DNA from: a virus
IMG/VR virus record: IMGVR_UViG_3300017917_001914
Location: 1 to 64,000 of that record
Length of the DNA: 64,000 bases
Direction: 5' to 3' (one strand)
Below are positions 1 through 64,000 of this stretch, piece after piece. How positions within the stretch are numbered: the first letter of the stretch is position 1; every line of letters starts with the position of its first letter. Made by a program: the position numbers and the translations under genes. The notes below the pieces were generated by a model, which was not told the DNA's origin, did not search any database, and was given only the letters and a program-made list of their open reading frames with translations.

Positions 1-75
1 GAATTAAAAGATGAGGATATTGTTCCGACTAATAAATCAGGATTACAATACTATCTTGAATTAAATAAAAAATAA
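1..75 (+). CDS. 3' end of an upstream gene (partial, unknown product)
   Basis: Frame 1 is open from the window edge (ELKDEDIVPTNKSGLQYYLELNKK) to TAA at 73-75. Confidence 0.4.
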   Translation, partial: ELKDEDIVPTNKSGLQYYLELNKK

Positions 76-106
76 AATTATTGGGTGATTTACCAATATT
101 GTAATT

Positions 107-529
107 ATGCAACAATCTATAACAATCAATAGTGTTAACTATGATGGGGAAATCGCTAACATCATTTTTAAACCGGACATTGAAGATATTACGATAAATT
201 TGGGGGAACAAATTCTCCCATTTTTATTTAGACCTTATTTGTTAACACCTCCAAGAGATGTTTATGGGGTCTACACTATTATAGTTAAGTTTAACGGGAT
301 TGAATGTCCGAACATTTTAAATGTTCCAAGACCAACCCCCACACCAACACCAACCCCAACAATGACAAGTACTCCGACACCAACATCAACATCAACACCT
401 ACTCCGACACCAACCGAAACAAAATGTGTTCCATTTCCAACACCAACACCGACAACAACCTCAACCTCAACACCTACTCCAACACCCACACCAACAACGA
501 CTTGTACCAACCCTTGTGGTTGTCCATAA
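107..529 (+). CDS. Small Pro/Thr-rich (mucin-like) putative virion protein
   Basis: About 70-aa globular N-terminus, then (PT)n and (ST)n tracts punctuated by Cys, ending CTNPCGCP; followed by a terminator hairpin. Confidence 0.75.
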   Translation: MQQSITINSVNYDGEIANIIFKPDIEDITINLGEQILPFLFRPYLLTPPRDVYGVYTIIVKFNGIECPNILNVPRPTPTPTPTPTMTSTPTPTSTSTPTPTPTETKCVPFPTPTPTTTSTSTPTPTPTPTTTCTNPCGCP

Positions 530-536
530 TAAAATT

Positions 537-568
537 AAATCCTCCAATAAAATGGGGGATTTTTTTTT
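537..568 (+). terminator. Intrinsic terminator
   Basis: aaatcctcca-ataaaa-tgggggattt stem followed by a T run. Confidence 0.7.
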
Positions 569-626
569 ACATAAGAAAAAAAAATATTGTTTTTAGTATT
601 GATGGGGCAAATACTCATTTCACAAG

Positions 627-634
627 TATTTATA
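627..634 (+). promoter_or_regulatory. TATTTATA putative late-promoter motif upstream of the fibre gene
   Basis: The same motif lies upstream of about 16 gene starts on the coding strand (see findings). Confidence 0.55.
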
Positions 635-658
635 GGATAAATAAGTTTATACATATAG

Positions 659-3600
659 ATGGCAAATATACCTATTTCACAGTTACCACAAGCATTTTCG
701 GCATATCCGGAATCCTTATTAGTCATAGTAAACTATGACCTGGTGACTACAGGACAAACAAATTACATATATTATTCAGCCTTAACCGCTCAATTTAGTG
801 CCGGTACATCGGGTACGTCAGGTACATCGGGCACATCCGGTACAAGTGGAAAAAGTTTTACTTGGAAAGGTGTTTGGTCGGCTTCAATTAATTATATTGA
901 AGGCGATGTGGTATACTATAATGGTAGTTCATATGTTGCGACAACAACAATACCTTCAGGTGGTTCTTCTCCTGATACTAATTTTAGTTGGGGTCTAATT
1001 GCTCAAGCGGGAACAAGTGGTACTGATGGTACGTCAGGAACAAGTGGTGATGACGGAACTTCAGGAACTAGTGGAGCAGATGGTACTTCCGGTACTAGCG
1101 GTGTAAATGGGACAAGTGGTTCTTCTGGTACATCGGGAGCAGGGGTTGCAAACTATTATGCAACATATAGTAGTTCCCAAACTCAATACGCAACATCGGC
1201 AAATACCGAATATATTGCGACTTATGATACAGTTGAAATTGAAAATGGGATTTCAATTATTGATGGGTCAAAAATCACGGTTCAATATAGTGGTATTTAC
1301 GAAATTGGGTACTCACCAATGGTTGAAAAAAAATTATTTAATGGTGACTTAGACGTTAATATTTGGTTAAAAGTAAATGGGAATAATGTTGATAGGTCAA
1401 ATAGTGTTGAAGGTTTTATAAATCCGGATATTAAAGCGTTACCGTATGTACAAACAATACTTCAATTAAATCAAGGAGATTATATTGAAATCGCCTATTC
1501 TGCAACTAAAACAGGAGTACAATTAACAGCTGTTAGTGGGCAGACATCTCCATTAATACCGGCAGCACCATCAATAATTGTTGATATTAAAAATGTTGGT
1601 GTGGCTGCGGTCGCATATACTTCAACATCAGGTACTTCAGGTACTCGAGGAACGTCAGGTACAAGTGGTTCGTCAGGTACAAGTGGTTCGTCAGGTATTA
1701 ACGGTACAAGTGGAACATCAGGTACAAGTGGTTCAGATGGTACTTCAGGCACAAGTGGAACATCAGGTACAAGTGGTTCAGATGGTACTTCAGGCACAAG
1801 TGGAACATCGGGAACAAGTGCGACATCAGGTACAAGTGGTTCTTCAGGTATTAATGGTACTTCAGGTACTAGCGGAACAAGTGGAACTTCAGGGACAAGT
1901 GGAACAACCGGAACATCAGGAACGAGTGGAACAACCGGAACATCAGGAACGAGTGGTACTTCAGGTTCAGATGGTACATCAGGTACTAGCGGAACATCAG
2001 GTACGGATGGTACATCAGGTACTAGCGGGACGGATGGAACTTCAGGGTCTAGTGGAACATCAGGTACGGACGGAACATCAGGTACTAGCGGTACTGACGG
2101 GACTTCAGGGACAAGTGGAACAGATGGTACGTCAGGTACATCAGGAACTGGTGGTTTAAATGGTACATCAGGTACGAGCGGTTCAGACGGAACTTCAGGT
2201 ACGAGTGGAACAGATGGAACTTCAGGTACAAGCGGTACGGATGGTACTTCAGGAACTAGCGGTACGGATGGAACTTCAGGAACTTCAGGTACAAGCGGTT
2301 CAGATGGAACTTCAGGAACAAGCGGTACGGATGGAACTTCAGGAACAAGCGGCACAGATGGTACTTCGGGAACTAGCGGAACAGATGGAACTTCAGGAAC
2401 TAGTGGTTCAGATGGGACTTCGGGTACGGATGGAACTTCAGGTACTAGTGGTACAGACGGAACTTCAGGTACTAGTGGAACGGATGGTACTTCGGGAACT
2501 AGCGGAACAGATGGTACTTCAGGTACGTCAGGAACTAGTGGTTCAGATGGTACATCAGGAACTAGTGGTACTTCAGGAACAAGCGGTACAGATGGTACTT
2601 CGGGTACATCAGGAACTAGTGGTACTTCAGGAACAGATGGTACTTCGGGTACTTCGGGTACGGACGGAACTTCAGGAACAAGCGGTACAGATGGTACTTC
2701 GGGTACTTCGGGTACGGACGGAACTTCAGGAACAAGTGGTACAGATGGTACATCAGGTACTAGTGGAACAGATGGTACTTCAGGAACAAGCGGTACGGAT
2801 GGTACTTCGGGAACTAGTGGTTCAGATGGTACTTCAGGTACTAGCGGGACAGATGGTACATCAGGTACTAGTGGAACAGATGGTACTTCGGGAACTAGCG
2901 GAACAGATGGAACTTCAGGAACTAGTGGTTCAGATGGGACTTCGGGTACAAGTGGAACTTCAGGAACAAGTGGTACAGATGGGACTTCAGGAACAAGCGG
3001 GACAACAGGTACTTCAGGTACAAGCGGTACGGACGGAACTTCAGGAACTAGTGGAACTTCAGGAACAGATGGTACTTCAGGTACTAGTGGAACTGATGGG
3101 ACTTCGGGTACAAGTGGAACTAGCGGAACAGATGGTACTTCAGGTACAGATGGTACTTCAGGGACTAGTGGAACAGATGGTACTTCAGGTACTAGTGGAA
3201 CAGATGGTACTTCAGGTACTAGTGGAACTGATGGGACTTCGGGTACAAGTGGTACTAGCGGAACAGATGGTACTTCGGGAACTAGCGGAACAGATGGAAC
3301 TTCAGGAACTAGCGGAACAGATGGGACTTCAGGAACTAGCGGGACAGATGGAACATCAGGAACTAGCGGTACTGATGGGACTTCAGGTACGAGTGGAACA
3401 AATGGTACATCAGGAACAAGCGGTACAGACGGAACTTCAGGAACTAGCGGTACGGATGGTACATCAGGAACTAGCGGTACGGATGGTACATCAGGTACTT
3501 CAGGAACGAGTGGTTCAGATGGTACATCGGGCAGTTCAGGTACGTCAGGAACTAGTGGTACATCAGGTTCAAGTGGAACAGATGGTACATCAGGAACTAG

Positions 3601-6600
3601 CGGTACATCAGGAACTAGCGGTACATCAGGAACAACAGGAACTTCTGGCACTAGTGGTTTAAGTGGTATCTCAGCGGGACTAACTTATTATTTCAATGAA
3701 AGTCAAAATTCTGATGTTTCAGGTTATAAAGTATTATCAACAATTCCTTCAAGTGCCACAACACAAACAGTTACAACGAATTTAACAGGAAGCCAACAAA
3801 ATGTATTGGTTTCCGATTATATAACACCTCAACTAGGTTTTGCAACAATACCTGCCGGTGTACAAAGATTTCATTTGCATTTCTTAAAACAAGCGAGTAA
3901 TGACGATATCGACGCTTATGTTGAAATACAATTAGCGGATTCAACAGGAACACCTATTGGGTCAACAATTACATCTAATGTTGCGTTAATTGGTTGGGTT
4001 AGTGCCGTAATACCGGTTGAACTTGTTGTTGATATTGTATTACCAACAACAACTATTGACCCAACAAATAGAATGATTGTTAGATTATATCTTAACAATA
4101 ATGATGCTGTTGCACATTCAGTGGTTTATTACACTGAAGGTAATTCGTATTATTCATTTGTTACAACATCAGTTGGTTCGGTCGCTGGAAGTGCGGGTAC
4201 AAGTGGTAGTTCAGGTACAAGTGGTTCAGACGGTACTTCGGGAACTAGTGGAACAGATGGTACTTCAGGCACAAGCGGAACAGATGGTACTTCAGGAACT
4301 TCAGGTACAACGGGTACATCAGGAACGAGTGGTTCAGACGGAACATCAGGAACTAGTGGTACATCAGGTACATCAGGAACTAGCGGAACAGATGGGACAT
4401 CAGGGACTAGTGGAACAGATGGAACATCAGGTACAACAGGTACTTCAGGAACTAGTGGTACAAGTGGTACAGATGGGACATCTGGTACGAGCGGAACTAC
4501 AGGTACTTCAGGTACTTCAGGTACAAGTGGTTCAGACGGAACATCAGGAACTAGCGGTACATCAGGTACATCAGGCTCAAGTGCAACATCAGGAACTTCA
4601 GGTTCAAGTGCGACATCAGGAACTTCAGGTACAAGTGCAACGTCAGGAACATCGGGTACAAGTGCAACGTCAGGAACATCTGGTACGAGCGGAACTACAG
4701 GTACTTCAGGTACTTCAGGTTCGAGTGCGACATCAGGTACTTCAGGTTCGAGTGCGACATCAGGAACTTCAGGTACAAGTGCAACTTCAGGAACATCGGG
4801 TTCTTCAGGTGTTAATGGAACATCAGGAACAAGTGGAACATCAGGTACATCAGGTACATCAGGAACATCAGGTTCGAGTGGTATTTCTCCAACAGGTTTA
4901 GTTGCCTCTAATTATGTTGCTAAAGGTTACAAAAACGGAAGTGCTCAAACTATTCCAAACAACACGGATACAGTTGTAACATTTATAGATGATTTTGACC
5001 CTCAAGGTTGGATTACATCTAATAAATTTCAACCAACAATTGAAGGGTATTACCATATTCAAGTTGCAGTATGGTGGGATGCAGGTTCTGTTACTAATAA
5101 CCAAAATAATATTCAAGTTAGAAAAAATGGTAGTACTCAAGTTGCTATTCAACAAGCTCAAATTTTAACAGGTTCTGGATATGGTCAAGAAATTGATATT
5201 ATAATATATTTTAATGGTACTACAGATTACATTGAAGTAACAGCATTTACTGGTAACCCAACATCTCAAAATATAAATGGTGCTAGTTCAGGTACTTGGA
5301 TTACCGGAGCATTGATTGTGGGTGGTGGTTCATCAGGTACATCGGGAACATCAGGAAGTAGTGGTACAACAGGTACAAGTGGAACTTCAGGTTCATCAGG
5401 AGCCAATGGTTCTTCAGGTACAAGCGGAACAACAGGTACTTCAGGAACTTCAGGTTCAAGTGCTACTTCAGGAACTTCAGGTACAACAGGTACTTCGGGA
5501 ACAAGTGGTTCGTCAGGTGTTAACGGAACTTCAGGTACATCAGGAACTACGGGTACAAGTGGAACTTCAGGTTCTTCTGCAACAAGTGGAACTTCAGGTT
5601 CATCAGGAGCTAATGGTTCTTCAGGAACTAGTGGAACAACCGGTACATCAGGTACAAGCGGTTCGTCAGGTGCTAATGGTTCTTCAGGAACTAGCGGAAC
5701 AACCGGTACAAGTGGAACATCAGGTTCAAGTGCGACTTCGGGGACATCAGGTTCTTCAGGAGCGAATGGTAGTTCAGGAACTAGCGGTACAACCGGTACA
5801 AGTGGAACATCGGGTTCAAGTGCAACATCAGGAACGTCAGGTTCATCAGGAGCCAATGGTAGTTCAGGAACTAGTGGAACAACGGGTACTTCGGGAACGA
5901 GCGGGTCAAGTGGAACATCCGGTTCATCAGGAGCCAATGGTTCTTCAGGAACAACAGGTACTTCGGGTACAAGTGGTTCAAGTGCAACTTCGGGAACATC
6001 AGGTTCTTCAGGAGCGAATGGTTCTTCGGGAACTAGCGGAACAACAGGAACAAGTGGTACGTCAGGTTCTTCAGGTACAAGTGGTTCTTCGGGAGCAAAT
6101 GGTTCTTCAGGAACTTCAGGTTCATCAGGAGCAAATGGTTCAAGTGGTACTTCAGGTTCTTCAGGAGCAAATGGTAGTTCAGGAACTAGCGGGACAACCG
6201 GTACTTCAGGAACATCAGGAGCGAATGGTAGTTCAGGTACTAGCGGAACAACAGGTACTTCAGGTACTAGAGGTACAAGTGGGACTTCAGGTTCATCGGG
6301 GGCAAATGGTAGTTCAGGAACATCAGGTTCGTCGGGAGCGAATGGTTCAAGTGGTACTTCAGGAACTAGAGGAACTAGTGGTACATCAGGTTCATCAGGT
6401 GCTAATGGTAGTTCAGGAACAAGTGGAACATCAGGTACTTCAGGTTCGTCAGGTGTTAATGGTAGTTCAGGAACATCAGGTACTTCAGGAGCTAATGGTA
6501 GTTCAGGAACATCAGGTACTTCAGGAACAAGTGGAACTACAGGAACATCCGGAACAAGTGGTTTATCAGGTGTTAACGGAACTAGTGGTACTTCAGGTGC

Positions 6601-8680
6601 TAATGGTGCAAATGGTAGTTCAGGTACAAGCGGAACATCAGGTTCATCAGGTACAAGTCCGGGTGGTTCTCCAGCAGTTATTATCTTAGGTGGTGGTACA
6701 TTATCATCAGTTAGATGTGGTGTAAGTAATGCTTCAACAGGAAACTGTTCCGCATCTTTAGGTGGTACTCTAAATAGTAGTGTTGGTAATTTTAGTGTTG
6801 TTGTTGGTGGTTGTTCTAATACTGCCAACGCCGGTTATTCGGTTGTTGTTGGTGGTAGACAAAATACTTCTTGTTGTTTTGGATTTATTGGTGGTGGATG
6901 TTTAAACGTACTTGTGAGTTCACCAAATTACTCATCAATTGTTGGAGGATGTAAAAATACTATTAATGCTGCTTGTTCTGTTATTGTTGGTGGTGTAGTA
7001 AATACTGTGGCTATATCTCATTCATTTATAGGTGGAGGGCAAGACCATCAAATTACAACTCAAGCACATTCAACAATTGGTGGAGGTCGAAAAAATTGTA
7101 TAACAAGTTGTGCTGGATTTATTGGAGGTGGTTTTTGTAATACAATTTCTAACAAATACTCAACAATTGGTGGTGGTATTTCTAATACATTATCAGGTTA
7201 TCAAGCGTCTATTTTAGGTGGTGCTGGTAACACATCTTCAGGTCAACAATCGGTTATTGGAGGTGGATGTTCTAATATAGTATCAGGTACTCGTTCAGTT
7301 ATTGGTGGTGGTTCTTCAAATTGTGTGACTGATACAGCATCCTCAATATTAGGTGGCGAATCTAACTGTGTTACAGGTAAAAATGGGAATGCTATTATTG
7401 GTGGATGTAAGAATTCTATTAATCAAAGTTCAGGTAATTCTAATATTGGCGGAGGTGTTTCTAATACGATAGCCGCTTCTTATAGTAGTTTAATTGGTGG
7501 TGGTTATAAAAATTATATAGCGGCAAGTCTTTGTTCTCTTATTGTTGGTGGTCGAAATCATTATATCAAAGCAAATTGTTCATTTATTGGTGGTGGTTGT
7601 GGAAACAATGTAACTGGTAACTTATCAACAATTGTTGGTGGTAGGAAAAATTTTATAAATACGACTAATTCTGTAATTGTCGGAGGTGCAGTAAATTGTG
7701 TATGTTACACTTATTCATTCATTGGTGGTGGTTATCAAAATATTGTTAATTCCTCTTGTAGTACTATTGGTGGTGGATATAGAGCATGTATTATTGGAGG
7801 TGGTTATTCAAAATTTGGAACAATTGGTGGTGGTGGGGCTAACTATATAGCAAATAGTTATTCGTCTATTATTGGTGGTGGGATTCTTAATTGTATTTGG
7901 TTAACTAGTGGTAGTAATCCGGGTAATACAGCGTGTAATAATTCAATATTAGGTGGTAAAGGTAATCATATTAAAGAAACAAATGGTTATTCTTATGTAC
8001 GTTTAAGACATAATACTATTACAGGTGGTGAAGCAAATTGTATTCGAAATATTGCGGCTAGTACCGATGTTGATGGTAATTTTATTGGTGGTGGTACTAA
8101 TAATCTTATAGAAGCAACAAGATGTTCAGTTATTGTTGGTGGTTATAAAAATATTATTAACGGAAAGAACGCTTATAACTTTAATAGTATTTTAGGTGGT
8201 AGTTATAATATAATATCAGGTAATTACTATAACTCACATATTATTGGTAGTAATCGTACTGCAAATGCTAGTAACACAACTTTCGTTAACTATTTAGATA
8301 AACAAGGTGGAACATTTAGTATTGACCACCCAAATCCGAGTTTAAGTTGTACTTTAAGATTAAATCACTCATTTGTTGAATCCCCAACTGCCGGTGATAA
8401 CTTATATAGATATATTGTTGTTACTTCAGGAGGAACAGCAACAATTGAATTACCGGATTATTTCCAATATCTGAATAAAGATGTTCAAATATGGGTAACA
8501 CCAACTGATAGTTTTGCGATTGGTTATGGTAAAATAAATGAAAGTTATACTGAAGTTACAATTTATGGTAATCAAGATGTTGAATTTAATGTTTTAATTG
8601 TTGGTACAAGAAAAGATAAAAACACTAAATTTTGGAAAGGTGTTGAAACACCTCAACCGAATAAATGTAATGATGTTTAA
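659..8680 (+). CDS. Giant collagen-like (Gly-Thr-Ser/Asp)n fibre protein with C1q-like domains, GG-repeat head and C-terminal fibre domain
   Basis: Long G-X-Y blocks; CBM5/12-like WKGVWSASINYIEGDVVYYNGSSY; two C1q/TNF-like domains (SGIYEIGYS...WLKVNG...LQLNQGDYIEI and EGYYHIQVAV...VRKNG...YFNGTTDYIEV); about 15-aa IGGG-x-N repeats; C-terminal FSIDHP...HSFVESP motif typical of fibre tips. Confidence 0.85.
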   Translation: MANIPISQLPQAFSAYPESLLVIVNYDLVTTGQTNYIYYSALTAQFSAGTSGTSGTSGTSGTSGKSFTWKGVWSASINYIEGDVVYYNGSSYVATTTIPSGGSSPDTNFSWGLIAQAGTSGTDGTSGTSGDDGTSGTSGADGTSGTSGVNGTSGSSGTSGAGVANYYATYSSSQTQYATSANTEYIATYDTVEIENGISIIDGSKITVQYSGIYEIGYSPMVEKKLFNGDLDVNIWLKVNGNNVDRSNSVEGFINPDIKALPYVQTILQLNQGDYIEIAYSATKTGVQLTAVSGQTSPLIPAAPSIIVDIKNVGVAAVAYTSTSGTSGTRGTSGTSGSSGTSGSSGINGTSGTSGTSGSDGTSGTSGTSGTSGSDGTSGTSGTSGTSATSGTSGSSGINGTSGTSGTSGTSGTSGTTGTSGTSGTTGTSGTSGTSGSDGTSGTSGTSGTDGTSGTSGTDGTSGSSGTSGTDGTSGTSGTDGTSGTSGTDGTSGTSGTGGLNGTSGTSGSDGTSGTSGTDGTSGTSGTDGTSGTSGTDGTSGTSGTSGSDGTSGTSGTDGTSGTSGTDGTSGTSGTDGTSGTSGSDGTSGTDGTSGTSGTDGTSGTSGTDGTSGTSGTDGTSGTSGTSGSDGTSGTSGTSGTSGTDGTSGTSGTSGTSGTDGTSGTSGTDGTSGTSGTDGTSGTSGTDGTSGTSGTDGTSGTSGTDGTSGTSGTDGTSGTSGSDGTSGTSGTDGTSGTSGTDGTSGTSGTDGTSGTSGSDGTSGTSGTSGTSGTDGTSGTSGTTGTSGTSGTDGTSGTSGTSGTDGTSGTSGTDGTSGTSGTSGTDGTSGTDGTSGTSGTDGTSGTSGTDGTSGTSGTDGTSGTSGTSGTDGTSGTSGTDGTSGTSGTDGTSGTSGTDGTSGTSGTDGTSGTSGTNGTSGTSGTDGTSGTSGTDGTSGTSGTDGTSGTSGTSGSDGTSGSSGTSGTSGTSGSSGTDGTSGTSGTSGTSGTSGTTGTSGTSGLSGISAGLTYYFNESQNSDVSGYKVLSTIPSSATTQTVTTNLTGSQQNVLVSDYITPQLGFATIPAGVQRFHLHFLKQASNDDIDAYVEIQLADSTGTPIGSTITSNVALIGWVSAVIPVELVVDIVLPTTTIDPTNRMIVRLYLNNNDAVAHSVVYYTEGNSYYSFVTTSVGSVAGSAGTSGSSGTSGSDGTSGTSGTDGTSGTSGTDGTSGTSGTTGTSGTSGSDGTSGTSGTSGTSGTSGTDGTSGTSGTDGTSGTTGTSGTSGTSGTDGTSGTSGTTGTSGTSGTSGSDGTSGTSGTSGTSGSSATSGTSGSSATSGTSGTSATSGTSGTSATSGTSGTSGTTGTSGTSGSSATSGTSGSSATSGTSGTSATSGTSGSSGVNGTSGTSGTSGTSGTSGTSGSSGISPTGLVASNYVAKGYKNGSAQTIPNNTDTVVTFIDDFDPQGWITSNKFQPTIEGYYHIQVAVWWDAGSVTNNQNNIQVRKNGSTQVAIQQAQILTGSGYGQEIDIIIYFNGTTDYIEVTAFTGNPTSQNINGASSGTWITGALIVGGGSSGTSGTSGSSGTTGTSGTSGSSGANGSSGTSGTTGTSGTSGSSATSGTSGTTGTSGTSGSSGVNGTSGTSGTTGTSGTSGSSATSGTSGSSGANGSSGTSGTTGTSGTSGSSGANGSSGTSGTTGTSGTSGSSATSGTSGSSGANGSSGTSGTTGTSGTSGSSATSGTSGSSGANGSSGTSGTTGTSGTSGSSGTSGSSGANGSSGTTGTSGTSGSSATSGTSGSSGANGSSGTSGTTGTSGTSGSSGTSGSSGANGSSGTSGSSGANGSSGTSGSSGANGSSGTSGTTGTSGTSGANGSSGTSGTTGTSGTRGTSGTSGSSGANGSSGTSGSSGANGSSGTSGTRGTSGTSGSSGANGSSGTSGTSGTSGSSGVNGSSGTSGTSGANGSSGTSGTSGTSGTTGTSGTSGLSGVNGTSGTSGANGANGSSGTSGTSGSSGTSPGGSPAVIILGGGTLSSVRCGVSNASTGNCSASLGGTLNSSVGNFSVVVGGCSNTANAGYSVVVGGRQNTSCCFGFIGGGCLNVLVSSPNYSSIVGGCKNTINAACSVIVGGVVNTVAISHSFIGGGQDHQITTQAHSTIGGGRKNCITSCAGFIGGGFCNTISNKYSTIGGGISNTLSGYQASILGGAGNTSSGQQSVIGGGCSNIVSGTRSVIGGGSSNCVTDTASSILGGESNCVTGKNGNAIIGGCKNSINQSSGNSNIGGGVSNTIAASYSSLIGGGYKNYIAASLCSLIVGGRNHYIKANCSFIGGGCGNNVTGNLSTIVGGRKNFINTTNSVIVGGAVNCVCYTYSFIGGGYQNIVNSSCSTIGGGYRACIIGGGYSKFGTIGGGGANYIANSYSSIIGGGILNCIWLTSGSNPGNTACNNSILGGKGNHIKETNGYSYVRLRHNTITGGEANCIRNIAASTDVDGNFIGGGTNNLIEATRCSVIVGGYKNIINGKNAYNFNSILGGSYNIISGNYYNSHIIGSNRTANASNTTFVNYLDKQGGTFSIDHPNPSLSCTLRLNHSFVESPTAGDNLYRYIVVTSGGTATIELPDYFQYLNKDVQIWVTPTDSFAIGYGKINESYTEVTIYGNQDVEFNVLIVGTRKDKNTKFWKGVETPQPNKCNDV
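1625..3670 (+). repeat. Degenerate 9-bp-unit repeat encoding (GTS/GTD)n, longest block
   Basis: About 680 codons of TSGTSGTDG with variable third codon positions. Confidence 0.95.
4190..4885 (+). repeat. (GTS/GTD/ATS)n repeat block
   Basis: Direct translation. Confidence 0.9.
5325..6660 (+). repeat. (GTS/GSS/GAN)n repeat block
   Basis: Direct translation; SSGANGSSGTSG units. Confidence 0.9.
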
Positions 8681-8689
8681 TAATAATTT

Positions 8690-8720
8690 AATCCCCTCCG
8701 ATATAGAGGGGATTTTTATT
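8690..8720 (+). terminator. Intrinsic terminator after the fibre gene
   Basis: aatcccctc-cgatata-gaggggatt followed by a T-rich tail. Confidence 0.75.
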
Positions 8721-8761
8721 TACAACTAACATAAAATTATTATTTTTTAGGAAAAACTATA

Positions 8762-9796
8762 ATGAAATTATGTGTTATAACTAATTACCAAAATAAAGGG
8801 TATATTAATGAAATTATTGCTTTTGATAAAATTTTAAATTCTTTGAGTATACCTCATAACGATGTTTATAATTTTAACTTACCTAATATAACTTACCAAA
8901 TAAATAAAACCTACACACACGCTTTAATATTTTTAGATTACAAAATTAGTAGTATTGAACTTTACAAACAATTTTTTAAAGAACTACAAATACCAAAAAT
9001 TTTTATAATAGATTCAATACCTCATCATAATAAAGAACTTAATGATGAGTTTATTAAGATAAACGTTAATGGGATGGTAAATAACTTTTGTGGATTACCA
9101 ATTAACTATCAGTTATTAATTTACGACAATTATGCCGATGGGTTTATATTTTTTAATGATAATGATGTAAATTTATTTCAAAGTTATTATCAATTAACCA
9201 AACCCAAACCCGCTTTAGTAATATCCCCACCTTTAGGTGATATTAAGGATATTAAAATAAATTTTGATAATATGACACCCAATAAAAATATTGGGTTTAA
9301 TGGGTATCCTTCATATCAATCCGGAATGTTTAATTTATTAAATCTAATTAAATTTAACCCAAAATATAATTTAAATTTATATGGTGCACATGGAAGAGAT
9401 GAGGTTTTAAATGAAATGATAGCTAACCATTTAACCTCAACAAGTAATAGGATTAGATTTAAAGGTAGATTGAAAAACGATGAAAAATTCTTTAAAGAAA
9501 ACTACATATATTCTAACTTATCAATATATGATACTTTTGATTATTATACTTTTTTTAGTTTATTAAATGGGTCAGTTCCAATTATTAGTAATACTTCGGG
9601 AACATCTTTATTTTTTAAATCGTATCCATTCATTGTTAATAATACGGTGGACTCAATGTCTAATGTGTTAGAAGTGATTAATACAACTTCTGTTAATGAC
9701 ATGAAAGAAATTTTAAATAATGCTCTTGAGGGTATTAAACATTTAAACAATGACAATGTTAGTCAACAATATATAAAATTTATAAATTCATTGTGA
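8762..9796 (+). CDS. GT4/GT-B fold glycosyltransferase-like protein (divergent)
   Basis: C-terminal half follows the GT4 pattern: IGFNG...KYNLNLYG...RIRFKG...SIYDTFDYYTFFSLLNGSVPIISNTSG. Confidence 0.55.
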   Translation: MKLCVITNYQNKGYINEIIAFDKILNSLSIPHNDVYNFNLPNITYQINKTYTHALIFLDYKISSIELYKQFFKELQIPKIFIIDSIPHHNKELNDEFIKINVNGMVNNFCGLPINYQLLIYDNYADGFIFFNDNDVNLFQSYYQLTKPKPALVISPPLGDIKDIKINFDNMTPNKNIGFNGYPSYQSGMFNLLNLIKFNPKYNLNLYGAHGRDEVLNEMIANHLTSTSNRIRFKGRLKNDEKFFKENYIYSNLSIYDTFDYYTFFSLLNGSVPIISNTSGTSLFFKSYPFIVNNTVDSMSNVLEVINTTSVNDMKEILNNALEGIKHLNNDNVSQQYIKFINSL

Positions 9797-11127
9797 TGAA
9801 TAAACAATCAACATTAGGATTTGATAAGATATACGTAATAAATTTAAAACGTAGACCTGATAGAAAAGAGAACTTAATTAAAACCCTTCCGGGTCTTGAT
9901 TTAACATTTATTGAAGCGGTCGACGGTAATGAATTATCCGTTGAACAGTTAATAAAAGAAAAAAAACTTAACAAGTCATTTTTTGACCCTTGGGGTAAAG
10001 TGACTATGGGAATTTTTGCTTGTGCATTATCCCACAAAAAAGCGTGGGAACAAGCTTTAACAGATGGTGTTGAGACGGCATTGTTTTTAGAGGATGATGT
10101 GTATTTGACAATTCCTGTTTTAGAAAATGGTAATTTTACCCCTGAATATCAATCTATATTTGATGATATTCAAGAATACGATTGGGACTTGGTTCATTTA
10201 GGTAAAAAGACATCAGGACAAAGTGGTATTGATGTTAGTAAACATTTGGTGATTCCAAAATATAATACAAATTATAATGGTGCTCATTCGTATATTGCAA
10301 CAAGAGATATGATAAAAACAATGTCGGAAGAATATTGTCCAATTAGATATGCTGCAGACATTTATTTAGAACAATTTTACAATACTCATAATACTTTCAC
10401 ATTAAGTAAAAATTTGTTTAAACAGATTAGTGATAACTTTAGTGCGGAAAACGCTGACTCTGACACATATTACAATGAATATAGAGAAGGTGGTGGACGT
10501 GTTGGTCTTTCATTTGATGAAAATGGTAATGTTTTAAATAAGAAAATTGTGAACTACCTAAAACAACCTAAAGATATTATTGATAGATATGTTGAGTTAG
10601 TTTTAGATAAACCAAACTTTGGTATACAAAAATTTAACAAACCAAACTTTTTTGGAATAACAAAATTATTAACTTTTCTTTCTACTGAATTAGGTGATAA
10701 TGAAACGATGGTAGAGATTTATTCCCATTTTGGTGAACTAACTTTTTTCTTTGGTAGTTGTGGATTATTTAACAATATCTACGCAATTGACCCTTTATGT
10801 GGTGAAGATAGATTTAATATTGAAACCGAGACTACTTGGGACGATGTTAGAGTTGGATTCCACAGCAATACATATCATTTTAGAAACATATCTCATATTG
10901 AGAAAACTCCGGATGAGGTCTCTGAAGATTTTAGTAATGTCTCGTTTTTATTTATTAATAATCGAAACAATGGTGATGTAACATCATTAATTTCTCAATA
11001 TTATGATAAGATTAAAGATGACGGATATATTGGGGGTGATTGTTATGAAAAAATCAACATACCTAACGCTAAAGTATTTGATAACGGATATTGGGTCATT
11101 AAAAAAAATGAACTCTATTTAAATTAA
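9793..11127 (+). CDS. GT25-family glycosyltransferase fused to a class I methyltransferase-like domain
   Basis: IYVINLKRRPDRK, FIEAVDG, ACALSHKKAW, LFLEDD, GAHSYI are GT25 motifs; C-terminal MVEIYSHFGE...IYAIDP...KIKDDGYIGGDCY resembles Methyltransf_24. Confidence 0.8.
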   Translation: MMNKQSTLGFDKIYVINLKRRPDRKENLIKTLPGLDLTFIEAVDGNELSVEQLIKEKKLNKSFFDPWGKVTMGIFACALSHKKAWEQALTDGVETALFLEDDVYLTIPVLENGNFTPEYQSIFDDIQEYDWDLVHLGKKTSGQSGIDVSKHLVIPKYNTNYNGAHSYIATRDMIKTMSEEYCPIRYAADIYLEQFYNTHNTFTLSKNLFKQISDNFSAENADSDTYYNEYREGGGRVGLSFDENGNVLNKKIVNYLKQPKDIIDRYVELVLDKPNFGIQKFNKPNFFGITKLLTFLSTELGDNETMVEIYSHFGELTFFFGSCGLFNNIYAIDPLCGEDRFNIETETTWDDVRVGFHSNTYHFRNISHIEKTPDEVSEDFSNVSFLFINNRNNGDVTSLISQYYDKIKDDGYIGGDCYEKINIPNAKVFDNGYWVIKKNELYLN

Positions 11128-11153
11128 AAAACCCTCATACGAGGGTTTTTTTT
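11126..11153. terminator. Bidirectional terminator between convergent genes
   Basis: aaaaaaccctc-atac-gagggtttttt. Confidence 0.8.
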
Positions 11154-12027
11154 ATTGTTGGTCTATTGCGTCTACTATTTTCTGAATATCAAAAACTTCG
11201 TATAAGTCATTATAAGGTATTGAACTGATGTCTTGGAATAAAAGATATTTAGAATAATGTGGATGATTTAAATCAGGTGTTTTTGTTGGTTCATTTGCCA
11301 TAATATTATTATGAATATCAAATCCAAATACTTTAGGATTAGTCCCAACCCAAGTAACAACTGATGGTAAATTTAAAGCTGTGGCGATGTGCATTACACT
11401 ACTATCAATCAATAATCTTTTTGTTGACATACTTAACAACACCGCAATACTTCTGAAAGAATCTAACGCTTGGAATGTGTTTTCATAAGTAATTTGGTCT
11501 TCTCTCTTAACGTGTAAGATTGCATAATCTTTAGCATAATGATTAATAATATCTTGCATTATTGGTTGAGGAATATCTCTTGTCCAACTATACTTTAAAG
11601 GTTGATTAAATGCCCCACCATGTGGTTGAATAACCATAATTGGTTTGTCTAATTTGTAAAACGATTCAAAGTATTGTTTTTCAGCTTTAGTAATAAACAA
11701 CTCCGGTTTTTCTCCATCATAATTTAAACCATACATTTCACACCATAATTGAATAAGATGTTTTTCTTCGGTAATATAACTTGAGGTTGTGTATGGGTCA
11801 GACACAAATACTTTAGCTTCTTTACCCATAATGTATTTTTCATATATTCCACTCATTGTTTCATGAGTTAATACTTTATTAACATTTGGATTACCAATAA
11901 AGACATCCGGATAACTACTAACAACAATTATGTTAGCTTTACTATATTGTTTTTTTATAGATTTTAATACTGCGGTTGCCATGATATTCTTACCAAGTCC
12001 CCCATCGATTTGAAATATTACATTCAT
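11152..12027 (-). CDS. GT9 (heptosyltransferase-like) glycosyltransferase
   Basis: GGLGKNIMATAVLKSIK, VIQPHGG, IDSSVMHIATALNLPSVVTW match GT9 motifs. Confidence 0.7.
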   Translation of the reverse strand: MNVIFQIDGGLGKNIMATAVLKSIKKQYSKANIIVVSSYPDVFIGNPNVNKVLTHETMSGIYEKYIMGKEAKVFVSDPYTTSSYITEEKHLIQLWCEMYGLNYDGEKPELFITKAEKQYFESFYKLDKPIMVIQPHGGAFNQPLKYSWTRDIPQPIMQDIINHYAKDYAILHVKREDQITYENTFQALDSFRSIAVLLSMSTKRLLIDSSVMHIATALNLPSVVTWVGTNPKVFGFDIHNNIMANEPTKTPDLNHPHYSKYLLFQDISSIPYNDLYEVFDIQKIVDAIDQQ

Positions 12028-12028
12028 A

Positions 12029-12247
12029 TTATTCTTTATTTTCTTTTAATCCAAATTTTATCCATTTATACCACACTCTTTCATGTAGGAAATATATTAA
12101 TGGTTTTATACATAATTCTGTCAATCCAATACTACCTGAAACCCAAAAATTACCTGTAAATAGGTAAGAGATTAAACAGGTTTGTAATGTCCCTAACATT
12201 CTATAACTTATGGCTTTACCTACGTGTCTTTTTACTTCTACTTTCAT
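12029..12247 (-). CDS. DUF2061-like small membrane protein
   Basis: RHVGKAISYRMLGT...ELCIKPLIYFLHERVW pattern. Confidence 0.75.
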   Translation of the reverse strand: MKVEVKRHVGKAISYRMLGTLQTCLISYLFTGNFWVSGSIGLTELCIKPLIYFLHERVWYKWIKFGLKENKE

Positions 12248-12480
12248 TATCTAACAATTACTACATCACCTTTCCAAATTACCTCATTTGCTGTACAGCT
12301 AAGGTGGTGTTTATCCACATCTGTGTTTCTTGATGGGTCATATACAATATCTCTTGTTGTATGTGGTGGTATTTCAAAAATTACATTTGATGCAACGTTT
12401 TCAACACCATCAATTAATATTCTCCAAAACAAGTGATTATCATCACAAAGTGTATTATATCTTAATTTAACATCAATCAT
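12247..12480 (-). CDS. Hypothetical protein (77 aa)
   Basis: Tightly coupled ORF within the minus-strand operon. Confidence 0.65.
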   Translation of the reverse strand: MIDVKLRYNTLCDDNHLFWRILIDGVENVASNVIFEIPPHTTRDIVYDPSRNTDVDKHHLSCTANEVIWKGDVVIVR

Positions 12481-12887
12481 AACTTACCTTCTTTTTTCAT
12501 TTGTTCTCTAATCTTTGTTGCTGATATATCGTGAATTTCTTGTGGTGGAATATGTTCGATAATATCATATCCAACACCTCTACCAAACTCAATTGAACAA
12601 ATATCAGGAATAACCATCACTTTAACTCTTTCTTCTTCTGAATAAAAGTTTGAGATGTTCTCTCTAACTTGTTCTGCGGTAAACGGATTTTTCTCGTCCG
12701 GTTGTATATCTCTTATACAGATTAAAACATTCTTACCCTCATCCATTGCTCTTTTAAACAATTCTTGGTGTCCCAAATGTAATGGTTGCCATCTACCAAC
12801 AAACATCGCAAATTGACCATCCTTTGATGGTAATGATGAACCTACGTGTATTTTTTTACTCCAATTTTCCATTTTGTTTATATTCAT
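12477..12887 (-). CDS. HxGH nucleotidyltransferase (cytidylyltransferase-like; candidate minimal ATP sulfurylase). True start may be the downstream Met (MENWSK)
   Basis: FVGRWQPLHLGH and ISATKIR motifs; adjacent to APS kinase. Confidence 0.75.
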   Translation of the reverse strand: MNINKMENWSKKIHVGSSLPSKDGQFAMFVGRWQPLHLGHQELFKRAMDEGKNVLICIRDIQPDEKNPFTAEQVRENISNFYSEEERVKVMVIPDICSIEFGRGVGYDIIEHIPPQEIHDISATKIREQMKKEGKL

Positions 12888-13314
12888 AAATTTTTTGAGT
12901 TATTTTTCCTATTGAAATTTGTTCTATAACATTTGTTGTATCCACATCCACAAAGTTTTCTGTTGGTGGTTCATAGTTAGATACGTGATAATCTTCTCTA
13001 CCTCTAATATCTTGGGTGTGAACATAAAACTCTAAAACATTATGTTTGTTTTTAAATTCATCACGTTGGTCTTTATAAGGTGATACTAATGAAACTATCA
13101 CATCAAAACCTTTAGAATCTAAAAATAATGAGATATCTTGAGCTTTCTCAATATTTTTTCTTCTTCCGGCTTCAGAGTAATCTTTGTTTTGAAAGACATC
13201 TCTAATATCGTCCCCATCTACAAGTATTGTATTACTTGGGTGTAGATAATCTTTAAGTTGTTTTGCTAATGTGGTCTTACCTGCTCCGGGTTGACCTGTA
13301 AACCAATATATCAT
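12856..13314 (-). CDS. cysC: Adenylyl-sulfate (APS) kinase
   Basis: WFTGQPGAGKTT, VDGDDIR, YSEAGRRKNI, VSLVSPY, YEPP. Confidence 0.9.
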   Translation of the reverse strand: MIYWFTGQPGAGKTTLAKQLKDYLHPSNTILVDGDDIRDVFQNKDYSEAGRRKNIEKAQDISLFLDSKGFDVIVSLVSPYKDQRDEFKNKHNVLEFYVHTQDIRGREDYHVSNYEPPTENFVDVDTTNVIEQISIGKITQKIYEYKQNGKLE

Positions 13315-13326
13315 AATTAAAATTTT

Positions 13327-14148
13327 TTATACATATCCAAAATAATCATAAAACCATTTATAATGATTTTTAATGTTCATTGAAATTTCATAACCTAACA
13401 CTTCCATATAATCATCCGGTTTTCTTTCAAATTTAGGTCTTAATTGATGGTCACCAAATATACCATGTATCCTATCATCTTCATGTGTTAATTGAGAAAT
13501 ATTCTCAAAGTCATGTCCTTCATAATATGGTAATTCTAAATAATTGTAAATTCTACTCATTTCTTCTTCCGGATTACTCATTAAATCTTCATAACGAATG
13601 AATAACATTTTTTCGGCAATACCTTGTTGTATAATGTCCTGTAATCGGTCAATTGCAACACCAACAGGAATACCACTCGCCCAAATATCAACACGTTTGT
13701 TTAAGGTTGTGCCAACTAATTGAGATGGGTTTTGAATCCCATTTTCTCTATGAGGATTTTTACGGAAATTTTTTTCCATAGAAGAATAGATGGCTCTAAT
13801 GTCTCTAACCATACAAATAATTTTTGGTTCAAAGTCTAACATTTCTAATAAACCATAATTAATACCCCACTCTCTACTTTTATCCATAACGATTGGTTTA
13901 TCTGTTAATCGTTTGAAATACCCTTGCATTCCGTCTTTACAGAAATCAACAAACGCTTTGGTCATTTCATCTTGGTCTTGGGCTTGAAAAGCTTGAGAAT
14001 GATTGTAGTTGTTTTTACATGCAATAACAAAATCAACTAAACCGGATGTTGGTGTAGAATAAATTTCAGGGTTTTGTGCTAACAAGTTTTGTATAAGTGT
14101 ACTACCACTTCTTGGTAGTGATGAGTTAAAAAATATTTTTTTCATCAA
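13327..14148 (-). CDS. PAPS-dependent sulfotransferase (Sulfotransfer_3-like)
   Basis: 5'-PSB motif SLPRSGSTL, DKSR, 3'-PB motif MVRDIRAIYSS, IRYEDLMSNP. Confidence 0.9.
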   Translation of the reverse strand: MMKKIFFNSSLPRSGSTLIQNLLAQNPEIYSTPTSGLVDFVIACKNNYNHSQAFQAQDQDEMTKAFVDFCKDGMQGYFKRLTDKPIVMDKSREWGINYGLLEMLDFEPKIICMVRDIRAIYSSMEKNFRKNPHRENGIQNPSQLVGTTLNKRVDIWASGIPVGVAIDRLQDIIQQGIAEKMLFIRYEDLMSNPEEEMSRIYNYLELPYYEGHDFENISQLTHEDDRIHGIFGDHQLRPKFERKPDDYMEVLGYEISMNIKNHYKWFYDYFGYV

Positions 14149-14149
14149 A

Positions 14150-14827
14150 TTAAATATTATATATGTGTATTATTACTTCTGTGTAATGTTCTATGAATTC
14201 ATCTGTCATTAAATTCCATTTAATGTTTACACCATCAATAGAGTATACCTCAACATTTATAAAATATTGTAAGTAAGTATTTCTAAAGTGTTTGAATTTT
14301 TCTTTTAAAATAGGGTCACCTAAATGCCATTCTCCGGCAATTTTTTTAACATTATTTTTAATGAATTCAAAATTTTCATCGTTAAAAATATCATATTCAC
14401 CACCTTCACAATCTGTTTTTAAAAAATTGATAGTTTCAAGATTGTATAGTTCACAAAGTTTTTTAAAGGTTATACCTTCCATTTGTTTTGCACCACCATA
14501 AATGTAATCACCATCAGTATATGTGTCGGTATTTGAAATACCTTTCAATATTGGTGTAACCGGATAACCGATTGTATTTTTAACTAATGTTGGAAATTCA
14601 TATTCACTTGGTTCAATACAATAAACGTGTTTTGGTTTTTTGGATAAAATACTATAAGTAAATGGCCCAACACTTGCACCAAAATCAACAACAATATCAC
14701 CTTCAGAAACTTCAAAGAATTTTTCATAAATTCTTTCAACAAATGTTTCTTGTGTAATTAGTTCTTTATGAAAGAGACCTTCTTCGGTCTGTCCCATCCA
14801 ACCCCAATCAAAATTATTGTAATCCAT
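14150..14827 (-). CDS. FkbM-family methyltransferase
   Basis: VVDFGASVGPF, YCIEP, FLKTDCEGGEY, GEWH. Confidence 0.85.
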   Translation of the reverse strand: MDYNNFDWGWMGQTEEGLFHKELITQETFVERIYEKFFEVSEGDIVVDFGASVGPFTYSILSKKPKHVYCIEPSEYEFPTLVKNTIGYPVTPILKGISNTDTYTDGDYIYGGAKQMEGITFKKLCELYNLETINFLKTDCEGGEYDIFNDENFEFIKNNVKKIAGEWHLGDPILKEKFKHFRNTYLQYFINVEVYSIDGVNIKWNLMTDEFIEHYTEVIIHIYNI

Positions 14828-17800
14828 TATAGTAAATGTTGAATTTGTTGTATTACCATTTCAGGTGTTATTGATTTATGACATTCAAATTGTTTTTCAG
14901 TTCCTTTATTAACAGGACACCAATTCCAATCACCCTTATCAAAGGTAAACTCAGGTTTATTCCAACATCCGTTACAAACTGAATGATTTACAATTCTAGT
15001 ACAATTAAACATAAACTCATGCTCCTCATTTGTAAAGTTAGAAATCATAACAACTTGTTTACCTAATCCCCAAGCTAACCAAGATAAACCGCTGGATAAT
15101 CCGATAAAAAATTCACTATGGTGAATAACATTCATTGTATGATGAATTGATGTATTTTTAATCTTGTTTGCATTTTCAAACGGATTATCTTCTTTGGATA
15201 CGTTTATTACTTTATATCCTAAACCATGAAGATAGTTGATTAATACTTGCCAACCTTCTCTTGTCCAAAATTTACAACCTGCCGTTGAATTAGTTGCTAT
15301 GGTAACATATTTCTTTTGATAAGGTCTTGGGTGAATAGTGTTATGTATATTAGGTTTAATCTCTTTAAATTCTAATCCTAATATGTTGGTAATTGTCTGT
15401 TGTAATGGGATTGTGTTTGGTAATACAGGTTCTTTATCGGTATTGTAAAACCATCCGATAGTATACATAGCATAAAGATTATGTACTGTTGTTCCCGGAA
15501 CAACAAATTCAATTTCAGAATATTCATTTTCAAATAAATGATTCCAAAAAGTGGATACAATAACTTTACAATTATGTTTCTTTTTAAATTCTAAAACATA
15601 TGGAATCCAAGCAATTGAATCCCCTAAAGATTTACTATCGAAAGATATGTAAACTCTTTTATTTGTTAAGTCCATCGTGTTATCATAGATTACCTCATTA
15701 TCTCGAGTAACAACTGCTCTCCATTTGGTGTAATAACTTCTATTTAATTTAACCCAATGATTTGGTTTTATGGTATTTTCATAATGACAAACACCTTTTT
15801 CATCAAAGAATTTTACATTATAATCTTTGTCTCCCGTTCCTTTTATTTCTAAGAATGGTTCTTTAACAAAATGTTGAAATATTTGTACTTCATTATCTAT
15901 CATCGTTTGTTTTTTAATTGGTTCGTTTAATATTTTTTGGTATAACTCGTAATTTTTTTCTGCAAACTCTTTTATGGTATATTTTGGAAATTCATAATAA
16001 ATTTCATCTTTAATTAAATCCAAAAGTTGGTTTTTCATATCAAAAATATCTCCGGATATTTGTTTAATGTAAGGTGTGAACATATCCATATATTGAGGTA
16101 AGTTTCTTGCTAAAATTTTTAGTCCATAAGAAATTCCTTCTCTTAATACCAGTGGATTACATTCCCAAGTTGAGTTAAACATTAGAACATCAGCAGCACA
16201 CATAAATTCACTAACATTATCCTTTTCACCCCATACTCTAACATTGCTTGGTAAATCATTCATAATTGGCTCCCAATATTCTTGGAAGTTAGGTGCTTGA
16301 TTTCCTATGAAATGAAATTCTAATTCTGGGTAAATACCCTCAACCAATCTTGCAATTTCAACACCTTCACCTTGATTTTTACCTGATGTCCACAATCCAA
16401 CATTTATGATGTGAATTTTGTTTGGGTCTAAACCTAACTTTTCTTTATTGGTTTCTTTAGATATTACTATTGTTGGGTTATATGGAAATTCAATTACTTC
16501 ACCATATGATGGCATGTTCATAAAGGTCACTTCTTTATGGAAAGGAGAACAAAACGCATATGCTTCAGGATGGAATATTTTTTCACTATCCGGTTGAAAT
16601 ATTACATTATGACAAGTTTCAACAACTCTCCATGTTCGGTCATTTTTATAAATAAAATTCATTAAGTCATTTGATAGTTTGTTGTGAGCGTCAAACGCCT
16701 CAATCATTTCATCTAAGTGAATTACATCAAAATAATTCTCTTCAATAATTTTCTTTAACTCATTTTTATCTTGACCTAATGTCCAATAATGTGTTGGTGG
16801 TATTAGTTCTTTGATTTTATTTCTTTGTACCACATAATGGTCACTATGGTTTGAATATTCAACAACAAATAGTTCTACCTTCTCACTATATAAACCTAAT
16901 AATGATTCGATTCGTTTTAATAAGAATGATGGCATTCCTCCGGTTGATAGGTGTGGTGCCAAAAATAAAACTCTAATTTTTTCTTTATGATGATTTTTTA
17001 TTTTAGATATTATTTTACCCATTTCTAAAATGTTTTTTTCACCGTGAATAAATAATAAGTCATCTTTTTTATTTGGTATTTTAACCCATAAACTTTCTTC
17101 ATTAATATTATAGTTTGAATAGATTTTATCTATCAATTCTAAATTTCCATTAGCATAAATGTAAGGTAATCCATCAAATATTAATTTTTTCCATAATAAA
17201 ACATTTAAGATAGTTTCTTCATTATATGCCGCATAATATGGAATATCATTTAATACTTCAGGGTGAATACACATTTGATACCACTCATAAAGAAAATCAG
17301 TACATTTTTCATTGGCAACATAATAACCTGTCTGTCTATATTTTTGTCTAACATATTGATTAACATTAAATAATTCACACGCCGGATGTTCTAATGTTGT
17401 CGACATATCTTCTCTAGTCATTGCACCACCTCTTTCACCTATGTGTAGAAAATCATAAATTCCCTCAACAAAATATGGATAATCTTTTGTGTTATCATAT
17501 AAGTCAAAAATTTTATCAACATATGGTGTTGCAATGGAATCACAATCAACAAATGCAACCATTTTAGAGTATTTAGACAATACATCTTTAGTGATTAAAG
17601 GTTTTTGTACTAAAATATTATATATGGTTTTGTTAGTTCTATTAATGTAAAAATTATCACCCTCTTGAATATATCGTTCCGTGTTATCGTCGACTAAATT
17701 TAAATTCCACATTATGGTTGCAACATCTTTAATTCCAACCATTTTGTTTGAGTTAATAAGGTATAAAAATATTGGTAAGTCACTATATTCTCGGATTGAT

Positions 17801-19170
17801 TTAATACACATTTTAGCAACATCAAAATAATTTTCTGTGGCATATAGAACATAAGCTTTCTCTACCTTGTCTTTAATGATTAAAGGTTCTCTTTTTGGGT
17901 ACGAAGTATTAATAAGATTATGGTGGTGTATTTGAGTTGACATATATTGTAACCCAATTTCGTTTTCTAATAATAATTCTCTAACCGGTGAATTAAATTG
18001 GTTTGTTTTGTATTTTGATAATAATTCAATAATACCTTTGCTATAAGCAATTGGGCCGGTAACCCTCAATACGGTTTCTTTATCTGACCCCCCAATATAA
18101 TTTTTAATATTTTCTTTAACAATTTCAATTACTCGATGTAAAAATGGATGTTTTGGTCGACATATTATATGCCAATTTTGAAACTCACCAAACTGATATT
18201 TTAATTCATCCGCCCAATCCAAACCTTCCCAATGTGTTAACAGATACTCATCGGTCGGTAATAATGTTTCTTCCAATGGAATTGTGGTACAACTTTTAAT
18301 ATCTAAATAAACACCACCAACCTTATACATTAAAAGGTATCTAAAAAAATCAGATTTTGCTGACCCATAATTTGGATTAATACTTAAATAAAGATTTAAA
18401 GTTTCTTCATCATAATTTTCTTTAATAAAATTAAGACAATCTTCATCATTATAAAACCTGTATTCAAAAGTAGGGTTCATATCTTTTAACCTTTGAACCA
18501 CCTCACTTATTTCAGTTGGTAAATCATTAGTTTTATATGTTTGATGTATTACTCTAGGTATTAGAGGTTTCATTAATGTAATATCACTAATGTGTTTAAT
18601 AATTTGATATTCAGGTAATTCCGATATTAATTTATCAATTTCAACTTTGTTTGAAACACCATCGTGATATTCTAATGTTATTTTGTTTGGGATTGGAAAT
18701 GAATGTTCTTTACAATAGTTTAAAAAATCTCTAAAGATGATGTGGTCATGACCTTCAGTGTCAATTTTTAAATAATCTACCGACCCAACATTATAGGTGT
18801 CAATTAATGTTTTCCAACTAATTGTTGGTACGTTTTCTATGGTAACCAAACTATTGTATAATTCTTCACCTAATTCTTTAATTGCAAAAGGGTGGGGATT
18901 ATTGATTGAGTTACTTCCTCTAACCCACCAAGGTAAATTATTTTCCTCTATTTTCCAATCATCAATGTAGTAGACATCTACTTCACCATCTGTAGTAGAT
19001 AACGCCGCTTGGACTTTAATTACATTCTGTTTATTGGGTAATCTATTTATGTAATATTTTATTGGTTCAATACTAATACCGATTGTATCGTCATTTGCGG
19101 TTTCAATTAATGTATCAAAATCTGAAGTACCTATTTCAATAAAATCGTAATGTTTGAGGTTTAACGACAT
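14827..19170 (-). CDS. Multidomain enzyme: FkbM methyltransferase + GT32-like + GT-A + GT4 + TibC/Aah-like protein heptosyltransferase
   Basis: FIEIGTSDF...YLKIDTEGHD; IPRVIHQT...KSDFFRYLLMYKVGGVYLDIK...TGP; FVDCD...YNEETILN; HLSTGGMP...NVGLWTSGKNQ...ECNPLVLRE; SKSLGDSIAW...FIGLSSGLSWLAW...CNGCW...WCP...FECHKSIT. Confidence 0.85.
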   Translation of the reverse strand: MSLNLKHYDFIEIGTSDFDTLIETANDDTIGISIEPIKYYINRLPNKQNVIKVQAALSTTDGEVDVYYIDDWKIEENNLPWWVRGSNSINNPHPFAIKELGEELYNSLVTIENVPTISWKTLIDTYNVGSVDYLKIDTEGHDHIIFRDFLNYCKEHSFPIPNKITLEYHDGVSNKVEIDKLISELPEYQIIKHISDITLMKPLIPRVIHQTYKTNDLPTEISEVVQRLKDMNPTFEYRFYNDEDCLNFIKENYDEETLNLYLSINPNYGSAKSDFFRYLLMYKVGGVYLDIKSCTTIPLEETLLPTDEYLLTHWEGLDWADELKYQFGEFQNWHIICRPKHPFLHRVIEIVKENIKNYIGGSDKETVLRVTGPIAYSKGIIELLSKYKTNQFNSPVRELLLENEIGLQYMSTQIHHHNLINTSYPKREPLIIKDKVEKAYVLYATENYFDVAKMCIKSIREYSDLPIFLYLINSNKMVGIKDVATIMWNLNLVDDNTERYIQEGDNFYINRTNKTIYNILVQKPLITKDVLSKYSKMVAFVDCDSIATPYVDKIFDLYDNTKDYPYFVEGIYDFLHIGERGGAMTREDMSTTLEHPACELFNVNQYVRQKYRQTGYYVANEKCTDFLYEWYQMCIHPEVLNDIPYYAAYNEETILNVLLWKKLIFDGLPYIYANGNLELIDKIYSNYNINEESLWVKIPNKKDDLLFIHGEKNILEMGKIISKIKNHHKEKIRVLFLAPHLSTGGMPSFLLKRIESLLGLYSEKVELFVVEYSNHSDHYVVQRNKIKELIPPTHYWTLGQDKNELKKIIEENYFDVIHLDEMIEAFDAHNKLSNDLMNFIYKNDRTWRVVETCHNVIFQPDSEKIFHPEAYAFCSPFHKEVTFMNMPSYGEVIEFPYNPTIVISKETNKEKLGLDPNKIHIINVGLWTSGKNQGEGVEIARLVEGIYPELEFHFIGNQAPNFQEYWEPIMNDLPSNVRVWGEKDNVSEFMCAADVLMFNSTWECNPLVLREGISYGLKILARNLPQYMDMFTPYIKQISGDIFDMKNQLLDLIKDEIYYEFPKYTIKEFAEKNYELYQKILNEPIKKQTMIDNEVQIFQHFVKEPFLEIKGTGDKDYNVKFFDEKGVCHYENTIKPNHWVKLNRSYYTKWRAVVTRDNEVIYDNTMDLTNKRVYISFDSKSLGDSIAWIPYVLEFKKKHNCKVIVSTFWNHLFENEYSEIEFVVPGTTVHNLYAMYTIGWFYNTDKEPVLPNTIPLQQTITNILGLEFKEIKPNIHNTIHPRPYQKKYVTIATNSTAGCKFWTREGWQVLINYLHGLGYKVINVSKEDNPFENANKIKNTSIHHTMNVIHHSEFFIGLSSGLSWLAWGLGKQVVMISNFTNEEHEFMFNCTRIVNHSVCNGCWNKPEFTFDKGDWNWCPVNKGTEKQFECHKSITPEMVIQQIQHLL

Positions 19171-19273
19171 ATTTTTTTTATTACAAAAATAATAAATTCT
19201 TACTAAACTTCCATACTAAACTTTAAAATAATTAAGTATTTATGGTAAAATAATTCTACTTATATTTATAGTA

Positions 19274-20350
19274 ATGCAAGTAATTGAAATAACAAGTTTA
19301 TCCGGTCATTCCCCATTTAATATCTCAATATGTGATATAACATTAACTTATTGTTATGTGGTAGCAACCGGTGTTGTATCAGTTCCTCCTATATTAGAAT
19401 TACCGATACCGGTTCAATTAGAAGGTGCTCAACAAATTATAGTTAAAGTTGTTGACTCAATTGGTTGTCAAGAATTACTTTTACAGAGTTGTCCGGGAAC
19501 TCCAACTCCAACACCAACTCAAACCCCAACCCCAACACCTACAAATGTAATCATCTGTAATTGTATTTCATTCAAAAATACAACTTCAGGTAATTTAAAT
19601 TTTAGTTATACTCAGTGTGATGGTACAATATTTAATGGAGATGTTCAATCAGGAACTACCTTATATTATTGTGGTAGATTACCATCAGCGGATGTTGGTG
19701 TTGATATAACAATTTATGAGGTATGTTTTGATAATACTTGTCCTGATTCAGTTTTAACTCCAACACCAACACCTACTCAAACATCAACTCCGACACCAAC
19801 TCCAACACAAACATCAACTCCAACGACAACACCTACGCAAACACCAACGCCTACTGAAACTCCAACATCAACACCAACTGAAACTCCAACATCAACACCA
19901 ACTGAAACTCCAACATCAACTCCGACACCAACACCTACGCAAACACCAACATCAACGCCAACTGAAACTCCAACGTCAACACCAACTGAAACACCAACAT
20001 CAACACCAACTGAAACTCCAACATCAACGCCAACTGAAACTCCAACGTCAACACCTACACCAACACCAACGTCGACACCAAATCCAAATTGTTATTATTA
20101 TGACGTAACAATAAGTGGTACAGATTTAGCGGCGTCAACAGGTAATTCTTCATACCCTAATAATACTGTTTTCGTTAATTATACGGATTGTTTTGGTGGT
20201 TCTGTGTCAACACCTTATACTGTTGCGGGGACTTATTTTAATGATATTTGTGCTGATGATACACAACCAATAGTTGTCTTATATTATCAAAATGATTTGG
20301 CTTATTTAACTATAAGTAGTTTTGTGACCCAACAAGGTAATTGTCCGTAA
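19274..20350 (+). CDS. Pro/Thr-rich mucin-like putative virion protein with Cys-containing globular domains
   Basis: TPTPTQ and (TPTETPTS)n tracts between Cys-rich beta domains. Confidence 0.8.
19760..20085 (+). repeat. Tandem 24-bp repeat encoding (TPTETPTS)n
   Basis: acaccaactgaaactccaacatca-type units repeated. Confidence 0.85.
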
Positions 20351-20415
20351 TAATTAACTAATAATATTTATCTTTCAATTCAAATCATTATATTTTGTGT
20401 AAAAACAAGAGATAA

Positions 20416-21663
20416 ATGAAAATATTTGTACAGATAGCTTCCTATCGTGACCCCCAACTTATACCAACACTTGATAGTATGTTGGCAAACGCAAAAAGAC
20501 CAAATAATTTAAGAATAGGTATATGTCGTCAATATCATCCTGAAGACGGGTTTGATAATTTAGATAACTTTAAAAAAGATAAAAGATTTAGAATTAAAGA
20601 TGTTTTATATTCTGAATCCAAAGGAGTTTGTTGGGCACGTAATCAAGTACAACAATTATATGATGGTGAGGAGTACACCCTTCAAATAGATTCTCATATG
20701 AGATTTGAAAAAGATTGGGACACTACCTTAATCAAAATGATTAAACAACTTCAAAAGAAAGGATTTAAGAAACCATTATTAACCGGTTATGTTTCGTCAT
20801 TTGACCCTGAAAATGACCCGGCAGGTAGAGTTAAAGAACCATGGAGAATGGTATTTGATAGATTCATTCCTGAAGGTGCGGTATTCTTTTTACCTGAAAC
20901 AATTCCTGGTTGGGAAAAACTAAAACAACCAATTACATCTCGTTTTTATTCTGCTCATATGGCATTCACATTAGGTCAATTTAGTGTGGAGGTTCAACAC
21001 GACCCTGAATTTTATTTTCATGGGGAAGAAATTTCTATTGCCGTTAGAGCGTTCACTCACGGATATGATTTATTTCACCCACATAAAACAGTAATTTGGC
21101 ACGAATATACTCGTAAGAATAGAACCAAACAATGGGATGATGATAAAGAGTGGGGTAAAAAGAATGAATTATCACACAAGAAAAATAGACAATTGTTTGG
21201 AATGGATGGTGAAGAAGTTACTATGGATTTTAGTAAGTATGGATTTGGTACTGAAAGAACTTTACGTGATTATGAAATTTATTCAGGTCTTAAATTTTCA
21301 AATAGAGCCGTCCAACAATATACATTAGACAAAAAATATGCACCAAACCCTACAATTTACGAAACTGAAGAAGAATGGTTAGAAAGTTTTGCAAGAGTAT
21401 TTAAACATTGTATCGATATATCATTTAATCAAGTACCTGAAAAAGATTATGAATTTTGGGTGGTTGCATTTCATGACGAAAATGATTTAACGTTATATAG
21501 AAAAGATGCGGACATCAATGAGATAAATAGAATGATGAAAGACCCTGATGGGTATTGTAAAGTTTGGAGAGATTTTCAAACAACATCAAAACCAAAATAT
21601 TGGGTTGTATGGCCATATAGTACATCAAAAGGGTGGTGTGATAGAATAATTGGTGATTTATAA
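20416..21663 (+). CDS. GT60-like polypeptide GlcNAc-transferase (Pfam GlcNAc family, Skp1 Gnt1-like)
   Basis: IFVQIASYRDP, GVCWAR, YTLQIDSHMRFEKDWD, FHGEEISIAVRAFTHGYDLFHP. Confidence 0.85.
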   Translation: MKIFVQIASYRDPQLIPTLDSMLANAKRPNNLRIGICRQYHPEDGFDNLDNFKKDKRFRIKDVLYSESKGVCWARNQVQQLYDGEEYTLQIDSHMRFEKDWDTTLIKMIKQLQKKGFKKPLLTGYVSSFDPENDPAGRVKEPWRMVFDRFIPEGAVFFLPETIPGWEKLKQPITSRFYSAHMAFTLGQFSVEVQHDPEFYFHGEEISIAVRAFTHGYDLFHPHKTVIWHEYTRKNRTKQWDDDKEWGKKNELSHKKNRQLFGMDGEEVTMDFSKYGFGTERTLRDYEIYSGLKFSNRAVQQYTLDKKYAPNPTIYETEEEWLESFARVFKHCIDISFNQVPEKDYEFWVVAFHDENDLTLYRKDADINEINRMMKDPDGYCKVWRDFQTTSKPKYWVVWPYSTSKGWCDRIIGDL

Positions 21664-21666
21664 TTT

Positions 21667-22227
21667 ATGGTTGTTGTTATATGTCATTTTAAAGAAAATC
21701 TTGATTGGGTTAAAAATTTAAAACATAAATACATAATCTACAATAAAAATTCTGAAGAACAACATTTATATGATATAAATTTACCAAATGTTGGATTTGA
21801 CACTATTGTGTATTTGAGTTATATAATTGATAACTATGATAATTTACCTGATTATGTTTGTTTTTCACAAGATGACCCATTTTTCCATTGTCCTTCGTTT
21901 CTAAATAAAGTTAATGAATTTGATTTTACAAAAAAATTTCAGCCGTTAGGAAAAACTTACATTAGAGACACCTTTGAATTAGACCTTACAATAGAATATG
22001 CAAATAAGAATGAAATAATTTATGAATTACCAATTAAATTTATTAATTCTGCACAATGTATTGTATCAAAAGAATTAATATTAAAAAGAACTAAAGAATC
22101 GTATCAACAAATAAAAGATTCAATTCCGTTGGAAGTTATTTCCAACATAAATTATTTAATAGAGTACTTGTGGCCCACAATATTAGGGTTTAACAATGAA
22201 CTAATGTTAAGTTTAAATAATTGTTAA
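21667..22227 (+). CDS. DUF3431-like putative glycosyltransferase
   Basis: VVICHFKENLDW, LPNVG, YLSYIIDNYDNLPDYVCFSQDDPFFH. Confidence 0.75.
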   Translation: MVVVICHFKENLDWVKNLKHKYIIYNKNSEEQHLYDINLPNVGFDTIVYLSYIIDNYDNLPDYVCFSQDDPFFHCPSFLNKVNEFDFTKKFQPLGKTYIRDTFELDLTIEYANKNEIIYELPIKFINSAQCIVSKELILKRTKESYQQIKDSIPLEVISNINYLIEYLWPTILGFNNELMLSLNNC

Positions 22228-22229
22228 TT

Positions 22230-23045
22230 ATGAAAAAAGCGTTACTAGGAGTTTCAAACAATATAAATCAACACATCTCAAAAATTAAAGTGTGGTCGGA
22301 TAGTTTTAAAAAATTTGTCGATGGGGATGTTATTTTATTATGTGCTAACTCAACAGAAGATGAGTTGAAAAAGTGTGAAGATATGGGTATTATACCAATA
22401 CCGGTTAATATTCAAGACACTTGGAGAATAAACCATAAACGACTTGAAAAAACTTTTGAATTTTTAGAGAAGTCGGATATTGAATTATTTTTAATAACAG
22501 ATGTTTTTGATGTTGTATTTCAATCAAACCCATTTGATAAAATGGATTTAAAATATGATGTATTTGTTGGAGGTGAAGGGGTATTAGTAAATGAAGAACC
22601 TTGGAATTCAGATTGGATTAATAAATTATTCCCTAATGATTATAATGAATGTAGAAGTCAAGAAGTAATATGTTCTGGTGTTATTGGTGGAAAAAGGTTA
22701 CCGTTAATTAATTTGTATAAAAGAATGTTTGAATTATGTGAAAATAGCACAAATCTTACGAATATTCAAGACCAAGCGGCATTAATTGTTATGGTTAAAA
22801 ATAAAGAGATTAATAATTTAAAAATTTTTAATCTTACGGATGGATGGGTTGTTCATTGTGCAATTGCTGGGCCAACTCAATTTTTTGAAAGTTTTGGATT
22901 TAAGGGTAATATTGAAAATAGATATGGAATTCCTAAATTAATTACTGATAAAATATGTACAAAGGCTGGTAACCCCTATGATATAGTACATCAATTTAAT
23001 AGAATTCCTGAATGGAATGAACTTTTAACTAAAAAATATGAATAA
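22230..23045 (+). CDS. GT-A fold glycosyltransferase-like protein (start probably MKKALL)
   Basis: LITDVFDVVFQSNPF, ICSGVIGG, DQAAL, IVHQFNR. Confidence 0.65.
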   Translation: MKKALLGVSNNINQHISKIKVWSDSFKKFVDGDVILLCANSTEDELKKCEDMGIIPIPVNIQDTWRINHKRLEKTFEFLEKSDIELFLITDVFDVVFQSNPFDKMDLKYDVFVGGEGVLVNEEPWNSDWINKLFPNDYNECRSQEVICSGVIGGKRLPLINLYKRMFELCENSTNLTNIQDQAALIVMVKNKEINNLKIFNLTDGWVVHCAIAGPTQFFESFGFKGNIENRYGIPKLITDKICTKAGNPYDIVHQFNRIPEWNELLTKKYE

Positions 23046-23793
23046 CATACATTGTATTTGCACAACACCTGACGTTTTTCCTGTTTACGTTAATAATTGG
23101 AATAATTTTCCAAAAGATAAAAAAGAGTTTGTTTGGTTGTCAGATGTTACAAGAGACCCCTCATTTGAGGTTGGATTTAAATTTACGGAACAAGACATTA
23201 GAAAAGAATTTAATTTTAATATTGATGTTAGTAAAAAAAATTTTTGGAATTCCCATGGTAATAGAAATATTGTTTGGTTTTTTGCCCATTTAAGAATGTT
23301 ATATTTTTATGTTAAAAATCCAAATTATGATTTTTATTGGTTTTTTGATGATGATATTAAGATGGAAAATTGGGATGAATTTTTTACTAACACCGATAAA
23401 GACAATTCGGATTTCCTATCATATTTTTGTTTTAAAAAAAATGGAGTAATTTCTCAAGAGAATGTTCCAACTATTGATGATAGAACTTTTTCAAAAAATG
23501 GATGGTTTGATAGATTTCCGGGGGATGGTGATATATTACCCGAACATATTAATGATATGTTTGGTTCATTTTTTCCAACAACAAGATTTTCTAATAGAGC
23601 ACTTTCAAAGTTATTAGAAATACATAAAAATGGATATTATGGTTATCATGAGGGATTTGTTCCTACAGTTTTAAATAAATATGGTTTTAAGTTAAGTTCA
23701 CTAATAAATTCAGACAACACTTCAAATTATTTTAACGTAAATGAAGTGAATATTCAACATAAAAATATTAAAGTAAATTGGGAATGGATATAA
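23038..23793 (+). CDS. Putative glycosyltransferase (DxD)
   Basis: PNYDFYWFFDDDI, FFPTTRFSNRAL, HEGFVPT; operon context. Confidence 0.55.
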   Translation: MNNIHCICTTPDVFPVYVNNWNNFPKDKKEFVWLSDVTRDPSFEVGFKFTEQDIRKEFNFNIDVSKKNFWNSHGNRNIVWFFAHLRMLYFYVKNPNYDFYWFFDDDIKMENWDEFFTNTDKDNSDFLSYFCFKKNGVISQENVPTIDDRTFSKNGWFDRFPGDGDILPEHINDMFGSFFPTTRFSNRALSKLLEIHKNGYYGYHEGFVPTVLNKYGFKLSSLINSDNTSNYFNVNEVNIQHKNIKVNWEWI

Positions 23794-24587
23794 ATAACCC
23801 TGTTATAGTAATGGCTCTATATGATATAGGTAGAGAAAATTGGAATAATTTTAGAATGTCTTACCATACTTATGGTTGGTGGATGAGAAATACATTATCG
23901 TTAGATAGTAATATTGTAGTATATACAGAATTTAAATTTATGGATGAACTTATTCGATATAGACAAGAATTTGACCCAAATTTAGAAAAAACAATTTTTA
24001 TTGATTTACCATTAAATGAATTACCAATTTATCAGAAATATTTTAATTCATTATCAAATTTGATGAATTCAGAATCTTTTAAAAATAAAGTAAGTTTTCA
24101 CGATGTTCCTGAAATGTGTCAACCATTGTATAATATTATAATGTTTAACAAAGTTTATTTTCTTAAAGATACTATTGATAAACAATATTTTAATAATGAT
24201 ATGGTTATATGGGCGGATGCCGGTGGTTTAAGAGAAGATGTTCAAAACTATCGTGGTCACAAATGGCCAAATATTGAAAAAATAAAATCTTTAGATAATT
24301 CTAAAATAACTTTTTTTAGTCATAATTCTGATTTTGATATCAAAATTGAGGATAGAGAATTTTATTCACTATCTCAAATTAGAAACATACAAGGGACTTC
24401 ATTTTTATTACCAAGTAATTTAATTGATAAATTTTTAAATATGATGTTAGAAACAATCGAAGAATGTATTGATAATAATTACATTGGAAGTGATGAAAAA
24501 ATATTTGATATTACTTATACAAAAAACAAAAACTTTTTTAATTTAATTAAATGTACTTGGAGAGAATACTTTGATATACTAAAATAA
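23784..24587 (+). CDS. HtrL/YibB (WlaTC)-like protein
   Basis: VMALYDIGR, YNIIMFNKVYFLK, WADAG, IGSDEKI. Confidence 0.7.
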   Translation: MDINNPVIVMALYDIGRENWNNFRMSYHTYGWWMRNTLSLDSNIVVYTEFKFMDELIRYRQEFDPNLEKTIFIDLPLNELPIYQKYFNSLSNLMNSESFKNKVSFHDVPEMCQPLYNIIMFNKVYFLKDTIDKQYFNNDMVIWADAGGLREDVQNYRGHKWPNIEKIKSLDNSKITFFSHNSDFDIKIEDREFYSLSQIRNIQGTSFLLPSNLIDKFLNMMLETIEECIDNNYIGSDEKIFDITYTKNKNFFNLIKCTWREYFDILK

Positions 24588-24619
24588 CAAATTACGTAGT
24601 ATTTATAATTAAAAAGAGT

Positions 24620-25465
24620 ATGGATTTTTTTATAAAGAAAAACGCAACTTTACCGGTATTAAAGTTACAAGTAGTTAAAGACGGAAGAAGTGACTACAAC
24701 AAGTTTATGGATATGATTGAAGAATCTGCCATTTTCTTTTCAATGGTTGACGTAGAAACAGGTATTCCAAAAATAAGTTCAAGACCTGCCGGGTTTGTTG
24801 AAAAAACTTTTGTTGATTTAAATGCCGAACCGGAATATTATATATACTATCAATTTACCCCAAGAGATACAAATAGAATCGGTAGGTATGCCGGTCAATT
24901 TATGTTAAGAAATTCCGATGGAGTTCTTATTTTGCCAATACGTGAAGAATTATTTATAAATGTTCAAGATTCTTTTATTGCCGATGATTTAGTTTATGAT
25001 AGTTGTTATGTGTCTGAATTTCCATGCTGTATTAATGGCCCATATACAACTACTACTACCACAGAATGTTGTCCTTGTACAACAACTACAACAACAATTA
25101 ATCACACAACAACAACTACTACGATTGTACCTGTATTAACAGAAATTACTTTAAACTTCGGTATTTTTGACGATATTGGTCATTTATTTATTAATTTTAG
25201 TGCTGACGGAGCACAATTAATTAAATGTATTGTTGAAGATTACGTATTAGCCCCACCATTTTATATTCTTGGTGGTACAAATTACTATGTTTATTCACCA
25301 TTCCAAGTAGGTAGTGTTTTTTACTCAGACCCAAATGGTCAAACAATCGCAATAATAAACAACGGAAACTATGTTATTAACGTAAACGGTTATCAAATAA
25401 TTAATGTTAATAATTCCACAATTAGTTCTATTGTTAATTTTAGTAATTTATTACCATGTCGTTAA
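24620..25465 (+). CDS. Putative virion structural protein (BppU-like N-terminal domain + Thr/Cys-rich linker)
   Basis: FFIKKNATLPVLK...YYQFTPRDT..GRYAGQF; TTTTTTECCPCTTTTTT linker. Confidence 0.6.
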   Translation: MDFFIKKNATLPVLKLQVVKDGRSDYNKFMDMIEESAIFFSMVDVETGIPKISSRPAGFVEKTFVDLNAEPEYYIYYQFTPRDTNRIGRYAGQFMLRNSDGVLILPIREELFINVQDSFIADDLVYDSCYVSEFPCCINGPYTTTTTTECCPCTTTTTTINHTTTTTTIVPVLTEITLNFGIFDDIGHLFINFSADGAQLIKCIVEDYVLAPPFYILGGTNYYVYSPFQVGSVFYSDPNGQTIAIINNGNYVINVNGYQIINVNNSTISSIVNFSNLLPCR

Positions 25466-25472
25466 TCTAAAA

Positions 25473-25501
25473 TTGATTTATTAATTATTATCATTTATAT
25501 T
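25473..25501 (+). promoter_or_regulatory. sigma70-like promoter of the DNA polymerase gene
   Basis: TTGATT-17 bp-TATATT, overlapping TATTTATA. Confidence 0.45.
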
Positions 25502-25562
25502 TATAGAAACAAGACAAATCTGATTCAAATCAGAGCTAATATGTCATTCTAAAAAATATAAT

Positions 25563-28490
25563 ATGGTAACACAAGAAGAAATTAAAGCATTCCTTGAGGG
25601 GAATGACCCCGAAGAGCACATAGTTGCTATCGAGTATGATTACGTCACCGACGCAATTTACAAAATCAAAGAAATCCCAGGTCAGGGAAAAATAATCAAA
25701 AAAGATACATTTACAGCTTTTGCTTGGGTTGGAGACCTTAAAGATTTGAATTTCTATTCAAAATCAAAAGACCTTCAAAAAGAAGCAATGAAAAAACACG
25801 GAATCATAATTGAGAAATTAGAAACCAAAGGTAATGAGAGATTAGAAAAAGGTCTTAAATTCTTGGTTAAATCAATGAAGGGTTATCGTTCACTTATCCA
25901 ATTCTTTAAAGAAGGTGGTGTTGACCCGTGGGGTGAAAAAACAAGAGGTAAATTAACAGTACTTCCTCCGGTGGAACAATTTTTAATTTCAAGAGAGAAA
26001 AGATTGTTTAAGGGTTATGAAGAATACAACGACATCACTAGACTCGGATTTGACTTGGAGACGACCGCTCTTGAACCTAAAGACGGTCGTATATTTATGA
26101 TTGGAATCAAAACCAATAAAGGATACCAAAAAGTTATTGAGTGTGCTGATGAAGACCAAGAAAGAAGAGGGTTGGTGGAATTTTTCAATATTATTGATGA
26201 AATTAAACCTTCAATCATTGGTGGATACAATTCAGCAAACTTCGACTGGTTTTGGATATTTGAAAGATGTAAAGCACTTAACTTAGACATTAAAAAGATT
26301 GCCAAATCTTTAAATCCTGCAAGACCTATATCACAAAAAGATGGAATGTTAAAACTAGCAAATGAGGTGGAGAGATATTCTCAAACTCAATTGTGGGGTT
26401 ATAACATCATTGATATTATTCACTCTGTTCGTAGAGCTCAAGCAATCAACTCAAGTATTAAATCTGCGGGATTAAAGTATATAACCCAATACATTAAAGC
26501 TGAATCTCCTGACCGTGTTTATATCGACCACTTAGATATTGGGCCGATGTATGCTAAAAAAGAGGAATATTGGTTAAATGTTGAGAATGGAAAATATAAG
26601 AAAGCCGACAATCCGGCATTTGATAATTTAGATACAAGATTCCCCGGTAAATATATAAAGGTAACCGGTGATAATATTGTTGAGAGATATCTCGACGATG
26701 ACTTGGAAGAAACGTTAACGGTTGATGATGAATTCAATCAGGGAACGTTTCTATTAGCGTCAATGGTGCCAACAACCTATGAGAGAGTTTCTACCATGGG
26801 TACTGCAACTTTATGGAGAATGATTATGTTGGCGTGGTCATATAAAAACAAATTAGCTATTCCACAAAAAGAAGAGAAAACCGACTTCGTAGGAGGACTT
26901 TCAAGACTACTTAAAGTTGGTTATTCAACCAATGTACTTAAACTTGACTACTCTTCTCTATACCCATCAATTCAGTTGGTACACGATGTGTTTCCTGAGT
27001 GTGATGTTATGGGTGGAATGAAAGGTATGTTAGCTTACTTCCGTAATGCTCGTATTATGTACAAAAACTTGGCGGCTGAGTATTATGATAAAGACCCTAA
27101 GAAGTCCCTATCATACGACCGAAAACAATTACCAATTAAAATTTTTATTAATAGTATGTTTGGTGCGTTATCTGCACCACACGTTTATGAATGGGGAGAT
27201 ATGTTTATGGGAGAACAGATTACTTGTACCGGAAGACAATATCTTCGTCAGATGATTAAATTCTTTATGAAGAAAGGTTATACACCACTAGTAATGGATA
27301 CCGATGGTGTGAACTTTTCAAAACCTGAAGGGTGGGAAAACAGAAGATACATTGGTAAAGGTTTGAATTGGAAAGTTAAAGAAGGTAAAGAATACACAGG
27401 TGATGATGCCGACGTTGCGGAGTTTAACGATATGTTTATGAGAGGTGAGATGGCGTTGGATACTGATGGTACTTGGCCTTCTTGTATTAACTTGGCTCGT
27501 AAGAACTACGCGGTTATGGAGGCAAGTGGTAAAATTAAACTTACCGGGAACACCATCAAATCAAAGAAACTTCCATTATATATTGAGGACTTCTTAGATA
27601 AAGGTGTAAAATTACTATTGGAAGGTAAAGGACAAGAATTTATTGAGTGGTATTATGAATACTTACAAAGAATTTATGATAAAGATATCCCTCTTATGAA
27701 AATTGCTCAAAGAGCAAAAGTTAAGTTATCTATTGATGATTATAAAAAACGTTGTACACAAAAGACAAAAGGTGGTTCGTTAATGAGTAGAATGGCTCAT
27801 ATGGAACTTGCAATTAAACACAACCTAAAAGTATCATTAGGTGATGTGATTAGTTATGTAAATAATGGTGTCAGAGCTTCACACGGAGATGTTCAAAAAG
27901 TAAATAAACCAAAAAAAGGGTGGAATGAAAGTCAAATTGATATGTTCTATTCTAATGGTGAGAGTTATAAAGAAAAGTCAAAGTATTTGAAAGAAAATGG
28001 TTGGGAACAATCTTGGGGTGACGATAACTGGGTTCGTAGTGATGCTGAAAATAAAGAAGCTAATACCGGTATTCCAACTGATGTGGCGTATAGAATTGCA
28101 TCATCGGATAATACAGATTCATTAATACAACTTAATTGTTATATGTTAGACCCTACCGAAATTGAAAACAATCCTGATATGAAAGGTGATTATAATGTGG
28201 CCCGAGCAATCTCAACATTTAATAAAAGAATTGGGCCGTTATTGGTTGTGTTTAAAGAAGAAGTTAGAGAACAATTAATTGTGGATAACCCTGAAAATAG
28301 GGGATTCTTCACTAAAGAACAATCTGAACTTATAAATGGTGTTCCATTTAAAGAGGGTGACCAAGATAGATTAAAAGAAGATGTGTTAGATATTAGTGAA
28401 GGTGAAATTAAATATTGGGAAAAACGAGGAATGAGTCCTGATTATATTTATGATTTAGCATCTGAAGGATGGGAAGAGTTTATTAATTAA
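25563..28490 (+). CDS. Family B DNA polymerase with 3'-5' exonuclease
   Basis: FDLETT, GYNSANFDW, LDYSSLYPS, KIFINSMFG, MDTDG, RKNYA. Confidence 0.95.
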   Translation: MVTQEEIKAFLEGNDPEEHIVAIEYDYVTDAIYKIKEIPGQGKIIKKDTFTAFAWVGDLKDLNFYSKSKDLQKEAMKKHGIIIEKLETKGNERLEKGLKFLVKSMKGYRSLIQFFKEGGVDPWGEKTRGKLTVLPPVEQFLISREKRLFKGYEEYNDITRLGFDLETTALEPKDGRIFMIGIKTNKGYQKVIECADEDQERRGLVEFFNIIDEIKPSIIGGYNSANFDWFWIFERCKALNLDIKKIAKSLNPARPISQKDGMLKLANEVERYSQTQLWGYNIIDIIHSVRRAQAINSSIKSAGLKYITQYIKAESPDRVYIDHLDIGPMYAKKEEYWLNVENGKYKKADNPAFDNLDTRFPGKYIKVTGDNIVERYLDDDLEETLTVDDEFNQGTFLLASMVPTTYERVSTMGTATLWRMIMLAWSYKNKLAIPQKEEKTDFVGGLSRLLKVGYSTNVLKLDYSSLYPSIQLVHDVFPECDVMGGMKGMLAYFRNARIMYKNLAAEYYDKDPKKSLSYDRKQLPIKIFINSMFGALSAPHVYEWGDMFMGEQITCTGRQYLRQMIKFFMKKGYTPLVMDTDGVNFSKPEGWENRRYIGKGLNWKVKEGKEYTGDDADVAEFNDMFMRGEMALDTDGTWPSCINLARKNYAVMEASGKIKLTGNTIKSKKLPLYIEDFLDKGVKLLLEGKGQEFIEWYYEYLQRIYDKDIPLMKIAQRAKVKLSIDDYKKRCTQKTKGGSLMSRMAHMELAIKHNLKVSLGDVISYVNNGVRASHGDVQKVNKPKKGWNESQIDMFYSNGESYKEKSKYLKENGWEQSWGDDNWVRSDAENKEANTGIPTDVAYRIASSDNTDSLIQLNCYMLDPTEIENNPDMKGDYNVARAISTFNKRIGPLLVVFKEEVREQLIVDNPENRGFFTKEQSELINGVPFKEGDQDRLKEDVLDISEGEIKYWEKRGMSPDYIYDLASEGWEEFIN

Positions 28491-28495
28491 AACAG

Positions 28496-28522
28496 AAAAG
28501 GTGTCTAATGACACCTTTTTTT
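28496..28522. terminator. Bidirectional terminator
   Basis: aaaaggtgtc-taat-gacacctttt between convergent genes. Confidence 0.8.
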
Positions 28523-28892
28523 ATTCTAATTTTAATCCGTCTGATGATACTATGTACCAATTACCGTCTAATAAGTAAAATTCAACACATGCTCCCCAAT
28601 CAATAAAAATTTCATCATAAAATTCATCAATTTTACCTGAACTAGGTCTTATAAAAACTTTCGTTAATGCTTTAATAATAATATGTTCAGTTGTATTAGA
28701 ATCTAACGTAATGTTACAAGATTCAACATCTTTAACTACGATTAAAACTTCTCCATTTGTTTTATATTCAGTATTAGTTATTATTTTTTTCATTGATATA
28801 ATTTCAGGTTCTTCTATCTCGATTAAAGTATTGCCTAAGAATCGTTTTTCGTTAATTGTTTTTCTTGTAAATCTATCGGATATCTTATTCAT
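28521..28892 (-). CDS. Small putative structural protein
   Basis: Beta-rich C-terminus (IIIKAL...GKIDE...VEFYLLDGNWYIVS) resembling fibre/baseplate small domains; follows the neck gene. Confidence 0.5.
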   Translation of the reverse strand: MNKISDRFTRKTINEKRFLGNTLIEIEEPEIISMKKIITNTEYKTNGEVLIVVKDVESCNITLDSNTTEHIIIKALTKVFIRPSSGKIDEFYDEIFIDWGACVEFYLLDGNWYIVSSDGLKLE

Positions 28893-28895
28893 AAG

Positions 28896-30038
28896 TTATA
28901 TTACATAAATTTGTCTCGGCATTGCTCGGAACTTAAGTTGTTTATTTAAATTTTCAGCAAGTAGAGCTTCTCTTTCCATCATTTTTTCAGGACGTAATCG
29001 TTCTAATCTTAATTTTAATTCTTCTTCAAGTTTTACTTTTTCATCTTTACCCTCAGTAGCTAAAGTTGCGTAATCCATTGTTAATTCACTATCAGGTGTT
29101 TTAATATTACCACTAAATTTACCTCTAACTCTTGCTAATGTTTCTTTACAATACGCGGTAAAATATCTTCTAACCCATTGTTGTGACGGATTATTTAAAT
29201 CAATCCAAGACATTGCGTCAATTGGAACATCAGATGGTAATTTTATAATATCCGGATTGTCTTTTAAACAATTATCTCTATCAGCAGGGCCAACATCATA
29301 GTACCAATACCAAACTTTACCTTGAGCCATTTCTCTATTACCAAAGTCAAATTTACCCCCCGGTGTATTCATTAAATGTAACGCCTTTTTACCATCAGGT
29401 AATGCAGTAATAGTATATGTTAAATCACCAGCAATAATTCTTCTTTGAATGTTAATTTCTTGCATTCTTAATAACATATCAAATGCTGGCATCATGAAAT
29501 AAGAACCTGATGCACCCATTTGAGCAAAACCACCCGGGCCACCAAAACCACCACCACCTAAACCACCAAAAGTCCAAGGGTCAAATAAAAGACCGTTTAA
29601 TGTTGATGGTGTGAACCATAAAACTTCATTAATTTCTCTATTTGCCGGAATCTCATAAATTTGTTGATTAGGAACTAATTGAACAAAATCTTTTTTCAAT
29701 ACCCAATCACCACCGGCTTGTAATCCAACAATTTTAGAATAAGCGTAAGTATATCTTGTTTCCCAATCTAAACTTTTTGTAACAAATGCTCTCGATAGTG
29801 ATTCTGTATCTAAATTTAGATTGTATAATGATGTCCATTGTGATTCAATTAACCAATCTTGTATGTATTGAGAATAATCTCCAATAGAAAGTTCTAATAA
29901 ACTATCCATTTGTTCATCTTCTAACTCAATACTTCTTAATGGTGCACCTAATAGATGTTTAATTCTAGTATATAGTTTAGTTCTATCCGGTTCTGGTATA
30001 ATTGCGGTTTGGTTTGTTGCTCCTGTTAATATTGCCAT
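28896..30038 (-). CDS. Neck / head-tail adaptor protein (T4 gp13-like)
   Basis: RIKHLLGAPLRSIELEDEQMD and WVRRYFTAYCKETLARVRGKFSG. Confidence 0.8.
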   Translation of the reverse strand: MAILTGATNQTAIIPEPDRTKLYTRIKHLLGAPLRSIELEDEQMDSLLELSIGDYSQYIQDWLIESQWTSLYNLNLDTESLSRAFVTKSLDWETRYTYAYSKIVGLQAGGDWVLKKDFVQLVPNQQIYEIPANREINEVLWFTPSTLNGLLFDPWTFGGLGGGGFGGPGGFAQMGASGSYFMMPAFDMLLRMQEINIQRRIIAGDLTYTITALPDGKKALHLMNTPGGKFDFGNREMAQGKVWYWYYDVGPADRDNCLKDNPDIIKLPSDVPIDAMSWIDLNNPSQQWVRRYFTAYCKETLARVRGKFSGNIKTPDSELTMDYATLATEGKDEKVKLEEELKLRLERLRPEKMMEREALLAENLNKQLKFRAMPRQIYVI

Positions 30039-30059
30039 AATGATTTTATTTTATAAATA

Positions 30060-31598
30060 TCAACTTAATGTATAAATCAGGTCTTCTTTAGGGAAAACAT
30101 ATTGACCATCCATTATTTTTGAATGTTTATTGTCGAAGATTAAAACTTCTTTATTATTACGGGTAAAAATTAACCAATCAGTTGAATATCTTTTAACATT
30201 TCCTGTTCCTAAAATCATCACAGAATCTTTAATCTCTTTTTCACCAGTAAATGGTTTAATTTGTGCGGTTTTCTTTTCTCCATTAACAATAACCTCACAA
30301 TCAATACCCCCAATCATATCTTCTTTACTTCCAAGTTTACCAATTGCGGTAACGTTATCGTCACCAAATTGTCTTTTTAGTATTTCAATTGTTTTATCTT
30401 CTCTTGACTGACCCCAACTATTTGTTTGGGTTAATACTTTCATAAGATTTTGGAATGTTGATGATTTTTGTGAGAATATTCTAAATTTATATTCGTCTAA
30501 AACATTTACAAGTTTTTTAACTTCACTGATTTGTTCAAATGGTTTTAAGCCAATCATTTTTATTTCAGGTAATTGTTTGGCCTTTAAAACTTGATTCACA
30601 TCATTAAGTAAAATACAAAAACAACTATAGTTTGTGTTTAATTTATTTATAACTGAACGACCTTCACCTTCTAAATCATATACTCCGGCAACTTCACCTT
30701 CAGCGTATTCGTTATTTCCATAATAGTTATCGGGGAAAACTTCTTTCATTATTTGATTGATACCATCTTTGAAGATTGTCTTAACTTTAGGGTTGATATT
30801 AAACACCATTCGGATTGCTTCATTCATTTCTCTACTACATCTTTCCGACTTACCTTCAGATATTACAGATTTAAGAGCAATACTCTCGTTTAATTTATTA
30901 TTAACTCTCATAGTGTATAATTTGTTAACAAATTCCCAATTCACACATTTCCAAAAGTTTTTAATGTAATCATCTTTTTTGTTTCTGTATTTTAAGTAGT
31001 AAGCGTGTTCCCATAAATCTAATCCTAAAATTGGGTATCCACCATCTTCAACAACATTCATTAGTGGATTGTCTTGGTTTGCGGTAGATACTATTTTTAA
31101 AGTATTTCTTTTTGTTAGAACTAACCAAACCCAACCTGAACCAAACCTATCTTTTGCAACAGTTTCAAATTCTTTTTTAAAGTTGGCGAATGTATTAAAA
31201 TCTTTTTTGATTTGTTTGATTACTTCACCATTTGGGGTTTGAGTTTTAGGTGATAACATTTTCCAAAATAATGCGTGGTTAAACGCTCCACCGGCATTAT
31301 TTCTGATAGTTTTATTAAATCTACTGATAGATTTAACTATTTCTTCAAGTTCTAAATCACCATAATCTTTGTTTTTAAGAGCGGCGTTTAGTTTATCTAC
31401 GTAACCTTTATAATGTTTGTTATAATGGTAGTTCATTGTTTCAGCATCAATAAATTGCTTTAGTGCTGAATAGGAATATGGTAATTTGTCGATTCCTATC
31501 TTTTTCATCTCATTAAGAAAGAGTACTTCATTTTCTTGTTTTTCAACATTTTGAATATCTTCCGTAATGAGTTTGATTTTATTTTCAATATGTTTCAT
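30060..31598 (-). CDS. sod: Fe/Mn superoxide dismutase (Mn-type signature) fused to a C-terminal PD-(D/E)XK-like domain
   Basis: LPYSYSAL, HYNKH, NNAGGAFNH, FGSGWVWL, ANQDNP, DLWEHAYY; about 280 extra C-terminal residues. Confidence 0.9.
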   Translation of the reverse strand: MKHIENKIKLITEDIQNVEKQENEVLFLNEMKKIGIDKLPYSYSALKQFIDAETMNYHYNKHYKGYVDKLNAALKNKDYGDLELEEIVKSISRFNKTIRNNAGGAFNHALFWKMLSPKTQTPNGEVIKQIKKDFNTFANFKKEFETVAKDRFGSGWVWLVLTKRNTLKIVSTANQDNPLMNVVEDGGYPILGLDLWEHAYYLKYRNKKDDYIKNFWKCVNWEFVNKLYTMRVNNKLNESIALKSVISEGKSERCSREMNEAIRMVFNINPKVKTIFKDGINQIMKEVFPDNYYGNNEYAEGEVAGVYDLEGEGRSVINKLNTNYSCFCILLNDVNQVLKAKQLPEIKMIGLKPFEQISEVKKLVNVLDEYKFRIFSQKSSTFQNLMKVLTQTNSWGQSREDKTIEILKRQFGDDNVTAIGKLGSKEDMIGGIDCEVIVNGEKKTAQIKPFTGEKEIKDSVMILGTGNVKRYSTDWLIFTRNNKEVLIFDNKHSKIMDGQYVFPKEDLIYTLS

Positions 31599-31640
31599 TC
31601 GGCTTGTTATTTATATCTTATAAATATCTCAACAAACAGA

Positions 31641-33416
31641 TTATCTCCGAGTGTTGATTTTATTCATAAGTTCCTCAATGAAATCACCACTTTCACCAAT
31701 ATTGTCTCCCATTACAGTTCCAATGTTTTGTTTTTTCATGTTAACCATGTCGTATATTATCCCTTCAATAGTGTTGTCGAATATTGGGTAATAAACTGAA
31801 ACTGAATTTTTTTGACCATATCTGTAAGCTCTATCTTCGGCTTGAGATAAATCTCCCGGAACAAATGATAGGTCATTTATAATAACAGCTTCAGCGGCGG
31901 TCAATGTAATTCCGACACCGGCAGCTTTAACATTTCCAACAAATACTTTAATCTTTTCATTTTCTTGAAATTGGTCAACAGCATATTGTCTTTGAGGTTT
32001 ACCTGTTGAACCATCTAATTTGACAGCAGTTTTACCGAAGTGTTCTGCAATCCTATTTAAAGTTTCAGTAAAGTTAGTAAAAATAATAACCTTCTTACCT
32101 TGTTCTATAATATTTTCAGCAAGTTCAATAGTGTCTTTAATTTTTTCTTCAGCAATTACTTGACGAACTTTCATTAATTTACTGAATTGAACTGTTAGTG
32201 AAGTACTTTCATCCGGATTCTTATCGTACCAATCGTAATACTCACCCATCAAACCTTCATACATTTTAGATTTTAATCTTAAGTATATAGGTGTAATTAT
32301 TTTTTCAGGTAAATCTAATACATCGGTTTTTAATCTTCTTAAAACTTGTCTTGATGTTCTATCTCTTAACTCTTCCAAATTCGATGCTCCGGTTACATTC
32401 CATATTTTACGATTACCGGCAGTGAATTGATATCCCTGACAATATCTGATAGCATACGCCATCCAATTTTGTGCGACAGGACTTTCAATTAATGAAAGTA
32501 AATTAAAATAATTCATTGGACGATTGGTCATAGGTGTACCTGTTAATAACCAAAGTCTATCAACTTTTTTACAAAAACTATTAACTAATTTGGTTCTTGC
32601 CGCTTGACCATTACTAACATAGTGTGCCTCATCTAAAATTATAAGGTCAAAATTACCTTGAGTAATTAAAGAATTTTCTTTGTCTTTTAAATCATAAAAG
32701 TTTTTAAGAATATCGTAATTAACAATAACAAAATCGTGTTCGGTTGAAAAGTTTTTACCTTCAGCAATAAATACACTTCTTTCTGTATAATTAGCAATTT
32801 CTCTTTGCCAGTTAATTTTTAATGATGCTGGACAAACAATTAATATTTTTTTGGCACCACTTTCTAATGCGGCAATAACCGTAATAGTTGTTTTACCAAG
32901 TCCCATATCATCCGCCAATATAAATCGTTTTGAACCTACTAATTTTTCGATGGCAATTGGTTGATGTTCAAGAGGAGGTCTATGACTATATTTACTATAA
33001 TCTATTTTAACATCCTTAATAACGTGAGTTTTAATTAAAGCACCTTTTGGTAACCAAAAATCATGGATAGTATCGTTCTCCAATACTTTTCCCCAAACAT
33101 GATAGGATTTGTCTTTTTCAACTAATAGCTTTTCAACCCATATTTGTTCAGGAATTTTGGTTAGTAATTTTTCATCGGCAATTTTTTTTGCAAAGTAAGG
33201 GTCTAAATCAACCCATCTTTTGGCTACCTTTGGTGTAACTTCGTAATAATTTATAATGTAATCAGATTGTGCTCGGGTAGGGTAAAATCTTTTGTTGGTG
33301 TCCTTTTGTAGTTTTAATTTAAGGATATAGTTATTTGCCCCTTGATAAGTTTCAAGGAGATTTAACGCTCGTTGCTCTAGCGTAAGATTACTATTTTCAG
33401 ATATATTGTTTTCCAA
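31641..33416 (-). CDS. SNF2-family (HARP/SMARCAL1-like) helicase
   Basis: LADDMGLGKT, CPASLK, DEAH, LLTGTP, QAEDRAYRYGQ. Confidence 0.9.
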   Translation of the reverse strand: MENNISENSNLTLEQRALNLLETYQGANNYILKLKLQKDTNKRFYPTRAQSDYIINYYEVTPKVAKRWVDLDPYFAKKIADEKLLTKIPEQIWVEKLLVEKDKSYHVWGKVLENDTIHDFWLPKGALIKTHVIKDVKIDYSKYSHRPPLEHQPIAIEKLVGSKRFILADDMGLGKTTITVIAALESGAKKILIVCPASLKINWQREIANYTERSVFIAEGKNFSTEHDFVIVNYDILKNFYDLKDKENSLITQGNFDLIILDEAHYVSNGQAARTKLVNSFCKKVDRLWLLTGTPMTNRPMNYFNLLSLIESPVAQNWMAYAIRYCQGYQFTAGNRKIWNVTGASNLEELRDRTSRQVLRRLKTDVLDLPEKIITPIYLRLKSKMYEGLMGEYYDWYDKNPDESTSLTVQFSKLMKVRQVIAEEKIKDTIELAENIIEQGKKVIIFTNFTETLNRIAEHFGKTAVKLDGSTGKPQRQYAVDQFQENEKIKVFVGNVKAAGVGITLTAAEAVIINDLSFVPGDLSQAEDRAYRYGQKNSVSVYYPIFDNTIEGIIYDMVNMKKQNIGTVMGDNIGESGDFIEELMNKINTRR

Positions 33417-33464
33417 ATTTAATCTTTTAATAGAAATATAATAAATTATTTAATATTTATCAAT

Positions 33465-33980
33465 ATGAGTAGAAATTTAGTGCCAATTACAAGGATAGGT
33501 AAGTTCTTCGGAGCGGAGGATTACGATTTAGACATCTCTATAGGTGAGGAATGGTTATATGGTGATATGAACTTTACATTAGTGCTATATAAAATAGATA
33601 GATTAAAAACCAAAACAGATGATGTTTATGGTGAGGTAATGACTGATGGTATAAAATATTTACCACCAATTGAGTTTAAAGCTTATGTTCAAATACTTCC
33701 ACCGGAAAACAAATACTTGGGTAATTCAAAAATTACACAATCAGAACCTGGTAATATGAAGTTTGCGGTTTACGCGGCACAACTTAATGATTTAGGGATT
33801 CAAATTAATTATGGTGATTATATTGGGTACTACGAAACAGAAACAAAAGTTAGATATTACGTGGTTAGTGATGACGGAAGAATTAACTCTGATAATAAAC
33901 ACACATATGGTGGTTATAAACCATTCTATAAATCATATGTTGCAACTCCGGTAACGGAAAATGAATTTAGAGGATTATAA
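33465..33980 (+). CDS. Head closure / neck protein (gp14-like)
   Basis: TDDVYGE...YLPPIE...INYGDYI pattern; position near neck and tail genes. Confidence 0.6.
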   Translation: MSRNLVPITRIGKFFGAEDYDLDISIGEEWLYGDMNFTLVLYKIDRLKTKTDDVYGEVMTDGIKYLPPIEFKAYVQILPPENKYLGNSKITQSEPGNMKFAVYAAQLNDLGIQINYGDYIGYYETETKVRYYVVSDDGRINSDNKHTYGGYKPFYKSYVATPVTENEFRGL

Positions 33981-34393
33981 TGGAAGTAAAAATAACAGAA
34001 AATAAACTATTCAATTCAATATACAATTATATTGATAAAACATTTAATCCAAGTGAAATGTCTTGGGTTTATGGTTCTAATGAAGATGATGAGTATGGTT
34101 ATCCTGATATTGATAGTGAAAATGAAAATTTTTTAATGTTCTATAAAGGAGATTGGGAAGGTGAGTATGATTCTGATGTAGTGTTTCATTATTTTGATAT
34201 TGATTATTATAATGAACCATCAAGTAAATCTTTTAGAGACCAAGCACCAGTTTTAGAAGTTATTGGAGATTATGGTGAACATTTAGTTGAAATGTTTCAA
34301 GGTTATTGGGGTGAACCTATGAAAAAATGGTTTCAAGATAAATTTAATTTACCGGTTAAAACCGTATCAGCTTATTACAATTATGAAGATTAA
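33980..34393 (+). CDS. Acidic hypothetical protein with ITE leader
   Basis: ORF track; MEVKITENKL N-terminus. Confidence 0.6.
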   Translation: MEVKITENKLFNSIYNYIDKTFNPSEMSWVYGSNEDDEYGYPDIDSENENFLMFYKGDWEGEYDSDVVFHYFDIDYYNEPSSKSFRDQAPVLEVIGDYGEHLVEMFQGYWGEPMKKWFQDKFNLPVKTVSAYYNYED

Positions 34394-34919
34394 AATTAAT
34401 GAAAGTCAATATAGAAGACTATTAGAAACTATAACTGATTCCAAAGTAATTTGTGATGAGTGTGGTTGGTCATGGGATTTAGCCGATGGTGGTGACGACC
34501 CATACATTTGTCATAAGTGTGGTCACAATAATTCTGAAGAAGATTATATTGGAAAAAGGGTTATGGTTTATTATAACCTACATAAACACACTTTTTCAGT
34601 TAGATATAATAATAAAATAATTCTTCATGCTGATTATGTTAAATTAGGTGATGTTGAATTTAGAGTTAGAAAAGGTGGAAAAGAACGTGTTCGTTCTGAA
34701 AAACAAAAAAATGTTCATGCGTTTGTAATAGGGAATTTAATGGGTTATTGTGAATATCCTTGTGATGATATTCCAAACCCAACATCTGATATGGTCGTAA
34801 CTTATAATCCGTATAAATACGATTCGTTTGTTTATAAAAATACAGAAGAGCCGGTATATAACGCAACTGAAGTTGATATGATAAACTCACAAAATAAATT
34901 ATTTGTAGTTAAAAAATAA
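34383..34919 (+). CDS. Hypothetical protein: leader + Zn-ribbon + phage domain of unknown function
   Basis: CDECG...CHKCGH; VYYNLHKHTFSVR...ERVRSEKQKNVHAFVIG. Confidence 0.7.
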   Translation: MKIKINESQYRRLLETITDSKVICDECGWSWDLADGGDDPYICHKCGHNNSEEDYIGKRVMVYYNLHKHTFSVRYNNKIILHADYVKLGDVEFRVRKGGKERVRSEKQKNVHAFVIGNLMGYCEYPCDDIPNPTSDMVVTYNPYKYDSFVYKNTEEPVYNATEVDMINSQNKLFVVKK

Positions 34920-34920
34920 T

Positions 34921-35958
34921 ATGGCATTACCAAACAAAATAAAAAAAACAATACCTTTAACATTTCCAAAAACTCTTTATCCAAGAAGAGAAGAATTATT
35001 GGAAAAAATTAATAAGGATGGAACTTATTTGCCTAAATCTATTTTACATGCTGATTTGGATGGTGGAATGTTAAATTTTGTTCAAAATGAATTACAAACA
35101 ATTGTTGAGGGTAAAATTATTCCTACGGTTGATATTATTATTACAACACAAAACTGGTCTCAATTTACTGAAACTTGGAACTTTCAAGATTTAGATTCAA
35201 ACGTTTCCCCTCCGTTTATTACCATTGTAAGAAATCCTGAAGTTAAATTCGGAACTAATCCTGCATTACTTTATAACATTCCAAATAGAAAACAATATTT
35301 TTATGCTCAAGTACCTACTTGGGATGGAAATAGAAATGGTATGGACATATATAAAATACCTCAACCTGTTCCGGTAGACATTACATATTCTGTTAAAATT
35401 ATTTGTAATAGAATGAGGGAATTAAATGCTTTCAATAAAAACATTCTTGAAATGTTTGCATCTCGTCAAGCCTACACAACAATCAAAGGTCATTATATTC
35501 CAATCATAATGAATAACATTACTGACGAATCAGTTATGAATATTGATAAAAGAAAATATTATATTCAAAGTTATGATTTTACAATGTTAGGATTTTTAAT
35601 TGATGAAAATGAATTTGAAGTTACACCGGCAGTTTCAAGAGTTTTAACTGTTATTGAATTTGAAAAAGAATCCTTTATGAAAGGACGAAGAAAAAATATT
35701 ACAGATGAAGGGACTGAAACAAATATTTTATTTGTTGTTGGTAACAATACTATTTCACAAGTTTTTGATTATACCGTTGATTTAAATTTAGGTGAAACAA
35801 CTAATATTGAATCATTTGATGTGTACTTAAATAATCAATATTATGGGTCTGATTTATATCAAATACAAATCAACACCAATGATGTTTTGAAAATTGTTGT
35901 GGTTAAAAATGATGATACTTTAGAAGGTTCTATTGTGTTACAAAACCAATTAGTTTAA
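34921..35958 (+). CDS. Tail terminator / sheath stabiliser (gp15-like)
   Basis: PQPVPVDITYSVKIICNRMRELN motif; located upstream of the sheath gene. Confidence 0.65.
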   Translation: MALPNKIKKTIPLTFPKTLYPRREELLEKINKDGTYLPKSILHADLDGGMLNFVQNELQTIVEGKIIPTVDIIITTQNWSQFTETWNFQDLDSNVSPPFITIVRNPEVKFGTNPALLYNIPNRKQYFYAQVPTWDGNRNGMDIYKIPQPVPVDITYSVKIICNRMRELNAFNKNILEMFASRQAYTTIKGHYIPIIMNNITDESVMNIDKRKYYIQSYDFTMLGFLIDENEFEVTPAVSRVLTVIEFEKESFMKGRRKNITDEGTETNILFVVGNNTISQVFDYTVDLNLGETTNIESFDVYLNNQYYGSDLYQIQINTNDVLKIVVVKNDDTLEGSIVLQNQLV

Positions 35959-36119
35959 TCCTCACCGTAGATATCCTTCTTTTCCTTACATTTATCAATA
36001 ATCATTCTTTCTAAAAAACGATACATTTTAATCCCCCTCTTTTCACAATAGGTCTTTAGGATATTATGAACCTCAATTGATATCTTTAGGTTCTTTATTT
36101 TTTTTTCGTTATCTGCCAT
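35955..36119 (-). CDS. Ribbon-helix-helix DNA-binding protein (54 aa, not in the ORF track)
   Basis: Manual translation MADNEKKIKNLKISIEVHNILKTYCEKRGIKMYRFLERMIIDKCKEKKDIYGED; beta-alpha-G-alpha RHH pattern. Confidence 0.7.
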   Translation of the reverse strand: MADNEKKIKNLKISIEVHNILKTYCEKRGIKMYRFLERMIIDKCKEKKDIYGED

Positions 36120-36148
36120 GGTAGAATAAAGGCAGAATTTATTCTACC
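36120..36148. promoter_or_regulatory. 11-bp perfect inverted repeat, candidate operator
   Basis: GGTAGAATAAA-ggcagaa-TTTATTCTACC abutting the RHH start codon. Confidence 0.5.
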
Positions 36149-36242
36149 TAATTTATAAATACTTCTTACGAAGTAAAGTATTTTGGTTTTTTTTATAATA
36201 TTTATCAATAAAAATAAATTTACAAATAAAAAAGACAAACTA

Positions 36243-39200
36243 ATGGCATCAAATCAAAAAGTATTCGTATCTCCTGGAGTATATACTTCTGAAGTTGATT
36301 TAAGTTTCGTAGCACAAAGTGTGGGGGTTACCACATTGGGAATTGTAGGTGAGACCTTAAAAGGTCCAGCTTTCGAACCTATCTTTATACGAAATTTTGA
36401 TGAATTCACAAATTTCTTCGGTGGAACTTCTCCAGAAAAATTTATAAATACACAAATTCCAAAGTACGAAGCGGCTTACATTGCCAAATCCTACTTACAA
36501 CAATCTAACCAATTATTCGTAACGAGAGTGTTAGGATTATCTGGTTATGATGCAGGCCCATCTTGGTCTATAACAACTAAAGCTAATGTTAACCCAACAA
36601 CGGTTGATTTCTTTTGTGAAAGTGCAACTACAGTTAATTGTGTTAATGAATGTGTTGACTTTAAAACTATAAACTATTCTGTTGATTTCTCGGCATGTAC
36701 AAATAGTGTTGATAGTGTAATATTCACAAACACATCTAACTTACCGGCAGAAATATCTACAATTTTATATGAACCTTACGAACAATTTGATGGTTCTACA
36801 AGTTCATTATATCAAGATATGTCTAAACAAATTTTTGATATTGTTTCAACACCGGCGAAAGAAGATACTTCAATCTATTACTACGGAGCAATACCAACTA
36901 GTGTATATTCAGGATTAAGTGAGGTATATACAGGTGAAACTAATGTTTATGAGGTTGATAATGTAAGTGCTAACTTATGTAATTATTCAGCACCTCAAAA
37001 TGACCCTTGGTATTATTCATTATTTGATAATGTGGGTAATGCTGTTTATACAGGATATTCGTTTTGGTCAGTTGTAACAGGTTTAACATTAACACCTATT
37101 ATTACAACAACAACATCAACATCAACTACTACTACAACTACAGACCCTTGTACGACAACTACTTCAACCTCAACTACTTCAACAACAACGGCAAAACCGG
37201 TTAATTGTTATACAGGTACATTGATTGGGGTAATTTATGTTTATTCAGGAACTGCATATACTGATTATGATGATTTAGTAATTGCAACACTTCGTTCAAG
37301 AGGTTTATCAACATATGGTCTTGATGATGGCCCTGTTTATGAAGTACCGGGTGGTGTTGATGGATATGGTAATTTTGATGGTTCAGCGGTTACTTTAGAT
37401 TGTACAGGAACATATTCAGGAGTTACTAAGAATCCATTCTCAACTTTTGGAGTTAATATAACAAGTAAAGATGGTGACCAATATTTCTTTGAAACATCAT
37501 TCTCTAATTCTGATTCAAAATACATTAGTAAAGTATTTGGTTCAACTAACTTCTCTAAACCAAGAACTGTAGTTCCATTATTTGTTGAAGAAAGATTCCA
37601 AGCTTTATTAACAAATGCTTGGAGAATGGGTTATATTAGAGGTTTAAATTGTGAATTAACGGCATTACCTGATGCTAGACAAGCTAAAGACCCTACGTCA
37701 ATTGCGTTTTACTTAGAAAAATATCAATCTCCGGTATCTCCATGGGTTGTATCTGAATTAAGAGGTAATAAAGTTTATAACTTATTTAAATTTACTACAA
37801 TTGCTGATGGTGATTCTGCGAATGTTGATATTAAAATATCGTTAGCTAACATGTCATTTAATAATGGTACGTTTGATGTATTAGTAAGAGATTTCTTCGA
37901 TACTGATTCGGCACCTGTTGTTCTTGAAAAATATACTAATTGTAGTATGAACCCTCAAGACAATTCATTTATTGGTAAGAAAATTGGTAGTTTAGATGGA
38001 GAATATCCATTATTATCAAGTTATATTATGGTTGAAATGAATGAGGATGCACCGATAGACGCACTTCCTTGTGGATTCTTAGGTTATGATTATAGAGAAT
38101 ATGCTGGTGTAAGACCACCATTCCCATTAATCAAAACTAAATATTACTATCCTGGTGAAGTTGTTTACAACCCACCATTTGGATTAGCATCAGGAGCGGA
38201 TGACGCAACAACAAGTGCAGGTGATAATGTAAGAAGAACTTACTTAGGTATTTCAGATACTGAAGGTATAGATGTTGATTTCTTCCAATATAAAGGAACA
38301 CAACTTCCATTAGACATTTGTAATGATACAGAAGGATTACCTTGGAACTTTAGAACAAGAGGTTTCCACATGGATAAAAATGCGAGTGGTATTACTATTC
38401 CAAATATATTTGTAACTAGTGGTACACCGGCATTCTTTGTTGGTGATGCAACATTTACCTCAGACCCTGATAGTGAAGAAAATCCTTACTACAGAATTTT
38501 CGCACGTAAATTTACATTATTAGTTAAAGGTGGTTTTGACGGATGGGATATCTATAGAGAATTTAGAACCAATAAAGATGAGTTTATGTTAGGTAGAAGA
38601 GGTTACTTGAAAGGTGCTTGTCCTACTATCAAATATCCAACAGCTACAGGTTGGGGAGCATTTAAACAAATCATTGTTGCTGATAATACTCAAGATTACG
38701 CTAACACAGATTATTACGCATATTTATTAGGTCAACAAACATTTGCAAACCCTGAGGCGGTAAATATTAACGTATTTGTAACACCTGGTATTGATTATGT
38801 AAATAACTCTAATTTAGTTGAAAATGCAATTGATATGATTGAATATAGTAGAGCGGATTCATTGTACATATGTACTACTCCTGACTACAATATGTATGTT
38901 CCATCAAATAGTAATCAATTAGATTTTATTTACCCTCAAGAGGCTGTAGATAATTTAGCTAATTCAGGTATTGACTCTAACTACACAGCTACTTATTACC
39001 CTTGGGTATTAATGAGAGATACGGTTAATAATACACAAATTTATATACCGGCAACGGCTGAAGTTACAAGAAACTTAGCGTTAACCGACAACATTGCGTT
39101 CCCTTGGTTCGCTGCGGCGGGTTATACAAGAGGTATTGTAAACGCGGTTAAAGCGAGAGTTAAATTGACTCAAGAGAATAGAGATACTCTATATCAAGGT

Positions 39201-39596
39201 CGTTTAAATCCAATCGCAACTTTCTCTGATGTTGGAACAGTAATTTGGGGTAACAAAACTCTTCAAATTAGACAATCGGCTCTTGACAGAATCAACGTAA
39301 GAAGATTATTACTTCAAGCACGTAAATTAATATCTGCAGTTTCTGTTAGATTATTATTTGAACAAAACGATGCTAAAGTAAGACAAGATTTCTTAGATTC
39401 AGTTAACCCAATATTAGATTCGATAAGAAGAGATAGAGGTCTTTATGATTTCCGTGTAACAGTTTCGTCTGACCCAGCTGATTTAGACAGAAATCAAATG
39501 ACAGGTAAGATTTATATCAAACCAACCAAATCGTTAGAATTTATAGATATTACGTTCTATATTACTCCAACCGGAGCGTCTTTCGAGAATATATAA
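36243..39596 (+). CDS. Contractile tail sheath protein (gp18-like) with large inserts
   Basis: VFVSPGVYTSEVDLS, GETLKGPAFEP, ATYYPWV, PWFAAAGYTRG, WGNKTLQ...LDRINVRRLL, IKPTKSLEFIDITF; ATG at 36243 preferred over the upstream TTG. Confidence 0.95.
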   Translation: MASNQKVFVSPGVYTSEVDLSFVAQSVGVTTLGIVGETLKGPAFEPIFIRNFDEFTNFFGGTSPEKFINTQIPKYEAAYIAKSYLQQSNQLFVTRVLGLSGYDAGPSWSITTKANVNPTTVDFFCESATTVNCVNECVDFKTINYSVDFSACTNSVDSVIFTNTSNLPAEISTILYEPYEQFDGSTSSLYQDMSKQIFDIVSTPAKEDTSIYYYGAIPTSVYSGLSEVYTGETNVYEVDNVSANLCNYSAPQNDPWYYSLFDNVGNAVYTGYSFWSVVTGLTLTPIITTTTSTSTTTTTTDPCTTTTSTSTTSTTTAKPVNCYTGTLIGVIYVYSGTAYTDYDDLVIATLRSRGLSTYGLDDGPVYEVPGGVDGYGNFDGSAVTLDCTGTYSGVTKNPFSTFGVNITSKDGDQYFFETSFSNSDSKYISKVFGSTNFSKPRTVVPLFVEERFQALLTNAWRMGYIRGLNCELTALPDARQAKDPTSIAFYLEKYQSPVSPWVVSELRGNKVYNLFKFTTIADGDSANVDIKISLANMSFNNGTFDVLVRDFFDTDSAPVVLEKYTNCSMNPQDNSFIGKKIGSLDGEYPLLSSYIMVEMNEDAPIDALPCGFLGYDYREYAGVRPPFPLIKTKYYYPGEVVYNPPFGLASGADDATTSAGDNVRRTYLGISDTEGIDVDFFQYKGTQLPLDICNDTEGLPWNFRTRGFHMDKNASGITIPNIFVTSGTPAFFVGDATFTSDPDSEENPYYRIFARKFTLLVKGGFDGWDIYREFRTNKDEFMLGRRGYLKGACPTIKYPTATGWGAFKQIIVADNTQDYANTDYYAYLLGQQTFANPEAVNINVFVTPGIDYVNNSNLVENAIDMIEYSRADSLYICTTPDYNMYVPSNSNQLDFIYPQEAVDNLANSGIDSNYTATYYPWVLMRDTVNNTQIYIPATAEVTRNLALTDNIAFPWFAAAGYTRGIVNAVKARVKLTQENRDTLYQGRLNPIATFSDVGTVIWGNKTLQIRQSALDRINVRRLLLQARKLISAVSVRLLFEQNDAKVRQDFLDSVNPILDSIRRDRGLYDFRVTVSSDPADLDRNQMTGKIYIKPTKSLEFIDITFYITPTGASFENI

Positions 39597-39603
39597 TAAA
39601 TAA

Positions 39604-39636
39604 AATTATGACCCATTGTAATAGTGGGTCATAATT
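39604..39636 (+). terminator. Hairpin after the sheath gene (terminator or stability element)
   Basis: aattatgaccca...tgggtcataatt; weak T tract. Confidence 0.55.
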
Positions 39637-39652
39637 AAGCCAAATAACAATT

Positions 39653-40474
39653 ATGTTAAAGAATAAAATTTTAAGAGAAGGTATTGATGAGGTGGGAGCA
39701 CCTGATGAAAAATACTACGCATTTGATTGGGATGATAATATTGTTACTATGCCAACCAAAATTATTTTAAAAGATGATGGAGGACGTGAAGTAGGTATGT
39801 CAACTGAAGATTTTGCGGACTATAGAACTGAGATTGGGAAAGAACCTTTCGAGTATGAAGGACATACTATAGTAGGTTTTGCAGATGAACCATTCAGATA
39901 TTTTAGAGATAAAGGAGACAAACAATTTATTGTTGATGCTATGTTAGCAAAACCAGGGCCGGCTTGGCCTGATTTTGTTGAGGCGATAAACAATGGGTCT
40001 ATTTTTTCGATAGTGACTGCAAGAGGTCATAACCCTAATGTCCTTAAACAAGGAGTTTATAATTATATTGTTTCAAATACCAATGGTATTGATTCAAATG
40101 AATTAGTTAAAAATTTAGAAAAATATAGAGATTTGGCGGATGAGGAAGAAATATCTAAATCTGAAATGATTAAAGAATATCTTGATATGTGTCGTTTTTA
40201 TCCGGTGTCTTTTGGTGAGGGTTCTGCGACTAACCCTGAAGAAGGTAAGATTAATGCTTTAAAAGAATTTGTTAGTTATGTTAAAGATGTTTCAAAAAAA
40301 ATTCAAAAGAAGGCTTTCTTAAAAAATAAGATAAGTAATTATTTTGTACCAAAAATAGGTTTTTCTGATGACGATTTAAGAAATGTGGACGTAGTTAAAA
40401 AACATTTTGAGCAAGACCCAGAAAATATTATTAAAACTTATTCAACAGCAGGAGGAATAAAAAAAGAATATTAA
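39653..40474 (+). CDS. HAD-superfamily phosphatase-like protein
   Basis: AFDWDDNI (motif I), IVTARGH (II), K (III), GFSDDD (IV). Confidence 0.7.
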   Translation: MLKNKILREGIDEVGAPDEKYYAFDWDDNIVTMPTKIILKDDGGREVGMSTEDFADYRTEIGKEPFEYEGHTIVGFADEPFRYFRDKGDKQFIVDAMLAKPGPAWPDFVEAINNGSIFSIVTARGHNPNVLKQGVYNYIVSNTNGIDSNELVKNLEKYRDLADEEEISKSEMIKEYLDMCRFYPVSFGEGSATNPEEGKINALKEFVSYVKDVSKKIQKKAFLKNKISNYFVPKIGFSDDDLRNVDVVKKHFEQDPENIIKTYSTAGGIKKEY

Positions 40475-40643
40475 ATACTTATAATAAAATAGAATAAACT
40501 AGTAATAAAAAAACTAGTATTAAATAAACTAGACTGGATTATAATGATAATAAATTAAAATCTAAAAGTCAATAAAAAATATTTTTTAAATAGAGATATT
40601 TATTAAATAAAGATAATAAAAATAAAATTAAAAACAATTTGAA

Positions 40644-41132
40644 ATGGCTGATTTATTAATGAAAATGCCCATACCTTACGAACCTAAAAGACAAAATAGG
40701 TTTATTTTACGTTTTCCTTCAACATTAGGGATTAATGAATGGTTCGTAGAATCGGCTGCAAGACCAAAAATAACAATTAATCCGGTAGCAATTCCTTTCT
40801 TAAATACTGAAACTTATGTTGCAGGACGTTTTACGTGGGGAACTATTAGTGTTAAATTCCGTGACCCAATTGGGCCTTCGGCGTCTCAAGCTCTTATGGA
40901 GTGGGTACGTTTATGTGCTGAATCAGTTACAGGTCGTATGGGGTACGCTGCGGGTTATAAAAAAAATATTGACCTTGAGATGTTAGACCCAACAGGTGTT
41001 GTTGTGGAAAAATGGATATTAGAGGGAACTTTCTTATCTGATGTTAACTTTGATTCTTTGGGGTATAGTACAGATGCGTTAGCAACAATTTCTGCAACAC
41101 TTCGTATGGATAGATGTATATTAGTTTACTAA
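40644..41132 (+). CDS. Tail tube protein (gp19-like)
   Basis: YEPKRQNRF, YVAGRFTWGTISVKFRDPI, YKKNIDLEMLDPTG..VEKWILEG. Confidence 0.9.
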   Translation: MADLLMKMPIPYEPKRQNRFILRFPSTLGINEWFVESAARPKITINPVAIPFLNTETYVAGRFTWGTISVKFRDPIGPSASQALMEWVRLCAESVTGRMGYAAGYKKNIDLEMLDPTGVVVEKWILEGTFLSDVNFDSLGYSTDALATISATLRMDRCILVY

Positions 41133-41156
41133 AATTATAATTTATATTTAAAATTA

Positions 41157-41189
41157 AAAGTCCACATATCAAAAATATGTGGATTTTTT
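41157..41189 (+). terminator. Intrinsic terminator after the tube gene
   Basis: tccacatat-caaaa-atatgtgga followed by a T run. Confidence 0.75.
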
Positions 41190-41246
41190 ATTAACTATTT
41201 ATAAAAAACCATTTAAGATTATATTTTATAATAAAAACAAATTAAT

Positions 41247-42002
41247 ATGGATGAGAGTTTAATTAACGCAGGAACGGAAAATTTCACATTACCACATGAT
41301 GTGGTATCATTACCAAGTGGTGGGATTTTTTATAAATCTAAAAAAAAGTCGGTTAAAGTTGGTTATTTAACGGCATCTGATGAAAATTATTTAATTGGTG
41401 CAATATCAGGTAAAGAAAATGTTGTTTTAACATTATTAAGAAATAAATTATATGAACATGATTTACGTCCTGAAGAATTGTTAGATGGTGATGTTGAAGC
41501 TATTTTAATCTTTTTGAGAAATACTTCTTTTGGCCCGGAATATATAATTAATTTAGTTGACCCACAAACTAATAAAACATTTAGTCATACTGTTATATTG
41601 GATGAATTAAATATTAAAAAATCTCAAAATCAACCAGATGAAAATGGTTTTTTCACTACAATGTTACCTAAAACAGGTGTTACTGTTAAATTAAGACCAA
41701 CAACTTTTTATGATACTGTTGAATTAGATAAGATGGTTGAACAATATCCGGTTGGAAGACAGGCACCAAGAATTACTTGGAAATTACAAAAACAAATTGT
41801 AGAAATTGATGGTGATAATGATAAAGGTAAAATAGCTATGTTTGTAGATACGTTACCAATTATGGATTCTAAATATATAAGAACATTTTTAAGAGAAAAT
41901 GAACCATCGTTAGACCTTAAAAGAACTGCAATCGCCCCATCAGGAGAAATGGTATCTTTCGAGATAACCTTTGGGGTGGAGTTTTTTCGGCCTTTCTTTT
42001 GA
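41247..42002 (+). CDS. Baseplate hub assembly / tail assembly chaperone (gp26-like)
   Basis: VSLPSGGIFY, LTASDENYL, LLDGDVEAILIFLRNTSFG, ends EFFRPFF; lies between tube and tape measure. Confidence 0.75.
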   Translation: MDESLINAGTENFTLPHDVVSLPSGGIFYKSKKKSVKVGYLTASDENYLIGAISGKENVVLTLLRNKLYEHDLRPEELLDGDVEAILIFLRNTSFGPEYIINLVDPQTNKTFSHTVILDELNIKKSQNQPDENGFFTTMLPKTGVTVKLRPTTFYDTVELDKMVEQYPVGRQAPRITWKLQKQIVEIDGDNDKGKIAMFVDTLPIMDSKYIRTFLRENEPSLDLKRTAIAPSGEMVSFEITFGVEFFRPFF

Positions 42003-42144
42003 TTACCGACAACTTCTAATTGAGGAATATTATTTGATGGCTAGATTTTTAAGAACATCATATAATGACTTCAACGGGATGCCTACATATGTTAGAAAAT
42101 TTTTAATAAACAGAATAATAGACGATAATACACCAAAGACGTAA
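41968..42144 (+). CDS. gp51/gpT-like small ORF, probably reached by frameshift from the upstream chaperone
   Basis: +1 frame open 41968-42144: ...FFGLSFDYRQLLIEEYYLMARFLRTSYNDFNGMPTYVRKFLINRIIDDNTPKT; overlaps slippery GAGTTTTTTC. Confidence 0.65.
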   Translation, partial: PLGWSFFGLSFDYRQLLIEEYYLMARFLRTSYNDFNGMPTYVRKFLINRIIDDNTPKT

Positions 42145-42189
42145 ATTAAAATATGTCTTTGGTGTATTTATTTATAAAACAAATTTAAT

Positions 42190-44070
42190 ATGCAAGACGC
42201 GGGAAGTAATTTAGATTCTAGTGCCAATAAAGGTAAGGACATTCTTAATGAGTTAGGTAAAGCATTAAAAAGTAATTTTAGTGTTGAGGCCATTGGTATG
42301 GTTGTTGCAGAACTTGATACTGGTGCTAGTCTACTATTAAAACAATTTGGTGTTGGTCAAGAAATGGCTCAAACATTAAGAGCAACCATGGCGGATGCTG
42401 TTAGTAATGTTAGAGCTTTAGGTGGTGATATATCGGACGTTATTAAAACTCAAGAGGCTGCATCAAAAGCGTTAAGTAGAAATGTTATTTTATCTGCCGA
42501 AGTTACTAAAGACCTTTATGCAACATTTAAAGTAACCGGAATAGAAGCTGGTAGAGTTGTTACGGCTATGAAAGATGTTGGTATTGGTTCAGGAAAGGCG
42601 GCTGAAGAGATGAAAAAAGTTGTTGATATTGCGGTACAATCAGGTGTAAATGCTCAGGCGGTATCTGAAAAAGTTGTCGCAAATATGGATGCACTTAATA
42701 AATATAATTTTGAAGGTGGTGTATCAGGATTGGCTAAAATGGCGGCACAAGCGACAATGTTAAGAATTGATATGGGTCAAACTTTAGCTTTTGCTGAAAA
42801 AGTATTTGACCCTGAAGGTGCTATTGAAATGGCCGCGGCGATGCAAAGATTAGGGGTATCTCAAAGTAGTTTACTTGACCCATTAAAAATGATGGATTTA
42901 GCTCAAAATGACCCTGCTGAGTTACAAAATCAATTGGCTGAAATGGGTAAACAATTTGTTCAGTTAAATGAAAAAGGCGATTTTGAAATTATGCCGGGGG
43001 CAAAACGTCAATTAAGAGAAATATCCAAAGCTATGGGTATTCCTTATGAACAATTAACAAAAATGGCGTTAGGTAGTGCTGAGTTGGAAGATAAAATGAG
43101 TAAAATTCGTTTTCCTGATTTAGATATAGATGAGGACAAACAGAAGATGATAGCCAATATGGCTGAAATGGGTAAAGGTGGTAAGTATGAAGTACAAGTT
43201 AAAGATGAGGAAACAGGTCAAACAATAACAAAGGCTATTGATGAATTAACTAAAAAAGATGTTGAAAATCTTGAGAAAATGGCTAACACTGCTCCAAAAA
43301 CTATGGAGGAATTGGCTAAAGACCAATTAAGTGCTTTAGAATCTATTGCTGCGGATATTAAATCAATGGCTGATAAAACAGGATTGGCTGCTGCAAGAAC
43401 TAAAGCGATGGGAACTACTTTAAGTTATGGTAGAGATTTATCAAAAAGTGTTGCAAAAACTCTTTCACCAAAACAATTAGAAACTAAAACTCTTGCTGCA
43501 ACTATTGACGCAGGAATTGATAAAAATTTAAACGTTCTTCAAAGATTAACTGATGGTGAAATAACAGCATCTCAAGCAAGAAAAGAAGTTGGTGAAAATT
43601 TAACAAAATTGAATTCATTACTAAAGGCTGCGTATAATGAAGGTCTTGATAGTGCTAAAGAGGAACAAAAAAAATTAAATGAAAAATATCCTGTTCCTGA
43701 GCAACTTATGAGACTTGCAACAGGTGATTTACGTGGGGTTAAAAGTAGTGAAAAACCTCGAACTAATATTACTAGAGAAATTGGAAATGTTAGAAATACA
43801 TCTTCAATACCGACAAATAATACTCAACCTCAATCAAGTAACGTATCTACTGAAAAACCAATTGAAATTACGTTGAATCATAATATTGATTTAAAAACAA
43901 ATGGTAATATTGATACTAATCAAGTTGTTATGGCTCTTAAGAATACAGATGTTCAACAAGGTATGGTTAGTGCCTTAAAAGAAGCTATGTATAATAATGG
44001 ATTATTAGCACCAACTTCAAATAAAACACAACTAATGAATCCTAACTTATCTCAAAATTTAGTTGGATAA
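42190..44070 (+). CDS. Tape measure protein
   Basis: Ala/Met/Lys-rich helical composition; canonical position after tube and chaperone. Confidence 0.75.
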   Translation: MQDAGSNLDSSANKGKDILNELGKALKSNFSVEAIGMVVAELDTGASLLLKQFGVGQEMAQTLRATMADAVSNVRALGGDISDVIKTQEAASKALSRNVILSAEVTKDLYATFKVTGIEAGRVVTAMKDVGIGSGKAAEEMKKVVDIAVQSGVNAQAVSEKVVANMDALNKYNFEGGVSGLAKMAAQATMLRIDMGQTLAFAEKVFDPEGAIEMAAAMQRLGVSQSSLLDPLKMMDLAQNDPAELQNQLAEMGKQFVQLNEKGDFEIMPGAKRQLREISKAMGIPYEQLTKMALGSAELEDKMSKIRFPDLDIDEDKQKMIANMAEMGKGGKYEVQVKDEETGQTITKAIDELTKKDVENLEKMANTAPKTMEELAKDQLSALESIAADIKSMADKTGLAAARTKAMGTTLSYGRDLSKSVAKTLSPKQLETKTLAATIDAGIDKNLNVLQRLTDGEITASQARKEVGENLTKLNSLLKAAYNEGLDSAKEEQKKLNEKYPVPEQLMRLATGDLRGVKSSEKPRTNITREIGNVRNTSSIPTNNTQPQSSNVSTEKPIEITLNHNIDLKTNGNIDTNQVVMALKNTDVQQGMVSALKEAMYNNGLLAPTSNKTQLMNPNLSQNLVG

Positions 44071-44107
44071 AATAAAGTACAATCTATTTATAGATAAATA
44101 ATAATAT

Positions 44108-47100
44108 ATGTCAGACAGTCCATTATCATTTGCATCCACGGCATCCTTTAGAAATTCTCTAATGGCGAAAAACTTGGCCCCATATAGTGTCCAAGGGGTT
44201 TATACACCACCAGCAAATCAAGTTAATTACGAAACTGTTTTAGGTGTTAGTAATGTTATTGATTCACCTGGTGAATTAATTACAGGTGACCCGTATGCAA
44301 ATTTATTATATCCATTAAATGAATATGGGCCAAATGGAGGTTATAATTTACAAATAAATTATAACGGGCCTCCATTACCTGTTAATTCTAATCAAGGAGA
44401 ATACAACCCTAATGATACTGTGTTAGATTTAGTTAATGAGTTTTTTATTGACGCTGCGTACATTCAAAACAGATATGGGCCTGCCGGTAGTTTTAACGAT
44501 ATGGTTATTATTACTGATGTTGAGAATAACAATAAGATTTATCAACCTTATTGGGAGCCACCAAGTTTTGCACCCTCTTCATATTCACCATATAATATTT
44601 TATTATCACCAAATCCTATTGGTAGTAATGGTTTATTATCTCAAGATTCATTTATCGCGAGATTTGGGGCATCAGAATTAAACTCTTTATTGAAAAAAAG
44701 AATTGACGCTGAATTATTCCAAAACACATTAGGTCAAATCAACTTACAATCTCTACAAGACCCTTTTGAGATTAGTATGATGTTGTCAGGACAACAACCT
44801 TTAGTTTATAAAAATTGGAAGATTACAGTGCCTGAAAACCCTGTTGTTGCGGCTGCCGACTTCTTAACAAGATTAGCGGGGGCTTATTGGCCTGTTTCCT
44901 TAATACCGGGGGATTACTTTAATGATAATAACGAAAATAGTCAAACACAACAAACATCAAACGCCTTAAATACTGTAAATCAATTAACAGGTGGTTTATT
45001 AGGCCCAATATTAAATTTTAATAGAAGTGGTTCTCAAATATTTTTGGCTAACACCGGTAACGGACAAAGGTCTGTTTTATTTGCAAATATAAATTACAAT
45101 AGATATCAACCATCTTATGATAAAGATTATGGTTTATTATTTGGTGTTGCACAAGGACTTGTTAATTTATTAGTTCCAAATATTAATCCGGGTAATGGTA
45201 CACTAGTTGGTGGTTATTATGTTGGTAATAGAACATCAGAACCTTCTTACATTACATCACCCCCAAATCAAATACCGGTTAACGCCTTTGGTCAACAAGA
45301 CCCTTCACCTGTTTATGGCCCATCTGAGATGGGTATTTTATATGAAGGTAATGAATCAACACTTAGTAATTTTGGTTTAGGAGGTAAGTCCTATAGTGAT
45401 GGTGGTGGTATTGACGGAGGATTTGTTTGGGTATCTCCAAAATATAAAGCCAATGCAGGATTCCGAGCAATACCGGGAGGTGGTTCGGGAACAATGGATG
45501 AAGATTATCAATTGGTTAGTGGAAACATTACAAGAGATGAATCTACAAATATTGAATTTAAAGAAACATCAATATTAGACCAAACTCAAAGATTAATTGA
45601 TTCGGCGGATGGTGTTACAGGTATTGCCCGATTAAAACATGTGGGTAATGCGATGAACCAAATTAGTAAAGTATTCAATGATGGATATAAAGAAATTACT
45701 AAAGGTTCTCAAGTGTTGTCGTATACAGATAATACAACCGGTGGTGCTGCGGGAATTGAATATTGTAGAGTTTTTACAAAAGACAATCCTTATTACACAT
45801 ATAATGATTTACAAAAAACAGATGGTATAACAACTTCAGGAAGAAGGTTTACTCACTCTGTGTTAGATAATACATATAACTTAAACATAGTACCATTAAG
45901 AAATCCGGGGTCAACAAACATTATTGCTAATAATGTTAATGGAACGGGGGGTTATGCTAAAAAATATATGTTTTCTATTGAAAATTTAGCATGGAGAACT
46001 TCAAGTAGACCTGGGTTTACTTACGATGAATTACCTGTTTGTGAAAAAGGGCCAAATGGTGGTAGAGTTATGTGGTTTCCACCTTATGATTTAAAATTTT
46101 CAGATAGTAGTACTGCAAATTGGAATGATACTTCATTTTTAGGTAGACCTGAACCAATTTATACATATAAAAACACTAGTAGAAGTGGACAATTAAGTTG
46201 GAAGATTATTGTGGATAGTCCTTCGGTTATGAATACTGTTGTTGAAAAACAATTAAAAGGTCAAAATAAAGAAAGAATTAATTCAATTATTGACTCATTC
46301 TTTGCTGGATGTGTTAAATATGACATCTATGATTTAGCATTAAAATTTAATACAATTCCAACTAAGGATTTATATACGTATCAAGAGATTTTAAGTAATC
46401 CAAGATTAACGGATGAAGAGTTAAAGAATGTTAGTGCAAATATTCCAAGAGAAAATTCTGTACCTCAAGGTGGTGCGGGTAGTCCGGCTGATTCTTCAGT
46501 ACAAACGGCAAATCCTGACACATCTATTGATGATTTTAAAAAGAATTATTCACAATTAGCGTTTTATTTTGATAATGATATTCCTGACCCAAAATCAAAT
46601 GGAACAGTTTCTTCTGTACCATATGATGTAACATATGCAGCTTATACAAGTGCCGAAAATAAAAAAACATATGTTGATACTGCAAGTGGAATTTTTAATG
46701 AGGGTAGTATTAATAGAAATGTTGGTGAATTTTTCACAAATATTGTAGAATCTAATTATAAAAAAATTGCTCTTAATGATAATAATTTCATAAAAGATGC
46801 TTATAATATTCTAAAAGAGAAAAAAGGAACTATAAGTATTCAAATGGTTGGTTCGGCATCTGCGACAGCAAGTGTTAAATATAATGAAAATTTGTCTAAA
46901 CGAAGAAATGATTCGGTTATTGACTTTTTAAGAGCGTATCCTGTTGGTGGTGAAACATTGGCACAATTTTTTGATAATAAAACATTACAAGTAACATTAC
47001 AAACAGGTGCTGGTGAACAAATTGTTATTCCTCAAGGAGAATCAGGTACAGGTACACAAGTTAATTGTACTCAAGATGTAAAAGATAAGAATGGTCAAGT

Positions 47101-49111
47101 TACTAAATTTTCTCAAGTATATTCTACTGATGCTATGGCGTGTAGAAGAGTTAAGATTAATAATATTCTTGTAACACCAACGGTAACTACAACAACGACT
47201 ACTTTAAAAGTTGAAATAACTACACCTGAAGTTAGTGCAACAACAATCAATACTATAAAACCTGTTCAAACTGTTGAAATACAACAAAAATTAAAAGAAG
47301 GTATTGGTAAAAGAATTTTAAGACAATTATTAAGTGAATGTGATTATTTTGAAGTTATTAAAGAAAATAATCCTATACTATATGGGTCAATTGCGGATAA
47401 GATTAAATTTTTTAATCCTGCATTTCATTCCATGACACCTGAAGGGTTAAATTCAAGATTAACATTTTTAAATCAATGTGTTAGACCTGGTGAAACAATA
47501 CCGGTTATTGGTACGGACGGTAAACCAAAATACAATGATGCTGTAAATACTTCTTTTGGTGCACCACCGGTTTTAATATTAAGAATTGGTGATTTCTACA
47601 ATGGTAAAATAATACCAAAAACAATTTCATTTTCATATGAACCATTAGTGTTAGATATGAATCCTGAAGGTATAGGTGTTCAACCAATGATTGCAAATGT
47701 TAATTTAAGTTTTGATATGATTGGTGGTATGGGATTAGCTAAACCTGTAGAACAATTACAGAATGCGTTATCATTCAACTACTACGCAAATACTGAAATT
47801 TATGATGAAAGAGCAACATGGACTGAAGACACTTCAGCTTTAGATGCTAAATTAATTCAATCAATATTAGATGCTCAACCACCGGTTACGGTTAACAATG
47901 TTCAAAATGGTGTTGTTAATGATGGTGGAAATACCATTGGGGAAATATTAACTAATATTCCGGTAACTAATGGTCAAACAGGTGAAATAACCTATATGAG
48001 TATAATGGATAAAATATTAGACGCAACTAAAGAATATTATACTAATGTTTTAAATCAAAGTGATAGTATAGTTAAATCGTACAATTATGGTGTGTGGCAA
48101 TTAATTACTCAAGATAGATTATATACTTCGGGAGAAATAAGTTTAAATTCTAGTAGTATATTGGCACCAATTTACGGAAAACCGGAAGGTGTTGAAACTA
48201 AAGTGGATTCATTGTTTAGTACGTTTATTTCAGATATTAATGCTGATAATCCAACAAATAAAAATTATATCATATCACGATTAGTTGGTTTTAAATTTAC
48301 TGATGCGACAATTCAAAGAGTTAAAACTAATATGAATCAATATATTAATACATTAAAAAGTGATTACAGTAGTGGTTTATTTACTAAAATTCAAGAAATA
48401 GTTGTGTTAGAACAAAGTATGGTTCAAATAATTAGAAAAATTAATTTAGTTACAACTAAAACTGATGGTAAGATTTTAGATACGGGAGTTCCAAGAGTTT
48501 ATACAATTTCAGGTACAACTGAAGTTAATAGTGCTAGTCTTGGGTCTCCATTAGATACATATCAAGAGTTATGTGATGATTATCGTTTAGTTGGTCTTAG
48601 ATTAGATGAATTTAATGTATTGATGGAGTCTGAAAAAATAATAACAACTATTACAGTTCCATATGAAGGGCCGGGTGAATTTGAACCAATATCGAAAGAG
48701 TTTGCAACAGCATCAGTTGAAGACAAACGTCAATTTATGGTTATGGCACAAATTTTTAATGATAAAAATAAATTAACGGAATTTAAAAATGCAATTATTA
48801 GTGGTGAGTTAAAGAATGATAATAAATTAGTTAGAAAATTTAATAACATTTGTGATGATTTTGCGGATTTAACTAAAAAAGAATTAATTGCTGAACAAAA
48901 ATTTATTAAAACAATTAGGGATAAAGAATCGTATTCAAAATTTGTAAATCAAACCGCTTATCCTAAAGGTAAGTTAAGAAAATTTACATATACTACTGTT
49001 CCTGACCCTGCAACTGAAACACAACAAAAAACAGATATTGCGAATTTATATAAAACAGTTAATGTGAATAATGATAAATTAACATTTGACGGTAAAATAA
49101 AATTTGATTAA
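44108..49111 (+). CDS. Large baseplate protein with tube-initiator-like domain and OmpA-like peptidoglycan-binding insert
   Basis: WFPPYDLKFSD...WNDTSFLGRPEPIYTY..TSRS and FGAPPVLILRIGDFY...QPMIANVNLSF; FYFDND...GSAS...YNENLSKRR...CRRVKI. Confidence 0.7.
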   Translation: MSDSPLSFASTASFRNSLMAKNLAPYSVQGVYTPPANQVNYETVLGVSNVIDSPGELITGDPYANLLYPLNEYGPNGGYNLQINYNGPPLPVNSNQGEYNPNDTVLDLVNEFFIDAAYIQNRYGPAGSFNDMVIITDVENNNKIYQPYWEPPSFAPSSYSPYNILLSPNPIGSNGLLSQDSFIARFGASELNSLLKKRIDAELFQNTLGQINLQSLQDPFEISMMLSGQQPLVYKNWKITVPENPVVAAADFLTRLAGAYWPVSLIPGDYFNDNNENSQTQQTSNALNTVNQLTGGLLGPILNFNRSGSQIFLANTGNGQRSVLFANINYNRYQPSYDKDYGLLFGVAQGLVNLLVPNINPGNGTLVGGYYVGNRTSEPSYITSPPNQIPVNAFGQQDPSPVYGPSEMGILYEGNESTLSNFGLGGKSYSDGGGIDGGFVWVSPKYKANAGFRAIPGGGSGTMDEDYQLVSGNITRDESTNIEFKETSILDQTQRLIDSADGVTGIARLKHVGNAMNQISKVFNDGYKEITKGSQVLSYTDNTTGGAAGIEYCRVFTKDNPYYTYNDLQKTDGITTSGRRFTHSVLDNTYNLNIVPLRNPGSTNIIANNVNGTGGYAKKYMFSIENLAWRTSSRPGFTYDELPVCEKGPNGGRVMWFPPYDLKFSDSSTANWNDTSFLGRPEPIYTYKNTSRSGQLSWKIIVDSPSVMNTVVEKQLKGQNKERINSIIDSFFAGCVKYDIYDLALKFNTIPTKDLYTYQEILSNPRLTDEELKNVSANIPRENSVPQGGAGSPADSSVQTANPDTSIDDFKKNYSQLAFYFDNDIPDPKSNGTVSSVPYDVTYAAYTSAENKKTYVDTASGIFNEGSINRNVGEFFTNIVESNYKKIALNDNNFIKDAYNILKEKKGTISIQMVGSASATASVKYNENLSKRRNDSVIDFLRAYPVGGETLAQFFDNKTLQVTLQTGAGEQIVIPQGESGTGTQVNCTQDVKDKNGQVTKFSQVYSTDAMACRRVKINNILVTPTVTTTTTTLKVEITTPEVSATTINTIKPVQTVEIQQKLKEGIGKRILRQLLSECDYFEVIKENNPILYGSIADKIKFFNPAFHSMTPEGLNSRLTFLNQCVRPGETIPVIGTDGKPKYNDAVNTSFGAPPVLILRIGDFYNGKIIPKTISFSYEPLVLDMNPEGIGVQPMIANVNLSFDMIGGMGLAKPVEQLQNALSFNYYANTEIYDERATWTEDTSALDAKLIQSILDAQPPVTVNNVQNGVVNDGGNTIGEILTNIPVTNGQTGEITYMSIMDKILDATKEYYTNVLNQSDSIVKSYNYGVWQLITQDRLYTSGEISLNSSSILAPIYGKPEGVETKVDSLFSTFISDINADNPTNKNYIISRLVGFKFTDATIQRVKTNMNQYINTLKSDYSSGLFTKIQEIVVLEQSMVQIIRKINLVTTKTDGKILDTGVPRVYTISGTTEVNSASLGSPLDTYQELCDDYRLVGLRLDEFNVLMESEKIITTITVPYEGPGEFEPISKEFATASVEDKRQFMVMAQIFNDKNKLTEFKNAIISGELKNDNKLVRKFNNICDDFADLTKKELIAEQKFIKTIRDKESYSKFVNQTAYPKGKLRKFTYTTVPDPATETQQKTDIANLYKTVNVNNDKLTFDGKIKFD

Positions 49112-49113
49112 TT

Positions 49114-49440
49114 ATGGGTACTAGAGATTATTATAATAGATACAATAATTTTATTGTTAATGGACAACAAACTGTTGTTCCATATATTACTCTGCCAAGT
49201 AAAACCACCGATAAAAAATATATTTACAAAGTTGCTCAATCTAGATTAGATAAAGTTTCACAACAATTTTATGGTAGTCCTTATTTTGGTTGGTTAATTT
49301 TACAGGCAAACCCATTATACGCTGGTCAAGAGTGGAATATCCCTGATGGGGCTATCTTGACAATCCCTTATCCTTTAATAGCATCTTTACAGGATTACAA
49401 CAATGACTTAGAAAATTACTTCTTTTATTATGGTAGATAA
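49114..49440 (+). CDS. LysM-like baseplate wedge protein (gp53 / P2 gpX-like)
   Basis: RLDKVSQQFYGSPYFGWLILQANP...IPDGAILTIP. Confidence 0.8.
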   Translation: MGTRDYYNRYNNFIVNGQQTVVPYITLPSKTTDKKYIYKVAQSRLDKVSQQFYGSPYFGWLILQANPLYAGQEWNIPDGAILTIPYPLIASLQDYNNDLENYFFYYGR

Positions 49441-52400
49441 ATCGGAAAATATATTAGTTGAGTTTGATTATAACAACATATCAATCATTGACCCAAATAA
49501 AGTTATAGATAATGACGGAAGAGTACAAGAAAGATATGTAAAACAGGAAAACTTAGTTATGTATGCTAATTTAGAGTGTAAAGTTTTACCACGTACTAAA
49601 TTAGCACTTGGTGTTGCAAACAACGACCAAGTACAAACAGTTTCAATTGCGAGTATTAATTTTTTAAAGCCGGGTGATAAAACATATTTAGATAACTCAT
49701 ATACTGATGAGTTAACCGGTAAAGATACTATTACCGGTAATGGTGTTAATCAACCAAAATTAACATCAGTGTCTAATCCAAACAAAAGTAGTGATTATTA
49801 TATTAAACAAACAATAAATTCAGGTGGTAAACAAGCATCTGTTGATAATGGATTGTTAGGTATAACATCAATTAATATTAGACAAGGATTAGATTTCTTA
49901 CCTTCAATAACAATTGAATTAGAAGATGTTAAAGGTAGAGCAATGTTTGAGGCGGGTGATAATTCACCATACGCAGCTTTCTTTAATTTACCTTATCCGA
50001 TGTTTCAATTAACTATAAAAGGATTTTATGGTAAAGCCGTTAAATTACAATTAATGTTACAAACATTTTCGTCAAGATATGATACATCAAATGGTAATTT
50101 CAAAATTAAATTACATTTCTATACGTACAAATATACTTTATTAAGTGAAGTGCCTATGGCAGCATTAACAGCTGTACCACATATGTATCAATCAAGAGTT
50201 AATATACAAACTGTTAAAGGTAGTTTAACTAATTTTTCAAATGTTCAAGATTCTATTGTATCAAGAGGTTATCAAAAGGTTAGAGAGTTATATAGTGAAT
50301 ACAAATCAAAAGGTATGATTCCTGATGATTTTCCTGAGATTACCGTTGTACAAATGAGGGATAGAATTGAAAATTTTATTAAAAATATTTTAACATCATT
50401 TTCACAACAAAATTTAGACCCATTAACTTATGTTGAAGAATATCAAACATTGTTAGGTAATTTAGATAAAGATGTTTATGTTGGTGCCGGAACTTCTTGG
50501 TTTTCAAAATATATGGATACGGAAAATTATTTGGTAAAAACAGATGGAAATAAGGTATATACGTTCAAACCTGAAATTAATACTTCACAAAAAAGACAAA
50601 ATGCTTTAGCAGAATTACAAGGTATTATTAGTAAAGCTCAAGAAAAAATGGATGCTAATTCTGTTTGTGGAATAAACGGTAAATATACAATTGATGGTAA
50701 AACAAACAATAATTCACACGTCCCATTTAAAATTAAACCGGAAATATTCCCAATAGATTTAAAAGAATCGGATGTTAATGTTAGTGAAACATATAGACAA
50801 AGAAAAAAATTATCAACACAACCAACACCATTACAACTTCAGGAATTTAAAAATCAATTATCAGAAGAAGGTATTTTTAATTCATTAGTTATAACTAATA
50901 AAGGTGGTTCTGAAGAAAAAAAATTCCAATTTTATACTTTTGAAGGTGTGGGTCGATTTGAGGATTTAATAAATCAAATGGGTAAAGATGTTAAAACCGC
51001 TAAAGAAAATATTCAAGAGGGGTTAACTGAAGCTTTAACTAATTTATTACAAAAAAAAGATAATGGTATTGGATTTGTTCCAAATATTAGAAATGTACTT
51101 GCAGTTATTTTTGCAAATGGAGAGGCATTTTTAAGATTAATGGATGATGTACATGTTCAAGCTTGGAATTTAAATGATACTCAAATAAAGGCTCGAAGAA
51201 ATGCAATTTTAAATCCTGAAACCGCGAATGCTTGTGTGGATAATCTATCAACAGGTGATAATAAAACATTACCTATTTATCCTTGGCCTCAAATGTTGGT
51301 TGCAACATCAGGAAAAGATGGTCGTGAACAATTTGAACTTACATATCCTGGAGATAAGAGTGTAATAAATCAAACTAAAGCTTATCTAACTGATTTATGG
51401 CCTGAAGTTGAATTTGTTGAAGAGTTTATAAGAGCAACAACTCAAACAGTTAAACCGCCTGCAGACCCTTTAACCACGACAAATCCATTAACTGATGTTC
51501 AAAGAGTATCGTTAGATGCAATTGAATTTCCAATTAGTAATGCGGTTTATGATAATAAGGAAGAAATTAAATATTTTTATGAAATATTTGAAAGAATATT
51601 TTTAACATCAAATTATTCGGGATTATTAAGAAGTAATGGTAATACTCAAGACCAAGATAAAGTTACTGATGTTATTGCTGAGGCGGAAAGTATTAATATT
51701 CTACAAAGTTTATCAAACGATAATCCTTTTATAATTAAAAAATTAAAAGAGTTTGGTATTAACGCTGGAAATTTTGAGATATTGATGAGACATATTTCTA
51801 ATGACGGTACAGGTGAAAGTTGGCAAAATTTTATTAGAGGTATCTTTAATACATCATATATTAAAAATAAAGTTAATAATTCAAGTTTTGAATTTTTAAG
51901 TCAAAATTTGTTAAATGAATCTAAATCACAACCGTTAGTATCGTTACCAGGTGAAAACAATGTTGTTAATTTTATTTCAAATTCAACGTCAAGTAATATT
52001 TTTAATTTAACGGATACATATCCATTTACAAATTTTACTTGGGTTAAAAACGAGTTAGCGAATGGTAATTCAATATCAGATATTAAATCATCATATAATA
52101 CAACAAAAGTATTAACGTATAATACTAACAAAAAAATAATATCTAATTTTTTAGATATTACAAACAATAATGATAGAAGACCTTTTACTAATTTTTTATT
52201 TAATGATATTAAATCACCAATTTATACTTTTGATTTAAAATTATTTTATGAAAATAGAAGTTTTGATAGACAATTACCAACAGAAGGTAATTTAAGGTAT
52301 AATGATTATTCAGGGTTAGTTACTAGTAATCAAACAGTTTCAATGTTTAATACACCATATTTTGTTAATTCAATTCAAGAAGGTGTTAAGAATTTCAGAA

Positions 52401-55400
52401 ATAATAGTGAGTATCCGTTTGTGGCTTCGGCGTATTTGTTTTTAAATAGTTTACCATTATCAACTCTTAGAGAGAAATATAAAACATATGAATCAAATTC
52501 AGTTACTGATTTAGATTACATTTTTGCTACTCTAAAGAAATTTGGTGCGGTTCATAAATTACCATATCCTTGGATATTAAAAATAGGTTCTGTTTGGAAC
52601 AGATATAAAAACTTTGTTGAAACAGGTCAAGATATTTTAGACACATCATGGTCAGGATTTAGTTATGTACACAATTATGACCCAGTAACTAATTCACCAA
52701 CAAGAAATTACGGGTTAACAATAAATGGTTCTCAAATAGATATTGTATTAGAAAAAAACACAACATTAGGACTTGAAACCTCGTCGTTAATTAATACGGG
52801 ATTTTATCCATTATTGATAAATGATTTTAATGTTTTTTATCAGGGATTCCAAATATATTCAGGTTACACTGATACTGACATTCAAAACGGATTTAGTTCA
52901 GGTGTTACATTAAATTATGTTCCGGAAGCAATTATTAATTTACCTGAAGGTTTTGACCCAAATAACCCAAAAAGAGATTTAAGAGTAATCCCTTGGTCAG
53001 TTTATATTACAACTTTAGACCAAACAGCGTCTTATATTGTGCCATCACAAGGTGCGTTAATTAATCAAACAAGTAATGAATGTATAACTGAAGAAACTAA
53101 TCAATTAAAATATGAAATAACAGGTAATACTGCAATGTACAATGGTTCAGTTAGATTATTTTGGGCGGCACCTAATTATGGTTATTTTGATGTTGATAAA
53201 GTAGTTAAACCTACTCCGTTAAAATATTTAAAACAAGTTTTTAATATTACCGGTGACACTAAACAAGAAAACTTTTCTATTAACGGAAAACAAGACCAAT
53301 ATACTGAAATTAGTGAAATGTTTTCTGTCTTTGAAAAAGAAGTTTTAGATAGTTTTGAGTTAGAGTTTTTAAATTTCTCAAAATCAATATATGATTTTGA
53401 TGATGAATTTATATCAAATACTGATACTGAAACAACAAAATCATTCAAGAATTTCCAAATGTTAATGAGAAGTTTAATGAAAATTCCAAAAGTTACTGGA
53501 ACAAATATTAACACTGAATTAGTTTCTACGGTTTCGGAATCACAATTAAATGTTTTATCTAATATTTTACAATCATTTTTAAATTATGATGTTGTTTTCA
53601 AATATGGTAACCCTGCAAATTTTGATAAAAGATTATTTTATACATTTTCAAATAAATTAATCGCTGACCCATATACTTGGAGTAAGTATTCATTTCAAAC
53701 ACCAACACCATTACCAACATCAGGTGGTACGGTAACTTTATCTCAATCAATTATAAACTATCCAAATGAATGGGAGGCGTTACAACTATATGTTGGTTTT
53801 TCGGAAATACCTCAATTACAATATACAAATAATGGTTCATATATAACCGATTTCTTTGTTGATTGTAATATAGATTTTAGTGTTGATAATATTAAAACAT
53901 TTGCCCCAATTATTAAAATTTATGCGACACAAAAATTAAATGATAATACATTAAATTATAATAAATTTGTAACATTAATGAATCAATACATTGATAGTAC
54001 AGATAAGTTTCAAAATATTATTATTAATAAATTGATGCCTAAATTACAAAAACAATTACCGGATGTTGGTAGTACACCTGACGCTGCTTTAGCAACAGCA
54101 TTAGAAGGGCCTCAAACAAAGTTAGAATATTGGGAGTCATTTAAAGCGTTAAACGATAAATGGATATCAGGAAATGATTTTAAAACTAAAACATTATTTG
54201 AGGATGTTTTATTAATGGATAGGGCAAATAGAAATATTGGGGATAAAATTTTAGTTGATGTTAATAAATTAAAAAATAGATTAAGTAAGATAAATCCAAA
54301 AACAAGTATGTTAACTTTTGTTCAAACAATTTTAGTTGAAAACAACTTTGTTGTTATGAATATACCATCTTACGTTAATTTTTATAATGTACAAGATGCG
54401 GTAAAAAATCCTGTACCAAAACCTGAAGGAAGTCTTGAGTTTGCGAATACAATGTTTGGAACATTCTTAAATGTTGATTATCGAAATTCTTCAGCAAAAA
54501 TGGTTTGTTTTTATGCGGGAAAACCAAGTGAACAACCTGATTTTAAAAATAACGCTAATGTAAGATTTAAAGGTGATTCTTTTGATTTACGAAGAGCATC
54601 GGATAACCCATTAATTGAAGACCAAATAGGTAAAATAGATTGGGATAAATCTAATAAAGTTGTTGGATTTAATGTTGATGTTGGGCCACAAAATCAATCA
54701 ATTTTCCATGGATTCCAAATAGACCAAAGTGCTGGTCAAGCAACAGCCGAATCTTTACAACAAACGGATGAATTGGTTAAACAATCTTCAGGTAAAGTTG
54801 CGGGAACTCAAAATATTTCATTATATAATTTATATAAAAATAGAAGTTATGCTTGTACGGTATCTATGATGGGTAATGCTATGATTCAACCAACGATGTA
54901 TTTTAACTTGAGACATGTGCCTATGTTTAGTGGGGCATATATGATTCAAGAAGTTAATCATAGTATTGGCCCGGGAACTTTTGAAACGGTATTTAAAGGT
55001 ATCAGACAAGCGGTATCAAATTTACCTGAAATTGATAGTTATATTCAAACTTTAAAAACTAATTTATTAACATCTATTATTGAAAAGAATAAACAAGATA
55101 AACAAGCTGCGATAAAAGAAAGTGGTACAAAACAAAATAATGTTATTAGTCAGTCTAATAACACAGTTAAAGATGCTACAACTAAACCGGCAAATACCTC
55201 AACTGATTATCCAAGTTGTACACCAATTAGGAATTATGAGAAATATCAAAAAATAGATTCTCCGACAACAACTAAATCTAAATATAAAGATGTTATTGCA
55301 ACAATTATAAATCAAACTCAAGACCAAAAATTAAGATATTTAGTTTTTGCAACAATCTATTTAGGTTCATCAAACGGAACTGAATTAGAAACAAATGAGA

Positions 55401-56302
55401 ATAACTATTCAGGTGTTGATTTATTACAAAATTGGGGTCAAGCGGGTGTTTCGTACTTTAGTAACGAATTTTATTGTAATTCAAGTAATATACCATATGC
55501 TATTTTTTCAGATTTATCTAAACATGTTGAATTTTTAATTGCAAGATTTAGTGGTAAGATAGGATTATTACCGGCAATTACTGCTAAAGATATTACTAAA
55601 TTCTATACGTTATATTTTTCTGCGGTACAAAAGAATATTGATGTTTATAATAAATTAGTTGAAAATCCAAGTCAATTAAGTGAAATTGAAACTAGTGTTC
55701 AACAATCTATAGATTTATTTAAAACAGGTAGTGGTAACGAAAGTGGTTCATTACCACCTAGTACTCCACCAACCGCTAATACGGATGAAGGTATTTTTAA
55801 AGACGCAAAAGCGTTTAGTACAACTTCATTAAATAATCTTGATATAAAAAATGGGGTTTTAACTGGTAATTTTGTTGTTTATTATGAAGGGGAATTATTA
55901 TCTCAAGATTATCCGGCTAAATTATATATTGCAGGAGGGGTGAATAATAGAGTTGAAATTGGTAGTTTTGTAATAAAACCAACAACAAATAAAAACGTTG
56001 GTTCATTTGTTTCTGTTCCTAAAATTACAGAAATTTTAGATGTGGCAAAAAATGATGAAACATATCGTATTACATTTATAGTTGTAGTTAATGCGTTCCC
56101 CAACATTAGTTATGGGTTTACAAGAGTTTTAGCACCAATAAAATGTCCTGATGAAGATTTTGATTATCGTGATATAATTTCGGTAAGTACTTGGGATTCA
56201 GTTAAGGGTAATATTTGTTGTAATTGTTATAGTGAACCATATGAAGGTTCAGAAATTATTTGGGATGGTAAACGTTGTTCAAAAAATGGAACAACATGTT
56301 AA
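49430..56302 (+). CDS. Giant baseplate hub protein (gp27 / P2 gpD-like)
   Basis: N-terminal LGITSINI...ITIELEDVKG...FQLTIKGFYG and CTVSMMGNAMIQP...GAYMIQEVNHSI...FETVFKGIR hub motifs. Confidence 0.65.
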   Translation: MVDKSENILVEFDYNNISIIDPNKVIDNDGRVQERYVKQENLVMYANLECKVLPRTKLALGVANNDQVQTVSIASINFLKPGDKTYLDNSYTDELTGKDTITGNGVNQPKLTSVSNPNKSSDYYIKQTINSGGKQASVDNGLLGITSINIRQGLDFLPSITIELEDVKGRAMFEAGDNSPYAAFFNLPYPMFQLTIKGFYGKAVKLQLMLQTFSSRYDTSNGNFKIKLHFYTYKYTLLSEVPMAALTAVPHMYQSRVNIQTVKGSLTNFSNVQDSIVSRGYQKVRELYSEYKSKGMIPDDFPEITVVQMRDRIENFIKNILTSFSQQNLDPLTYVEEYQTLLGNLDKDVYVGAGTSWFSKYMDTENYLVKTDGNKVYTFKPEINTSQKRQNALAELQGIISKAQEKMDANSVCGINGKYTIDGKTNNNSHVPFKIKPEIFPIDLKESDVNVSETYRQRKKLSTQPTPLQLQEFKNQLSEEGIFNSLVITNKGGSEEKKFQFYTFEGVGRFEDLINQMGKDVKTAKENIQEGLTEALTNLLQKKDNGIGFVPNIRNVLAVIFANGEAFLRLMDDVHVQAWNLNDTQIKARRNAILNPETANACVDNLSTGDNKTLPIYPWPQMLVATSGKDGREQFELTYPGDKSVINQTKAYLTDLWPEVEFVEEFIRATTQTVKPPADPLTTTNPLTDVQRVSLDAIEFPISNAVYDNKEEIKYFYEIFERIFLTSNYSGLLRSNGNTQDQDKVTDVIAEAESINILQSLSNDNPFIIKKLKEFGINAGNFEILMRHISNDGTGESWQNFIRGIFNTSYIKNKVNNSSFEFLSQNLLNESKSQPLVSLPGENNVVNFISNSTSSNIFNLTDTYPFTNFTWVKNELANGNSISDIKSSYNTTKVLTYNTNKKIISNFLDITNNNDRRPFTNFLFNDIKSPIYTFDLKLFYENRSFDRQLPTEGNLRYNDYSGLVTSNQTVSMFNTPYFVNSIQEGVKNFRNNSEYPFVASAYLFLNSLPLSTLREKYKTYESNSVTDLDYIFATLKKFGAVHKLPYPWILKIGSVWNRYKNFVETGQDILDTSWSGFSYVHNYDPVTNSPTRNYGLTINGSQIDIVLEKNTTLGLETSSLINTGFYPLLINDFNVFYQGFQIYSGYTDTDIQNGFSSGVTLNYVPEAIINLPEGFDPNNPKRDLRVIPWSVYITTLDQTASYIVPSQGALINQTSNECITEETNQLKYEITGNTAMYNGSVRLFWAAPNYGYFDVDKVVKPTPLKYLKQVFNITGDTKQENFSINGKQDQYTEISEMFSVFEKEVLDSFELEFLNFSKSIYDFDDEFISNTDTETTKSFKNFQMLMRSLMKIPKVTGTNINTELVSTVSESQLNVLSNILQSFLNYDVVFKYGNPANFDKRLFYTFSNKLIADPYTWSKYSFQTPTPLPTSGGTVTLSQSIINYPNEWEALQLYVGFSEIPQLQYTNNGSYITDFFVDCNIDFSVDNIKTFAPIIKIYATQKLNDNTLNYNKFVTLMNQYIDSTDKFQNIIINKLMPKLQKQLPDVGSTPDAALATALEGPQTKLEYWESFKALNDKWISGNDFKTKTLFEDVLLMDRANRNIGDKILVDVNKLKNRLSKINPKTSMLTFVQTILVENNFVVMNIPSYVNFYNVQDAVKNPVPKPEGSLEFANTMFGTFLNVDYRNSSAKMVCFYAGKPSEQPDFKNNANVRFKGDSFDLRRASDNPLIEDQIGKIDWDKSNKVVGFNVDVGPQNQSIFHGFQIDQSAGQATAESLQQTDELVKQSSGKVAGTQNISLYNLYKNRSYACTVSMMGNAMIQPTMYFNLRHVPMFSGAYMIQEVNHSIGPGTFETVFKGIRQAVSNLPEIDSYIQTLKTNLLTSIIEKNKQDKQAAIKESGTKQNNVISQSNNTVKDATTKPANTSTDYPSCTPIRNYEKYQKIDSPTTTKSKYKDVIATIINQTQDQKLRYLVFATIYLGSSNGTELETNENNYSGVDLLQNWGQAGVSYFSNEFYCNSSNIPYAIFSDLSKHVEFLIARFSGKIGLLPAITAKDITKFYTLYFSAVQKNIDVYNKLVENPSQLSEIETSVQQSIDLFKTGSGNESGSLPPSTPPTANTDEGIFKDAKAFSTTSLNNLDIKNGVLTGNFVVYYEGELLSQDYPAKLYIAGGVNNRVEIGSFVIKPTTNKNVGSFVSVPKITEILDVAKNDETYRITFIVVVNAFPNISYGFTRVLAPIKCPDEDFDYRDIISVSTWDSVKGNICCNCYSEPYEGSEIIWDGKRCSKNGTTC

Positions 56303-56345
56303 ATTAAGTTTTTTCAAAATAAAAGATATTTATAAATAAAAGATT

Positions 56346-56570
56346 ATGGACACAAAATTAATATTAGACAACTATTTAGGTAAAAATACCAGAAGTACCG
56401 AAAAAGATTTGGGAGATGGTTCTAAACAAGTATGTGATTTAGATACAGGAGATTGTTATACTATCAGAATGAAAGATGGTTTAATTGAAAGAGTTGATAA
56501 TACATTAAATAAAAATAAAAAAATTCAAGTTGAAACCTTAACAGGAGTAAAACAACTATTAAACGGTTAA
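56346..56570 (+). CDS. Hypothetical protein (74 aa)
   Basis: ORF preceded by TATTTATA; VCDLDTGDCY. Confidence 0.65.
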   Translation: MDTKLILDNYLGKNTRSTEKDLGDGSKQVCDLDTGDCYTIRMKDGLIERVDNTLNKNKKIQVETLTGVKQLLNG

Positions 56571-56574
56571 TAAC

Positions 56575-57246
56575 ATGAAAAAAATAGACAATCAAATTTT
56601 AGAAGAGATTGCTAGATATAATTCTATCAATCAATATATTGTTGAACAAGATGCTACATTACCTCCACCACCTGGTGAGGTTGACCCAAACGCCGCTCCG
56701 GCACCTGATGCGGGATTAGCACCACCGGCTGACCCAAACGCGGCACCACCGGCACCGGCAGCACCGGCTGGCCCTCAACCTGTTGATGTTGCTAATGACC
56801 CTGATGTTGAGAAAGTTGGTGAAGATGAAAAATCAGAATCAAAAACTGAAGAAATGGATATTACTGATTTAGTAAAATCTCAGAAAAAAGTTGAAGAAAA
56901 ACAAGAAGAATATTTTAACAACCTATTTCAACATTTAGATAATTTAGAAACTAAATTAGGTGAAATGGATGGTATCATGACTAAATTAAATGACTTGGAG
57001 GCTAAAGTTGAAAAATACAGAGAAAAAACACCTCAAGAAAGATTAGAATTAAGAACATTAGATTCAGGGCCTTTTAATCAAAAATTAAGTCAATTCTTTG
57101 ATGATAAAGAAGAAGATATGGAAAAATCGGGAAAAAATGAATATGTTTTAACCCAAGACGAAGTTGAAGATTATTCACCAAATGAGATTAGAAAAACCTT
57201 CAGAAATTTTGAAGATGAAACAAATCCATTTAGACAAGTAAAATAA
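56575..57246 (+). CDS. Acidic Pro/Ala-rich coiled-coil protein (possible prohead core/internal protein)
   Basis: ILEE...IVEQ leader, PA-rich linker, coiled-coil heptads. Confidence 0.55.
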   Translation: MKKIDNQILEEIARYNSINQYIVEQDATLPPPPGEVDPNAAPAPDAGLAPPADPNAAPPAPAAPAGPQPVDVANDPDVEKVGEDEKSESKTEEMDITDLVKSQKKVEEKQEEYFNNLFQHLDNLETKLGEMDGIMTKLNDLEAKVEKYREKTPQERLELRTLDSGPFNQKLSQFFDDKEEDMEKSGKNEYVLTQDEVEDYSPNEIRKTFRNFEDETNPFRQVK

Positions 57247-57249
57247 TAT

Positions 57250-57276
57250 AAACGGTCTTAATGACCGTTTTTTTTT
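57250..57276 (+). terminator. Intrinsic terminator
   Basis: aaacggtc-ttaat-gaccgttt followed by a T run. Confidence 0.8.
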
Positions 57277-57287
57277 ACTAATATTAT

Positions 57288-57316
57288 TTGACAAACACAC
57301 GGCTGACACTTATACT
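57288..57316 (+). promoter_or_regulatory. Near-consensus sigma70-type promoter for the replication operon
   Basis: TTGACA-17 bp-TATACT. Confidence 0.7.
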
Positions 57317-57345
57317 TTAATAAACCTTTAAATATTTTAAACACT

Positions 57346-58200
57346 ATGGCGACAAATTCATTAGACGCAGTTTTGGCTCAATACGAGCAATCAAAACAAG
57401 GTGGTTCTTCTAACACCTCAAAATTCACACAAGAAGAAAGAATGAAAAAATACTTCGCGGCAATCCTTTCAGATAAGGAAACTCAAGGCCAAAGAAGATT
57501 AAGAATCTTACCAACTAAAGATGGTTCTTCACCATTTAAAGAAGTTTGGTATCACGAGATTCAAGTTGATGGTAAATTCCAAAAATTTTATGACCCGGGT
57601 AAAAATGACAATGAACGTTCACCTTTAAATGAGGTTTACGAAGAACTTCGTTCTACCGGAAAAGAATCTGACAAAGAGTTGGCTAAACAGTACTTATCAC
57701 GTAAGTTTTATATTGTGAAAGTTATTGATAGAGATAACGAGGAAGATGGGGTTAAATTTTGGAGATTTAAACATAACTACAAAAATGAAGGAATTTTAGA
57801 TAAAATTATTCCTATTTGGAGAAATAAAGGTGATATTACCGACCCTGTAACAGGTAGAGATATCATTTTAGAATTAACTAAAGCAAAAACTCCAAAAGGT
57901 GCTCAGTACACTGTAATTCAAACGGTTATGTATGATGATGCGGCTCCGGTTCACGAAGACAAAACAACAGCAGATAGTTGGATTAACGATGAGTTATCTT
58001 GGGAAGATGTTTATTCTAAAAAACCTGTTGAGTATTTAGAAGCTATTGCAAGAGGAGAAACTCCAAAATGGAATTCTGATAAAGGTGGTTACGACTATGG
58101 TAATTCAGATGAGGATGAAACTTCATTTGGTGGAGCAAAACCTTCAGGTTATGAAGACCCACAAGCGGGTGCTGAAGGGGAAGATGATATGCCATTCTAA
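57346..58200 (+). CDS. Single-stranded DNA-binding protein (T4 gp32-like)
   Basis: LRILP...PF...YH, VIDRDNEEDGVKFWRF, DITDPVTGRDI, acidic tail ending DDMPF. Confidence 0.85.
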   Translation: MATNSLDAVLAQYEQSKQGGSSNTSKFTQEERMKKYFAAILSDKETQGQRRLRILPTKDGSSPFKEVWYHEIQVDGKFQKFYDPGKNDNERSPLNEVYEELRSTGKESDKELAKQYLSRKFYIVKVIDRDNEEDGVKFWRFKHNYKNEGILDKIIPIWRNKGDITDPVTGRDIILELTKAKTPKGAQYTVIQTVMYDDAAPVHEDKTTADSWINDELSWEDVYSKKPVEYLEAIARGETPKWNSDKGGYDYGNSDEDETSFGGAKPSGYEDPQAGAEGEDDMPF

Positions 58201-58211
58201 TCAATGAAAAT

Positions 58212-58297
58212 AACTTGGACAAATAACTTGGACACGAACTTAGACATCGTGTCCAAGTTGTCTAAAAAACTTACAAAAAATAACATTTACTTGGACA
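58212..58297. repeat. Array of AACTTGGACA 10-mers in direct and inverted orientation
   Basis: Copies at 58212, 58225, 58237 (variant), 58250 (inverted), 58288 (variant). Confidence 0.8.
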
Positions 58298-58298
58298 T

Positions 58299-59297
58299 AT
58301 GGGAATAAAAAAGAAAACCTTCTCTATGGAGGATATAAAAAACAAATACTCTACTAAAACAAAATATAAAGACGAAAGTTATTATAATTGTGGTGAAGCG
58401 TTTATGGAGGCTTGTGGATTACCAGGGCCTATTATGGGTGGAATCAATATGTTTTTAGGTCATTCAAACTCATCAAAAACAACCGCAATGATTTTAGCTG
58501 CGGCTGATGCTCAAAGAAGAGGTGATTTACCGGTTCTTATGATTACAGAAAAAAAATGGAGTTGGACTCACGCTGTTGAGTTAGGATTACAAGCGGAACA
58601 AGATGAAGATGGTAATTGGGATGGTCATTTTATCTTTAATGATAGTTTTGATTATATTGAACAATTAACTGACTATATGAATGATATATTGGATGCTCAA
58701 GAAAGTGGGGAAATTCCTTATAATATTTTATTTTGTTGGGATTCTGTTGGTTCAGTTCCTTGTAAAATGACTTACGAAGGTAAGGGTGGAAAAATGCACA
58801 ACGCTGCGGCACTTGCTGATACAATTGGTATGGGTATTCACTCGAGAATTTCTAAAACCAAAAAAGAAAGTGTTCCATATTACGCAACTATGGTTGTAAT
58901 TAATCAACCTTGGGTTGACTTACCGGACAATCCTTTTGGACAACCTGAGATTAAAGCTAAAGGTGGTGAGGCATTATGGTTAGCATCAAGTTTAGTATTC
59001 TTATTTGGTAATCAGAAGAAAGCGGGTATTAACCACATCACAGCAACTAAGAATGGTAGAACAGTGGCTTACGCTACAAGAACTAAAATATCTGTATTGA
59101 AAAACCACGTTAATGGTATTTCATTCAAAGATGGTAAGATTATTGCAGTACCCCAAGGGTATATTAAAGACGATAAAGTGGCTTTAGACAAATACAAAAA
59201 AGAATATTCAGAATTTTGGAATAAAATCTTATCAGGTGATGGTGACATTATCTTCAAAGATGTTGTAACAAAAGTAGAAGAAGAGGACGAAGACTAG
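58299..59297 (+). CDS. RecA/UvsX-like recombinase
   Basis: GHSNSSKTT Walker A variant, ITEKKW, WDSVGS, VINQ, KGGEAL, KNHV. Confidence 0.85.
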   Translation: MGIKKKTFSMEDIKNKYSTKTKYKDESYYNCGEAFMEACGLPGPIMGGINMFLGHSNSSKTTAMILAAADAQRRGDLPVLMITEKKWSWTHAVELGLQAEQDEDGNWDGHFIFNDSFDYIEQLTDYMNDILDAQESGEIPYNILFCWDSVGSVPCKMTYEGKGGKMHNAAALADTIGMGIHSRISKTKKESVPYYATMVVINQPWVDLPDNPFGQPEIKAKGGEALWLASSLVFLFGNQKKAGINHITATKNGRTVAYATRTKISVLKNHVNGISFKDGKIIAVPQGYIKDDKVALDKYKKEYSEFWNKILSGDGDIIFKDVVTKVEEEDED

Positions 59298-59319
59298 TAC
59301 TAATGTAAACAAACAAAAA

Positions 59320-60321
59320 GTGGTTAAAACACTATTAGTGGATGGTAACAATTTAACAAAAATTGGATTCCACGGGGTTAAAGATTTTTTTAATAAAGGT
59401 AAACACATAGGTGCCGTATGGCACTTTGTGAATACCCTTCGTAGACTTATAGACGAAGAAAACTACGACAAAGTAGTTGTGTTTTGGGATGGGGATGATA
59501 ATTCCCTTACCCGAAAAACATTATATCCCCAATATAAAGAAAAAAGACGTACAACCGATGAGTTCAAAGACCAATCTTTTGAAGAACAAAAAGAGAGGAT
59601 TAAGGCGTATTTGGAAGAGTGTTATGTAAGACAAATAAACGTTGAAAAAAATGAGGCGGATGATTTGATTGCTTACTACTGCCAAATCTCGGAGAACGAA
59701 CAAAAGACCATATTCTCGGGAGATAAAGACCTTATTCAACTTATCTCTGATAAGGTATCTTTATATTATCCAAAAACAAAACAAACATTTAGAAATGGAG
59801 ACAAAGTAATGTTGGAATATTATTATTTCCCACATCAAAATGTTCGTACCTATAAAATTTTATCAGGTGATAAATCCGATAATATTGATGGTATTTCCGG
59901 ACTTGGAGAGAAAACTCTTGTAAAGTTTTTTCCTGAGTTACTTGAAAAACCGGTTTCTGTTTCCGATATTTTAGAAAAGGCTGAAATCCTACTAAAAGAG
60001 AATAAAAGTAATAAAACTTTACAAAATCTATTATCCGGAAAAACAAGAACCGGAGTATATGGTAATGAGTTTTTTGAAGTTAACCAAAAGATTGTTGACT
60101 TATCAAATCCTCTGATAACAGAAGAAGGTAAAGAAATGGTCGAATTATATTATAGGGAAACTTTAGACCCTGACGGAAGGGGTCATAGAAACCTAATAAA
60201 GATGATGATGGAAGACGGATTTTTTAAATATCTACCGAAAGGGGATGACACTTGGGTGAATTTTGTTAGACCCTTTTTAAAACTAACAAGAAAAGAAAAA
60301 AGAAATTATAACAACAATTAA
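59320..60321 (+). CDS. 5'-3' exonuclease (T4 RNase H / PolA N-terminal-like)
   Basis: LLVDGNNL, VFWDG, YPQYKEKR, EADDLIA, SGDKDLIQL, GDKSDNIDGISGLGEKT. Confidence 0.92.
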   Translation: MVKTLLVDGNNLTKIGFHGVKDFFNKGKHIGAVWHFVNTLRRLIDEENYDKVVVFWDGDDNSLTRKTLYPQYKEKRRTTDEFKDQSFEEQKERIKAYLEECYVRQINVEKNEADDLIAYYCQISENEQKTIFSGDKDLIQLISDKVSLYYPKTKQTFRNGDKVMLEYYYFPHQNVRTYKILSGDKSDNIDGISGLGEKTLVKFFPELLEKPVSVSDILEKAEILLKENKSNKTLQNLLSGKTRTGVYGNEFFEVNQKIVDLSNPLITEEGKEMVELYYRETLDPDGRGHRNLIKMMMEDGFFKYLPKGDDTWVNFVRPFLKLTRKEKRNYNNN

Positions 60322-60329
60322 TTAAAACT

Positions 60330-60782
60330 ATGAAAGACCAAGAATCGGTAAAATTAGAGTTCTTAATGATGGTAAACGACAACATCATTGTACAGAGATT
60401 TTTTAATGTGAGAGAGTTTAACAATGAGGCTAAAAACTCATTAGAACTTTATGAATTACTTCGTGAATTTAAAGACGATATTCAATCACAATTAGCATTG
60501 AAAACCGTAACGTATATGACGGACAATATGTACGAAATTATTAACAATCCGGCGATTTTAGAAACGTCATACACTGACGGCCCGGAGTACTTCAACATCT
60601 TCATCAAACAAAATGATGTGACAATTTGTCATAGACAAGTGGACGCTAAAGTATACCCTCCAAAGATAAGATATACTGTGGATGTACGCCCACACCTAAA
60701 AAACTTATTGATGAACTTGACTGACATTTTTTCATCTAAAAATTTAACAAAAAAATATCTAGAAGTTAACCTAAGTGTGTAG
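60330..60782 (+). CDS. Hypothetical protein
   Basis: ORF within the replication operon. Confidence 0.7.
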   Translation: MKDQESVKLEFLMMVNDNIIVQRFFNVREFNNEAKNSLELYELLREFKDDIQSQLALKTVTYMTDNMYEIINNPAILETSYTDGPEYFNIFIKQNDVTICHRQVDAKVYPPKIRYTVDVRPHLKNLLMNLTDIFSSKNLTKKYLEVNLSV

Positions 60783-60812
60783 TATTTATTATTACACTAA
60801 AAGAAAAAATAT

Positions 60813-62198
60813 ATGGCGTCAAACAAAAATTTCGAGTATCTAGGTAGTACCTTTCAGATACAATTATTAAACCAAATCATTATCGATAAAGATTTCTCAA
60901 GGTCTATTATAGATGTGATTGAAACAAGTTATTTTGAGAATAAATACTTCAAATTAATCATTCAAATGATTAAAGAGTATTACACAAAATACGAACACAC
61001 ACCAACCTTTGACACATTAGAACAAATCACAAAATCTGAGATACAACAACCTCTGGCTGCAAAAATCATTATTGATACCCTTAATAAAGTTAAGGAATCA
61101 ACACTTGAGGGGGCGGAATTTGTACAAGAAAAATCGATGAAGTTTTGTAAACAACAAGAGTTACAAAAAGTTATGGTTAAGGCTCAAAAAATCATCGACA
61201 CGGGTGAATTTGAGAGTTATGACACATTAGAAGAGATGGTTAGTAAAGCTCTTCAAGTGGGTGAACATGATAAGGGAACTGAAAGTGTTTTCAGTAATTT
61301 AGACGACGTTTTAAACGAGGATTATCGTCATCCGATACCGATGGGTATTCCGGGGATAGATAGACTCTTAAAAGGTGGTTTAGCTAAAGGTGAAATTGGT
61401 GTTGTTTTAGCACCAACAGGGGTAGGTAAATCGACTTTACTAACAAAAATCTCAAATCACGCATTTAATTTGGGATACAATGTTTTACAAATTTTCTTTG
61501 AGGATAACCCAAAGATTATCCAACGTAAACACATTACTTTATGGACAAAAATCCACCCGGATGAATTGTCTTTAAGAAAAGATGAAGTTATGGTAAAAGT
61601 TAAAGAGGTTAAAGAAAAAATGACTAATGAACTTATACTTAAAAAACTTCCATCTGATACCGTAACAATGATGCAAATTAAGAATCAAATTAGAAAAATG
61701 ATTTCTGAAGGAAACAAAATTGATATGGTATTATTAGACTACATTGATTGTGTTGTTCCTGATAAAAACTTGGGGGATGAATGGAAATCTGAGGGGTCTG
61801 TGATGAGAGCATTTGAGGCTATGTGTCACGAGTTGGACATCGTTGGGTGGACTGCAACTCAAGGTAATAGAAGTTCAATATCTTCAGATGTAGTAACTAC
61901 CGACCAAATGGGTGGTTCTATCAAAAAAGCTCAGGTTGGACACGTAATCATTTCCGTGGCTAAATCTCTACAACAAAAAGAAATGAAATTAGCAACAATA
62001 GCTATTACAAAATCACGTATTGGTGATGATGGGATAGTATTTGAGAATTGTAAATTTGATAATGGTATGTTAGAGATAGACACAGAAAGTTCAGTAACAT
62101 TCTTGGGTCTTGAAGAACAAACCGAAGAAAGAAACCGTCAAAGAATTAAAGATTTGATGGACAAAAGAAAAGAAAAAAACCAAACACAAAATAATTAA
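60813..62198 (+). CDS. Replicative DNA helicase (DnaB / T4 gp41-like)
   Basis: [40 protein letters not shown]. Confidence 0.92.
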
Positions 62199-62202
62199 AA
62201 AA

Positions 62203-63153
62203 ATGGAAGAAAAAATATTAAAAGAAAATCCGAATAGATTCGTGATTTTCCCAATTGAACATAATGATATTTGGGAATTTTACCAACAACATCAATCGGC
62301 ATTTTGGACGGCAGAAGAAGTAGATTTATCTAATGACATTAGAGATTGGGAAAATTTAACTGATAACGAAAGATTCTTTGTGAAGAATGTATTATCATTT
62401 TTTGCGGCATCTGACGGAATTGTTAACGAAAATCTTGCGGAGAATTTCTTAAAAGAAGTTCAATACCCTGAGGCTAAGTTTTTCTACGGATTCCAACTTA
62501 TGGCTGAGAATATTCACTCTTTAATGTATTCATTATTGATAGATACTTATATTTCAGATGCTAATGAGAAAGACGAATGTTTTCACGCAATTGATAAATT
62601 ACCTGCGGTTCAAAAGAAAGCAAAATGGGCTTTGGATTGGATTGAAAATTCAACATTCCAAGAAAGATTAATCGCGTTCGCGGCTGTTGAAGGTATTTTC
62701 TTTTCTGGTTCGTTCTGTTCAATCTTTTGGTTAAAATCAAGAGGGATTATGCAAGGTTTATGTAATGCTAATTCATTGATATTCAAAGATGAAAACTTAC
62801 ACTGTGATTTTGCAATTCATTTGGTTAATAATCATTTAGAAAACAAACCAAGTGAGAAAAGAATTAGAGAAATTTTATTATCTGCTTTGGAGATTGAAAA
62901 AGAGTTCATTACAGAATCTATACCAGTTTCATTAATCGGTATGAATTCAAATTTAATGAAACAATATCTTGAATTTGTAACCGATGGTTTATTAGTTAAA
63001 TTTGGTTGTAAAAAACAATTTAATGTGGAACAACCATTTAAATTTATGGAACAAATAGCTGTTGAAACAAAAGGTAACTTTTTTGAATCTAGAACTATGG
63101 AATACCAAAAGGCTAAATTAGGTGAGTCATTAACATTTACAGACGATTTTTAA
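62203..63153 (+). CDS. nrdB: Ribonucleotide reductase class Ia beta subunit
   Basis: [53 protein letters not shown]. Confidence 0.95.
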
Positions 63154-63154
63154 T

Positions 63155-64000
63155 ATGATGTCATTAAAGATAAAAAAAAGAGGGGGGGACGAAGTTTCGT
63201 TCAACCCCCAAAAAATTTATAATAGAGTTAAACGAGCGGCAAGAGGTTTAAACGTAAATGCTGATGAGGTATTCATTAAGGTGATTACTTCAGTTCCAAC
63301 GGAGGGTGTTATTACAACCAAAGAGTTGGATAAATTGGTTTATGAGATTGCGGCGGCTTATACCGGAAGTCACCACGATTATTCAAGATTGGCGTCTTCA
63401 GTGGCGATTTCTGCATACCACAAAGAAACTGATGATAGTTTTTGTAACACAATGCGTATATTACACGTTAATGGTATCATTAACGATAAATTAATGGAAA
63501 CTATTGAACAATATGGTTCTGAAAATATTGATTCTGTAATTAATCACGATAATGATTACAATTTTGATTATTTTGCATGGAAATCATTACAAGAAATGTA
63601 TTTGTTAAAAACTCCTGAAGGTAGAGTAATTGAAAGACCTCAACACATGTATATGAGAGTGGCTTTGTGGGTGACTAAGTCATTTGAACAAGCGGTTGAG
63701 TATTATCAATCATTATCAAATCAACTTATTTCTCCGGCAACACCAATTATGATTAATGCAGGTACAAGAACACCACAATTGGCTTCTTGTGTATTGAAAT
63801 ATAATCATGGGGATTCAAGAGAAGGTTTATTACAAACATTCAACGATATTTCGACTTATTCATCTGATGCTGCTGGTATTGGATTATGTATGTCTAATGT
63901 TCGTAGTAAAGAGAGTCGTATTAACTCATCAGGAGGATTTGCGGGTGGTTTATTGAAATACCTAAAGATTGTTAATGAAGGATTAAGATTTTTCAACCAA
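63155..64000 (+). CDS. nrdA: Ribonucleotide reductase class Ia alpha subunit (partial, runs off the window)
   Basis: Manual translation: ATP cone MMSLKIKKRGG..., ERPQHMYMRVA, SPATPIMINAG, QLASC, AGIG. Confidence 0.93.
   Translation, partial: MMSLKIKKRGGDEVSFNPQKIYNRVKRAARGLNVNADEVFIKVITSVPTEGVITTKELDKLVYEIAAAYTGSHHDYSRLASSVAISAYHKETDDSFCNTMRILHVNGIINDKLMETIEQYGSENIDSVINHDNDYNFDYFAWKSLQEMYLLKTPEGRVIERPQHMYMRVALWVTKSFEQAVEYYQSLSNQLISPATPIMINAGTRTPQLASCVLKYNHGDSREGLLQTFNDISTYSSDAAGIGLCMSNVRSKESRINSSGGFAGGLLKYLKIVNEGLRFFNQ

Follow-up and report, generated by a model that had tools for sequence, protein, structure and literature searches.

The characterised enzymes TibC and Aah glycosylate Ser residues of protein substrates (PMC4358343). 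BclA, a Thr-rich collagen-like protein, carries glycans (PMC8968730). Several relevant cases have been described in giant viruses: the PBCV-1 A064R is a 2GT+MT enzyme; the Mimivirus L230 glycosylates collagen-like proteins, and its GT domain resembles the human collagen galactosyltransferase GLT25D1; sulfate-metabolism genes lie within the Moumouvirus glyco-gene cluster; and sulfate decoration of giant-virus fibril glycans has been predicted (PMC9614988). Mycobacteriophages, as far as the account in PMC12619734 goes, encode glycosyltransferases that modify proteins of the phage's own capsid and tail (Freeman et al. 2023, Cell Host Microbe 31:1216). For the pairing of a TibC-like enzyme with a collagen-like protein in phages, no describing paper was found in the literature.

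The DNA analyzed here comes from a large uncultured freshwater (lake) jumbo myophage with a genome of ~300 kb, whose host is probably a member of the Bacteroidota. The window is the whole 64,000-nt stretch analyzed, positions 1 to 64,000 of the record. The locus at 107-25465 is probably a virion-fibre glycosylation island. The ORF coordinates of the first-pass annotation were all borne out. That annotation also saw no nucleotide-sugar synthesis genes in this block; since the contig covers about 34% (about one third) of the genome, such an absence cannot be claimed for the phage. Beside the giant fibre gene, the locus encodes about ten enzymes for the transfer of sugar, methyl, or sulfate groups. 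No membrane helices were predicted in the locus enzymes, which fits a cytoplasmic modification before assembly.

The collagen-like fibre

The g2 gene (659..8680, plus strand) encodes a 2673-aa collagen-like fibre (PF01391, E 2e-174). An N-terminal segment of 48 aa is followed by (Gly-Thr-Ser/Asp)n blocks (nt 803-6658), and a beta-roll tip comes last. Three globular inserts (aa 160-324, 1006-1176, and 1411-1556) break the repeat blocks. Among the 449 Gly-X-Y triplets, X is Thr in 77% and Y is Ser in 74%, and none contains Pro. The Ser codons are mixed (257 TCN and 144 AGY), which shows selection at the protein level; the 282 GTS triplets are encoded by 35 distinct 9-mers. Two antisense ORFs over g2 (1495-3651 and 5266-6828) were rejected as repeat artefacts. 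The distal part (6683..7870, plus strand) consists of ~25 repeats of ~15 aa (xIGGGxxNxxxxxxS) with a periodicity of 14-17 residues. It matches the UspA1 head (PDB 3pr7, E 2e-14), and by this comparison is similar to a trimeric autotransporter adhesin in its head region.

Glycosyltransferases and methyltransferases

The g12 gene (14827..19170, minus strand) encodes a 1447-aa enzyme, in which Pfam, ESM Atlas, NCBIfam, and PDB searches distinguished five domains. Pfam identified an FkbM methyltransferase domain (nt 18655-19170), a GT32-type DXD domain (nt 17911-18573), and a GT4 domain (nt 15946-16983); a GT-A domain (nt 16996-17883; PF03407/GT8-like) is an ESM Atlas lead only, with a score of 0.92. 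The C-terminal domain (nt 14836-15828) is a TibC/Aah-type protein O-glycosyltransferase, found by Pfam and also backed by NCBIfam and PDB. It scores 272.8 bits against the Aah/TibC O-heptosyltransferase equivalog TIGR04414 (cut-off 200) and matches the TibC structures 4rb4/4rap (E 3e-47). The catalytic Asp110 (Asp1184 in g12), Thr226, Lys230, Trp305, and all four iron-finger Cys residues are kept. The heptose-binding Arg286 is replaced by Thr, and the beta-hairpin thumb required for the TibC dodecamer is deleted. Five near-complete relatives carry no heptose pathway: neither GmhA nor a sugar nucleotidyltransferase was found in them. Because of this and the loss of Arg286, the sugar added by g12 may not be heptose. 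Residues from about 430 to 1447 are conserved in most of the 80 TibC-like loci described below.

The locus encodes further transferases. The g3 protein (344 aa; 8762..9796, plus strand) has no match in Pfam or NCBIfam; the ESM Atlas identified it as a GT4-like (GT-B) glycosyltransferase (score 0.98, ~200 of 256 features shared, top clusters all Glycos_transf_1). The g4 protein (444 aa; 9793..11127, plus strand) has an N-terminal GT25 domain (aa 11-191; PF01755, E 2.4e-21) and a C-terminal half. GLT25D1 is a member of the same family, GT25. The g5 protein (291 aa; 11152..12027, minus strand) is weakly GT9-like with a GT-B fold (PF01075, 22.3 bits, right at the cut-off of 22). The g14 protein (415 aa; 20416..21663, plus strand) is a GT60-family polypeptide GlcNAc-transferase-like enzyme (PF11397, E 2.8e-71) with a DSH motif at aa 92-94, and 392 relatives of it were found in IMG/VR. 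The tightly packed g15-g18 (21667..24587, plus strand) are putative transferases: g15 belongs to DUF3431 (PF11913, E 1.5e-14), g16 weakly matches a PHROG glycosyltransferase (phrog_1579, E 6e-4), g17 has no family match, and g18 belongs to HtrL/YibB (PF09612, E 2.4e-26; TIGR02192, 85 bits, under cut-off). Thus, of the roughly one dozen glycosyltransferase domains first annotated, eight are supported (six by Pfam, and g3 and the g12 GT-A domain by their language-model scores), and up to four more, g15-g18, are only putative. Two of three annotated methyltransferase domains stand, both of the FkbM family; the third found no support. Besides the g12 domain, this is g11 (225 aa; 14150..14827, minus strand; PF05050, E 1.8e-7; TIGR01444, 39.6 bits with the cut-off at 37.7), which follows the TibC-like gene in 38 of the 80 loci.

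Sulfation genes

The g10 gene (13327..14148, minus strand) encodes a 273-aa PAPS-type sulfotransferase (PF13469, E 1.9e-18; PF00685, E 9e-14), as first annotated. Both motifs are intact: the 5'-PSB PRSGST at aa 12 and the 3'-PB RDIRAIYSS at aa 115. Its best NCBIfam match is the Nod-factor sulfotransferase NoeE (E 5e-8, under cut-off). The g9 protein (12856..13314, minus strand) is a short APS-kinase-like protein of 152 aa with a P-loop (GQPGAGKTT), DGD, and SPY. The annotation as APS kinase passes the Pfam cut-off (PF01583, E 5.6e-17, 62.6 bits) and misses that of NCBIfam (TIGR00455, 64.5 bits vs 138.7, with model positions 20-123 of 184 covered). The g8 protein (136 aa; 12477..12887, minus strand) overlaps g9 by 32 nt. 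Its assignment as an HxGH nucleotidyltransferase holds (GRWQPLHLGH ... ISATKIR; PF01467, E 5e-8), and it is closest to NMNAT/PPAT, not to ATP sulfurylase: its best match in PDB and NCBIfam is NMNAT, the fold matches PPAT/NMNAT with the ATP sulfurylase 2gks first appearing at rank 28, and the ATP-sulfurylase family PF01747 is matched under cut-off (E 3.5e-4). We infer only a candidate sulfate adenylyltransferase. The small ORFs g6 (72 aa) and g7 (77 aa) lie at 12029..12480 on the minus strand; g6 has no family match and travels with the sulfation trio.

The genes g8, g9, and g10 travel together; in the sample of TibC-centred loci, their distance to the TibC-like gene stays under 10 kb. The trio occurs in 11-13 of the 80 loci; none of the 11 loci with g8 lacks g9 or g10, and g5 was found with g6, g8, g9, and g10 in 12 loci. 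One relative (G020) has a sulfotransferase alone, with neither TibC nor collagen. Glycan sulfation is thus plausible, but, with the trio confined to these few loci, it would be an optional add-on.

Proteins with PT and poly-Thr tracts

PT or poly-Thr tracts are present in the ORFs at 107, 19274, and 24620. The g1 protein (140 aa; 107..529, plus strand) begins with a small domain, after which come PT/TST linker tracts; it has no Pfam match, and its repeat part weakly matches PHROG 15511. The g13 protein (358 aa; 19274..20350, plus strand) contains Cys and long repeated linkers. In 65 of 69 informative loci, the GT60 gene has a g13-family ORF immediately upstream, and this conserved synteny is the one basis of the proposed link between PT proteins and GT60. 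The g19 protein (281 aa; 24620..25465, plus strand) has an N-terminal beta-sandwich (125 aa), three TTTTTT tracts, and a variable C-terminal part. Conservation of the N-terminal domain extends to 53-58 relatives, in which the C-terminal extensions measure 0-1300 aa. The best, weak PDB matches (TM ~0.5) of its AF2 model (pLDDT 85) are the phage baseplate chains 9m8o_P, 6v8i_AN, and 4v96_AA; g19 is a probable baseplate-attached fibre or decoration protein.

Outside the locus, two poly-Thr/Ser tracts (TTTTSTSTTTTTT and TTTTSTSTTSTTT; 37104..37190, plus strand) are found in the tail sheath protein (36183-39596; phrog_23, E 2e-56). They co-vary across relatives with the g19 poly-Thr tracts and with a g61-family gene at 88941-89921 of the contig, also outside the locus. 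As the poly-Thr tracts track this gene (7/7 vs 1/12), there is no support for the four Ser/Thr-repeat proteins at 107, 659, 19274, and 24620 being the single acceptor set first suggested.

Co-occurrence of the TibC-like enzyme and collagen-like genes

Among 20 long relatives, the Collagen domain (PF01391) and the TibC-like domain are present in the identical four records (4/4 vs 0/16); the syntenic region is spanned in ten of the TibC-negative records. Mapped onto the polymerase tree, the joint label requires a minimum of three changes. In 80 TibC-like loci from other phages (61-99% identity), a collagen-like Gly-Thr-Ser ORF lies within 10 kb in 48, compared with 1 of 80 polymerase-centred control loci, and the pairing is kept in 14 of 16 informative clusters (75% identity clustering). 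Records without a neighbouring collagen ORF had one elsewhere in 5 of 5 cases. The 44 distinct linked ORFs are all Pro-free, with X being Thr or Ser in roughly 70-100% and Y being Ser in 40-96% (one ORF of 10 triplets is an outlier to these ranges). Their N- and C-terminal domains differ, and the Gly-Thr/Ser-Ser repeat is the sole feature they share; collagen genes 47-130 kb away from the TibC-like gene in TibC-positive genomes have it too. The pairing was also seen at 47-48% enzyme identity in MAG contigs, and at 41% in the cultured Microcystis phage Mel-JY01. Read by eye, the tails of several linked ORFs look like S74-type tail-fibre chaperones, which, together with the UspA1-head-like beta-roll of g2, points to virion fibres.

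The first-pass annotation named as counter-evidence that enzymes and repeat proteins are distributed independently among relatives; this was tested and fails for the TibC-collagen pair. The comparison thus supports well the proposal that the phage enzymes glycosylate the phage's own fibre. Conversely, among records with a (GTS)6-coding stretch, only 13 of 33 (2 of 5 near-complete ones) have a TibC-like gene, so (GTS)n fibres do not strictly need this enzyme. Because the two genes are physically linked in most cases, part of the signal could also be due to cassette hitch-hiking.

Proposed mechanism and alternatives

From the observed gene families, catalytic residues, and co-occurrence, we infer the acceptor, the sugar, the target of sulfation, and the function: the phage enzymes probably glycosylate the phage's own Gly-Thr-Ser fibre. 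The g2 protein would form a trimeric fibre with a Pro-free (Gly-Thr-Ser)n collagen-like triple-helix stalk and a trimeric-autotransporter-adhesin-like tip. In the host cytoplasm, ahead of assembly, the TibC/Aah-type domain of g12 might start O-glycosylation on the Ser/Thr hydroxyls of the triplets. The glycan might then be extended by the GT4, GT-A, and GT32 domains of g12 and by the neighbouring GT4-like, GT25, and GT9-like enzymes, and O-methylated by the FkbM methyltransferases. Here and in a minority of relatives, it may be sulfated by the APS kinase and the sulfotransferase, with g8 as a possible source of APS. The glycan might hydrate and stabilise the triple helix without (hydroxy)proline and shape the fibre surface. 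The GT60-like enzyme and the PT-linker proteins flanking it would form a second module, with the enzyme probably modifying these linkers. A third enzyme, whose gene lies at another site of the contig, may account for the poly-Thr tracts of the sheath and g19.

The enzymes and the fibre might instead merely share a mobile, hypervariable accessory cassette, with the enzymes modifying other virion proteins (PT/poly-Thr, capsid) or making a free glycan. The TibC-like and collagen genes are adjacent in most loci and so come and go as a unit, relatives vary strongly in the region upstream of the polymerase, g13-family PT-linker ORFs also adjoin the TibC-like gene (upstream in 29 of 80 loci), and many (GTS)n-bearing records are without TibC. 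This explanation is unlikely, given that the distant collagen genes share the triplet, that the linked ORFs have nothing but the repeat in common, and that the pairing survives to 41-48% enzyme identity. It is also quite unlikely that the enzymes remodel envelope glycans of the host (LPS core, capsule, surface glycoproteins), for example to block superinfection or to aid release, with the fibre merely encoded nearby. GT25, GT9, and HtrL/YibB are classically LPS-core families, and NoeE, the best named relative of g10, acts on a lipo-oligosaccharide. The lack of membrane helices does not exclude LPS enzymes, because the transferases of the LPS core, too, are soluble or peripheral. However, the cassette's defining domain falls within the Aah/TibC equivalog, which is specific to proteins; this domain tracks Gly-Thr-Ser genes, even unlinked ones, across predicted hosts from Bacteroidota to Microcystis; and no flippase, Wzy, Gtr-type, or O-antigen ligase-like membrane protein was found in the locus.

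The first-pass annotation favoured a coat resembling a proteoglycan, in which sulfated GAG-like chains sit on Ser-Gly sites near Asp and mimic polysaccharides bound by a glycan-foraging host. The sulfotransferase, the APS kinase, the probable Bacteroidota host, and the many Ser-Gly dipeptides of g2 (353) would agree with this. But at least 319 of the 353 are Y-Gly junctions of G-T-S/G-T-D triplets inside Gly-X-Y runs, so the occurrence of Ser-Gly near Asp simply follows from the collagen triplets and does not mark glycosaminoglycan sites. Moreover, Pfam and NCBIfam profile searches found no xylosyltransferase-like or GAG-polymerase-like family, and most loci with the same fibres are without sulfation genes; the analogy is very improbable. 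Least probable is a modification of phage DNA to glycosylated hypermodified bases. Phage glycosyltransferases often act on DNA (10.1101/2023.12.21.572611); the families in this locus act on proteins or glycans, and profile searches found no 5-hmC/5-hmU pathway, DNA-glycosyltransferase family, or base-modifying enzyme in it.

Comparison with known systems

The mycobacteriophages, as described in PMC12619734, provide phage-encoded glycosyltransferases acting on their own virion proteins, as proposed here. In that account, the enzymes are different, the acceptors are C-terminal extensions of the capsid and tail tube, and a collagen-like fibre, a methylation module, and a sulfation module are all absent, unlike in this locus. 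The giant viruses encode multi-domain GT+MT enzymes that modify structural proteins of the same virus, and a GT25-like enzyme is paired with viral collagen-like proteins (PMC9614988), as in the present proposal. These viruses infect eukaryotes, and the enzyme families and linkages differ; L230 works via hydroxylysine, whereas the g2 collagen repeats have almost no Lys.

BclA and the exosporium glycoproteins of Bacillus and C. difficile combine a Thr-rich collagen-like stalk with O-glycans, which are thought to aid hydration and stability (PMC8968730). Like g2, BclA has an N-terminal anchor, a collagen region, and a C-terminal globular domain; unlike g2, its triplets are mostly GPT, with proline retained, and it is far shorter. 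To our knowledge, the BclA glycosylation enzymes are not related to TibC, and we know of no sulfation of BclA.

The TibC-TibA and Aah-AIDA-I systems of E. coli (bacterial autotransporter heptosyltransferases, BAHT; TIGR04414; PDB 4RAP/4RB4; PMC4358343) are comparable in that the g12 C-terminal domain passes the equivalog cut-off. The acceptor partner here would be a collagen-like Gly-Thr-Ser helix on a phage virion, while the known substrate of TibC is the beta-helix passenger of a secreted adhesin. The g12 domain is also fused to four other transferase domains, lacks the dodecamer thumb, and has Thr for Arg286; with close relatives of the phage lacking the heptose pathway, its sugar may be different. 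Nevertheless, it keeps the catalytic Asp, three of the four sugar-binding residues, and the four-Cys iron finger. In both settings, the gene for a soluble cytoplasmic enzyme stands next to that for a very large surface protein, which is repetitive and rich in Ser, and the tip of the g2 fibre resembles an autotransporter adhesin head.

A collagen-like fibre of Gly-Thr-Ser triplets

All of the ORFs reported in the first-pass annotation were present as described. Profile searches placed g2 (659..8680; 2673 aa) among the collagen triple-helix repeat proteins (PF01391, E = 2e-174, 14 stretches). It contains 449 Gly-X-Y triplets, the longest uninterrupted run comprising 169. Thr occupies the X position in 77% of the triplets, and the Y position holds Ser in 74% and Asp in 14%. 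Neither Pro nor Hyp occurs in the repeats. Both TCN and AGY codons are used for Ser, and 35 different 9-mers encode GTS, which indicates that selection on the composition of g2 acted on the protein. Across g2, the long 'PEVPLVP' ORFs in antisense are artefacts of the repeats. The stalk is broken by three globular inserts. The end of the protein consists of about 25 fifteen-residue repeats that resemble the head of UspA1, a trimeric autotransporter adhesin (3pr7, E = 2e-14). Judged from its sequence, g2 would form a trimeric tip on a trimeric stalk, and the adhesin-like tip is compatible with a trimer.

The TibC-like domain of g12

The five-domain enzyme g12 (14827-19170; 1447 aa) ends in a domain (aa 1115-1445) that scored 272.8 bits with TIGR04414 (equivalog cut-off 200) and matched the TibC structures in the PDB with E = 3e-47. 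On sequence grounds, this final domain is a true relative of Aah/TibC. TibC and Aah, the characterised members, act in the cytoplasm, where they attach sugar to serines of protein substrates (PMC4358343). The residue comparison was scored against the TibC features described in the same paper. The catalytic base Asp110 of TibC is kept and aligns with Asp1184 in the SLGD motif of g12; the heptose-binding residues Thr226, Lys230, and Trp305 are kept as Thr1296, Lys1300, and Trp1364; and the iron-finger residues Cys339/342/358/370 correspond to Cys1399, 1402, 1418, and 1430. The fourth heptose-binding residue, Arg286, aligns with Thr1345, so heptose should not be assumed as the sugar of this domain. 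The beta-hairpin thumb of the dodecameric ring (Phe265/Val266) is missing in g12, with about 10 residues deleted in the alignment. The region of aa 425-730 is GT-A-like by language-model features (score 0.92), which serves as a lead only. Across the loci, the conserved enzyme core comprises GT-A, GT4, and TibC-like domains (approximately aa 430-1447 of g12).

Five near-complete TibC-positive relatives were searched for sugar-activation genes. GmhA/SIS_2 and sugar-1-phosphate nucleotidyltransferases (NTP_transferase) were found in none of them, and a phage-encoded heptose or nucleotide-sugar activation pathway was rejected on this basis. NAD-dependent epimerase/dehydratases were found in four of the five, often beside the module. 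The activated sugars therefore probably come from the host, with possible tailoring by the phage.

Co-occurrence of the TibC-like enzyme and the collagen-like repeat

Collagen-like genes were found in only four of the 20 long relatives (G004, G009, G010, and G011). The first-pass annotation had called for a test of whether enzymes and repeat proteins co-occur among relatives, and for this pair they do: the TibC-like domain occurs in exactly these four. Ten of the 16 negative relatives span the syntenic region, two complete genomes among them. When mapped on the polymerase tree, the joint TibC-collagen label requires at least three changes, indicating that the pair was gained or lost together repeatedly.

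The TibC-like domain has at least 219 relatives in IMG/VR. Eighty loci were kept, and an ORF with at least 10 Gly-X-Y triplets no more than 10 kb away was counted as linked. Such a collagen-like ORF was present in 48 of the 80 TibC-like loci, compared with 1 of the 80 polymerase-centred control loci (1.44 Mb). It is nearly always convergent and immediately 3' of the TibC-like gene. When the enzymes were clustered at 75% identity, the pairing was kept in 14 of the 16 informative clusters. Five records without a neighbouring collagen ORF, including a complete 114.6-kb phage and a 326-kb phage, all have one elsewhere (5/5), and these unlinked genes are also of the Gly-Thr/Ser-Ser type. The reverse association is weaker: a TibC-like gene was found in 13 of the 33 records with a (GTS)6-coding stretch, and in two of the five near-complete ones.

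Among the linked ORFs (44 distinct ones), about 70-100% of the triplets have Thr or Ser at X (about 40-90% Thr alone) and 40-96% have Ser at Y, with hardly any Pro. Gly-Thr/Ser-Ser triplets are found in all linked ORFs except one short outlier with 10 triplets. The N- and C-terminal domains of these ORFs vary and the repeat does not, so the repeat is the constant partner. By eye, the tails of several linked ORFs resemble the S74 intramolecular chaperone of tail fibres. The UspA1-like beta-roll tip (GGxxN repeats) was considered as a general TibC acceptor by analogy with the AIDA-I/TibA repeats, and was rejected, since it occurs in only 4 of 45 linked ORFs.

The pairing is also kept at 47-48% enzyme identity on MAG contigs and, with 41% identity, in Mel-JY01, a cultured Microcystis phage (L369, GenBank PP395634.1; module nt 1-8430). 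The collagen-like (G-T/S-S)n ORF of Mel-JY01 lies on the plus strand (nt 2-3049, at least 1016 aa); GenBank lists two antisense 'PLVPEVP' ORFs for this gene. Next come a 'structural protein' and a 1226-aa protein annotated as 'methyltransferase FkbM', which has a TibC-like C-terminus. Mel-JY01 could be used as a laboratory model for the module. TibC-like domains were also found in the metagenomic megaphage records LR756501/LR756503 (735 kb, 49% identity) and LR756504 (636 kb, 38% identity). In the 326-kb relative (L099 11600-20930), the stretch 3' of the TibC-like gene contains, by eye, a radical-SAM-like ORF, a methyltransferase, a carbamoyltransferase-like ORF, and four small 2OG-Fe(II)/prolyl-hydroxylase-like ORFs, which may represent an alternative decoration toolkit. 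No 2OG-Fe(II) hydroxylase was found on the present contig.

Putative glycan-extending, methylating, and sulfating enzymes

About a dozen glycosyltransferase-like domains had been proposed for the locus; eight were supported, and up to four more are putative. Profile searches identified GT25 (E = 2e-21), GT32-type DXD, GT4, DUF3431, and HtrL_YibB domains, together with a sulfotransferase (E = 2e-18) and an APS-kinase-like protein (E = 6e-17). The ORF at 8762 (g3) is GT4-like by language-model features (score 0.98). Two of the three proposed methyltransferase-like domains were identified as FkbM domains, and the third found no support. An FkbM methyltransferase gene follows the g12-type enzyme in 38 of the 80 loci.

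The sulfotransferase assignment of g10 was well founded (PF13469, 68 bits vs cut-off 27), with the PRSGST (5'-PSB) and RDIRAIYSS (3'-PB) motifs present. Its best named relative is NoeE (NCBIfam, below cut-off). NoeE sulfates a sugar of Nod factors, and this likeness is a weak hint that the target of g10 is a glycan. The APS kinase assignment of g9 was upheld by Pfam (62.6 vs 21.1), but not by NCBIfam (64.5 vs 138.7). The protein is short, covering model positions 20-123 of 184, and keeps the P-loop, DGD, and SPY motifs. The HxGH nucleotidyltransferase g8 lies below the cut-off of the ATP-sulfurylase family PF01747 (20.5 vs 24.3). Its sequence and its AF2 model (mediocre, pLDDT 65) are NMNAT/PPAT-like, with ATP sulfurylase at rank 28. 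Assignments of g8 as a recognisable ATP sulfurylase or a heptose-1-P adenylyltransferase were rejected, as both the sequence and fold searches gave only generic NMNAT/PPAT similarity. In the 80 TibC-like loci, g8 never occurs without g9 and g10, and this linkage tentatively suggests a minimal ATP sulfurylase, which is possible but not the likelier outcome. The set of g10, g9, and g8, with the weakly GT9-like g5 and the small ORF g6, is present in 11-13 of the 80 loci and lies within 10 kb of the TibC-like gene, the sample being TibC-centred. One complete relative carries the sulfotransferase but neither TibC nor collagen.

The GT60-like enzyme and the poly-Thr proteins

The g14 enzyme was assigned to GT60 (PF11397, E = 3e-71, 241 bits vs cut-off 21), with a DSH motif at aa 92-94. 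A PT-linker protein of the g13 family lies 5' of the GT60-like gene in 65 of 69 informative loci, and the poly-Thr protein g19 (24620..25465) follows the gene in 58 of 80. The GT60-like loci cover a narrow range of identity (75-95%), and PT-linker proteins can also be found where GT60 is missing, so this arrangement represents conserved synteny rather than independent co-occurrence. The synteny with PT-linker proteins suggests that g14 may act on Thr or Hyp of a polypeptide. PHROGs were uninformative for g1, g13, g19, g16, and g17.

The N-terminal 125 aa of g19 form a conserved beta-sandwich, and phage baseplate chains are the structures that match it best (weak, TM ~0.5). The C-terminal part ranges from 0 to 1300 aa across relatives. 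Such an architecture is that of a baseplate-anchored fibre. Across relatives, the poly-Thr tracts in g19 co-vary with those of the tail sheath (36183-39596; tracts at 37104-37190). They are present in 7 of 7 records with the PHROG-4417 g61-family gene (contig 88941-89921), and in 1 of 12 without it. Since they track this gene outside the locus and not GT60, the tracts in g19 and in the sheath were rejected as acceptors of the locus enzymes and are assigned to a third system. The four Ser/Thr proteins, once taken as one acceptor set, thus separate into three putative acceptor-enzyme pairs.

The phage and its host

The contig is 99,206 bp long, and the window covers its first 64 kb. The window encodes a family-B DNA polymerase, a head-tail adaptor, a 1137-aa tail sheath, helicases, and a recombinase, which indicate a contractile-tailed phage. 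The polymerase (25563-28490) has more than 300 relatives in IMG/VR (73-95% identity) and no close relative among cultured phages. It has 975 aa here and in a few relatives, and 922-930 aa in most, the difference being an insertion of about 47 aa. Complete relatives are 294-322 kb, one of them with direct terminal repeats, and the CheckV completeness of the contig is 34%. The contig thus holds roughly a third of the genome of a jumbo phage, and absences from it cannot be extended to the whole phage. A 512-aa protein (window 30060-31598, minus strand) has an N-terminal half that by eye resembles Fe/Mn superoxide dismutase (HYNKHY and DLWEHAYYL), and a C-terminal half without assignment.

The host clues all point to Bacteroidota. 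A 984-aa protein (contig 81224-84178; L003 1224-4175) contains PT linkers and SprB repeats (PF13573, E = 4e-26). SprB is an adhesin repeat typical of gliding Bacteroidota cells. Near-identical or related TibC-like genes were found on contigs binned with Chitinophaga, Sediminibacterium, Bacteroides, Saprospirales, and Ignavibacteriaceae MAGs (L244-L248), with 94% identity on the Chitinophaga-binned contig. These short contigs are probably phage contigs co-binned with their hosts, and hence provide a host hint. The present phage may belong to the same group as the 'moraphages', a published freshwater jumbo lineage predicted on Bacteroidota (PMC12619734).

Proposed function and alternatives

The best-supported reading, and a fairly probable one, is that the phage enzymes would glycosylate, methylate, and sulfate the phage's own Gly-Thr-Ser fibre. 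The TibC-like domain would start O-glycosylation on Ser/Thr of the Gly-Thr-Ser triplets, and the fused and neighbouring transferases would lengthen the glycan. The FkbM enzymes would methylate it and, in this lineage, the PAPS-dependent sulfotransferase would sulfate it. In Riftia cuticle collagen, glycosylated Thr stabilises the triple helix. Glycosylation of BclA was proposed to hydrate and stabilise its collagen-like helix (PMC8968730). Hydration and stabilisation of a proline-free triple helix is a plausible purpose of the glycan; a further plausible one is to shape how the fibre adsorbs and protects.

Other readings were weighed against modification of the fibre. The cassette might be only hitch-hiking, with enzymes directed at other targets; this explanation is considered unlikely. 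The enzymes might instead remodel the host envelope, which is slightly less likely again. No membrane helices were predicted in any enzyme of the locus, and no flippase- or ligase-type protein was seen in it; soluble enzymes of this kind fit direct cytoplasmic modification of fibre subunits.

The first-pass annotation had proposed a proteoglycan-like coat, with the Ser-Gly dipeptides as glycosaminoglycan sites. At least 319 of the 353 dipeptides are Y-Gly junctions of the g2 collagen triplets, so the likeness is an arithmetic by-product and the glycosaminoglycan reading was rejected. Pfam and NCBIfam profile searches also detected no xylosyltransferase or glycosaminoglycan polymerase family, and proteoglycan mimicry is very improbable. 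Least probable of all is modification of DNA by the transferases.

A bolder version of fibre modification is speculative and rather doubtful. Many aquatic phages with genomes from about 110 kb to more than 700 kb, on hosts from Bacteroidota to Microcystis, might build half-micrometre proline-free Gly-Thr-Ser helices that are foldable or stable only through TibC-type O-glycans replacing hydroxyproline. Here the glycans would carry methyl and sulfate groups as well, and an NMNAT-like protein of 136 aa would serve as a minimal, non-canonical ATP sulfurylase. If true, bacterial viruses would gain their first described sulfated glycoprotein.

Significance and relation to known systems

The module is widespread, occurring in at least 219 IMG/VR contigs, in megaphages, and in one cultured cyanophage. 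If confirmed, fibre modification would widen the substrate range of the BAHT family and offer a natural setting in which to test whether O-glycans can stabilise a triple helix in place of hydroxyproline. Sulfated and methylated glycans would join the known phage-surface repertoire, with a bearing on adsorption, mucus or particle stickiness, and resistance to proteases and grazing. A systematic annotation error would also be mended, in which collagen genes are called on the wrong strand (e.g., GenBank PP395634.1). The enzyme-acceptor pair could be a glyco-engineering tool for collagen-like biomaterials in E. coli.

In the literature, no paper was found on TibC-like enzymes with collagen in phages, nor on Mel-JY01. 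To our knowledge, the phages with demonstrated virion glycosylation by enzymes of their own are few (mycobacteriophages), giant viruses being a further case, and the only known setting of the TibC/Aah (BAHT) family of protein-specific glycosyltransferases is that of pathogen adhesins. Most similar among the known systems are the BAHT-adhesin pairs, the BclA-type glycosylated collagen-like proteins, mycobacteriophage virion glycosylation, and the fibril and capsid glycosylation of giant viruses (A064R, L230, and the Moumouvirus cluster; PMC9614988). New here is the pairing, in phage fibres, of a BAHT-type enzyme and a collagen-like acceptor that lacks proline, accompanied by methylation and sulfation modules.

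Follow-up and report, generated by a model that had tools for sequence, protein, structure and literature searches.

How does a phage that encodes an APS kinase and a sulfotransferase obtain its APS when no recognisable APS-forming enzyme accompanies them? All sulfate assimilation, sulfation and APS-dependent sulfite oxidation start from ATP sulfurylase, of which, to our knowledge, only two types, Sat and CysDN, are recognised. The window analysed here is a stretch of 64,000 nucleotides (positions 1 to 64,000) of the IMG/VR virus record IMGVR_UViG_3300017917_001914. Searches across the whole 99-kb record gave only one Sat match, sub-threshold (16.2 bits) and located on a small nucleotidyltransferase (NT; NT136 in this phage) that neighbours the kinase, and found no PAPS_reduct (CysD/CysH) and no CysQ-type phosphatase. 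Sat and PAPS_reduct were also missing from three CheckV-100% complete relatives (294–318 kb) that carry the NT–APS kinase pair. The lack of Sat, CysD and PAPS reductase, which an earlier note on this DNA had recorded, holds for the full record and for three complete relatives. We consider it probable that NT is itself the missing enzyme, a third and minimal kind of ATP sulfurylase, with which the phage can make its own PAPS for sulfating glycans; there is no biochemical evidence, and the support for this activity is only indirect, from fusion, synteny and complementarity.

The five cassette ORFs, at positions 12029–14148, are all on the minus strand and form the tightly packed run that the earlier note had described. 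They belong to a series of eight consecutive minus-strand genes that extends between 19170 and 11152 and in which the gaps range from −32 to +12 nt. These genes, and two plus-strand genes that provide context, are as follows:

659..8680, plus strand: collagen-like protein (context), 2673 aa; Collagen triple-helix repeat 2.1e-174, 13 stretches
9793..11127, plus strand: GT25 glycosyltransferase (context); Glyco_transf_25 2.4e-21
11152..12027, minus strand: GT9-like glycosyltransferase, last gene of the operon; Glyco_transf_9 22.3 bits, barely above cut-off
12029..12247, minus strand: DUF2061 small membrane protein, 72 aa; PF09834 7.5e-19
12247..12480, minus strand: orf77, 77 aa; overlaps the NT stop by 4 nt; no family
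12477..12887, minus strand: NT136, HxGH nucleotidyltransferase, 136 aa (131 aa from Met6); CTP_transf_like 4.9e-8
12856..13314, minus strand: short-form APS kinase, 152 aa; APS_kinase 5.6e-17
13327..14148, minus strand: PAPS-type sulfotransferase, 273 aa; Sulfotransfer_3 1.9e-18 and Sulfotransfer_1 8.9e-14, above Pfam cut-offs
14150..14827, minus strand: FkbM-type methyltransferase, immediately upstream of the sulfotransferase; Methyltransf_21 1.8e-7
14827..19170, minus strand: multidomain glycan enzyme, first gene of the operon, 1447 aa

The 1447-aa enzyme combines FkbM methyltransferase, Gly_transf_sug (DXD), GT1 and GT9-like domains. A 1-nt gap separates the FkbM-type gene from the start of the sulfotransferase, and the GT9-like gene begins 1 nt past the DUF2061 stop. 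The sulfotransferase scores 68.0 and 51.9 bits on PF13469 and PF00685, both above cut-off, and matches phrog_27463 at 7.3e-45; visible in its sequence are a PRSGST loop and VRDIRAIYSS (RDxRxxxxS), which we take to be of the 5'-phosphosulfate-binding and the 3'-phosphate-binding type, respectively. The identity of the kinase is supported by Pfam (PF01583, 62.6 bits against a cut-off of 21.1), by its PDB sequence matches, all 21 of which are APS kinases, and by its AF2 model (pLDDT 92.7), for which the Foldseek matches listed are APS kinases (TMq 0.74–0.85) except for the last, the gluconate kinase 1knq. The short-form family keeps GQPGxGKT, DGDxxR, S..GR..N and VSPY...R invariant. The phage protein stays below the NCBIfam APS kinase equivalog cut-off (64.5 versus 138.7 bits), and its lid region is shorter than that of canonical CysC. 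A blastn search with the cassette DNA gave no match among cultured phages.

NT136, a 15-kDa protein, is a member of the HIGH/cytidylyltransferase-like superfamily (PF01467, 33.7 bits against a cut-off of 21), and its AF2 model (pLDDT 90.4) consists of a single domain. Across 46 diverse members, the family has GRWQPxHxGH, RD, YGRGVGY and ISATxIR as invariants; residues S122, T124 and R127 are invariant, and H37 and H40 nearly so. Because HxGH and ISxTxxR are retained to this degree, NT136 is likely an active enzyme, a judgement made from residue conservation, with catalysis itself inferred. The motifs RWQPLHLGH and ISATKIR, pointed out in the earlier note, are both read in the translation. Their likeness to RNPxHxxH and ISGTxxR, on which that note had relied as a sign of Sat kinship, carries no such weight, as it is generic to the HIGH superfamily and the Sat profile PF01747 reaches only 20.5 bits (cut-off 24.3) over residues 34–94 alone (61 residues). 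Moreover, the 46-member NT profile retrieved no Sat from the PDB at E ≤ 1 among the 60 of 65 matches listed. On these two grounds, membership of NT136 in the Sat family was rejected. Sat is characterized by a PUA-like N-terminal domain, QxRN, GRDHAG and ISGTxxR, of which QxRN and GRDHAG are sulfate-binding; the first three are absent from the single-domain, 136-aa NT, which has GRWQPLHLGH and YGRGVGY as its own motifs. The Sat of Thermus can be superposed on NT136 (1V47, Z 7.5, 112 residues aligned, rmsd 3.9), as can other Sat-domain structures (2GKS, Z 5.8; 1X6V, Z 5.3; 1R6X, Z 5.3); the catalytic fold common to the two proteins belongs to the whole HIGH superfamily.

The nearest relatives of NT136, by sequence and fold, are instead the archaeal NMN adenylyltransferases. 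Its closest folds are PPAT and archaeal NMNAT, both at Z 9.7. The archaeal/NadM NMNATs (1F9A, MJ0541; 1EJ2/4YP7, M. thermautotrophicus; 2QJT/2QJO, NadM) match at 8.7e-15 by profile, 5.5e-4 by Foldseek and Z 9.7–8.5 by VIA-align, and share with NT the Rossmann-like HIGH fold, NPxTA, and the GRxQPxHxGH and ISxTxIR motifs, present in NT136 as GRWQPLHLGH and ISATKIR. Unlike them, NT has its own invariant RD and YGRGVGY, is smaller (110–136 aa versus 168–181 aa), and keeps company with sulfur genes, not NAD genes. It also lacks a segment of about 25 residues running from the DIE strand (strand 4) to GY, a region that spans residues 77–109 in MJ0541 and only about 8 residues in the NT family. In NMNATs, this segment carries the nicotinamide-binding residues. 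In addition, NT136 does not meet the NMNAT cut-offs of PRK01153 (37.6 versus 127 bits) or TIGR01527 (31.6 versus 181.2 bits). An NMNAT function was rejected on these equivalog scores, the missing insert and the genomic context.

Support for APS formation comes from context. Of 80 related viral loci, with NTs 51–98% identical, 78 have the APS kinase gene immediately before that of NT, and such retention of the pair argues that the arrangement is not due to chance. In cells, where a 10-sequence NT alignment served as the query, NT adjoins APS kinase in 63 of 80 loci, from Marinimicrobia, Bacteroidota, SAR11, Patescibacteria and archaea. The two are also found in one polypeptide: of 49 long NT homologues, 38 include a Pfam APS_kinase domain (best 9.5e-69), which may come before or after NT. 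PHROG 10255 consists of such fusions, as do proteins of cultured phages of Xylella (Salvo, Sano, Bacata) and Stenotrophomonas (DLP_6). Altogether, fusion or adjacency of the two is seen in phages and in at least 585 cellular genomes. Fusions and synteny with cysC were among the checks that the earlier note had proposed. Other cellular neighbours are sulfur genes as well. Marinimicrobia show the order sulfotransferase, canonical CysC, NT, and Nitrospiraceae the order sulfite reductase, cysH, NT; in SAR11, NT stands immediately upstream of aprM-like, aprB and aprA in 6 of 26 loci, a slot that is filled by sat in the sat-aprMBA operon of A. vinosum (PMC3779200). The three arrangements are independent and centre on APS, the sole metabolite common to all these contexts. 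One SAR11 isolate has a stand-alone NT without an APS kinase nearby.

Genome content adds the pattern of a missing enzyme. Among 43 NT-bearing genomes, many of them incomplete SAGs or MAGs, 42 have APS kinase and 38 have no Sat or CysD-grade match. Another comparison comes from a sample of 201 genomes of one Bacteroidota order, 95 of which have CysC: CysD is present in 86 of these and NT in the other 9, with no genome holding both and none holding neither. Neither Sat nor CysN was found in the nine. The neighbour of CysC is CysD in the former group and NT in the latter, such that NT and CysDN occupy the same slot and are mutually exclusive there. The two systems are unrelated in fold, CysD being a PP-loop ATP pyrophosphatase coupled to the CysN GTPase, and no such GTPase partner is found in NT-bearing genomes. 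The complementarity is not absolute, as two SAR11 and two Nitrospiraceae genomes hold both NT and Sat, and its P value is inflated because the nine NT-bearing genomes, of Flavobacteriales type, may go back to only one or two events in evolution.

The direct observations thus comprise the order of the genes, their families and folds, and the fusions, synteny and phylogenetic complementarity of NT. The earlier proposal that the small HxGH protein supplies APS gains support from fusion, synteny and CysD complementarity, not from its motifs, and no biochemical test of it exists. Its corollary, that the PAPS route is the phage's own and serves sulfation rather than assimilation, is likewise supported, no PAPS reductase being present in the record or the three complete relatives. 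The link between DUF2061 and sulfate handling, also suggested in that note, is backed by a Chitinophagaceae protein of 263 aa in which DUF2061 precedes a canonical CysC on the same polypeptide, with the role itself remaining an inference. The phage DUF2061 protein (PF09834, 68.4 bits against a cut-off of 23.1) has a single broad hydrophobic stretch at about residues 17–50, with room for two membrane segments, and adjoins NT in 47 of the 80 viral loci; a literature search on DUF2061 returned nothing relevant. By comparison, orf77 belongs to no Pfam, NCBIfam or PHROG family, matches in Atlas only viral hypothetical proteins at noise-level scores, and occurs in a minority of the related viral loci (it is missing from L075–L079).

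Could the same observations be explained otherwise? It is unlikely, in our view, that NT136 works on the APS/PAPS pool without being an ATP sulfurylase, either as an enzyme of the ADP-sulfurylase type (APS:phosphate adenylyltransferase) or by adenylylating another anion ahead of 3'-phosphorylation by the kinase. All contexts centre on APS or a 3'-phosphorylating kinase, none identifies the anion, and the lid of the short-form kinase is altered, all of which would suit such an activity; candidates for the other anion are of the selenate, phosphite or phosphonate type. However, HIGH-family enzymes use an NTP and release PPi, the partner in many genomes without another APS source is a canonical full-length CysC (1e-67 to 1e-72), and the neighbours are PAPS-type sulfotransferases. 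We find it more doubtful still that NT136 is a sugar- or alcohol-phosphate nucleotidyltransferase of the HldC or TagD kind, unrelated to sulfate, which would feed GT9-type and other glycosyltransferases with, for example, ADP-heptose or CDP-glycerol. GT9-like genes do flank the cassette, NT is about the size of TagD, a weak PHROG match to HldE exists (E 0.0031), and the further structural matches include the Fom1 cytidylyltransferase domain (Z 7.1), an LPS core protein of Thermoplasma (Z 6.7), TagD (Z 6.3) and HldC (Z 5.6). Yet NT accompanies APS kinase with or without GT9, GT9-like genes occurring in about 20 of the 80 viral loci; in cells it lies beside aprM-like/aprB/aprA, cysH and sulfite reductase, or CysC and sulfotransferases; it is complementary to CysD; and the partner kinase has the fold of an APS kinase, not of a PfkB sugar kinase. 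The ADP-heptose/CDP-alcohol reading was rejected on the persistence of the pair without GT9 and its place in cellular sulfur operons.

Phages are able to draw on host metabolites, and NT136 might accordingly be a non-catalytic or regulatory partner of the APS kinase, with APS taken from the host and the cassette adding only the kinase and transferase steps. Very little credence can be given to this, since the catalytic residues of HxGH and SxTxxR vary little or not at all across the 46 diverse members and since there are cellular genomes with NT and CysC that have no known APS source. Scarcely credible at all is a true NMN/NaMN adenylyltransferase for NAD salvage with the kinase as an incidental neighbour. 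NadM-type genes are common in large phages, and the top sequence and fold relatives, as well as the GRxQPxHxGH motif, are of that type; but the equivalog scores fall far short, the strand 4–GY segment is truncated, NAD genes are absent nearby, and neither the APS kinase fusion nor the CysD complementarity has a rationale in NAD synthesis. Apart from these alternatives, we would note what speaks against ATP sulfurylase itself. Judged from sequence alone, NT lies outside the Sat family and its nearest relatives make NAD. In the cultured phages with the fused gene (Bacata, DLP_6), no Sulfotransfer_3 was found and the gene sits amid nucleotide metabolism, leaving the use of the product unexplained. 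Host-derived APS could also serve the phage. Literature searches on novel or alternative ATP sulfurylases, and on phage cysC with sulfotransferase, found nothing relevant.

If NT is an ATP sulfurylase, the cassette would be a self-contained PAPS-synthesis and sulfation module and would lie among the glycan-synthesis genes of a jumbo myovirus. As an offshoot of the archaeal-type NMN adenylyltransferases minus the NMN-binding insert, NT136 would convert ATP and sulfate to APS and PPi; the short-form APS kinase, whose frame overlaps that of NT136, would then turn APS into PAPS and draw the unfavourable sulfurylase reaction forward, in the manner of fused PAPS synthases. With this PAPS, the sulfotransferase would sulfate a glycan that is the product of the glycosyl- and methyltransferases next to it and may be carried by the adjacent collagen-like fibre protein, a speculative substrate of the island, or by a host surface polymer. 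DUF2061 may be a small membrane protein that partners the module, with orf77 as an optional accessory. In this scheme, the use of sulfate by NT136, the target of sulfation and what DUF2061 and orf77 do are inferences.

Known systems offer parallels. Sat (PF01747; 1V47, 1G8F/1J70, 4DNX) catalyses the reaction proposed here and belongs to the same superfamily, with a like motif order (HxxH ... GRxxxG ... ISxTxxR) and the same operon partners (CysC, aprMBA, cysH). NT, however, is about one-third of its size, with no room for the PUA-like domain or QxRN. PAPS synthases (human PAPSS1/2, 1X6V; Aquifex Sat-CysC, 2GKS) resemble the NT pair in uniting kinase and adenylyltransferase in one polypeptide or overlapping genes, whereas their sulfurylase half is a full Sat domain in place of an NMNAT-derived domain of about 110 aa. 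The same logic is followed by PPAT, the top fold match, and dephospho-CoA kinase, in which a small HIGH adenylyltransferase makes the adenylate and a P-loop kinase then adds phosphate to its 3'-OH; they differ in substrate and context, and the kinase of the phage cassette has the APS-kinase fold.

Sulfur pathways of SAR11, Marinimicrobia, streamlined Flavobacteriales, Patescibacteria and marine archaea are currently scored incomplete. In a 2025 study, the sulfate pathways of SAR11 are still called incomplete, although aprAB is there under strong purifying selection (PMC12636525). On balance we lean towards regarding the NT family as a genuine third class of ATP sulfurylase, about 110 aa and NMNAT-derived, that has gone unrecognised in these groups and that, in this jumbo phage, provides autonomous PAPS for a sulfated, proteoglycan-like coat on the giant collagen-like fibre. 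If this is true, the pair would offer biotechnology a minimal PAPS-regeneration module, and the scoring of sulfur pathways in metagenomes, where current annotation says 'cytidylyltransferase-like protein', would change. Large phages would come with everything needed to supply PAPS for sulfating glycans. In cells, NT would serve sulfate activation or the conversion of APS to ATP, which would account for the CysC or AprBA of at least 585 species-level genomes in which no source or sink of APS is known.

The five genes that the earlier note described as a tightly packed run are all present as minus-strand ORFs:

13327-14148, minus strand: sulfotransferase, 273 aa (Sulfotransfer_3, 1.9e-18)
12856-13314, minus strand: APS kinase, 152 aa (APS_kinase, 5.6e-17)
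12477-12887, minus strand: NT136, an HxGH nucleotidyltransferase, 136 aa (CTP_transf_like, 4.9e-8)
12247-12480, minus strand: orf77, 77 aa, no family match
12029-12247, minus strand: DUF2061 protein, 72 aa (DUF2061, 7.5e-19)

They form part of an eight-gene operon (19170 to 11152, intergenic gaps of −32 to +12 nt), which starts with a 1447-aa methyltransferase/glycosyltransferase and an FkbM methyltransferase and ends with a GT9-like transferase. In the 1447-aa polypeptide (14827-19170, minus strand), an FkbM methyltransferase is joined to a DXD sugar-binding glycosyltransferase region and to GT1 and GT9-like domains. The operon lies inside a ~17-kb glycan-synthesis island that also contains GT25, GlcNAc transferase, DUF3431 and HtrL_YibB genes and is adjoined by the gene for a 2673-aa collagen-like protein. 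The latter (659-8680, plus strand) matches the Collagen repeat at 2.1e-174 over 13 stretches, with a weak CBM_5_12 match at the N-terminus, and accounts for the rise in GC at 2-7 kb. The tail sheath, DNA polymerase, DnaB, UvsX-like and exonuclease genes of the 99-kb viral record that includes the window identify it as a jumbo myovirus; its CheckV completeness is 34%, and its complete relatives measure 294–318 kb.

Many database copies of the nucleotidyltransferase (NT) lack the first five residues (12872-12887) and begin at Met6, giving 131 aa; with this start, NT and the kinase gene would overlap by 17 nt instead of 32. In five related loci (L075-L079), the flanking genes are 87–94% identical to 11152-19170, whereas NT is only 51–52% identical and orf77, which is sporadic among related loci, is missing. 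These identities suggest that recombination has swapped the NT(+orf77) segment within an otherwise conserved operon.

Sat was not found in the 99-kb record, save for a sub-threshold match on NT136 itself, nor were PAPS_reduct (CysD/CysH) or a CysQ-type phosphatase; Sat and PAPS_reduct were likewise not found in three relatives that CheckV rates 100% complete and that share this NT-kinase pair. These results confirm the earlier observation that the window lacks Sat and CysDN, and the accompanying argument that the pathway is not assimilatory.

NT136 is not a member of the Sat family (PF01747, 20.5 bits; cut-off 24.3), and it scores far below the NMNAT equivalog cut-offs. A PDB search with a profile of 46 diverse NT members returned archaeal NMNATs first (MJ0541, 8.7e-15), with no Sat found up to E=1. 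The AF2 model of NT136 (pLDDT 90.4) has the M. thermautotrophicus NMNAT as its best Foldseek match, and in VIA-align it scores Z 9.7 with PPAT and MJ NMNAT, 8.2–8.8 with NadM and NadR, 7.5 with Thermus Sat and 4.9–5.8 with other Sat domains. The suggestion that RWQPLHLGH and ISATKIR point to Sat does not hold, as neither motif is specific: GRWQPLHLGH has the NMNAT-type form GRxQPxHxGH, and ISATKIR corresponds to the superfamily SxTxxR. The hallmarks of the NT family are an invariant RD after strand 2 and an invariant YGRGVGY loop. Compared with MJ0541, the family is ~25 residues shorter between strand 4 and GY, the segment that holds the nicotinamide-binding residues in NMNATs.

NT has a nearly obligatory partner in APS kinase, which is encoded directly upstream of it in 78/80 viral loci (NT 51–98% identical) and upstream in 63/80 cellular loci. 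Among 49 NT homologues of more than 190 aa, 38 match Pfam APS_kinase (best 9.5e-69), so that the fusion and synteny with cysC sought as a check are both found. In these fusions NT may stand at either end; examples are PHROG 10255 and, among cultured phages, proteins from Xylella and Stenotrophomonas phages. The fused proteins of Xylella phage Bacata (gp31, L001) and Stenotrophomonas phage DLP_6 (AAY80_227, L002) are encoded near MazG, COG3236-domain and DNA ligase genes, and in Bacata an annotated cysteine dioxygenase lies ~3 kb away.

The kinase itself is a short form with a shortened lid. All 21 of its PDB sequence matches are APS kinases, and its AF2 model (pLDDT 92.7) superposes full-length on APS kinases (TMq 0.74–0.85 for all listed matches but the final one, which is a gluconate kinase). 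Across 35 homologues, the P-loop, DGD, S..GR..N and VSPY...R motifs do not vary. Beside cellular NT genes, short-form and canonical APS kinases are interchangeable, which argues for the same function. The sulfotransferase has PAPS-type loops (PRSGST, RDIRAIYSS). DUF2061 adjoins NT in 47/80 viral loci, and a DUF2061-CysC fusion occurs in Chitinophagaceae. Both support the proposed link to sulfate handling, in which DUF2061 might serve as a membrane anchor.

NT is carried by at least 585 species-level genomes, from Marinimicrobia, Bacteroidota, Pelagibacteraceae, Nitrospirales, Patescibacteria, MGIII and Thaumarchaeota. It occurs in three independent contexts. In the first, the gene order is Sulfotransfer_5, canonical CysC (4e-67) and NT in Marinimicrobia, and DUF2061-CysC fusion, NT and a sulfotransferase-like gene in Chitinophagaceae; in the second, it is sulfite reductase, CysH and NT in Nitrospiraceae. 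In the third, in SAR11, NT, an aprM-like ORF, aprB and aprA follow on a single strand, separated by 58, 70 and 2 nt, a layout found in 6/26 Pelagibacteraceae loci. Compared with the co-transcribed sat-aprMBA operon of Allochromatium vinosum, NT here occupies the slot of sat (PMC3779200). APS is the only element common to the three.

In one Nitrospiraceae MAG (L097, 4701-8474), an 823-aa sulfite reductase with HEPN and TusA domains precedes CysH and a 168-aa NT; a 588-aa Sat-CysC fusion is encoded elsewhere. Ca. Pelagibacter sp. HIMB1483 (L159, 6503-10936) has a stand-alone NT amid a Rieske oxygenase, a GFA-family protein and an enoyl-CoA hydratase, near YeeE-like sulfur-transport genes (Sulf_transp, DUF6691); aprA is present elsewhere in this genome, in which neither Sat nor APS kinase was found. 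The closest 'cellular' homologues (60–70% identity, one with an orf77-like neighbour) are on short Crocinitomicaceae/Flavobacteriales MAG contigs (L084, L085, L086), which may be binned phage DNA or hint at a low-GC Bacteroidota host.

NT-bearing genomes usually lack any known ATP sulfurylase: among 43, APS kinase is present in 42, Sat in only 4 and a CysD-grade match in only 1. We further sampled 201 genomes from the order of one NT-bearing Flavobacteriales-type MAG (≥90% completeness requested, per-genome values not shown), with NT in 9, CysD in 146 and CysC in 95. Cross-tabulated by hand, the 95 CysC genomes comprise 86 with CysD and 9 with NT, none with both and none with neither; Sat and above-cut-off CysN were not found in the 9. 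CysC adjoins CysD in one group (e.g. genomes G064, G101) and NT in the other (e.g. G172), the pattern of in-place non-orthologous displacement. By exact calculation, this split has a probability of 1/C(95,9), ~8.5e-13; the value is uncorrected for phylogeny, and only one or two replacement events may lie behind the 9 genomes. This complementary pattern is seen again in other phyla.

The phage could in principle draw on host APS. The earlier proposal that NT136 supplies APS is carried by the APS-kinase fusions and synteny, the sulfur contexts and the complementarity with CysD, without the Sat-motif argument; NT136 is thus most likely an ATP sulfurylase, although no enzymology is available. There are caveats, however. 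Sat occurs alongside NT in a few genomes; many of the genomes examined are incomplete; one SAR11 isolate has NT alone; and the cultured phages Bacata and DLP_6, in whose genomes no Sulfotransfer_3 gene was found, carry the fused gene among nucleotide-metabolism genes.

As an ATP sulfurylase, NT136 would adenylylate sulfate, and the kinase, whose gene overlaps that of NT136 and is fused to NT in other lineages, would remove the APS. Such removal would suit the reaction, because the ATP sulfurylase equilibrium lies far towards ATP. The sulfotransferase would decorate a glycan assembled by the island enzymes. Its target is speculative: lying beside GT25, a family that includes the animal collagen galactosyltransferases, and the glycan/sulfation island, the collagen-like protein may be a glycosylated, sulfated virion fibre. 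We found no paper describing the NT family as a sulfurylase, and the sulfate pathways of SAR11 are still described as incomplete in a 2025 study (PMC12636525). The reaction and the pathway logic are known; what we propose as new is an unrecognised minimal enzyme family that carries out both.
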